Below, in pieces: positions 1 through 32,000 of a stretch of DNA of 32,000 nucleotides. The notes under the pieces are model-generated. The model saw only the letters and a program-made list of their open reading frames with translations, had not been told where the DNA came from and did not search any database. Position 1 is the first letter of the stretch. Every line of letters starts with the position of its first letter. Location of the stretch: positions 2,610,001 through 2,642,000 of the forward strand of contig NZ_CP019633.1 in the NCBI RefSeq assembly GCF_001997385.1, read 5' to 3'. The DNA comes from Sedimentisphaera cyanobacteriorum. Lineage in GTDB: Bacteria > Planctomycetota > Phycisphaerae > Sedimentisphaerales > Sedimentisphaeraceae. Both the position numbers and the translations under genes were made by a program.

Positions 1-2702
1 CAAACAATAATACTTATTATTGGAGAGTTGATGTTGTTGACGGTGATACAACTTATGAAGGTATTGTGTGGCAGTTCTCGGCTGCTCTGGAAGATGACCT
101 TCCTGTTGCTGCAGCTTATCTGCCTTTTGAGGATAACAGATTTGGCGGCGTAGATTATATTGATGATCAGGGCGGCGTTGCCGGCGATATAGCTATCACA
201 GATAATGGTGTTATCGGCAAGTATGCAAATTTCGTTAATCCAAACGATCCGGCGCAGGGTGATTCTCTCTATGCAGAACATCCGGGCGAGAGCGGTACTG
301 TTGCTATGTGGGCAAAATACGCAGATACTGCTGCTGTTAATTCTAATGCTGTGCTTTGGGATGCTTCTGTTGCAGGCAATGATTGGAAGCTTTACCCAGC
401 AGGGACATCTTTATATGCTCGTCTTGCTGCAAGCCAATGGGCTCCAAACATAACAACGCTTGAGACCCTCACAGATTGGTTCCATATTGCTTGGACATGG
501 GAAAAGACCGGGGAAAAAGCCGAAACAATTCTTTATATTGATGGTGTTGAAGTCAGCACTGAGATGCAGAATTTAGACGCTCATTCAGATGCATTCAAAA
601 TTGGCGGAGGCTTTTCATGGTATCCCAAGTTTGATGGCGGGATGGATGAGGCATATCTGTTTGAAAACGCACTTAACGCTGATCAGGTTGCAGCACTTAT
701 CACGGATGCTCAGGACGGAGTTCTTGCAACAAATCCAATACCCTCGGTATCAGAAACCGTTTACAACGAGCAGACTGCTTTAAGCTGGACGGCGCCAGCA
801 AGCGTTACATCTCCATCATACAACGTGTATGTCGCTGCTGACGAGCCGGTATTTTCAAATGTAACGCCTGTTGTTACAACAGAAACTTCAATTGATATTA
901 CAGTTGAAACTGCAACAACATACTACTGGAAAGTGGAAGTGGTTGAAGGTTCAACTGCATATTCTCCAATAATCTGGCAGTTTGATACTATGCTTGGCAA
1001 TGACCTTCCTGTAGCTCTTGCACACGTTTCTTTTGAGGACGACCAGATCAAAGGTGTTGCTTATGTTGACGACCAGGGCGATGCTGAAGGCGATATAGTT
1101 ATCACTGAGAATGGTATTATTGGAAAGTATGGTAATTTTACCAATCCTAACACAAATCCTCAGGGTGATTCTCTCTATGCAGAACATCCAGGCGAGAGCG
1201 GTTCTGTTGCTATGTGGGCAAAATACGCAGATACTGCTGCTGTTAATTCTAATGCTGTGCTTTGGGATGCTTCTGTTGCAGGCAATGATTGGAAGCTTTA
1301 CCCAGCAGGGACATCTTTATATGCTCGTCTTGCTGCAAGCCAATGGGCTCCAAACATAACAACGCTTGAGACCCTCACAGATTGGTTCCATATTGTATGG
1401 ACATGGGATAAGACTGGCTTGCAGGCTGATACTGTTCTTTATATTAATGGCGTTGAGGTTAGCTCTGAGGCCCAGAACTTTGATGCTCACGCAGATGTGT
1501 TCAGGATCGGCGGCGGCTTCTCATGGTATCCCAAGTTTGATGGCGGGATGGATGAGGTATATCTGTTTGATCGTGCCCTTACAGCAGATCAGGTTACATC
1601 TTTGATAACTGACGCAGAGGACGGTATTCTTGCAACAAATCCGCAGCCTGCTGCAGGTCAAGTTACTGCTTCACAGGTTTCTGATTCTCTGAGCTGGACA
1701 GCTCCTTCAGCAGTAACAGCTCCGACATATAATGTTTATTTTAGTACAAATCCAACTCTGCCTGCTGATACACAAGTGGCCGCTGGAATCTCTGCAACAA
1801 GCGTTGCTGTTCCTGATGGCTGCGTAGAGGGCAAGAGATACTACTGGAGAGTCGATGTAGTCGATGGCGATACAACGAATACCGGTATTGTATGGAGCTT
1901 CAAGTATTACTACCTTGACACTGATCTTAACAAAGATGCCTATGTAAATAATATTGACTATGCTGCAGTTGCAGACAATTATAACAAAAGCAATCTGACA
2001 GTCGGAACCGATATGCCAATTGATGACTTTGAAAGCTATGCTTCAACTTCTGAAATGAATGCAAACTGGCAAATTGTTCCAAATGATTATTTTACAGTAG
2101 TTAATGTTGGCCAAGGTGAGCTGGGTCTGCTGGGAACGGGTGATCCTAACTATGCCCCTTACAATGGTGACGGCGCATTAAAGCTTACCTACGACTTCAC
2201 TGACGGTGGAGCAGACTGGGCTATTGCAGATTTTATGTACGAGTTTGATACTCCGCAAGACCTTTCTGCCTACGATGAGTTTGAAATGTGGGTTAACTTT
2301 GGAGAAGCTAACAGCAAAGAACAATATTTCTATGTAAAGCTCTTCCAAGGCGGTATCGGCTGCGGCGGTACTGGCGGTGATGACGGTGATTACCGTCTCC
2401 AGAGCCCCTCACTGTATATTGCTGAGACTCCTGATGCTACAACTAACCAATCAACGGGCTGGAAGAAGATAACAGGCGATCTTACGCAATATTCAGACTT
2501 GACTGATATCCATGGTTTCCAGATCGGCTGCTCATCTGCACCGTTTACTTCAGATGCGTTTGGGACTGGTACAATTTTCTTTGATGATATCAAATTTGTA
2601 TTTATTCCGGAATGTACAGCGGCTATTGAAGGAGACTTCAACGATGACTGCGAAGTTAATATGTCTGATGTTAAACAGCTTTCTGAAGATTGGCTAAAAT
2701 GA
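1..2702 (+). CDS. Secreted LamG (Laminin_G_3-like)/FN3-like tandem-repeat protein with a C-terminal CBM-like beta-sandwich and dockerin-like Ca-binding segments. The 5' end lies outside the window.
   Basis: Frame 3 is open from nt 3: NNNTYYWRVDVVDGDTTYEGI precedes the GTG at 66, so the true start is upstream of the window. There are two ~302-aa units. Each has an FN3-like part (LSWTAP..Y.VY...YYW[KR]V[DE]VV) and a LamG-like part (VAMWAKY..DWFHI.WTW..LYI[DN]GVEVS..FDGGMDE.YLF..AL.ADQV). The C-terminus has a jelly-roll-like region (DDFESY...FFDDIKFV) and ends in GDFNDDCEVNMSDV. Confidence 0.85.
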   Translation, partial: NNNTYYWRVDVVDGDTTYEGIVWQFSAALEDDLPVAAAYLPFEDNRFGGVDYIDDQGGVAGDIAITDNGVIGKYANFVNPNDPAQGDSLYAEHPGESGTVAMWAKYADTAAVNSNAVLWDASVAGNDWKLYPAGTSLYARLAASQWAPNITTLETLTDWFHIAWTWEKTGEKAETILYIDGVEVSTEMQNLDAHSDAFKIGGGFSWYPKFDGGMDEAYLFENALNADQVAALITDAQDGVLATNPIPSVSETVYNEQTALSWTAPASVTSPSYNVYVAADEPVFSNVTPVVTTETSIDITVETATTYYWKVEVVEGSTAYSPIIWQFDTMLGNDLPVALAHVSFEDDQIKGVAYVDDQGDAEGDIVITENGIIGKYGNFTNPNTNPQGDSLYAEHPGESGSVAMWAKYADTAAVNSNAVLWDASVAGNDWKLYPAGTSLYARLAASQWAPNITTLETLTDWFHIVWTWDKTGLQADTVLYINGVEVSSEAQNFDAHADVFRIGGGFSWYPKFDGGMDEVYLFDRALTADQVTSLITDAEDGILATNPQPAAGQVTASQVSDSLSWTAPSAVTAPTYNVYFSTNPTLPADTQVAAGISATSVAVPDGCVEGKRYYWRVDVVDGDTTNTGIVWSFKYYYLDTDLNKDAYVNNIDYAAVADNYNKSNLTVGTDMPIDDFESYASTSEMNANWQIVPNDYFTVVNVGQGELGLLGTGDPNYAPYNGDGALKLTYDFTDGGADWAIADFMYEFDTPQDLSAYDEFEMWVNFGEANSKEQYFYVKLFQGGIGCGGTGGDDGDYRLQSPSLYIAETPDATTNQSTGWKKITGDLTQYSDLTDIHGFQIGCSSAPFTSDAFGTGTIFFDDIKFVFIPECTAAIEGDFNDDCEVNMSDVKQLSEDWLK
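255..489 (+). repeat. Copy A of the near-identical 235-bp core of an intragenic 906-bp tandem repeat
   Basis: Hand alignment with 1161-1395 (offset exactly 906 nt = 302 codons) shows only 2 mismatches: ccgggc/ccaggc and ggtact/ggttct. Flanking repeat sequence is clearly more diverged. Confidence 0.9.
1161..1395 (+). repeat. Copy B of the near-identical 235-bp core of the intragenic tandem repeat
   Basis: See copy A. A second shorter near-identical block lies at ~611-663 vs ~1517-1569 (ttctcatggtatcccaagtttgatggcgggatggatgagg). Confidence 0.9.
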
Positions 2703-2735
2703 AAACATCTCTTAACTAAATAAATTGTTTTGGGG

Positions 2736-2778
2736 CCGGCCTTAAGGTCGGTTTTGGGGGCCGGTTTCGACTGGCCCC
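2736..2778 (+). terminator. GC-rich double hairpin, probable intrinsic terminator of the LamG-repeat gene
   Basis: About 30 nt after the stop there is CCGGCC-TTAA-GGTCGG (one G-U pair) followed by TTTT. It is followed by GGGGCC-N10-GGCCCC (2757-2778). The two halves share the direct repeat TTTTGGGG(G)CCGG, so alternative pairings are possible. Confidence 0.5.
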
Positions 2779-2823
2779 TATTAAAAAAAGGCGTCAATGA
2801 AGAAATATAAAAAAGGAAAGACT

Positions 2824-3708
2824 ATGAGAAAAAAGGCCTTTACATTAATTGAATTGCTCGTAGTGATATCAATTATAGCATTGCTTATGGCAATACTTAT
2901 GCCTGCATTAGGAAGGGCAAGAGAGTCTGCGAAAAATGTAATTTGCGGTACAAACCTAAAACAGATTGGTGTTGGTACAGCAATGTATGTAGCTGATTAC
3001 AATGGACGTTTGCCTTCCGCAGTACCTTATGAAGAAAAAAATGAATCATGGAATCCAACTGGTACTGGCGCATGGTTCAATCCTGGCATATACGGCAGCG
3101 GCGGGGAAGTTTATATTGATGGAAAGACAAGAAACTATCCTGGTGTTGGTGCGTATATCGACGTTAGGCTGAAAGAAAATCCTCTTCAAAACAATTCTAT
3201 GCCTGAATCCGGCTCTGTTCTGTTATGTCCAAGTTTAACTAAAAGACAGCTCAATGACGTATTCCCTACAGGTGTATGTTATGGTATGAACTTTGAGTTT
3301 ACAACTGCATCTTTTGCAGGCGTTAGCCGCCCTGGGGACAGGGTTTTGTTTGCTGATTCAACATTTTATTTCTTTACTTATGACCGCATTCAAGAGCCAT
3401 GGATATCTCAGCCAAGTACTGCAACGGTCCTTTGGGATAAATACAGGGATTTGACAAGCGGATATCTCGGCGACTATCAGGAAGACGAGGTTTATGTGAT
3501 ACCTGGCAGACACGGTGCTGGAAATGGTTCTCAAAGTCATGAATCTGCGGAAAAGGGCAAGACTAATGTAATGTTTGTCGATGGACACGTAGAGGGCATA
3601 AACAGAAGCAGTTTAGATGAAAGTGCTGTTGACGACTCAAGGGATAATGTCCCTACTAAAGACAAAGTAGGCACTAGAATGATTGACAATGGTTTAAGGG
3701 ATAAATGA
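2824..3708 (+). CDS. Prepilin-type N-terminal cleavage/methylation domain protein, DUF1559 / H-X9-DG-like (type II pseudopilin-like)
   Basis: [29 protein letters not shown] is the classic prepilin leader plus hydrophobic helix. The C-terminal [10 protein letters not shown] resembles the DUF1559 terminus. I prefer the ATG at 2824, which has AGGAAAG just upstream and gives a short leader. The in-frame ATG at 2797 is not excluded. Confidence 0.85.
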
Positions 3709-3751
3709 TTTGTTAGATCAAATCATCAGCAGCGAGGATGAGTAAATAGCT

Positions 3752-4759
3752 ATGAAAATAACTGGAACATTTATAGATGAGATCACCCATGACATTCCTT
3801 CATCTAACTGGGGGGAAAGAGAATGGGAAGCTGATTTTCAAGCAATGAAATATATTGGCATTGATACTGTTATCATAATTAGGAATGGCTATCGCAATCT
3901 TGCGACATTTAACTCAAAGGTTTTGAGTTCCAATTTTGATATGATCAATGCTCCGATTGACCTGTTAGAACTCTTTCTGTCACTGTCTGATAAGTATGGC
4001 ATAAATCTATTCTTCGGAACTTATGACAGCGGCAAATATTGGATGAATGGTGATTATCAGCGAGAAGTTGATATTAATAAGGCTTTTACAGAAGAGGTGA
4101 ACGATAAATATGGTCATCATCCGTCTTTTCAGGGATGGTATATCAGCCATGAGATTGATACGTACAATCCTGATGTTATGAATGTTTACAGGCAGCTTGG
4201 AAACCACTTGAAAGGCCTGAGAGATATTCCAATTCTTATTTCACCTTATATTCATGGTAAAAAGCAATTTGCAGAAGATCCCACTTCTCTTGAGCAGCAT
4301 AAAGAATCTTGGGATAAGGTTTTTGCAGAGATAAGAGATTGTGTTGACATCGTCGCTTTTCAGGACGGCAATGTTGATTATGCAGAGCTTTATGATTATT
4401 TGCTTGTGAATTCTAAGCTTGCAAAAAAATATCAGCTGACAGGCTGGACTAATGTTGAGACCTTTGACAGGGATGTCCTAATCAAATTTCCGCCGATAAA
4501 CTGGCCGGCGTTATGCCACAAAATGGATGCAGCGACGAGATCTGGCGTGGATAAGATGATAACTTTCGAGTTTTCTCATTTTATGAGCCCGTTTTCAATC
4601 TACCCCGCGGCAAGGCATCTTTATGACAGATATTGTGAATCAGTTGGGTTGACTCCGTTGAATGCTGGAGTGGAATCTGATACAATCAGGTTAGGCGAGA
4701 TTCTGTCAGACAGGCTCGAAAACTCAATTGCTGATACCAGTGCCTTAAGTAATATGTGA
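3752..4759 (+). CDS. DUF4434-like glycoside-hydrolase-like TIM-barrel protein, no signal peptide (cytoplasmic)
   Basis: The N-terminus KITGTFIDEITHDIPSSNWGEREWEADFQAMKYIGIDTVII matches my memory of the DUF4434 family N-terminal signature. There is a GAGGATGAG SD-like sequence upstream. The ORF itself is well supported; the family call is moderate. Confidence 0.7.
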   Translation: MKITGTFIDEITHDIPSSNWGEREWEADFQAMKYIGIDTVIIIRNGYRNLATFNSKVLSSNFDMINAPIDLLELFLSLSDKYGINLFFGTYDSGKYWMNGDYQREVDINKAFTEEVNDKYGHHPSFQGWYISHEIDTYNPDVMNVYRQLGNHLKGLRDIPILISPYIHGKKQFAEDPTSLEQHKESWDKVFAEIRDCVDIVAFQDGNVDYAELYDYLLVNSKLAKKYQLTGWTNVETFDRDVLIKFPPINWPALCHKMDAATRSGVDKMITFEFSHFMSPFSIYPAARHLYDRYCESVGLTPLNAGVESDTIRLGEILSDRLENSIADTSALSNM

Positions 4760-4838
4760 GCCGATGAAATTGAGTATTCATGACAGAATATTTGTATGTT
4801 GTGAGTATTGTATTTCTTAAATTAAGGACTGGCATATA

Positions 4839-5996
4839 ATGGAAAACCAACTAGATAAATATCTTGATCTGTATAGAAAAGATCTTAAAGAATCTGTGGT
4901 TCACTTCTGGCTGAAAAATGCACCCGACAAAGTTAATGGCGGTGTTTTTACTTGTCTGGCCGAAGATGGCTCTGTCTATGATACAAAAAAGTATATATGG
5001 CATCAGGCAAGGGCTGTTTGGACATGCTGCAGGCTGTACAGGCATTTAGCGAAAGAGAACCGCTACCTTGAAACTGCTGAACTATGTATTGATTTTCTTG
5101 AAAGATATTCAACTGATCCTCATGGAAGATATTATTTTGGTGTGAGGATTGACGGGAAACCTTACTGTTATCAGGCAGAGTCTTATGAGCCGGTTTTCTG
5201 CATGATGGCATATCTTGAATATTCTATCGTTAAGAATGATGACAATTATTTCAATAAGGCCGTAAGTCTTTATAAGGATATCAAAAAAAACATATTTTTC
5301 CCGGAAGTGCTGAATTCTACACTGGCAGATCAGCATAATTTCAGCATTTTGGCAGATTCAATGGTTTTGATCGATATGGCCTGCCAATTATACGATTTAA
5401 CAAAAGAACAGATATACTGCGATGATATTGCCGTTTACTTTAAAACTGCTCAAAAGCATTATTTTGAAAAAATTGGTGCTTTGATGGAAGTGGTTTCTCG
5501 TGATTGGACCGACATTTCTGATATTTCCGAAGGTCGTCATTTTAGCCCCGGGCATTCTATAGAAGCCGCTTACTTTTTATTAGAAGCTCAAAAATATGCT
5601 GGCAGCCAGTCTTTAGGTTTTGACCCTCTAGATGTGATCAGAAATACTTTGCAGATCGGCTGGGACAGACAATACGGCGGCTTGCTGAATTATATTGACG
5701 TGCAAGGTAAACCATCGCTATGGCTGGAAGGCAATACAAAGCTTTGGTGGCCGCAGTTTGAGGCAATATATGCTGTGGTTTTGGCATATAAGCTCACTGG
5801 CGATGAAATGTGGCTGAGTTGGCTTGAAAGACTTCATAAATATGTCTATGAACATTTTTATGATTATGAAAACGGCGGATGGTTTGGTTTTTGTGATAGA
5901 GAAGGCAATTTGATAAATAAGGCTAAAGGAAGCCACTCAAAGGGCTTTTTCCATGTTCCAAGAGCAATGTTAAAAACTATTATGTTATATAAATAA
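4839..5996 (+). CDS. AGE-superfamily epimerase (N-acylglucosamine 2-epimerase / RENBP-like), paralog 1
   Basis: Motifs seen: FWLKNAPDKVNGGVFTCLAEDGSVYDTKKYIWHQARAVW, PGHSIEAAYFLLEA, KLWWPQFEAIYA and GGWFGFCDREG..SHSKGFFHVPRA. All are typical of the (alpha/alpha)6 AGE fold. Substrate (GlcNAc/ManNAc vs cellobiose/mannobiose type) cannot be fixed from sequence alone. Confidence 0.8.
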   Translation: MENQLDKYLDLYRKDLKESVVHFWLKNAPDKVNGGVFTCLAEDGSVYDTKKYIWHQARAVWTCCRLYRHLAKENRYLETAELCIDFLERYSTDPHGRYYFGVRIDGKPYCYQAESYEPVFCMMAYLEYSIVKNDDNYFNKAVSLYKDIKKNIFFPEVLNSTLADQHNFSILADSMVLIDMACQLYDLTKEQIYCDDIAVYFKTAQKHYFEKIGALMEVVSRDWTDISDISEGRHFSPGHSIEAAYFLLEAQKYAGSQSLGFDPLDVIRNTLQIGWDRQYGGLLNYIDVQGKPSLWLEGNTKLWWPQFEAIYAVVLAYKLTGDEMWLSWLERLHKYVYEHFYDYENGGWFGFCDREGNLINKAKGSHSKGFFHVPRAMLKTIMLYK

Positions 5997-6044
5997 AGCA
6001 AATTACCGTGGTATTATTCGCCCGGTAAATGCAAAGGATATGCA

Positions 6045-7205
6045 ATGGACGATAAGAAAACGAGAATAGGCGTAGTTGGCTGCGGAAAAAGGGTAGAGCA
6101 GGTTTTACAGGGTTTCTTGAATATAACAGATAATGTTCAGATCACAGCAATTTGTGATCCGTCTAAAGATTCAATCGAAAGCTTCTGTAAAAAATTTTCA
6201 ATAATGCCTGTTGTTTACGAAGATCACAGGGCGCTTTCAAATTCGGCAGATGTTGACTGGGTGATGGTCGGGTCGTGGAATTGCTTTCATCTTGAGCATG
6301 TAAAAGCAGCTTTTGAGGCTGGAAAAAATGTTTTTTGCGAAAAGCCCCTCGCTACAAATGCTTCTGATTGTATTGAATTATATAATGCTTGGAAAGCAAG
6401 CAGCAGCAAATTTATGATAGGTTTTACGCTGAGGTATTCTCCGCATTATCAGAAAATAAAGGAAGTTATAAATCTGGGTATAATCGGTAATCCGATAAGT
6501 CTGGAGTTTAATGAGACATTAGACTTCAACCATGGCGGTTATATTATGGGCGGCTGGAGAAGCCAGCGAGATAAGGCAGGCACACATCTGTTGGAAAAAT
6601 GCTGTCATGATATGGATGTTGTCAACTGGCTCATTCAAAGCAGGCCTGTAATGGCTGCCAGCTTTGGCGGATTAGATGTTTTTAAGCCTGAAAATTCAGG
6701 TATTGTTGATGAATTGAAGTGCAGCGCAGATAATAAAAAGCCATTTCATTCATGGGGGCAGACTGCAAACCCTTTTACAAATTTTAAGGATTTGGTTGAT
6801 AATCAGGTAGCAATAATTCAATATCAAAATGGTACACGCGCAACTTTTCACACAAACTGCTGTTCGGGCATACCTGAGAGACGAATGTATATCATCGGCG
6901 ATAAAGGCTGCATAAGAAGTGATGCGATAGAAGGTAAAATCGAATATCGAAGAATTGGTTTTGATGAAGAATTTGTTGATGTCAGCACCTCTGCTAAGGG
7001 CAGTCATGCAGGGGGCGATGAATATCTGTGCAAATGCTTGAAAGAGCTTTTTGACGGCGAAAGCGAGCCGCAGACGAGTATGTATGACGCTATTGTTTCG
7101 GCAGCTACTTGTTTTGGCATTGACGCAGCTCTGGATGAAGGTTGTGTTTATAATTATGCTGGTATCTGGCAGCAGATGGAAGACGTTTTTAAAGACCTTG
7201 GATAA
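6045..7205 (+). CDS. Gfo/Idh/MocA-family NAD(P)-dependent oxidoreductase, cytoplasmic
   Basis: N-terminal Rossmann motif RIGVVGCGKR and the family EKP motif (VFCEKPLATN). Length is 386 aa with no signal peptide. The family also includes NAD-dependent glycosidases (GH109-type), which cannot be distinguished here. Confidence 0.8.
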   Translation: MDDKKTRIGVVGCGKRVEQVLQGFLNITDNVQITAICDPSKDSIESFCKKFSIMPVVYEDHRALSNSADVDWVMVGSWNCFHLEHVKAAFEAGKNVFCEKPLATNASDCIELYNAWKASSSKFMIGFTLRYSPHYQKIKEVINLGIIGNPISLEFNETLDFNHGGYIMGGWRSQRDKAGTHLLEKCCHDMDVVNWLIQSRPVMAASFGGLDVFKPENSGIVDELKCSADNKKPFHSWGQTANPFTNFKDLVDNQVAIIQYQNGTRATFHTNCCSGIPERRMYIIGDKGCIRSDAIEGKIEYRRIGFDEEFVDVSTSAKGSHAGGDEYLCKCLKELFDGESEPQTSMYDAIVSAATCFGIDAALDEGCVYNYAGIWQQMEDVFKDLG

Positions 7206-7246
7206 CATATCAGAATCTTAACGCTTGAGATAAAAGGAGCAATGGC

Positions 7247-9472
7247 TTGATTACTCTAAACTGGATTGTCGTATTATTATTTATCTGCGGCCTTACTGCC
7301 TGTGCAGCATACACAAGGAAATATTTACGAAACGTGGAAAGCTTTTTAGCCGCAGAAAGATGCGGCGGCAGGTATATGATATCTGTCTCAAACAGTATGG
7401 CTGGGCTTGGTGTTATATCTTTAATGTATTTATTTCAGATAAGCTACGACACTGGTTTTACCAGCAATTGGTGGTTTATGGTATCCGGTACATTCAGCCC
7501 TGTGGCTATTTTTATCGCTCTCTCTGGGTGGGTGGTTTATCGATTCAGGCAGACCAGAGCAATGACTTTGCCCGAATTCTTAGAAATGCGATACAGCAGA
7601 GGTTTCAGGGTGTTTGCAGGGATTGTAGCGTTTGTATCAGGCATTTTGAATTTTGGCATATTCCCTTCCATTGGAGCAAGATTTTTTATGTTCTTTTGCG
7701 ATTTGCCGGAAACGTTCAAGTTGTTTGGTCTCCCGCTTGAGGTGCAGATGTTCCCATTCATTATGGTTATTATTCTTGGCATTTCAGTATTCTTTACCTT
7801 TTCCGGAGGCCAGATAACAGTGATGTTTACTGACTTCATACAGGGGGCATTTACTACTTTTGTATTTGCTTTGGTGGTTGGCTGTCTGTTTCACACTTTT
7901 TCTAAGACGGAGATTGCTGAAACAGTTCTTTCCGCTTCATCCGGCCGATCTCTTGTTAACCCCTTTGACCTTGCCAAAGAGGAAAACTTTAATATTAGAT
8001 TTTATCTCATTGCTATTTTTATGAACTTTTATCTGCTTCTTGCATGGCAGGGTACAGCGGGATACAACTGCTGTGCTAAGAATCCGCATGAAGCAAAGAT
8101 GGCAAAGGTGCTTGAGCCCTGGAAGCTTTTGGGGATTATACCTGTTTTAACGGTATTTATGCCAATTGGAGTGAGGATATATACTCAACATGAGAACTAT
8201 GCAGATAAGGCAGTTGAAGTTAATGCAGCTTTGAATGAGTATGTGGCTGAGGATCTGGCTAAGCTAGCCCAAGACAATGATTCCAGAGCAGATGATTATC
8301 TCTTGCTGAGCACCTTGAATAATGCTGAAGCTGAGCAGCTAACTGCAATATATAAGAAGTCTGATCAGATTCTCGAAGAATCAGATTATGCAGGAGTTGA
8401 GCCGTTGCAGGGCAGGAAACCTGAGGAGGTTTCAAAGCTGGCCAGGCTCTATCACGATAAGACAGATGAAGTGTCAAGTCAGATGAGGCTGCCTCTTGTG
8501 ATTGGTAATATTATCCCTGTATGGCTTAAAGGGCTGTTCTGTGCTGCGATGTTGGCGGCATTCATAAGCACGCACAATACCTATCTGCATTCTTGGGGAA
8601 GTATGTTTATGCAGGATGTTGTGCTTCCTTTCAGGAAGAAGCCGCTTTCAAATAAGCATCATCTCAGATTGCTGAAGCTTGCAATGATTGGTGTGGCGAT
8701 ATACGTGTTTTTCTTTAGCCTTAATTTCAAACATGCCCAGCGCATTATGCTCTACTGCCAGATAACAGCTTCTATATTTTTTGCCGGTGCAGGTACTGTT
8801 ATAATCGGCGGTCTATACTGGAAACGCGGTACAAATAAAGCCGCTTGGTTTGCAATGGCAGCAGGCGTAATATTTTCAATAATTGCTATAATGATAACGC
8901 AGTCGGGCGTTTCCGCTGTTGACGGGGCGATAGAAAAGCCGTTTTGGGTTTCTGTAACCAGCGGCCTCGAGAAGATAGGTTGTGCTGAAGCTTTCTGGGA
9001 AATGGCGAGAAATATTTTTGCTTTAAACTCGCAGGAGTTTCTGTTTATCATAAGCTGTTTATGTATTACGATTTACGTAATAACCTCGCTGGTCTCCAAA
9101 GAACCTGCTCACAATATGGACAAACTTCTTCACAGAGGAAAGTATGCGATCAAGGATGACCAGATTGCTCAGCTCAACAAGGAAGATTCAATTGCTTCTC
9201 GTCTGGGTTTATCAAAGAGCTTTACGAAGGGTGATTGTGCTATTGCAATAGTTTCTATCGTTTGGATTGTATTCTGGCTGATAGTTTTTATTGCTGGTTC
9301 TGTAATGCGGAAGAGTATTACTGATACTCAGTGGCTGGATTTCTGGTATGTTTGGATGTGGGTTATGTATATAGTGGGTATCATTGTTATGATATGGCTC
9401 ACGATTGGCGGTTTCAAAGACTTGAAGGTCTTTATTAAAACTCTTAAGGGACTGGGCCAAGATGAAGCGTAG
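7247..9472 (+). CDS. Sodium:solute symporter (SSF/SLC5) family transporter, unusually long (741 aa)
   Basis: Many hydrophobic helices, and an SSF-like N-terminus (TM1 followed by ESFLAAERCGG, comparable to DYFLAGR). The start is TTG at 7247, with AGGAG (7235-7239) 7 nt upstream. The next in-frame Met would delete TM1. A ~100-aa hydrophilic insert and a C-terminal extension explain the extra length. Confidence 0.8.
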   Translation: MITLNWIVVLLFICGLTACAAYTRKYLRNVESFLAAERCGGRYMISVSNSMAGLGVISLMYLFQISYDTGFTSNWWFMVSGTFSPVAIFIALSGWVVYRFRQTRAMTLPEFLEMRYSRGFRVFAGIVAFVSGILNFGIFPSIGARFFMFFCDLPETFKLFGLPLEVQMFPFIMVIILGISVFFTFSGGQITVMFTDFIQGAFTTFVFALVVGCLFHTFSKTEIAETVLSASSGRSLVNPFDLAKEENFNIRFYLIAIFMNFYLLLAWQGTAGYNCCAKNPHEAKMAKVLEPWKLLGIIPVLTVFMPIGVRIYTQHENYADKAVEVNAALNEYVAEDLAKLAQDNDSRADDYLLLSTLNNAEAEQLTAIYKKSDQILEESDYAGVEPLQGRKPEEVSKLARLYHDKTDEVSSQMRLPLVIGNIIPVWLKGLFCAAMLAAFISTHNTYLHSWGSMFMQDVVLPFRKKPLSNKHHLRLLKLAMIGVAIYVFFFSLNFKHAQRIMLYCQITASIFFAGAGTVIIGGLYWKRGTNKAAWFAMAAGVIFSIIAIMITQSGVSAVDGAIEKPFWVSVTSGLEKIGCAEAFWEMARNIFALNSQEFLFIISCLCITIYVITSLVSKEPAHNMDKLLHRGKYAIKDDQIAQLNKEDSIASRLGLSKSFTKGDCAIAIVSIVWIVFWLIVFIAGSVMRKSITDTQWLDFWYVWMWVMYIVGIIVMIWLTIGGFKDLKVFIKTLKGLGQDEA

Positions 9473-10289
9473 AGTAATCTTAATATTATTTTTCATTGTT
9501 GCGTTTTATCTAACCGGATGCAGTTCATACGAACCGATAATTATTGCACACCGCGGCAATTCCGGCTATGCACCGGAGAATACAGAAGCAGCCGTTAAGA
9601 GCGCTTGGCAGGTAAAGGCTGATGCTGTTGAGGTGGATGTGCATATCACAAAAGACGATCAGGTAGTAGTTTTGCATGATGGAAACACAAAACGCACAAG
9701 CGGAGAAGATTTCGTTGTTGAAAATTGCAGCTATGCTGATATTGCCTCTTTAGATGTTGGTTCGCATAAAGGGTGGCATTTCAGGAATGAACGAATTCCG
9801 CTGCTGAAAGATATTATTGACACTGTCCCGGAAGGTAAGCAGTTATTTGTAGAGGTTAAATGCTCAGAGAGAATTATTCCGTTCCTCAAAGACATTTTCT
9901 CCAAGAGCGGGAAGATTCAGCAGCTTTGCATAATATCGTTCAATCTTGAATTGCTTGGTAAGGCAAAGAAGGTTATGCCGCAGGTGCCGATGTACTGGCT
10001 TGCCTCGCCGCGAAAAGCAGAAGGCGGTGAATATTTGCCTTTCGATGCTGAATATATTCAATCTGCAAAGAAGCATGGCCTTGACGGACTTAATTTAAGC
10101 TATGGGATGCTGAGTGAGTCTTTTGTTAAGCAGGTGCATAAAAATGGTCTTGAGCTTTTTGTATGGACAGTCAATTATCTGCCTGATGCAGAGAGGATGA
10201 GGGCCTGGGGCGTTGATGGGATTACAACAAATTATCCTGCAGATGTTTTGATGATATTTGATAATAACAGTGGCTGCTATGAAAACTAA
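9462..10289 (+). CDS. Glycerophosphodiester phosphodiesterase (GDPD) family lipoprotein
   Basis: Signal peptide with lipobox LTGC. GDPD signature: IIAHRGNSGYAPENTEAAV...ADAVEVDVHITKDDQVVVLHDGNTKRTSG. The start overlaps the symporter stop by 11 nt. Confidence 0.85.
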   Translation: MKRRVILILFFIVAFYLTGCSSYEPIIIAHRGNSGYAPENTEAAVKSAWQVKADAVEVDVHITKDDQVVVLHDGNTKRTSGEDFVVENCSYADIASLDVGSHKGWHFRNERIPLLKDIIDTVPEGKQLFVEVKCSERIIPFLKDIFSKSGKIQQLCIISFNLELLGKAKKVMPQVPMYWLASPRKAEGGEYLPFDAEYIQSAKKHGLDGLNLSYGMLSESFVKQVHKNGLELFVWTVNYLPDAERMRAWGVDGITTNYPADVLMIFDNNSGCYEN

Positions 10290-13155
10290 ATTCTTATTTG
10301 TATTGCTTATCTCACTTTTAAATATTTCTTTTGCTGATTATATCGCAAGAGATGATGGCGGGTCTGTGAAGTCATTTTCCCAAACTGTTGGTGATATGCA
10401 TCTCTCGTATGTTCCAAGGCTTGGTATGTCGCTTTCTGTTCGTGGAACGAATGTCATAACAAGCAGTTCTTTTGCAGTTGTTTCTGCTGGCTGGACAGAA
10501 AAGTATTTTGCTACCATGGCCCAGACCAGACTCCACAAGCTGGAGGTTGAGGACTATAATGGCGGCAAAAGACTTATCCTCCATCATTTAAGTTCAACTG
10601 ATCCCGAGCAGCTTGTAACAGGAACCGAAACTTATACTATGCTGCCTGATAATACTTTTACAATCGAGTATGATTTGGCCTTTGCAGGGCAAGGGCAGGC
10701 CTTTTATGAGGGGCAGGTAGGTGCATTAAATGCTTTGCCTATTGTTGGCGAGAAATTTGTTTCGTATGCTGATGGCGTTAAGAAGACAGGTATTGTGCCT
10801 CTTGAAGCGATCAGCTCAGATGCAGAAGAAGCTACGGTTGCCTGTGATTTTGATAAGCTTATCTTGCAGACAAGGCTTGGACAGATAGAGATAATATCGG
10901 ACAGCAGCGATAATATTCGCCTCTTTGATTACAGAAAGAATGCATGGGCAGATTCCACAAATCCGATCTTTTGGTTGGGTTTTCTTGAGAGGCCTTTTCC
11001 CGATGATGGGATAAATTATAAAGTTGCGTTTAGATTTGATCTTAAGAAGGCCGAAAACAGAGTTGAGCGAACAGCTGAAAACAAGCTTTCTGTTAAAGCT
11101 ACTGATAAGGCAAGAGTTCGTAAGTGGGGACAGGATTATATTATGCCTGAGCCTAAGAGCCTTGAATATACTGATGACAAATTTCACATTAATCAGCATA
11201 CAAAGATTTACACTGCCGAAGAAGTAACGCCAAAATTGCAAAGGAGCATAGATTATTTCCTTGAAGATTTTGAAGCAGTATTTGGCTTTGCACCGAAGGT
11301 TGTCAGTAAGAATTCTGGTAAATTAGCAAATACTGTTGTAATCGCCAAGAGCGGCGAATGCGAAAGAGTGGACGAAGAGTTCGAAAAAAACGCTTTAGAA
11401 CTCAATAAGCACGCAGAGGCATATAATCTAATATGCAGTGATGAAGAAATATACATTACAGCTAATACCGATCAAGGTCTTTTCTATTCTCTAACCTCTC
11501 TTATTCAGCTTGCAGTTGTCGAAGAGCAGAAGCAATACTTTAAGGGTGCAATAATCGCAGACTATCCATCATTGGATTTCAGGGGCGTTCATTTTTTCTC
11601 AGGCAAGAATGCCTATTCGCAGATCAGCAAAACTTTGAGAAATCTGCTTGCAAGGCATAAGATCAATATGCTGGCCTTTGAGTGTGAGTATGTCAACTGG
11701 GAATCGAAGAAAAAATCTTGGCACCCGCATTACGGCATGGATAAAAAGGATGCCTTGAAGGTTTTCAAGGATACTTATAAGTACAACATTGAAATGACGC
11801 CTTTTGTTAATTGCCTTGGACATTGTGAATGGCTGTTTGCCAATGGCCAGAATCTTGATTTAGCAGAAGATCCGGATTACCCCTACGCCTACTGTGTAAC
11901 AAATCCTGATACCTATGAGTTTTTATTTGAGCTGTTTGAAGAGATTCTTGATGCTTGCGTTGAGAAGCCGAGATATTTCCATATTGGTCATGATGAAGTT
12001 ACCATCGTAGGCCGTTTCCCATACAGAAGCAAGGATACCGGAAAAACCGCAAGCGAATTATTTTTTGAGGATACCAACAGGCTTTATGAATGGTTTGCCG
12101 ATAGAGATGTTAAAATATCAATGTGGGGTGATATGCTGATCTCCGGCGAGGAGGCAAGCAGCTCTGCTCACGCTCCGAATCCTGAGGAGTCTAAGAAAAG
12201 GCGAGATAAGATTGCCCGAGATGTTCTTATTTGTGATTGGCATTATGAGGTTAATGAGCCTGAAAAATATATATCTCTCGATCTTTTCAAAAAGGATGGG
12301 TTTAAAACAGTAGGCGCTGCTTGGTTTGAGCCTGAGAACATTAAGAATATGGTGCAGGCGGTTAAAAATAATTCACAGAAAGGTATTTTGCAGACAACAT
12401 GGGCGGGTTACAATTTTGCTGTAGATAGAAATGTGTCTCAGTGGAACCAGTATTGGGCATATTTATATGCTGCATATTATGCATGGACAGCGGATACAAG
12501 GTCGCAGGAGGAGCTTGATTTTAGTGCGCCGCAGCTGTTCTGGGATATATGGAACGAAACCAAGCCATTAGCAGAGAATAAGGACGGATACTTTTTTGAC
12601 CTGAGCGATATTTATAATCGCAGATTAAAGGATGACGAGGATTCCACCGACTGGCTTGGCTATGGAGCTGGAAATGATATGTCTGCATTCTCCGGTCAGG
12701 AGCTGCACACCGACACTAACTACCTTATCAAGGCTGGGGCTGAGCAAAATTCAGTTTTATTAACAAGCGGCAATCTCAATCCTAAAGGTGCTTACCCAAA
12801 TAAAGCAGTATTGAATGCGGATATAAAGGCTGATGAGATAAGGATGCTTATTGATACTTCTTTCCCAAATAAGTTTGGAAAAGAGGTCGGGAAGCTCACA
12901 CTCAAATATGCAGATAATACTTCTTACAGCAAACCGCTCAAGTATGGCGAGGATATTCTGGCTTATACAGATTTAAGGGTTGCTCCTAATACGCAAATGG
13001 TTTGGATAGGTGAAAATCAAAATGGTAAAGAAATTTGCGTCCATCAATACATACTTCCAAATCCGAGGCCAAACAAGCAGATTACTTCAATAGAAATTGA
13101 AGGCGGGCAGACAGACAGCTCGCTGCTGCTTTACGCTGTAACTGCTGTGAAATAA
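10279..13155 (+). CDS. GH20-like (beta-N-acetylhexosaminidase-like) multidomain exported hydrolase
   Basis: The ATG at 10279 gives a clean signal peptide (MKTKFLFVLLISLLNISFA); the track start at 10258 is less likely. GH20b-like domain: EAYNLICSDEEIYITANTDQGLFYSLTSLIQL. This is followed by ADYPSLDFRGVHF and FHIGHDEV, where the D-E pair is kept but GGDE is replaced by GHDE. About 270 aa N-terminal and ~300 aa C-terminal have no call. Confidence 0.65.
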   Translation: MKTKFLFVLLISLLNISFADYIARDDGGSVKSFSQTVGDMHLSYVPRLGMSLSVRGTNVITSSSFAVVSAGWTEKYFATMAQTRLHKLEVEDYNGGKRLILHHLSSTDPEQLVTGTETYTMLPDNTFTIEYDLAFAGQGQAFYEGQVGALNALPIVGEKFVSYADGVKKTGIVPLEAISSDAEEATVACDFDKLILQTRLGQIEIISDSSDNIRLFDYRKNAWADSTNPIFWLGFLERPFPDDGINYKVAFRFDLKKAENRVERTAENKLSVKATDKARVRKWGQDYIMPEPKSLEYTDDKFHINQHTKIYTAEEVTPKLQRSIDYFLEDFEAVFGFAPKVVSKNSGKLANTVVIAKSGECERVDEEFEKNALELNKHAEAYNLICSDEEIYITANTDQGLFYSLTSLIQLAVVEEQKQYFKGAIIADYPSLDFRGVHFFSGKNAYSQISKTLRNLLARHKINMLAFECEYVNWESKKKSWHPHYGMDKKDALKVFKDTYKYNIEMTPFVNCLGHCEWLFANGQNLDLAEDPDYPYAYCVTNPDTYEFLFELFEEILDACVEKPRYFHIGHDEVTIVGRFPYRSKDTGKTASELFFEDTNRLYEWFADRDVKISMWGDMLISGEEASSSAHAPNPEESKKRRDKIARDVLICDWHYEVNEPEKYISLDLFKKDGFKTVGAAWFEPENIKNMVQAVKNNSQKGILQTTWAGYNFAVDRNVSQWNQYWAYLYAAYYAWTADTRSQEELDFSAPQLFWDIWNETKPLAENKDGYFFDLSDIYNRRLKDDEDSTDWLGYGAGNDMSAFSGQELHTDTNYLIKAGAEQNSVLLTSGNLNPKGAYPNKAVLNADIKADEIRMLIDTSFPNKFGKEVGKLTLKYADNTSYSKPLKYGEDILAYTDLRVAPNTQMVWIGENQNGKEICVHQYILPNPRPNKQITSIEIEGGQTDSSLLLYAVTAVK

Positions 13156-13166
13156 AGGGTGTTAAA

Positions 13167-14807
13167 ATGAAAAAAATATTACAGTGTTTAATTTTGCTTG
13201 CTCCGGTTCTTTTATATGCTTCCGATATTGTAGATTACCCTTTTGAAGGAGTTAAGCATATTCATCGAACCTTAACAGAGCCGCGAAACATTAACATAAA
13301 TATTGTTGAGATAGAGCTTTCTGCTGAGGGTATAGGTTTCGCAGTTACTCCAAGCAATGGCGAGAGCCCAGGCGATGCAGACGCCTGCACCACTACAAGC
13401 TTTATGCAGAGTGCCGGCTGCCAGATTGCTGTCAATGCCGGTTTCTATAATATGATAACAAATGATGTATTGGGCTATGTATGCGCCAGGGGCTATGCGT
13501 ATTCTCCTTTTATGGATTTAAGCTCGGAATCATGGCCGCAGCCTTATGCAGCTCTCAATATTTCACCATATAATCAGCCTGATATGATATTCCCGGCAGA
13601 TGACCAGCCTTTGGGTACTGCTTCCACACCTGTGCATCAGCCTTGGAATGCTGTACCGGGCAGTGAGTGGATTGTTCGTGAAGGTGCTGCGATTGTTGAT
13701 GACAGCTGGCCTGTTAATACAGGCCTGCATCCAAGAACCGCAGGGGGGTACAATCAGGACAAGAGCATATTGTACTTGGTAACGGTTGACGGCAGGCAAA
13801 ACGGCTTCAGCGAAGGAATGACAGTTCAAGAAGTTGCACAGCTCCTTGTTGACCTTGGAGTATATCAGGGCATAAATTTTGACGGCGGCGGCTCTACAAC
13901 AATGGCTTTTGCCGATCCTGCACCGCGAGTTGTGAACTCTCCTTCAGGCGGTTCACAAAGATCTGTTGCCAACCATCTTGGAGTTTATGCAAATTATGAT
14001 GATGATATTGAGCAGTATTACATTTTCAGCGGCTTTGAGAACAGCAGTGAAGGAACATTTACTTATTCTCCCGGCTATTCCGGCTCAACCCAAGGAATAA
14101 TCTCCTCCTATTCAACAGCATACCCAAACACTTCTCGATTTTGGTCAGGCCAATGGTCGGAAAAGCTTGTGATCGCTGAAGACCCTGCTGTTAGCAGTGT
14201 AAGCGAGAACCCTCAGGGCGGCTGGTTTGTTCGCTGGGTCTCCGGGGCATCTGCGAGCCCCTCTGAAAATGTTTCTCGGCCGGCAGAAGGTTATATAGGC
14301 TTCTGGGCAAGGACTTCCTACGAAGGACTGCAGGTCTCTATGTGCATTGATAATGATTCTCAAATGGAGAGAGGCGTACCCGTAGAAATGCAGCCGGACG
14401 GATATTGGCATTGTTATCAATGGTCGCTTGAAGATGATTCGAAGTGGGAAGGGTGGTACAATGGAGACGGATCAGTTTCGGAAGATACTTTCACTATAGA
14501 CAGCATTCAACTATTAGGTCCAAATACTAATGCAGTGGTCTATATTGATGATATAAGCCATGATGCGGCTGGTTCGCTGGAGCGTTATGAAAATTGCGAA
14601 CAAATATGGAAGTCAGGCAGGGGGATGGCTCCTGATTATAATCAGGACTGTGTTATAGATTCACAAGACCTTGAGGTGTTTGCGAGAAATTGGCTTGAAT
14701 GCTCTTCTGTGTATGATTTGGTTTCTACTTCAAGCGGAAGGGTTGATATGATAGATCTTGGGTATTTCTCAAAGTTTTGGCTTTCGAGTAATGATCCTGA
14801 AAAATAA
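13167..14807 (+). CDS. Phosphodiester glycosidase family protein (NAGPA 'uncovering enzyme'-like, DUF2233/PF09992-like) + CBM-like domain + C-terminal dockerin-like module
   Basis: Signal peptide present. The motif HPRTAGGYNQDKSILYLVTVDGRQNGFSEGMTVQEVAQLLVDLGVYQGINFDGGGSTTM is the family hallmark (HPRTA..DGR..S.G.T..E.A..L..LG...A.NLDGGGS). The C-terminus has DYNQDCVIDSQDLEVFARNWL and a second degenerate repeat. Confidence 0.8.
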   Translation: MKKILQCLILLAPVLLYASDIVDYPFEGVKHIHRTLTEPRNININIVEIELSAEGIGFAVTPSNGESPGDADACTTTSFMQSAGCQIAVNAGFYNMITNDVLGYVCARGYAYSPFMDLSSESWPQPYAALNISPYNQPDMIFPADDQPLGTASTPVHQPWNAVPGSEWIVREGAAIVDDSWPVNTGLHPRTAGGYNQDKSILYLVTVDGRQNGFSEGMTVQEVAQLLVDLGVYQGINFDGGGSTTMAFADPAPRVVNSPSGGSQRSVANHLGVYANYDDDIEQYYIFSGFENSSEGTFTYSPGYSGSTQGIISSYSTAYPNTSRFWSGQWSEKLVIAEDPAVSSVSENPQGGWFVRWVSGASASPSENVSRPAEGYIGFWARTSYEGLQVSMCIDNDSQMERGVPVEMQPDGYWHCYQWSLEDDSKWEGWYNGDGSVSEDTFTIDSIQLLGPNTNAVVYIDDISHDAAGSLERYENCEQIWKSGRGMAPDYNQDCVIDSQDLEVFARNWLECSSVYDLVSTSSGRVDMIDLGYFSKFWLSSNDPEK

Positions 14808-14830
14808 TATATGAAAATAATGCGGCTTTG

Positions 14831-17458
14831 ATGATGAAGAATTTGTGCACCTCGGCTTTATTTTTACTTTTATTTGCTCCTTTCACTGCTGCTTCTATGC
14901 AGGAGAATGTATCAGCGGCAGAGGGTTTGATTGAAAGGGTTTTGGGTAAAAGTGATGCCGCTCTGTTTGAGGTAGAGTTCATATCGCAGCAGGACGGCTA
15001 TGATGTTTTTGAGATAGAGACGATTAAAAATAAGATTCATCTGCGAGGCTCAAACCCCGTATCTGTCGGCAGAGCATTAAAGTATTATTTGAATGAGTAC
15101 TGTAATTGCAGTCTCTCTTGGCGGGGAGATAATCTTAACCTGCCTTCCCCTTTGCCGATGCCTGAATCAAAGGCGCGTGAGAGCACGCCTTTTGAGTATC
15201 GTTACTTCTTCAATAACTGTGTTTACGGCTATTCGCTTGCTGGATGGAATTGGCAGCAGTGGGAGCGGATGATCGATATAATGGCATTGAACGGCATTAA
15301 CCTGCCGCTCTGTCTGCTTGGTCAGGAGAAAGTTTGGCAGGAAACATACCTTGAATTGGGTTTTGACAAAGATGATTTGAAGGATTTCTTCGCCGGCCCT
15401 GCATGGATGCCGTGGCAATGGATGGGAAACCTTGACGGCTGGGGTGGTCCTTTGCCGCAGAGTGTGATTGATAAACAGGCTGATTTGCAGAAAAAGATAT
15501 TATCACGTGTTCGCGAACTAGGTATGAAGCCTGTCCTCTCCGGCTTCTCAGGGCATATACCAGCCGCAGTTGTAAGTAAGTATCCTGATGCGGAAGTTCA
15601 CGAACTTGAATGGCAGGGTTTCGGGCCGACATATCTGCTGGATTGGCAGGAGCCACTTTTTAAGCAAATAGGCTCAACATTTATCAAAAAACAGAAAGAG
15701 ATTTACGGCACGGATCATTACTATTCAATTGACCCTTTCAATGAGATGAGGCCTCCCTCTGATGAGCCGGATTATATCAGGAATATGGGTAAAACCATTC
15801 TTAATTCAATGTTGGAAGGGGATCCTCAAGGCACATGGGTGCTTATGACATGGTTTTGCAAAAGTCCTCAATTCGACTGGAATTATTGGCAGACAGACAT
15901 AACCGAAATTTTCTTTGATTCTATCCCGAATGACAAACTACTTGCTCTTGAGCTCCATGCCGACAGCCTTCAGTGGACAGGATGGTTTAGGCAAAATGGC
16001 TGGTACGGCAAACCTTGGATATGGTGTGCCATACAGAACTTCGGTTATACAGTTGATATATATGGCGGGTTGCCTCAGATAACAGATAATTACAAGATGA
16101 TGGTGGAATCTGATAACAAAGGCAATCTTGTTGGTATGGGTATCGCAATGGAGGGGTTGGGGTATAACCCTGTGGTCTTCGAGCTGCTCTTCGATATGAT
16201 GTGGGCAGAGGGTGTGCATGACCTTGACCAATGGAAAGAAAAGTATCTGCTCAAACGCTACGGTGTGGTTCCTGAATCCGTCAGGAAAGCATGGGAAATA
16301 CTTTATTCCGTTCGTTATACAAGGCACGAAAGGACAGGCGGCACGCCGCTTAGTTACGCTCCAGGGCTTTGGGATGATGCGCAGGTTGATGTAAGACTTG
16401 TAAACGCTTGGCAGCTGATGCTTGCAGGCGCAGAAGAACTGGCAGATTGCCAGGCGTACAGATACGATCTGGTTAACATTGGAAGAGAGGTGATGGGTTT
16501 GTATGCCTCGCATTATTCGAATGCTATAAAAAATGAATTTTACAGTAAAGACGTAGAAGGTTTTGAGAAGGCTTCTAAGGATATGCTTGAATTTATCGAC
16601 GATTTCGATTCTCTGCTTGCCACGAATAAACATTTTCTCCTTGGAAGATGGATAAAAGGATTTCGCTCATTAGGCAGCACTCCTGAAGAGAAACAGCTTA
16701 TGGAGTGGAACGCTAAAAGGCAGATTACAGATTGGGGCGGCAATAATGGTACTTATGCGGTTAAAGAGTGGTCAGGGATCTTCAGCAGCTATACTAAGCC
16801 GCTGTGGGAGATATATCTGAACTGCCTTAAAAAGAGAATGCAGGGTGAAACTGTAAGCGATGAGCAGCTTGAGAAAAATTATGCTGTTTTCAGAAAGAAA
16901 TGGGCTTCTTCTCATAGCGAATTAAGTACTAAGCCAGTTGGTTGTGCTGTCGAAGTAAGCAGGAGGCTTTGGCAGAAGTATGGCATTGAGATCAAAGAAA
17001 ATAATGGCAAAGGCATTATTAAAACTCCTTCTGGTATTGCTGTTGGTAAAAAAGCAGAAGCTCCTTCTTGGGAGAATTACCGAAAACCTGAGTACGCTGT
17101 TGACGGGGATATTAAGCGAGACAATGGATGGTGGGCAGCAGCCCCGGCCGCTATTACAATTGACCTGGAAAAGGTTGAAACATTGTTTGGCTTTCAGGTT
17201 TATACATACTGGGGAGACAGCAGGTATTATCAGTATGAGATCGAAACTTCTCTTGATGGCGAGAAGTGGGTGCGCGTTGTAGATATGCTTTCCAATACGC
17301 GTCAGGCAGGAAGAAACGGCTGCCTGCACAAAATTAAGATTGCGCATCCTGAAGGTATAAAGGCTCGTTACGTGCGTCTTAATATGGTAAAAAACAGTGC
17401 CAACGGGAGTGTTCATGTATCAGAATTCAAAGTTTTCAATTCTGAGATAGGTTTTTAG
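14831..17458 (+). CDS. Alpha-N-acetylglucosaminidase (GH89, NAGLU-like) with C-terminal F5/8 type C (discoidin/CBM32-like) domain
   Basis: Signal peptide present. YRYFFNNCVYGYSLAGWNWQQWERMIDIMALNGINLPL closely parallels the human NAGLU motif YRYYQN.C..SYS..WW.W..WE.EIDWMALNGINL. The C-terminal ~140 aa (YAVDGD...ITIDL...YYQYEIETSLDGEKW..V....ARYVRLNM) look discoidin-like. ATG at 14831 is preferred over TTG at 14828. Confidence 0.9.
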   Translation: MMKNLCTSALFLLLFAPFTAASMQENVSAAEGLIERVLGKSDAALFEVEFISQQDGYDVFEIETIKNKIHLRGSNPVSVGRALKYYLNEYCNCSLSWRGDNLNLPSPLPMPESKARESTPFEYRYFFNNCVYGYSLAGWNWQQWERMIDIMALNGINLPLCLLGQEKVWQETYLELGFDKDDLKDFFAGPAWMPWQWMGNLDGWGGPLPQSVIDKQADLQKKILSRVRELGMKPVLSGFSGHIPAAVVSKYPDAEVHELEWQGFGPTYLLDWQEPLFKQIGSTFIKKQKEIYGTDHYYSIDPFNEMRPPSDEPDYIRNMGKTILNSMLEGDPQGTWVLMTWFCKSPQFDWNYWQTDITEIFFDSIPNDKLLALELHADSLQWTGWFRQNGWYGKPWIWCAIQNFGYTVDIYGGLPQITDNYKMMVESDNKGNLVGMGIAMEGLGYNPVVFELLFDMMWAEGVHDLDQWKEKYLLKRYGVVPESVRKAWEILYSVRYTRHERTGGTPLSYAPGLWDDAQVDVRLVNAWQLMLAGAEELADCQAYRYDLVNIGREVMGLYASHYSNAIKNEFYSKDVEGFEKASKDMLEFIDDFDSLLATNKHFLLGRWIKGFRSLGSTPEEKQLMEWNAKRQITDWGGNNGTYAVKEWSGIFSSYTKPLWEIYLNCLKKRMQGETVSDEQLEKNYAVFRKKWASSHSELSTKPVGCAVEVSRRLWQKYGIEIKENNGKGIIKTPSGIAVGKKAEAPSWENYRKPEYAVDGDIKRDNGWWAAAPAAITIDLEKVETLFGFQVYTYWGDSRYYQYEIETSLDGEKWVRVVDMLSNTRQAGRNGCLHKIKIAHPEGIKARYVRLNMVKNSANGSVHVSEFKVFNSEIGF

Positions 17459-17558
17459 CATTTTCCTGTGAGTGCTGATTCGGCTTTCGGGATCCAAGAA
17501 GTGTTTTCGTGTTAATCAGGCATAGTTTATATTCTGTTTCTGGTTTATTGGAGGCCAA

Positions 17559-18877
17559 TTACTCATTTGGCAGTTCTCCGATAAATGCACCGATATCAGC
17601 CAGCTTGGCTTGCAATTCTTTTATGTCAATTTTCCGAGTGGCAGTTTTGCTTCTGCTTGCCAATGATGCAGCCATTCCGGCGGCCTGACCGGTTATAAAA
17701 CAGCCGGGCATTGTTCGTATTGAACCTTGCATTTCTCTGTCTGTTGAGATTGATCTTCCTGCAGCAAGGAGGTTGCTGAAACCTTTAACGGTGAGTGCTC
17801 TGTATGGTATTCCGTAATGCTCACCTGTTTTATATCTGTTGTCTTTGAAAGTCTGAATCGCCTTTTCATAATCTTCTCTCGAGCTGCTTGAAGGGTGAAT
17901 GTCTATTTCATAAGCGTAACAGCCGATCTGGTCGTTGAATTTGCGTCTTTCTAAATAATCGCTTATGTTAAGCTGATAATCACCCCTGATACGTCTTGAC
18001 TCTCTTATTCCAAGAAGGGATGCGCTGGAGCAAAGCTCAATATTTTCATAGCCCGGCACGTACTCCTGATAGAAATGTTCAAATTCAGGCAGCATCTCGC
18101 GGCCTTTAATCAGAGCTCTTGTTACTGATTCTTCGTTAGTATTGTCGATGTCGTAGATATGCCCCATATTGGCTGAAGCCAGGGTTCTGCCTGTTTGTGC
18201 CATACCTGTGTGGTGTCTGTCCGGCTCGCTGAAGACGTTATCTTTGAAGGCTTTTTCGAGTTTTTCTGATATAAGCTGCATATTCACAGGATCGGCCAAA
18301 TCCCAGTTTACACCTGACCACTGACTGCACAGGGTTGCCGGCATTAAATTGCCGTTTTTGTCTCCGCTGTCATATTCTGCTCCTGCCCTTGCAGAGATAT
18401 CTCCGTCTCCTGTGCAGTCTATGAATACTTTTGCTTTCACTGCGAATATCCCGCTTTTGGAGCTGCAGATAATATATTGAATTTTTCGTTTTCTGCAACA
18501 GCATCCACCACGTTTGTTTGGAATGTTAATTTGAGGCCTGATTCAGCAGCAATCCGGTCGTATATGCGTTTGAGCGGTTCTGCTTTGATGGATAGGTAGC
18601 GGTTATATTTTACCCCGCCGCTGTCTATGACAGCATTGTAAATATCCTTGCCGAATCCGCCTGCAAGGAAGTTCTTTCCATCGCAGAAGTTCATAAACAG
18701 CGGTACAAGTCCCGCCGTTCCCATTCCTCCCAGACATGTATGTGATTCTGCCAGAAATGTGCTTGCGCCAGACTTTGCGGCTGTTGCCCCTGCGGCAATT
18801 CCAGCAGGCCCGCCGCCTCCAATAAATACATCAACGTCATATTTGATTGGTATGGATTTGCTGTATTTTAGAAACAT
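17559..18877 (-). pseudogene. FAD-dependent oxidoreductase (PF12831-like) with its reading frame broken by a 1-nt shift. It is either a pseudogene or a homopolymer sequencing error.
   Basis: Two ORFs (18877-18437 and 18440-17559) overlap as GTGA and sum to 439 aa. The N-terminal part carries DVFIGGGGPAGIAAGATAAKSGAS...GGMGT. The C-terminal part begins at KAKVFIDCTGDGD. In hand translation, the downstream frame stays open upstream of the GTG and reads EKIQYIICSSKSGIFAVKAKVFIDCTGDGD. One extra A in the minus-strand A5 run (plus-strand T run 18482-18486) would fuse the frames. Confidence 0.65.
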
Positions 18878-18912
18878 ATTATAGAACCCTGATAATCTTA
18901 AAAGCTTCCAAT

Positions 18913-18940
18913 ATGATAGAAGGTTTTTTTAGAAAGTCAA
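18913..18940 (-). promoter_or_regulatory. Putative sigma70-like promoter of the FAD oxidoreductase gene
   Basis: The minus strand reads TTGACT (18940-18935), a 16-nt spacer, then TATCAT (18918-18913). This lies ~35 nt upstream of the start at 18877 and 5 nt downstream of operator O1. Based on consensus matching only. Confidence 0.4.
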
Positions 18941-18945
18941 ATATA

Positions 18946-18959
18946 ACGTATCGATACGT
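18946..18959. promoter_or_regulatory. Operator O1: perfect 14-bp palindrome ACGTATCGATACGT (candidate LacI-family site)
   Basis: The sequence is exactly self-complementary with a central CG, as in LacI-family operators. It sits in the divergent intergenic region next to the LacI gene. Confidence 0.6.
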
Positions 18960-19047
18960 GTAAGGCTGCTCGTATTTAAGTGTCTTTAATAAATCATTAA
19001 TATTGCTTTGAATCGCTTATTTATTGCTTTATTTTATTATAAAAATA

Positions 19048-19075
19048 TTGATATGACGTACCGATACGTTAAAAT
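19048..19075 (+). promoter_or_regulatory. Putative sigma70-like promoter of the LacI-led unit
   Basis: TTGATA (19048-19053), a 16-nt spacer, then TAAAAT (19070-19075). Operator O2 occupies 14 of the 16 spacer positions. The ATG at 19101 is 26 nt downstream. Confidence 0.45.
19056..19069. promoter_or_regulatory. Operator O2: ACGTACCGATACGT (13/14 match to O1)
   Basis: There is one mismatch to the O1 palindrome. The left flank is similar (atatA/atatG). Centre-to-centre distance to O1 is 110 bp. Confidence 0.55.
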
Positions 19076-19100
19076 AATGCAGTCGATAATTGAAAGTGAG

Positions 19101-20174
19101 ATGATGGCTCAAAATATTACATTACAGAATATTGCTGACCATGTCGGTGTTTCAAAGTCAACTGTCTCTGATGTGCTTAGAAATCGCCGGGGAAAGGTAA
19201 AGGTTAGCGAAAAAACAAGGGAAAAGATACATGCTGCAGTAAAAGAGTTGGGGTATATACCCAACGCTGCTGCCAAGGCTTTGGTTACAGGCAAAACGGG
19301 CAATATCGGCTTCTTGCTTTCTTCTAAAGTAAATCACGGATTGGCAAATCCGTTTTTTGCTTCAATTATGGCCGGTGTTCAGGCCGGCGCAACTTCCAAG
19401 GGATACAACTGCATCGTAAACTGTTACGATCTTTCCACAGTGAAAGATTTCGTGATGCCCTCTAAACTGAAAAGGAAGTTTGTAGATGGGCTGGTTATCT
19501 CAGGGAGAATAGAAGAAGATATTCTTCAAATGTTCATTGACAGCGGCATACCTTTCATACTGGTCGGCATAAATGCTGATTTCCCTGTTGAAGGAGTATT
19601 ATCTGTAACAAGAAACCTAAAAGATGACTGGAAATCATCCTTTGATTATCTGGTGGGCTTGGGACATAGAAACATTGCCGTTGGCGGTATTGAGACAGAA
19701 TTGGCAAAGCAAATATTTCGAGAGGCTGTTCAGGAATACAAAGATAATTCTGAAACCAGTTTTGTGAAGTTTTCCAACTATACTGTTCCTGATGATTGTA
19801 ATGATGTTATGAATCAGGCTGTTTTGGATGGAAAGAAATGGGCTCATACAAGTACTCGCAGCAGGCCTACTGCGGTTATTGGTCATGACCAATGGTGCAC
19901 TGGATTTATGAAATCAGTATTTGAGGCGGGTTATTCCTGCCCGCAAGACGTTAGCATTTTATGCACCTGCGATACCATTTTGTGTAAGTGGAGCAGACCG
20001 TCTATGACTGCGATTAATCTGCCTATGCATCAGGCAGGAACACAAGCTGCTTGTTTACTTATAGACTACATCGACAGGAATGTTAATTGGATCGAAACAA
20101 ATCGCCGTGCTGGAGATATATGGAAAGTAAATAAACTGACAGAAAGGCAGTCAACCGGGCATTGTCCTGTTTGA
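19101..20174 (+). CDS. LacI-family transcriptional regulator
   Basis: HTH motif: NITLQNIADHVGVSKSTVSDVLRNRRGKVKVSEKTREKIHAAVKELGYIPNAAAKAL. It is followed by a periplasmic-binding-protein-like sugar-binding core. Start is set at ATG 19101 (MMAQNITL). The track start (TTG 19008) would place the promoter and operator inside the CDS and add an AT-rich, non-protein-like N-terminus. Confidence 0.85.
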   Translation: MMAQNITLQNIADHVGVSKSTVSDVLRNRRGKVKVSEKTREKIHAAVKELGYIPNAAAKALVTGKTGNIGFLLSSKVNHGLANPFFASIMAGVQAGATSKGYNCIVNCYDLSTVKDFVMPSKLKRKFVDGLVISGRIEEDILQMFIDSGIPFILVGINADFPVEGVLSVTRNLKDDWKSSFDYLVGLGHRNIAVGGIETELAKQIFREAVQEYKDNSETSFVKFSNYTVPDDCNDVMNQAVLDGKKWAHTSTRSRPTAVIGHDQWCTGFMKSVFEAGYSCPQDVSILCTCDTILCKWSRPSMTAINLPMHQAGTQAACLLIDYIDRNVNWIETNRRAGDIWKVNKLTERQSTGHCPV

Positions 20175-20188
20175 CAGATTTTAAGCTA

Positions 20189-21679
20189 ATGAGTGTTCAG
20201 TTTAATTCCATATCAGAACCGAAGCGGATCTACAGCTTGGATATCCTCCGCGGTATTGCTATTCTTCTAATGCTTCTTGCCAATAATGAGCCGTTTGGCA
20301 GTTTGCCCTCGTGGATGTATCATGCTCAAACTCCGCCGCCAACTCACCAATTCAATCCGCAGCTGCCCGGGCTTACGTGGGTTGATCTTGTATTCCCATT
20401 TTTCATTTTTTCAATGGGAGCGGCTATCCCATTATCCTTGGAAAGACGCCTGAACAACGGGCTGTCAAAATCCAGAGCAGTGTTGGTTAGCCTTAAAAGG
20501 TGGTTTTTCTTGGTTGGTTTTGCTGTTTATGCAAAGCATATCTCGCCTTATTATTTGGCCGATTCTTATGGAGAATGGAAGTGGGTAATTGCTATTCTGC
20601 TCTATCTATTGATGTTTTCTATATGGGGCAGATTGCCGTGGGCGATGCACCGCAAAATAAGGCTTCTGATTAAGTCAGCGGGAATCGCAGCGGCTGCGGT
20701 ATTTTTTGCATTTGCAGATTATGGAGACAAGGGGTTTGATATTTATCGTAACGATATAATTTTGTTTGTGCTTTCTAATCTGGCTTTTTGGGGAGCTCTC
20801 TGCTGGATCTTGACAAGGAATAATATAGTTTTGCGATTTGGTGTCCTTGCGTTTATTTTAGCTGTTCGACTTGTAAGTCAGGTTGATGGCAGCTGGATCT
20901 CACAGGCTGGAAGTTTTATACAAGTCCCATTCTTAAAAGAGATGCTGCATGATAAAGGCGGGCATTGGCGTTGGGTTTATGATTACAGCTGGTTTTTGAA
21001 TTGGAGCTTCCTCAAGTACTTGTTCATCATAATACCTGCAACTGCAGTGGGTGATCTCTTTAACGAATGGGCTCGTAAGTCAGACAGCAGTTTGGTTCGA
21101 GAATGGAGCAGGTGGAGATATCTTATTGCTGCTTTTTTGGTGCCTTTATTGATTATAACTACACTTGTTGGACTGCAGTCAAGGTTGGTGCTGGGTACAT
21201 TTGCTGTTGGCCTGCTGCTCTCGGCTGCTATTGTGTTTATTGCTCGAAGTTCAGAAAACCCAACTGAATTTTTATTGAATAAGCTGATAAGAAATGCAGT
21301 TTTTTGGTATCTTCTCGGTTTAATATTAGAGCCGTATGAAGGTGGTATAAAAAAAGACCCCAGCACAATCAGTTATTACTTTGTAACCGCTGGGCTTGCT
21401 GGATTTTCTGCTGCAGGGATAATTATTTTAGTTCATTATTATGGGCTTTTGAAATACCTCAAATTGTTTGTTTATAACGGCCAAAATCCTATGGCCGCAT
21501 ATTTGGCGGCGCAGAATGTGTTCTGGCCTGCCCTTGCATTAATTAATTTGAGAGAGCCGATTACGGGGGTCTATACTGAATATCCTTGGCTTGGTTTCTG
21601 TATTACAGTTATTCTGGTGGCAGCAATTGGTATTTGGGTGAGTTTATTTTCCAAGAAAAAGATTTATTTAAGAACTTGA
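20189..21679 (+). CDS. HGSNAT-like (heparan-alpha-glucosaminide N-acetyltransferase-like, DUF1624/DUF5009) polytopic membrane protein
   Basis: RIYSLDILRGIAILLMLLANN and GLTWVDLVFPFFIFSMGAAIPLSL parallel the human HGSNAT motifs R..S.DTFRGIA...M.FVN and GLT.ADLVFP.F.F.MG.S...S. About 11 predicted TM helices. ATG at 20189 is preferred to TTG at 20162, which overlaps the LacI gene. Confidence 0.75.
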   Translation: MSVQFNSISEPKRIYSLDILRGIAILLMLLANNEPFGSLPSWMYHAQTPPPTHQFNPQLPGLTWVDLVFPFFIFSMGAAIPLSLERRLNNGLSKSRAVLVSLKRWFFLVGFAVYAKHISPYYLADSYGEWKWVIAILLYLLMFSIWGRLPWAMHRKIRLLIKSAGIAAAAVFFAFADYGDKGFDIYRNDIILFVLSNLAFWGALCWILTRNNIVLRFGVLAFILAVRLVSQVDGSWISQAGSFIQVPFLKEMLHDKGGHWRWVYDYSWFLNWSFLKYLFIIIPATAVGDLFNEWARKSDSSLVREWSRWRYLIAAFLVPLLIITTLVGLQSRLVLGTFAVGLLLSAAIVFIARSSENPTEFLLNKLIRNAVFWYLLGLILEPYEGGIKKDPSTISYYFVTAGLAGFSAAGIIILVHYYGLLKYLKLFVYNGQNPMAAYLAAQNVFWPALALINLREPITGVYTEYPWLGFCITVILVAAIGIWVSLFSKKKIYLRT

Positions 21680-21686
21680 GTTTTAT

Positions 21687-22838
21687 ATGAAGAAATTTGA
21701 AGATTACCAAAAGATATACAGCAAAGATCTCTGCGAAAGGGTTGTCCCGTTCTGGTTGAAGCATTCACCTGACTGGGCTGATGGCGGAACATTTTCATGT
21801 CTGGATAAAGACGGCGCTGTTTACGATGGAAAAAAGTATATGTGGCTTGTTGGACGCTCTGTATGGATGTTTTGCAGGCTGTACAACAGCCTTGATAAAA
21901 ATCCGGAATATCTCAAAGCAGCAGAGCTTGGTTTAAGATTTATTGAAAAGAATGCTGTTGACCCGCAAGGCAGATACTACTTTTCACTTACCAAAGAAGG
22001 TAAGCCATGGTTTTACCAGAGAAAGGTGTACAGCGCAGTATTCATTATGCTGGCTTACCTTGAGTATTATAATCTTAAAGGCGATTCTCGGTATTATGAA
22101 AAAGCTGTGGAGCTGTTTGAGAAGATAAAACTATGGGTTGCCGATCCATCGCTTCTTGGCAGACCAAATATGCCAGGGCGGCCTCCGACAAGCAGCTTAG
22201 CTGATGTTATGGTTCTTGCAAGTATGGCAATAGAGCTTGCGTATATTGAACCGAAACAGGAATACATTGACGTAATGAAGAAGTCTTTATGTGATATCAA
22301 GGCTCATTTCGTTTCTGATAAAAATATACTCATTGAAACAGCTGCTCTGGGCGGTGAAGATATTTCAGAACACCCTGAAGGCAGACTATTTAATCCCGGC
22401 CATTCTATTGAGGCTGCATGGTTTTTGCTTCATCTGCTGAAATTTATCCCTGATGAGGCTATGGAAAAGATGGCTTATGATGTTATTAAAGGTTCGCTGG
22501 ATTATGGCTGGGACAAGAAGTATGGCGGGATATACTATTTTATGGATTTGCAAAACAAACCAACACTTCAGCTTGAATCAAGTATGAAGTTGTGGTGGCC
22601 GCATACTGAAGCGATATACGCTCTTGGCCTTGCATACAGAAACACAGGTGAGCAAATATGGCTTGACTGGTTAAGTAAAGTGCATGAATATGCATACAGC
22701 CACTTTATAGACTATGATTATGGCGGCTGGTTCGGCTACTGTGATAGGCGAGGAAGCTTAACCCACACCTGCAAAGGCGGAAATTACAAAGGCTTTTTCC
22801 ATGTCCCGCGTGCATTGCTTTTTACCTCTCAGTTATAA
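21687..22838 (+). CDS. AGE-superfamily epimerase (N-acylglucosamine 2-epimerase-like), paralog 2
   Basis: Collinear with 4839-5996, at very roughly half identity by eye. Shared motifs: FWLKHSPDWADGGTFSCLDKDGAVYDGKKYMW, PGHSIEAAWFLLH, KLWWPHTEAIYA, GGWFGYCDRRG..GGNYKGFFHVPRA. Confidence 0.8.
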   Translation: MKKFEDYQKIYSKDLCERVVPFWLKHSPDWADGGTFSCLDKDGAVYDGKKYMWLVGRSVWMFCRLYNSLDKNPEYLKAAELGLRFIEKNAVDPQGRYYFSLTKEGKPWFYQRKVYSAVFIMLAYLEYYNLKGDSRYYEKAVELFEKIKLWVADPSLLGRPNMPGRPPTSSLADVMVLASMAIELAYIEPKQEYIDVMKKSLCDIKAHFVSDKNILIETAALGGEDISEHPEGRLFNPGHSIEAAWFLLHLLKFIPDEAMEKMAYDVIKGSLDYGWDKKYGGIYYFMDLQNKPTLQLESSMKLWWPHTEAIYALGLAYRNTGEQIWLDWLSKVHEYAYSHFIDYDYGGWFGYCDRRGSLTHTCKGGNYKGFFHVPRALLFTSQL

Positions 22839-22849
22839 AAGGACTGATA

Positions 22850-23950
22850 ATGTTTCGATGTTTTTCAATACTGATTTTTTGTGCGGTGCTTTCGGCTGCT
22901 GAAGATGTTAAATGGATTGATGTTTCTAATGATACCGCAGTTTCTGTTGATGGGCTGGGCTGGTTTGAGGAAAATGACGGTGAGTTTATCAGGCTTCCGA
23001 TTGCACGAAAAGACGATATAACCAAGCTTGCCTGGAGAATGAGTCTTTGCCCAGCTGCAGCTCGGGTACGTTTCAAAACAGATTCGCCGACGCTTTCAGT
23101 TTGTATTGATCACGGAATGACAGAAGAAGGCAGGCTTGAGATGTGGCATATGAGCTCTGTTGCGGTTAGTGGTATTGATTTGTATGTTGGAGAGCCCGAT
23201 AATATGTCCTTCTTGTTTACATCGAACCCTAAGCAGGCAAAAGGTGATTATGTACATAAATATTTCAGCGGTATGGAGAAGAAACTCAGAGAATTTACTC
23301 TCTATTTACCTTCTTACGCAGAGCTTAAAAGTTTAAAGATTGGTATATCGAATGATGCAGCCCTGCTTGCCCCAATTCCATATAAAAGAAAGGCACCTGT
23401 TGTGATCTACGGCACATCAATTACTCAGGGAGCTTGTGCAAGCCGAGGATCCAATGGTTACGCCGCTCAACTGCAGAGAAGGCTCAACACTGATGTGATT
23501 AATCTTGGTTTCTCCGGCAGCGGGTGCGGCGAACCCGTAATGGCTGAGCTTATGACAGAGATTGATGCATCTTTGTATATTGTAGATTCTGTTGCGAATA
23601 TGGAAGCACAAGTGATGCAAGAGAGATATGAGAATTTTGTAAGAATACTTCGTAAAAATAAGCCTGATACCCCTGTGATTCTTATGACTAAAATACATTT
23701 CGCTTATGAGGCGCTTCCAGCGAATATATATGAGAGCAGGTCGTATTATGATAAACAGCACAAAGCCCTATTCAGAACCTATGACAAGTTAAAGCAGGAG
23801 GGTGATGATAATATTTATCTCTTTGATTCAGGAGCCTTGATACAGGCAGGCGGCGATCATCCAACTGCTGATGGTATCCATCTTACAGATGTTGGATTTG
23901 AAATTATTGCAGACGCCTTGGTTCCGTTTGCTGAAGAAATATTGGAGTAA
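22850..23950 (+). CDS. SGNH/GDSL-type esterase with N-terminal GxDLY beta-sandwich domain (probable carbohydrate O-acetylesterase)
   Basis: Signal peptide present. The GxDLY motif is present as SGIDLYVG. Catalytic block I: VVIYGTSITQGACAS. C-terminal DHPTADGIHLTDVG resembles the D-x-x-H block. Confidence 0.75.
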   Translation: MFRCFSILIFCAVLSAAEDVKWIDVSNDTAVSVDGLGWFEENDGEFIRLPIARKDDITKLAWRMSLCPAAARVRFKTDSPTLSVCIDHGMTEEGRLEMWHMSSVAVSGIDLYVGEPDNMSFLFTSNPKQAKGDYVHKYFSGMEKKLREFTLYLPSYAELKSLKIGISNDAALLAPIPYKRKAPVVIYGTSITQGACASRGSNGYAAQLQRRLNTDVINLGFSGSGCGEPVMAELMTEIDASLYIVDSVANMEAQVMQERYENFVRILRKNKPDTPVILMTKIHFAYEALPANIYESRSYYDKQHKALFRTYDKLKQEGDDNIYLFDSGALIQAGGDHPTADGIHLTDVGFEIIADALVPFAEEILE

Positions 23951-24184
23951 TCTAAGCATTATTTCCTGTTCAGCACTTTTTGACTGCGTATTTTACGTAA
24001 GAGCAATTTTTTTGCCTTTGTTCCAAAAATAATGTTTGATGGAGTTGCATTTTTACTTCTTCGGATAATTAAGCTGTGAGGCAGGCTGGTTTTGCCTGCA
24101 GTAAAGCAAAGAGCAAATTAAAAAGTCAAAGCAGTTTGCCGGTATGATAAGCGCAGTTTTTGCATATTTAAACAGGGATTGAAG

Positions 24185-25513
24185 ATGAGTAAAAGATATT
24201 TTTGCCCAGCAGCGGTCATTTTTTCGATGATTATGATTTTGCCAGCATTTGCCGGCGTTAGTGAAATCAGCCTTAACAGCAGCAAAACTGTATGGAAGGT
24301 GAGGCCTGCTGATAAGGTAGATGATTATTTAGAGTTGTTCGCAGATGACTTTTCAGATTCAGGTTGGGTAAAGGCAGTTGTTCCCGGCACGGTTTTCGGG
24401 TCTTATGCTGAACAGGGATTAGAGAAGAATCCTAATTTCGGAGATAATATTCATAATGTTGACAGGAAAAAGTACAACAAAGACCGAAGCAGGCAAGAAG
24501 AAAACACGCTTTGTGATGTGCAATTCATAAAGCTTAAGCAGTACGCTTCTAAGACTTCTGCTGCCGACTGTCAGGGCGGCGGCGTAGAAAGCAAAGGTTA
24601 TGGAGATAAAAAAATATCCGGCAATCCGATTTTTGAAGGCTGGTATGCAGACCCGGAGGTTATCATATACGATGATAAATACTGGATTTACCCTACATAC
24701 TCCGCTCCGTACGAAAAGCAAACCTTTTTCGACTGCTTCTCTTCGCCGGATCTTGTGAACTGGACAAAGCACGAGCGTATCATTGATTCTGAAGAGGTGA
24801 GCTGGGCGAATCGTGCGATGTGGGCTCCCGGAGTTATTGAGAAAGACGGGAAGTATTATTTCTTCTTCGCGGCTAATGATGTTCACGAAGGTGAAGTGGG
24901 CGGTATTGGAGTGGGCGTAGCAGACAGCCCTGAAGGCCCATACAAAGATTTAATAGGCAAACCGCTGATTAACGAAATCGTAAACGGGGCTCAGCCCATA
25001 GACCAGTACGTTTTTGAGCAAGACGGTTCTTACTATATGTACTACGGAGGCTGGGGACACTGCAATATTGTTAAACTTCACGAAAGCTTTACAAGGCTTG
25101 TTCCCTTTGAAGACGGCGATATGTATAAGGAGGTTACGCCGGAGGGATATGTCGAAGGGCCTTGTATGTTCAAAAAGAACGGCAAGTACTACTTTATGTG
25201 GTCTGAAGGCGGCTGGGGAGGACCTGATTATTCTGTGGCCTATGCAATTTCAGACAGCATCTTCGGCCCTTTCGAAAGGCTTGATAAAATCCTTGAACAG
25301 GATGCCTCAGTAGCTTCTGGTGCAGGCCATCATTCCGTTGCCAACGTCCCGGGCAGTGAGCAGTGGTATATCGTCTATCACAGACGCCCCCTTGGCGAAA
25401 CCGACGCTAATCACAGAGTAACCTGTATTGACAGGATGGAATTTGACGAAAACGGACGCATCAAGCCTGTAGAAATAACGTTTGAAGGAGTTGAGCCAAA
25501 TCCAATAGATTGA
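24185..25513 (+). CDS. GH43-family glycoside hydrolase carrying a non-GH43 N-terminal ~145 aa (signal peptide + GH2-N-terminal-like fragment + linker)
   Basis: The GH43 core starts at GNPIFEGWYADPEVIIYDDKYWIYPTYS (nt 24620). It includes WAPGVIEKDGKYYFFF and EGPCMFKKNGKYYFMWSEG. The upstream part WKV...GWVKAVVPGTVFGSYAEQGLEKNPNFGDN resembles the start of GH2 sugar-binding domains. ATG at 24185 is preferred to TTG at 24179. Confidence 0.8.
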   Translation: MSKRYFCPAAVIFSMIMILPAFAGVSEISLNSSKTVWKVRPADKVDDYLELFADDFSDSGWVKAVVPGTVFGSYAEQGLEKNPNFGDNIHNVDRKKYNKDRSRQEENTLCDVQFIKLKQYASKTSAADCQGGGVESKGYGDKKISGNPIFEGWYADPEVIIYDDKYWIYPTYSAPYEKQTFFDCFSSPDLVNWTKHERIIDSEEVSWANRAMWAPGVIEKDGKYYFFFAANDVHEGEVGGIGVGVADSPEGPYKDLIGKPLINEIVNGAQPIDQYVFEQDGSYYMYYGGWGHCNIVKLHESFTRLVPFEDGDMYKEVTPEGYVEGPCMFKKNGKYYFMWSEGGWGGPDYSVAYAISDSIFGPFERLDKILEQDASVASGAGHHSVANVPGSEQWYIVYHRRPLGETDANHRVTCIDRMEFDENGRIKPVEITFEGVEPNPID

Positions 25514-25774
25514 TTGTTATGTTTTGAATGTTGCCATTAAAGACCGTTTGCAACATATATTGCAGTTGGTATTAAAGATGCGCTTTCAGCCATCTGCCGG
25601 AAGCACCGAAGGGCTTCAAGCGGGGAATTCTTCTTTGGGCCGCTGTGCTCATTAGAGTTGAAATCATCGAAGCCAAGTGTAATGCGGATGAAAATAGGCT
25701 TTACTTTGCGTGAGTTCTTTGTACTCTTTGCGCAAATCATTCACGAACCAATTCTACCCCGAAAAGGATATTAG

Positions 25775-27640
25775 ATGGAAATTCAGCATATAAGGAATGT
25801 TGCGATAATAGCGCACGTTGACCACGGCAAGACAACGCTCGTAGATCAGCTGCTTTACCAGAGCGGTATGTTCAGAAGTGCAGAGCTCGATAAGCTAGCC
25901 GGCGGGCAGCACAATCTGGTTATGGATTCTGATCCGCTCGAGCGTGAGCGGGGGATCACTATCCTCAGCAAGAACTGCGCTGTTAATTACACCACGCCCG
26001 ATGGCGAGGAATACAAAATCAACATAGTTGATACTCCCGGCCACGCCGATTTCGGCGGAGAGGTTGAGCGGGTGATGAAAATGGCCGATGGCGTGATTCT
26101 AATCGTCGATTCGTTCGAGGGGCCGATGCCCCAAACGCGGTTCGTTCTCGGAAAGGCCCTCGAGAACGGGCTCAATCCTATCGTTGTTATAAACAAGGCA
26201 GACCGCCCGGATGCTAGATGCGATGATGTGGCAGATGAGGTGTTTGAGCTGCTTATCCAGCTGGGCGCAGATGATGAAACGCTCGACTTCCCTATAGTTT
26301 ATGCCTCAGCGAAGGAGGGCTGGGCGAGAACCGATCTGGACAGCGGGAATGACAATATGAAGCCTGTTTTCGATGCGATTATTGAAAACGTGCCTGCCCC
26401 GGCCTGCGACGAGAAAACCCCTTTGCAAATGCTCGTTACTACGCTGGATTATTCCGAATACGTGGGCAAGATTGCAGTGGGCAGGGTGTTTGCCGGCAGG
26501 ATCGAGAAGGCTCAGAAGGTTACAGTGATTGATAAACAGGGCAAACACACACTGCAGAAGATTGTTGATCTGTATGAATTTGAAGGCTTGGGCAAACGGC
26601 CTGTTGACTGGATTGAATGCGGGGATATCTGCGCCGTTGCAGGACTCGAACCTGTGGATATAGGCAATACCATTGCCTGTCCGGATAAGCCCTCGCCGCT
26701 TCCGATTATATCTGTTGACGAGCCTACCATGACAATGACCTTCCGCGTTAATGACGGGCCTCTTGCAGGCAGAGACGGGAAATATGTAACAGGACGTCAG
26801 ATATGGGCGAGGCTTCAGAAAGAGCTTCAGACAAACGTTGCTCTCAGGGCGGAGCCCGGGGCAACAGGCGAGCAGTTCAAGGTTTCCGGCAGGGGGCTTA
26901 TGCATCTCGGGATTCTGCTCGAGAATATGCGTCGAGAGGGATACGAGGTATGTGTGGGCAAGCCTGAGGTGATATTCAAAGAGTTCGACGGCGTTCGGCA
27001 GGAGCCTCTTGAAATCCTAAGCATAGACTGCCCGATGGAGTGCCAGAGCTCTGTGATGAGCCTGCTTGGAGACCGCCGGGCAGAAATGCAGGACCTTACC
27101 GCAAAATCAGGAACAGATAATTTCGTTCATATTGAGTTTCTCATTCCCAGCCGAGGCCTTTTCGGCCTGCATGCCAGACTGCTCAACGCCACGCAGGGCA
27201 GGGCTGTGGTTCACCACCGCTTCGAGAGATACGGCCCGATGAGAGGTTCGATTCCCCAGCGTCAGGCGGGCGTGATGATTGCTACAGACCCAGGGCAGGT
27301 TACGCCGTATTCGCTGGACAATCTGTTCGACAGAGGCTTTTTCTTCGTTTCTCCGGGAGATACCGTTTACGAAGGACAGGTAGTAGGGGAGCACTGCAAG
27401 GATAAGGATATACCTGTTAATCCGGTGAGGCAGAAAGCCCTAACCAACGTCCGGGCTGCGGGCAAGGATGATTCTGCAAAGGTTAAGCCTGCAAGGAAAA
27501 TGAGCCTCGAGGCTACGCTTGAATATATACAGGATGATGAGCTTGTTGAAATTACGCCGAATTTTGTGAGAATGAGGAAAGTTTATCTCAAAGAAGCAGA
27601 CAGAAGAAGAGCAGACAGAAAGAAGCAGACAGAAAAATGA
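25775..27640 (+). CDS. typA: Translational GTPase TypA/BipA
   Basis: IRNVAIIAHVDHGKTTLVD, DTPGHADFGGEVER and NKADR are G1/G3/G4 motifs. Length (621 aa) and the C-terminal YLKEADRRR-type tail fit BipA. Confidence 0.95.
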   Translation: MEIQHIRNVAIIAHVDHGKTTLVDQLLYQSGMFRSAELDKLAGGQHNLVMDSDPLERERGITILSKNCAVNYTTPDGEEYKINIVDTPGHADFGGEVERVMKMADGVILIVDSFEGPMPQTRFVLGKALENGLNPIVVINKADRPDARCDDVADEVFELLIQLGADDETLDFPIVYASAKEGWARTDLDSGNDNMKPVFDAIIENVPAPACDEKTPLQMLVTTLDYSEYVGKIAVGRVFAGRIEKAQKVTVIDKQGKHTLQKIVDLYEFEGLGKRPVDWIECGDICAVAGLEPVDIGNTIACPDKPSPLPIISVDEPTMTMTFRVNDGPLAGRDGKYVTGRQIWARLQKELQTNVALRAEPGATGEQFKVSGRGLMHLGILLENMRREGYEVCVGKPEVIFKEFDGVRQEPLEILSIDCPMECQSSVMSLLGDRRAEMQDLTAKSGTDNFVHIEFLIPSRGLFGLHARLLNATQGRAVVHHRFERYGPMRGSIPQRQAGVMIATDPGQVTPYSLDNLFDRGFFFVSPGDTVYEGQVVGEHCKDKDIPVNPVRQKALTNVRAAGKDDSAKVKPARKMSLEATLEYIQDDELVEITPNFVRMRKVYLKEADRRRADRKKQTEK

Positions 27641-28290
27641 TTTCGCCCGAGACATACAAAGGAAAGTTTATAGTGCTCGACGGCCCGGACGGCAGCGGAA
27701 AAAGCACTCAGGCGCAAATGCTCAGAGAGGCCCTAAGCAGTGCAGGCATTCAAACGGCTGCTTTCAGAGACCCGGGCGATACTGTAATTGCTGAGAAGAT
27801 TCGGGATATTCTTCTCAGCCCTGAGCATTCGGCGATGTCTGATAATACCGAAGTTCTTCTGTATATGGCTGCAAGAGCCCAGCTCTGGAAAGAGAAAATT
27901 TACCCTGCCATTGATGCGGGAAAATGCGTTGTGATGGACCGCTGGCTCTCGAGCACCTGTGCATATCAGGGCAAGGCGGGAGGTTTTGGAATTGAGAACG
28001 TTATAAAAATCGCCCAGCTCAGCCTGCCGAGGGTATGGCCGGATAAAACTTTCATAATTGAGGTTGACCCGCAGGAAGGGCTCAATAGAATTACCCGCAG
28101 CTTCGACAGAATGGAGCAGAAAGGTATTGGTTATCATCGGCTGGTTTATGAAGGATTCTTGGAGCTGGCCGCTTTTTCCAAACACCTCGAGGACTTTGAC
28201 GTATCGGTTGTTTCAGGATATGGGACTATTGAACAAGTACACAGAAATGTTTTGGAAGAACTGGGATTAACAGATGGTAGAAACAGCTAA
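27637..28290 (+). CDS. tmk: dTMP (thymidylate) kinase
   Basis: GKFIVLDGPDGSGKSTQ P-loop, DRW.SST.AYQG motif, 217 aa. There is an ATGA start/stop overlap with typA. Confidence 0.9.
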   Translation: MISPETYKGKFIVLDGPDGSGKSTQAQMLREALSSAGIQTAAFRDPGDTVIAEKIRDILLSPEHSAMSDNTEVLLYMAARAQLWKEKIYPAIDAGKCVVMDRWLSSTCAYQGKAGGFGIENVIKIAQLSLPRVWPDKTFIIEVDPQEGLNRITRSFDRMEQKGIGYHRLVYEGFLELAAFSKHLEDFDVSVVSGYGTIEQVHRNVLEELGLTDGRNS

Positions 28291-28618
28291 GAAGAAATTT
28301 CACGGCGAAGAAAGATACAATTGCGCTCAGGCAGTTCTTTCTGCCTTTAGCGATAAATACGCAGTTTCAGACGACTGCATAAAAAACTTTAGAGCCTCAG
28401 GCGGGGGAAGAGCCGAAGGCGGAACTTGCGGTGCTCTGTTTGCAGCTCTAAAGCTGATTGAAAACAAACCCGAACAGGCTGAAAAGCTCTGCAAAAGATT
28501 TGAGCAAAAAGCAGGGCATACAAAATGCAGAGAGCTCAAAAAGCTCGGTTTCCCGTGCAGGGAATGTGTGGGGCTGGCGGCAGAGCTGCTCGCAGAACTT
28601 GAGCAAAAGTGTGCTTAG
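28274..28618 (+). CDS. C_GCAxxG_C_C family small cysteine-rich protein
   Basis: NCAQAV...GGTCGALFAA...TKCREL...CRECV gives the C / GxCGAxxG / C / C pattern of that family. It overlaps the tmk stop by 17 nt. Confidence 0.7.
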   Translation: MVETAKKKFHGEERYNCAQAVLSAFSDKYAVSDDCIKNFRASGGGRAEGGTCGALFAALKLIENKPEQAEKLCKRFEQKAGHTKCRELKKLGFPCRECVGLAAELLAELEQKCA

Positions 28619-28740
28619 ATTTGCTCAGCTGAAAGAATTTATAATTCTGTTTATTTGCTGATCCGAATAAGAATTTGCATTAATCTTTGCAATTTTGCTC
28701 ATAATATTCACTCTTTTAGCCTCTCAGAAGCGATATTCTG

Positions 28741-28768
28741 TTGACACAGCGCTCTGTGCTTATATACT
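28741..28768 (+). promoter_or_regulatory. Near-consensus sigma70-like promoter for ppdK
   Basis: TTGACA (28741-28746), a 16-nt spacer, then TATACT (28763-28768). This implies a ~65-nt leader. AGGAG lies 7 nt before the ATG at 28840. Confidence 0.5.
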
Positions 28769-28839
28769 CCATAAAAAAGAGTTTTGTGTTGCCTCCGGCG
28801 ATACATGAAACTAATTCGTCTTAATTCAGGAGAAATCTT

Positions 28840-31545
28840 ATGGCTGAGAAAAGGGTTTATTTCTTTGGCAAAGGCAAAGCCGAAGGAAAGGCTGAAATGA
28901 AACATCTGCTTGGCGGCAAAGGTGCCAACCTTGCAGAAATGACAAATCTTGGAGTGCCGGTCCCCCCGGGCTTCACAATAGCCACTTCGGTTTGTCAAGA
29001 GTATGAAAGCAACAAAGGCAAATGGCCTGCCGGCTTGAACAAGGAAGTCGATGAGAACATCGCCAAGCTTGAGAAGGCGATGGGGCAGAAATTTGGCGAC
29101 AACAAGAACCCCCTGCTTGTAAGTGTTAGAAGCGGGGCAGCTGTTTCCATGCCCGGTATGATGGATACTGTTCTCAACCTCGGCTTGAACGACAAAGCCG
29201 TTGAAGGACTTATCGAGAAAACCGGCAACCCCAAATTCGTTTACGACATCTATCGCAGATTCATCGATATGTTTGCTGATGTTGTAATGGGCTGCTCTCA
29301 CAGCAATTTCGAAAAAGCAATCCATGCCGCTAAAGAAAAGGCCGGAGTTGAAAACGATAATCAGCTCTCTGCCGAGCAGCTTCAGGATGTAGTAGAGAAA
29401 TACAAAGCTATTTATAAAAAGCACGTTGGCTCGGCCTTCCCGCAGGACCCGAAGAAGCAGCTGGTAAATGCAGTGAATGCTGTATTCGGTTCTTGGGAGA
29501 GTGAAAGAGCAATCAAGTACCGCAAGCTCAACAAGATTGAATCCCTCCTCGGAACTGCGGTAAACGTTCAGGCTATGGCCTTCGGCAATATGGGCGAGGG
29601 TTCAGGTACGGGCGTTTGCTTTACCAGAAACCCCAGCACCGGAAAGAAAGAGTTTTACGGCGAGTATCTCATTAATGCTCAGGGCGAAGATGTTGTGGCG
29701 GGTATCAGAACTCCCCAGCCGCTTAAGAGCCTCAGTAAAGCAATGCCGAACCTCTATAAAGAGCTTACAACCTTAATGACCAAGCTCGAGAAACACTACA
29801 AGGATATGCAGGATATTGAGTTTACCATTCAGGAAGGTGAGCTTTTTGTTCTTCAAACCAGAAACGGCAAGAGAACAGCTGCAGCTGCTATCAAAATTGC
29901 AGTTGATATGCTCAAAGAACGCTTGATAAACAACCGCGAAGCGGTTCACAGAGTAACAGCGAATCAGCTCGATACGCTTCTTCACCCCAGCTTCGACTCA
30001 AACGCCAAGAGGGATGTTGTGGCAAAAGGTCTGCCGGCATCTCCGGGCGCGGCTGTTGGGCAGGTTGTCTTCGATGCTGAAGCAGCTGAGAAATGGGAAG
30101 CACAGGGCAAAAAGACAGTGCTTGTGCGTACGGAAACAAGCCCTGAAGATATCGGCGGAATGGCAGCCGCAGAGGGCATCCTCACCGTCCGCGGCGGTAT
30201 GACATCACACGCTGCTGTTGTGGCAAGAGGTATGGGCAAGTGCTGCGTTGCAGGCTGCAGTGATATCTCAATAAACGAAAAGAGCAAGAAGTTCAGCGTT
30301 GCCGGCAAAACATTCAAAGAAGGCGATTGGGTCAGTCTTGACGGGTCTAGCGGTCAGCTTATGGCTGGTGCCGTGCCAACTGTAGAGCCGAAGATGAGCG
30401 GCGATTTCAAGAAGTTTATGTCTATCTGCGATAAGGTTCGCAAGATTAAAGTTCGCACAAACGCAGATACCCCGGAAGATGCTGAAAAGGCAATAGGATT
30501 CGGTGCTGAAGGTATAGGTCTCTGCCGTACTGAGCATATGTTCTTCGAAGGCAAAAGAGTTTGGTATGTTCGTCAGGCTATTCTCGAGGCAGACAACTAT
30601 GCCGAGATGAAAAAAGAGCTGGCAGAAGCCGACACAAAAACCGACCAGCAGAAGATTAAGTCTAAGTATTCTGAGACCAAGAAGAATTTCGAAAGCGCTC
30701 TCAGAAGGCTTGCTTCATATCAGAAGAAGGATTTCGAAGGTATATTCAAGGCGATGGCAGGAAAACCGGTTACGGTTAGACTGCTCGACCCGCCTCTGCA
30801 CGAATTCCTGCCTCACGATAAGGCAACTCAGTCTGAGATGGCCAAACGCTTGGGCGTTTCGCTGAAGAAGGTAAAAGAGCAGGTTGAAAAGCTCAACGAA
30901 TTCAATCCGATGCTCGGACACCGCGGCTGCAGGCTCGCTGTTACATACCCTGAATTCTACAGGATGCAGGCTAAGGCTATCATCGAGGCCGCTATTGCAG
31001 CAAGCACGCCTAAGAAGAAGGTTGTTCCGGAGATTATGATTCCGCTTGTAGGCCATGTGGAAGAGCTCAAGATCGTCAAGGAAGAGATCGTTGACGAGAT
31101 CAAGCAGGTTCTCAAAAGCAATAACACAAGGCTTACCTACAAGATTGGAACTATGATCGAAGTTCCAAGAGCTGCTCTCACTGCTGATGAGATTGCAGCC
31201 GAGGCAGACTTCTTCAGCTTCGGTACAAACGACCTCACCCAGATGGCTCTGGGCTTCAGCCGTGATGATGTTGCCAAGTTTACTGCCAAGTATATTGAAT
31301 ACGGCATATACAAGGACGACCCGTTCCAGGTGCTCGACCAGACCGGTGTGGGCAAATTGATTGAAACTGGCGTCAAACTTGGACGTGAGCAGAAGAAAAC
31401 CCTCAAGGTTGGTATCTGCGGCGAACACGGCGGCGAACCCAACACTATCGATTTCTGCGCTGATCAGGGAATGAACTACGTTTCATGCTCTCCATACCGT
31501 GTGCCTATTGCAAGGCTCTCGGCCGCTCAGGCAGCGTCTAAGTAG
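28840..31545 (+). CDS. ppdK: Pyruvate, phosphate dikinase
   Basis: Motifs seen: LLGGKGANLAEM, the phosphohistidine loop GGMTSHAAVVARGMGKCCV, GLCRTEHMF and ICGEHGGEP. Length is 901 aa. Confidence 0.95.
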   Translation: MAEKRVYFFGKGKAEGKAEMKHLLGGKGANLAEMTNLGVPVPPGFTIATSVCQEYESNKGKWPAGLNKEVDENIAKLEKAMGQKFGDNKNPLLVSVRSGAAVSMPGMMDTVLNLGLNDKAVEGLIEKTGNPKFVYDIYRRFIDMFADVVMGCSHSNFEKAIHAAKEKAGVENDNQLSAEQLQDVVEKYKAIYKKHVGSAFPQDPKKQLVNAVNAVFGSWESERAIKYRKLNKIESLLGTAVNVQAMAFGNMGEGSGTGVCFTRNPSTGKKEFYGEYLINAQGEDVVAGIRTPQPLKSLSKAMPNLYKELTTLMTKLEKHYKDMQDIEFTIQEGELFVLQTRNGKRTAAAAIKIAVDMLKERLINNREAVHRVTANQLDTLLHPSFDSNAKRDVVAKGLPASPGAAVGQVVFDAEAAEKWEAQGKKTVLVRTETSPEDIGGMAAAEGILTVRGGMTSHAAVVARGMGKCCVAGCSDISINEKSKKFSVAGKTFKEGDWVSLDGSSGQLMAGAVPTVEPKMSGDFKKFMSICDKVRKIKVRTNADTPEDAEKAIGFGAEGIGLCRTEHMFFEGKRVWYVRQAILEADNYAEMKKELAEADTKTDQQKIKSKYSETKKNFESALRRLASYQKKDFEGIFKAMAGKPVTVRLLDPPLHEFLPHDKATQSEMAKRLGVSLKKVKEQVEKLNEFNPMLGHRGCRLAVTYPEFYRMQAKAIIEAAIAASTPKKKVVPEIMIPLVGHVEELKIVKEEIVDEIKQVLKSNNTRLTYKIGTMIEVPRAALTADEIAAEADFFSFGTNDLTQMALGFSRDDVAKFTAKYIEYGIYKDDPFQVLDQTGVGKLIETGVKLGREQKKTLKVGICGEHGGEPNTIDFCADQGMNYVSCSPYRVPIARLSAAQAASK

Positions 31546-31567
31546 TTTTCGATTACAGAACATTTAC

Positions 31568-31598
31568 AGCAGAGCTCAGGTTTCTGGGCTCTGCTTTT
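31568..31598 (+). terminator. Intrinsic terminator of ppdK
   Basis: AGCAGAGCTCAG-GTTT-CTGGGCTCTGCT forms a 12-bp stem with one G-U pair, followed by TTTCT. It lies 23 nt after the stop. Confidence 0.7.
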
Positions 31599-31709
31599 CT
31601 ATGCGCTGCACGAAGAGCCAGAATTATCATCACCCTCCCGCTCGTTACCCGCCGGAGGCGAGCAGAAACAAGCGGATAGAATTTCTATTTCGGCAAAAGC
31701 TATTATTCA

Positions 31710-31747
31710 AACAGCAGAGACAAACATATAAGTTCACCTCTGCTGTT
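31710..31747 (-). terminator. Possible terminator hairpin for the minus-strand mutase gene
   Basis: Perfect 10-bp inverted repeat AACAGCAGAG / CTCTGCTGTT with an 18-nt loop, ~28 nt past the stop at 31775. The large loop and weak U tract keep confidence low. Confidence 0.3.
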
Positions 31748-31774
31748 AAGGGTTCGATGGTCGGGGTTATTGGA

Positions 31775-32000
31775 TTAATGGCCGGATGGTTCACCCAGAA
31801 TGGCTTTCAGAACGGAGAGCTTTTCATTTAGAACATCTTCGCTTTTTGCTTCCATATTGAGCCTGAGGAATGGCTCTGTATTACTCGGCCTAACGTTCAC
31901 CCACCAGCCTTTGAACTGAATTGTTATGCCGTCCAGATCGTCTATCTTCCCGTCAGCGAATTTATGCTTGAGCTCTTTAATCATCGCCTCTTTGTCTTCC
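31775..32000 (-). CDS. Phosphomannomutase/phosphoglucomutase family protein, C-terminal domain only (5' end outside the window)
   Basis: GWWVNVRPSNTEPFLRLNMEA is the PGM/PMM domain IV signature (RPSNTEP.LR). The frame remains open upstream of the Met at 31984 to the window edge (EDKEAM). Confidence 0.85.
   Translation of the reverse strand, partial: EDKEAMIKELKHKFADGKIDDLDGITIQFKGWWVNVRPSNTEPFLRLNMEAKSEDVLNEKLSVLKAILGEPSGH

Follow-up and report, generated by a model that had tools for sequence, protein, structure and literature searches.

Counterparts of the core of the locus analysed here recur in Bacteroidota, in which DUF4434-MFS-AGE gene sets are accompanied by SusC/D and, to a varying extent, by GH89, GH20, FAD_oxidored, ADP_ribosyl_GH or GHL10 genes. 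BT0433-0438 of B. thetaiotaomicron is one example, and its DUF4434-transporter-AGE-GH89 operon, BT0434-0438, is listed in a predicted NanR regulon (PMC3878776 supplement). The window examined here is a stretch of 32,000 nucleotides from the genome of Sedimentisphaera cyanobacteriorum, and its glycan-scavenging locus appears to span roughly positions 2797-23950, or may begin as early as base 1 (Table 1). We consider it quite likely that the locus serves HexNAc-glycan catabolism and consists of a conserved DUF4434-transporter-AGE core to which phosphodiester-cleaving functions have been added. The source of the isolate, an anaerobic planctomycete, was a hypersaline cyanobacterial mat.

A sequence-only reading had described a ten-gene block at 2824-17458. 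Nine ORFs of at least 100 aa were counted from 2797/2824 to 17458, and the junctions given as -11 to +79 bp were reproduced (+43, +79, +48, +41, -11, ~-11, +11 and +20). The genes are indeed co-directional, which is weak evidence for a unit when taken alone as nearly all large ORFs of the 32 kb lie on the plus strand; that they form a unit beyond chance follows instead from the conserved neighbourhoods of related loci. These show that the block is conserved only in part and was drawn too narrowly, with part of the conserved core lying 3' of it at 17559-23950. The family assignments all hold, the nearby SGNH esterase was located, and the reported lack of a sialate lyase agrees with the Pfam search, in which no DHDPS/NanA-type lyase was found among ORFs of at least 250 aa. 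Export signals, read by eye from the N-termini of the translated ORFs, were likewise as described: a lipobox (LTGC) on the GDPD, cleavable-looking signals on the GH20-like, NAGPA-like and GH89 proteins, and none on the DUF4434 protein, the first AGE or the oxidoreductase. The esterase also has a cleavable-looking signal and the second AGE has none.

Table 1. Features of the window (positions counted from its first base)
Feature	Position	Strand	Evidence
Large repeat protein, Ig-like and LamG/ConA-like units, C-terminal dockerin-like tail	1..2702	+	Pfam Laminin_G_3 3e-24
Prepilin-type N-methylation/DUF1559 protein, pseudopilin-like, first gene of block A	2797..3708	+	Pfam N_methyl, SBP_bac_10; NCBIfam prepilin domain
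DUF4434, cytoplasmic, clan GH-A-like (beta/alpha)8 glycosidase	3752..4759	+	Pfam 9e-73
N-acylglucosamine 2-epimerase (AGE) copy 1 (ManNAc <-> GlcNAc), cytoplasmic	4839..5996	+	Pfam 2e-41
Gfo/Idh/MocA NAD(P) oxidoreductase, cytoplasmic	6045..7205	+	Pfam
Sodium:solute symporter (SSF), 741 aa, long insertion and tail	7247..9472	+	Pfam SSF 1.5e-15
GDPD-family glycerophosphodiester phosphodiesterase, lipoprotein	9462..10289	+	Pfam 6.3e-38
GH20-like enzyme, 965 aa, exported	10258..13155	+	Pfam GH20b 1.1e-15; PDB 9fym/9fyl 1.6e-22, 8bal
NAGPA-family phosphodiester glycosidase, exported	13167..14807	+	Pfam PF09992 7e-30 (cutoff 25 bits)
GH89 alpha-N-acetylglucosaminidase, exported, C-terminal CBM32	14828..17458	+	Pfam NAGLU 9.4e-121
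PF12831 FAD-dependent oxidoreductase, frameshifted into two ORFs (17559-18440, 18437-18877)	17559..18877	-	Pfam 1.2e-70, 2e-22
Two copies of 14-bp palindrome ACGTAYCGRTACGT, candidate LacI operators	18946..19069	.	18946-18959 perfect; 19056-19069 one mismatch
LacI-family regulator	19008..20174	+	Pfam LacI, Peripla_BP_3
DUF5009 polytopic membrane protein, HGSNAT/NagX-like	20162..21679	+	Pfam DUF5009 8.2e-62
AGE copy 2	21687..22838	+	Pfam 6.3e-50
GxDLY and SGNH esterase, exported, sugar O-acetylesterase type	22850..23950	+	Pfam Lipase_GDSL_3 1.6e-45, GxDLY 1.6e-28
GH43, exported, 140-aa N-terminal extension	24179..25513	+	Pfam GH43 1.2e-53

Five related Sedimentisphaerales-type loci (L081, L082, L084, L085 and L088; six with the window) were compared. 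Across them the conserved partners of this NAGPA subfamily are DUF4434, DUF5009, SSF, AGE, LacI and GxDLY/SGNH esterase genes, essentially none of which neighbour NAGPA in eighty distant loci of other phyla. DUF4434 and AGE also occur near each other in L104. The GDPD, GH89 and GH20-like enzymes are absent from all five closest loci and are accessory to the core. Orthologues of the SSF protein, the presumed importer of a released sugar or disaccharide, adjoin NAGPA in L083, L084 and L085 (36-42% identity); in L088, where a Gfo-like gene adjoins SSF-NAGPA, the SSF is 27% identical. PDB matches of the window's own oxidoreductase were non-discriminating (among them 8qc2/8qc3, YjhC, inositol dehydrogenases and 6z3b). 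An N_methyl/DUF1559-type gene like the first of block A, which has an alternative start at 2824, is likewise present in L081, L082 and L085. At the 5' edge, the repeat protein is cut by the window start (frame open from base 3) and carries a 906-nt internal duplication, 300 nt of it at 93% identity; it may be a surface glycan-binding component, and its membership of the locus is uncertain. LamG-like matches were found near NAGPA in L095. At the other end, membership of the GH43 gene seems doubtful given the 228 bp gap after the esterase gene and its lack of conservation in related loci.

The phosphodiesterase and phosphodiester glycosidase had been put forward as the key pair, and HMM searches place both proteins in these families. 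The NAGPA-like protein comprises a glycosidase domain (residues ~75-275), a CBM-like beta-sandwich (~283-475; pLDDT 79, weakly matching CBM11/4/30-like folds) and a dockerin-like tail. It aligns across the entire catalytic core of vertebrate NAGPA (profile 1.5e-17), and its DGGGS (D239-S243), a sugar-phosphate motif (PMC13474241), is invariant in 27 homologues together with the downstream R265. The best structural match of the GDPD is 2pz0 (1.2e-29), followed by 5t91 (4.8e-26), the wall-teichoic-acid exo-hydrolase GlpQ of B. subtilis. In L081 and L082 the GDPD is absent and a metallophosphoesterase lies beside NAGPA, exported with a TAT signal and lipobox in L081, so that NAGPA is paired with an exported phosphoesterase in three of the six loci. 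A phosphodiester-linked substrate would predict such recurrence. We know of no bacterial NAGPA-family member with a demonstrated substrate, and the enzyme could also be an alpha-HexNAc-ase acting on non-phosphate aglycones.

Both AGE copies appear to be true epimerases, as had been claimed for the first. Copy 1 matches AGEs of known structure (6f04 1.5e-66, 2gz6 1.3e-63) far better than cellobiose 2-epimerases (1e-22), and AGE is its top NCBIfam match, yet below the family cutoff; copy 2 also scores below cutoff (8.3e-108) and is the orthologue of the AGE of the related loci (67% identity with the L081 gene). ManNAc is therefore very probably a product of the locus, as judged from these family comparisons. 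The DUF4434 protein is 50% identical to BT_0435 (PDB 4h41) and 60-71% identical to its counterpart in every close related locus covering that position, with E134 (GWYISHE) and E273 (TFEFSHF) invariant; its next nearest folds are a GH5 beta-mannanase, a GH164 beta-mannosidase and a GH2 beta-glucuronidase (clan GH-A). As is established for glycosidases, the neighbouring-group mechanism of GH20-type enzymes cannot cleave the 1,2-cis bond of beta-ManNAc, for which a classical two-carboxylate enzyme is thus needed. From fold class and gene neighbours we propose that the DUF4434 protein may hydrolyse an imported disaccharide as a beta-N-acetylmannosaminidase; the fold would suit a role as beta-mannosidase, beta-glucuronidase or beta-galactosidase equally well.

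The GH20-like enzyme consists of an N-terminal region, GH20b, a divergent catalytic barrel belonging to the disaccharide-releasing subgroup, and a further region at the C-terminus. Pfam gave no PF00728 match, the catalytic domain being recognised only via its PDB relatives 9fym/9fyl. The catalytic Asp-Glu of TrdeGH20 corresponds in the alignment to HIGHDEV of this enzyme; DWHY, MWGD and TTW are conserved as well, whereas the Cys cluster is not kept. The nearest relatives with solved structures possess a -2 subsite, and the disaccharides that they release are LacNAc or LNB (PMC11776370). The GH89 protein further matches NAGLU_C (1.5e-58), NAGLU_N (8.8e-24) and F5_F8_type_C (3.4e-14).

In the downstream half, the frameshifted FAD-oxidoreductase has an intact orthologue of 437 aa in L082. 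Its family recurs in loci of this type, and a PF12831 gene adjoins DUF4434 in the Bacteroides loci L107 and L108. The LacI gene, whose true start is probably near 19100, has orthologues heading L081 and L082 (59-61% identity). Between these two divergent genes lie the only two matches to the palindrome in the window (0.39 expected by chance; at least two in 9 of 100 shuffles), and the motif is also found 5' of LacI in L081 and L082, of SSF-NAGPA in L084 and L085, and of NAGPA in L087. No copy was found by the motif search 5' of block A, so that co-regulation of the two halves is no more than possible. DUF5009, with a weak NagX match below the NCBIfam cutoff, is a presumed acetyl-CoA:glucosaminide N-acetyltransferase; its orthologues (45-46%) adjoin DUF4434 and NAGPA in L081, L082, L084 and L085. 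Those of the esterase in L081 and L082 are 58-65% identical.

Judging by family membership, the CBM-bearing NAGPA-like enzyme would cut the GlcNAc-1-O-phosphate glycosidic bond outside the cell, and the exported phosphoesterase, here the GDPD lipoprotein and in two relatives a metallophosphoesterase, would handle the leftover phosphoester or glycerol-phosphate. The SGNH esterase would strip O-acetyl groups and DUF5009 would re-acetylate de-N-acetylated glucosamine, allowing GH89 to remove alpha-GlcNAc, while the GH20-like enzyme, whose nearest characterised relatives are disaccharide-releasing, would cut at beta-GlcNAc. After import by the SSF transporter, the cytoplasmic DUF4434 protein, a putative retaining glycosidase, would split a beta-ManNAc-containing disaccharide and the two AGEs would supply glycolysis with GlcNAc made from ManNAc. 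At least the downstream half is probably under the control of the LacI regulator, acting at the candidate operators.

Our tentative reading of the substrate, held at somewhat less than even confidence, is a ManNAc/GlcNAc-rich bacterial wall glycopolymer linked through GlcNAc-alpha-1-phosphate, candidates being the secondary cell wall polysaccharides attached to peptidoglycan in cyanobacteria or Gram-positives and the ManNAc-beta1,4-GlcNAc-1-P teichoic linkage unit. This broadens the teichoic-acid-like substrate suggested earlier, of which the linkage unit survives and the teichoic main chains and MenA/X-type capsules are less favoured. Poly(glycerol-phosphate) decorated with alpha-GlcNAc is an unlikely defining substrate since the GDPD, GH89 and GH20-like enzymes are accessory; taken with DUF4434, a disaccharide-type GH20, DUF5009 and the esterase, the linkage unit points more to ManNAc/GlcNAc wall polysaccharides. 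A peptidoglycan-bound polymer with a phosphodiester link, O-acetylation and de-N-acetylated alpha-hexosamine offers a chemical fit (PMC7759979), and CsaB and SLH, companions of pyruvylated ManNAc polymers, occur mainly in Firmicutes and Cyanobacteria (PMC6801904).

Several points count against the wall-glycopolymer reading. Much of the chemical fit would come from the three enzymes that the five closest loci lack, and in their place those loci encode an uncharacterised exported protein of ~610 aa with no counterpart in the window; the window holds no muramidase, galactosidase or pyruvyl-ketal-removing enzyme of known family; and with so many enzymes to assign, a fit to a single polymer is easily overdone. 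The B. thetaiotaomicron data point to host glycans as the target, or simply to GlcNAc sensing: keratan sulfate and colonic mucin O-glycans induce BT0438 (GH89), and BT0439 has been detected in HMO/GOS cultures. In favour of the wall-glycopolymer reading, BT0438 itself cleaves pNP-alpha-GlcNAc, and mucin alpha1,4-GlcNAc caps are not cleaved by it.

The earlier statement that no locus of this composition had been described was too strong, as BT0433-0438 is listed in the predicted NanR regulon (PMC3878776); the core composition is already on record, though uncharacterised, in gut Bacteroides and Bacteroidota PULs. The proposed order of DUF5009 and then GH89 resembles the lysosomal logic of HGSNAT followed by NAGLU. 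Although GH89 is accessory in Sedimentisphaerales, the window locus has in common with the B. thetaiotaomicron operon both the DUF4434-transporter-AGE set and a GH89 enzyme (BT0438).

The window probably carries a locus for the catabolism of a HexNAc glycan, organised around a core of DUF4434 protein, transporter and N-acylglucosamine 2-epimerase (AGE), to which phosphodiester-cleaving enzymes have been added. Its upstream part, hereafter block A (2797-17458), consists of nine co-directional ORFs with junctions of -11 to +79 bp; the sequence-only reading had counted ten genes here, whereas every family that it named was confirmed by Pfam. Nearly every gene of the window lies on the + strand.

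Features of the window, with their position relative to block A and their principal family assignment
Feature	Position (nt)	Location	Assignment
LamG-repeat ORF	1-2702		LamG
Pseudopilin-like protein		block A	N_methyl/DUF1559 (Pfam)
DUF4434	3752-4759	block A	PF14488, 245.7 bits, full length, 9e-73 (Pfam)
GlcNAc 2-epimerase (AGE) copy 1, AGE1	4839-5996	block A	Pfam 2e-41
Oxidoreductase		block A	Gfo/Idh/MocA (Pfam)
Transporter	7247-9472	block A	SSF (Pfam)
GDPD	9462-10289	block A	PF03009, 131.7 bits, cutoff 23.6, 6.3e-38 (Pfam)
GH20-like	10258-13155	block A	GH20b (Pfam)
NAGPA-like	13167-14807	block A	PF09992 (DUF2233), 104.9 bits, cutoff 25, profile positions 2-169/169, 7e-30 (Pfam)
GH89	14828-17458	block A	All NAGLU domains: PF12971 8.8e-24, PF05089 9.4e-121, PF12972 1.5e-58; additional F5/8-C (CBM32-type) 3.4e-14 (Pfam)
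FAD-dependent oxidoreductase	17559-18877 (-)	3' of block A	PF12831 (Pfam)
Palindrome, perfect copy	18946-18959	3' of block A	
LacI	19008-20174	3' of block A	LacI (Pfam)
Palindrome, one-mismatch copy	19056-19069	3' of block A	
DUF5009	20162-21679	3' of block A	DUF5009, 209 bits, cutoff 25 (Pfam)
Second AGE, AGE2	21687-22838	3' of block A	AGE (Pfam)
SGNH esterase	22850-23950	3' of block A	GxDLY/SGNH (Pfam)
GH43, exported	24179-25513	3' of block A	GH43 (Pfam)

Signal peptides were judged by eye from the N-termini. GDPD was read as a lipoprotein (signal LTGC), export signals were apparent on the GH20-like, NAGPA-like, GH89 and SGNH proteins, and DUF4434, both AGEs and the oxidoreductase were cytoplasmic in appearance. 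No SusC/D-type domains were found within the window by Pfam, and hence not the adjacent SusC/SusD pair of a Bacteroidota-type PUL. Among the window ORFs scanned there was also no match to DHDPS/NanA, GH33 or BNR families, so that the lyase and sialidase of a nan cluster were not found, in line with the absence of a sialate lyase noted in the earlier account; the same ORFs contained no heparin lyase, sulfatase, unsaturated-uronyl hydrolase, sialidase or NanA-type lyase. No muramidase, galactosidase or depyruvylating enzyme was identified in the window. Rfam and tRNA scans returned no matches, and promoter and terminator scans gave nothing usable above shuffled sequences.

Two genes at the edges of this region have features of their own. 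The LamG-repeat ORF runs past the window start (the frame is open from base 3) and contains a 906-nt internal duplication, the central 300 nt of which are 93% identical, which suggests that an Ig-like and LamG unit was recently duplicated or underwent gene conversion; its C-terminus has a dockerin-like motif, as does that of the NAGPA-like protein. The GH43 protein has an N-terminal extension of ~140 aa with no family match, and its gene, 228 bp 3' of the esterase gene, is not kept in related loci.

The close subfamily of the NAGPA-like protein (39-51% identity) was drawn from metagenomes and MAGs and is represented by loci L081-L088. Its neighbours there were DUF4434 (60-71% identity to the window protein), DUF5009 (45-46%), AGE (37-67%), SSF (36-42%, with 27% in L088), SGNH (58-65%) and LacI (59-61%), together with a DUF1559 pseudopilin-like protein, and this core neighbourhood is kept in five independent contigs. 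As several of these conserved neighbours are encoded at 17559-23950 in the window, the functional unit reaches beyond block A, and the boundaries of 2824-17458 first proposed for it were too narrow. Gene count and boundaries apart, the earlier observation was essentially right. Compared with the related loci, the window locus is rearranged into two blocks. The GH89, GH20-like and GDPD genes are absent from the five closest related loci. As a negative control for gene context, 80 distant NAGPA-family loci from other phyla, drawn by the generic DGGGS pattern, were used, and essentially none of the window neighbours occurred there among the matches listed. An exported protein of ~610 aa is found in L081 (5595-7424), L082 (5507-7360) and L085 (976-2841), between the DUF1559 gene and either DUF4434 (L081, L082) or AGE (L085). 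These proteins are 51-61% identical to one another, have no Pfam or NCBIfam match, are not present in the window and are a candidate for a depolymerase of the system.

A perfect 14-bp palindrome, ACGTATCGATACGT, lies between the divergent FAD-oxidoreductase and LacI genes, and a one-mismatch copy occurs in the same intergenic region. These are the only two copies in the window, with a chance expectation of 0.39 and at least two copies in 9 of 100 shuffles. In the related loci ACGTAYCGRTACGT is found twice upstream of the LacI orthologues (L081 at 312 and 380; L082 at 53 and 131), upstream of SSF-NAGPA (L084 at 5662; L085 at 6915 and 6983) and upstream of NAGPA in L087 (2020). The ACGTAYCGRTACGT palindrome is thus a candidate operator of the LacI regulator of the locus, and its recurrence in several species links this regulator with the genes for NAGPA and the transporter. 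No copy was found in front of block A (with up to 3 mismatches or as degenerate cores), so that a single regulon for both blocks of the locus is conjectural.

The NAGPA-like protein, to which the source-genome contig carries a 100% match, was compared with more distant relatives through a profile of 27 homologues. This profile matched vertebrate NAGPA at 1.5e-17, spanning the catalytic core, and a DUF2233 protein of B. ovatus at 2e-23. All 27 aligned sequences share D239-G-G-G-S243 and R265, the Arg lying 26 residues downstream. The catalytic Asp of the family is part of this loop, and its Arg binds phosphate. In a 2026 structural study (PMC13474241) the recognition of GlcNAc-1-phosphate is ascribed to the DGGGS loop together with an Arg further on (R316 of the human enzyme), and R265 would, by spacing alone, be the counterpart of human R316. 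Residues 283-475 form a conserved beta-sandwich with weak resemblance to carbohydrate-binding modules, followed by a dockerin-like tail, and this domain build is that of an enzyme acting on an external polymer. The literature searched contained no bacterial NAGPA member whose substrate had been proven.

The PF09992 and GDPD assignments, on which the earlier interpretation depended, both pass the Pfam thresholds. The nearest structures to GDPD were 2pz0 and, as second-best at 4.8e-26, 5t91 (B. subtilis GlpQ); the likeness to 5t91 is generic for the family, and against the NCBIfam glycerophosphodiesterase equivalogs the protein scored 114 with a cutoff of 264. In L081 and L082 an exported metallophosphoesterase is encoded directly 3' of NAGPA; that of L081 has a TAT signal and a lipobox and weakly resembles phosphodiesterases of the CpdA type. 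Although the superfamily differs, NAGPA thus repeatedly has a phosphoesterase as its partner. In L084, L085 and L088 no phosphoesterase was found near NAGPA in the available sequence.

The window DUF4434 protein is 100% identical to L21SP3_02084 and 50% identical to BT_0435 (PDB 4h41), with TM values of 0.84-0.89 and a model pLDDT of 86. The family is large (>6000 clusters at 90% identity) and unusually conserved, its members in Planctomycetota, Bacteroidota and Cyanobacteria being 58-60% identical. In the invariant motifs GWYISHE and TFEFSHF, two glutamates (E134, E273) are positioned as in clan GH-A retaining glycosidases, and by structure comparison the nearest folds after 4h41 were GH5 beta-mannanases, a GH164 beta-mannosidase and GH2 beta-glucuronidases. 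DUF4434 is also paired with AGE in two phyla. A beta-ManNAc bond is not open to the neighbouring-group mechanism of GH20-type enzymes and would call for a classical two-carboxylate enzyme, and on the strength of the GH-A-like Glu residues, the fold neighbours and the AGE pairing we propose that DUF4434 is a beta-N-acetylmannosaminidase feeding AGE. In the literature searched the term "N-acetylmannosaminidase" was not found, and DUF4434 had only an unrelated mention. A role as a GH156-type sialidase or NanA analogue was considered and rejected: single-sequence and profile searches found no PDB relative except 4h41, and the nearest folds are clan GH-A beta-glycosidases, whereas the closest fold to the solved GH156 sialidase is Cwp19 (PMC6811678).

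Members of this family differ in their N-termini and gene context. Bacteroidota proteins (P0241-P0360) are ~30 residues longer at the N-terminus, some with a TAT signal (PF10518), and planctomycete and cyanobacterial proteins begin directly at the barrel. DUF4434 thus seems to act in the periplasm of one phylum but in the cytoplasm of the other, and the compounds transported would accordingly differ. Cyanobacterial DUF4434 proteins (L103; P0197, P0236, Halothece and others) are 59% identical to the planctomycete protein, and that of Anthocerotibacter panamensis (L103, 8001-8918) is encoded by a stand-alone gene and lacks a signal peptide. Cyanobacteria are also the source of the best-studied AGE structures (6f04, 2gz6), and these observations hint at an endogenous, ManNAc-related role in recycling.

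Both epimerases are much nearer to true N-acylglucosamine 2-epimerases than to cellobiose epimerases, although both are under the NCBIfam 600-bit equivalog cutoff: AGE1 matched 6f04 at 1.5e-66 as against 1e-22 for cellobiose 2-epimerase (PDB), and AGE2 matched NCBIfam AGE at 8.3e-108 as against 3.9e-21 for EpiA. The DUF5009 protein scored 39 bits against NCBIfam NagX (cutoff 480), and PDB and NCBIfam matches did not discriminate the subfamily of the Gfo/Idh/MocA protein. The PF12831 gene is split by a frameshift into two overlapping ORFs (146 and 293 aa), through decay to a pseudogene or else through an error in sequencing; the L082 orthologue is intact (437 aa), and the family adjoins DUF4434 in Bacteroides loci L107 and L108. 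The SSF transporter is unusually long (741 aa), with two separate Pfam stretches and an extended C-terminal membrane region, and its orthologues are shorter (L085, 692 aa; L088, 612 aa).

The GH20 assignment stood in part. Pfam recognised only the GH20b accessory domain of this exported, multidomain, 965-aa protein, the catalytic PF00728 was not matched, and the NCBIfam match was far under its cutoff. The protein nevertheless aligned with the solved TrdeGH20 (9fym/9fyl) over ~260 residues, its HIGHDEV falling on HVGLDEV, which holds catalytic D188/E189, and its MWGD, DWHY and TTW on W232, W273/Y275 and W329, the subsite -1 tryptophans and the subgroup-specific Trp-x-Tyr after beta6 (residue roles from PMC11776370). 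A -2 subsite is present in TrdeGH20 and in four enzymes related to it, all of which liberate LacNAc or lacto-N-biose, not single HexNAc; TrdeGH20 and Niako3494 belong to GH20 CUPP group 19.1 (N-acetyllactosaminidase/lacto-N-biosidase; PMC11776370). The window protein has in common with this group the HxGxDE Asp-Glu pair, DWHY and the subsite -1 tryptophans, but it lacks the Cys/metal cluster and its domain escapes PF00728. As to GH89, BT0438 of B. thetaiotaomicron cleaves pNP-alpha-GlcNAc and not mucin alpha1,4-GlcNAc caps, the efficient heparosan alpha-GlcNAc-ase being a different enzyme, Bt3590. GH89 and GH20 were unmentioned in the Planctomycetota/Phycisphaerae CAZyme comparative literature searched.

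Judged from the gene content, the leading candidate for the substrate is a ManNAc/GlcNAc wall glycopolymer or its linkage unit, a suggestion that we make tentatively. In one such polymer an acid-labile phosphodiester forms the bond to peptidoglycan, O-acetyl groups are present and the terminal unit contains a de-N-acetylated alpha-hexosamine (PMC7759979); the polymer of Paenibacillus alvei has disaccharide repeats with pyruvylated beta-ManNAc and GlcNAc. CsaB pyruvyltransferases and SLH domains, which accompany polymers of this type, are found chiefly in Firmicutes and Cyanobacteria (PMC6801904). On a polymer of this kind, de-N-acetylated alpha-hexosamine would be re-acetylated by DUF5009 ahead of GH89, which would remove alpha-GlcNAc; beta-GlcNAc would fall to the GH20-like enzyme with ManNAc in subsite -2, and beta-ManNAc to DUF4434, with AGE converting the ManNAc to GlcNAc. 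O-acetyl groups would be taken off by the SGNH esterase, the GlcNAc-1-P anchor by the NAGPA-like enzyme and any residual phosphoester or glycerol-phosphate by GDPD or Metallophos. The organism itself was isolated from a cyanobacterial mat. The mapping of many enzymes onto one polymer is easily over-fitted, and the enzymes that fit best here are the non-conserved ones. The lack of a muramidase, galactosidase or depyruvylating enzyme and the induction of the Bacteroides operon on host glycans also count against this substrate. The earlier interpretation of the substrate is thus partly supported: its linkage-unit idea is retained, and the emphasis has shifted away from poly(glycerol-phosphate) and HexNAc-1-P capsules. 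A wider reading, which we regard as rather doubtful, is that DUF4434 would be the missing beta-N-acetylmannosaminidase and the NAGPA subfamily would de-anchor WTA/SCWP at the GlcNAc-1-phosphate bond to peptidoglycan, forming with AGE and the transporter a cross-phylum pathway (Planctomycetota, Bacteroidota, perhaps cyanobacterial self-recycling) for the consumption of ManNAc/GlcNAc wall polymers and of the universal linkage unit, ManNAc-beta1,4-GlcNAc-1-P.

It is distinctly unlikely that a phosphodiester backbone is the main substrate. As a teichoic acid this would be alpha-GlcNAc-decorated poly(glycerol-phosphate), stripped of its substituents by GH89 and then depolymerised by GDPD; as a sugar-1-P capsule it would be a meningococcal A/X-type HexNAc-1-phosphate polymer, which the NAGPA-like enzyme would cut before phosphate and O-acetyl groups were removed and the sugar was epimerised. 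The family membership of GDPD, with 5t91 as its second-best solved relative, and the NAGPA motifs would suit such a backbone, and L081 has NAGPA, phosphoesterase, SGNH esterase and AGE, as an O-acetylated ManNAc-1-P polymer would require (in L082 all but AGE are present). However, GDPD and GH89 are missing from all five closest related loci, L084, L085 and L088 lack a phosphoesterase near NAGPA, the Bacteroidota DUF4434-AGE core occurs without NAGPA or GDPD, and DUF4434 (the most conserved protein), DUF5009 and a disaccharide-type GH20 would be left without a role. The opposite suggestion, another HexNAc-rich glycan with no phosphodiester bonds (mat exopolysaccharide, partly deacetylated alpha-linked HexNAc polymers, chitin-derived material) or the recycling of own envelope sugars, is unlikely. 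The NAGPA-like protein would then be an ordinary alpha-HexNAc-ase or have another role, and the phosphoesterases would be incidental. This agrees with the lack of a bacterial NAGPA homologue of known substrate in the literature searched, with L084, L085 and L088, with the DUF5009/NagX-type proteins of GlcNAc and chitin regulons (by NCBIfam name) and, for recycling, with the stand-alone cytoplasmic cyanobacterial DUF4434 gene. It sits poorly with the strict conservation in the NAGPA subfamily of the DGGGS sugar-phosphate loop and downstream Arg (PMC13474241) and with phosphoesterases of two different superfamilies recurring beside NAGPA, and the CBM-like/dockerin-like modules and the signal peptides on four enzymes favour an external polymer over self-recycling.

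Animal or host-type alpha-GlcNAc glycans, or sialoglycan-derived sugars, are quite improbable. Heparosan/heparan-like chains would be one example, with GH89, an HGSNAT-like DUF5009 and DUF4434 acting as a beta-glucuronidase; mucin-type glycans capped with alpha-GlcNAc would be another. A third is a pathway related to sialic acid, as suggested by the names NanR, nanJ and nanE-II used in Bacteroides. GH89 and DUF5009 do parallel the consecutive lysosomal NAGLU and HGSNAT, the DUF4434 fold neighbours include GH2 beta-glucuronidases, the B. thetaiotaomicron counterpart has been placed in a sialic acid/GlcNAc regulon with BT0438 induced on keratan sulfate and colonic O-glycans, and the GxDLY/SGNH esterase is of the sialate-O-acetylesterase type. 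Against this, the window lacks every one of the sialidase, lyase, sulfatase and uronyl hydrolase activities searched for, heparosan catabolism would give AGE no role, BT0438 does not cut mucin alpha1,4-GlcNAc caps and Bt3590 is the efficient heparosan enzyme, and the related planctomycete loci have no GH89. In addition, S. cyanobacteriorum lives in anoxic hypersaline microbial mats. That the genes are not one system at all, being unrelated CAZyme genes side by side in a CAZyme-rich, strand-biased genome, is highly improbable. The near-uniform + strand genes of the window, the GH89, GH20-like and GDPD genes not being conserved neighbours and the lack of a common operator before block A could be read in this way, but eight junctions are of 79 bp or less, DUF4434, DUF5009, SSF, AGE, NAGPA, SGNH and LacI are kept at 36-71% identity (SSF of L088, 27%) in five independent contigs, the core is conserved across phyla and an operator motif is common to several loci.

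Much of the wall mass of Gram-positive bacteria and cyanobacteria consists of wall teichoic acids and secondary cell wall polysaccharides, the natural turnover of which is barely understood. The turnover enzymes known to us are GlpQ/PhoD-type phosphodiesterases only, and we know of none for beta-ManNAc bonds or the GlcNAc-1-P-MurNAc anchor. If the wall-polymer reading were true, it would give a function to three widespread orphan families (DUF4434, bacterial NAGPA/DUF2233 and DUF5009), explain the BT0434-0438 operon of a model gut symbiont and provide new enzymes to dissect or strip bacterial wall polymers. Were the substrate different, a clean, testable catabolic module conserved across phyla would still be left; the main value lies in three orphan families and a model-organism operon that are directly testable.

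Among known systems, the GDPD-type GlpQ of Bacillus subtilis/Staphylococcus (with PhoD) is like the window in having an exported GDPD phosphodiesterase. GlpQ systems are phosphate-starvation enzymes and not multi-glycosidase loci, and the window differs from GlpQ teichoic-acid scavenging in that its GDPD is not kept in related loci; we know of no bacterial system that removes the ManNAc-GlcNAc-1-P linkage unit. Sialic-acid clusters of Bacteroides/Tannerella consist of a nanL/nanA lyase, nanE AGE epimerase, nanT transporter, NanS esterase, sialidase and GH20. The window shares with them an AGE-type epimerase, a dedicated transporter, a GxDLY/SGNH O-acetylesterase, GH20-type hexosaminidases and ManNAc as the likely intermediate, but it has no sialidase or N-acetylneuraminate lyase, and DUF4434 stands where the ManNAc-generating enzyme would be expected. 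Homologues of vertebrate NAGPA, HGSNAT and NAGLU are all found in the window locus (PF09992 with DGGGS, DUF5009 and GH89), and the lysosomal/Golgi logic of N-acetylating glucosamine, then removing alpha-GlcNAc, and of cutting GlcNAc from a phosphodiester may apply here. Sequence identity to the window proteins is low, however, vertebrate NAGPA has EGF repeats and a transmembrane anchor where the bacterial protein has a CBM-like domain and dockerin-like tail, and the habitat of S. cyanobacteriorum is not expected to offer the vertebrate substrates, Man-6-P-GlcNAc on N-glycans and heparan sulfate.

The nearest counterpart is in Bacteroidota. The predicted NanR regulon of B. thetaiotaomicron comprises BT0433 nanR (ROK), BT0434, BT0435 (4h41), BT0436 nanJ (MFS), BT0437 nanE-II (AGE) and BT0438 GH89, followed by SusC/D (PMC3878776; Ravcheev et al., 2013), and the operon is induced on host glycans. 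With this listing the DUF4434-transporter-AGE-GH89 composition is not unprecedented, although no described locus of such composition had been known to the sequence-only reading. Bacteroidota DUF4434 contigs carry a recurrent PUL of ROK, exported DUF4434, MFS, AGE, SusC, SusD and DUF5018, sometimes with GH20 or GHL10, SusC/D domains being present in L107-L113, and with either FAD_oxidoreductase or ADP-ribosylglycohydrolase (neither in L109/L110). In L111-L113 (12529-14049) the ADP-ribosylglycohydrolase-family protein fills the slot between DUF4434/MFS and AGE, or just upstream, and BT0434, annotated as an NTP pyrophosphohydrolase, lies in the corresponding slot. Both belong to sugar-phosphate or pyrophosphate chemistry, and in Bacteroidota they may correspond to NAGPA/GDPD. 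BT0433-BT0440 and the window thus have in common DUF4434, an inner-membrane sugar transporter, AGE, a GH89 in the same operon and the absence of lyase and sialidase, and the PF12831 oxidoreductase and GH20 that recur by the Bacteroidota core are also in the window. The glycan utilisation locus type is therefore already known, its core being on record in Bacteroidota but never characterised. The Bacteroidota loci differ in having SusC/D, in their MFS transporter and ROK regulator, and in exporting DUF4434 (signal/TAT). In the planctomycete locus the transporter is of the SSF and the regulator of the LacI family, a pseudopilin-like DUF1559 protein is present and DUF4434 is cytoplasmic; NAGPA, DUF5009, GDPD or Metallophos, and the SGNH esterase are additions.
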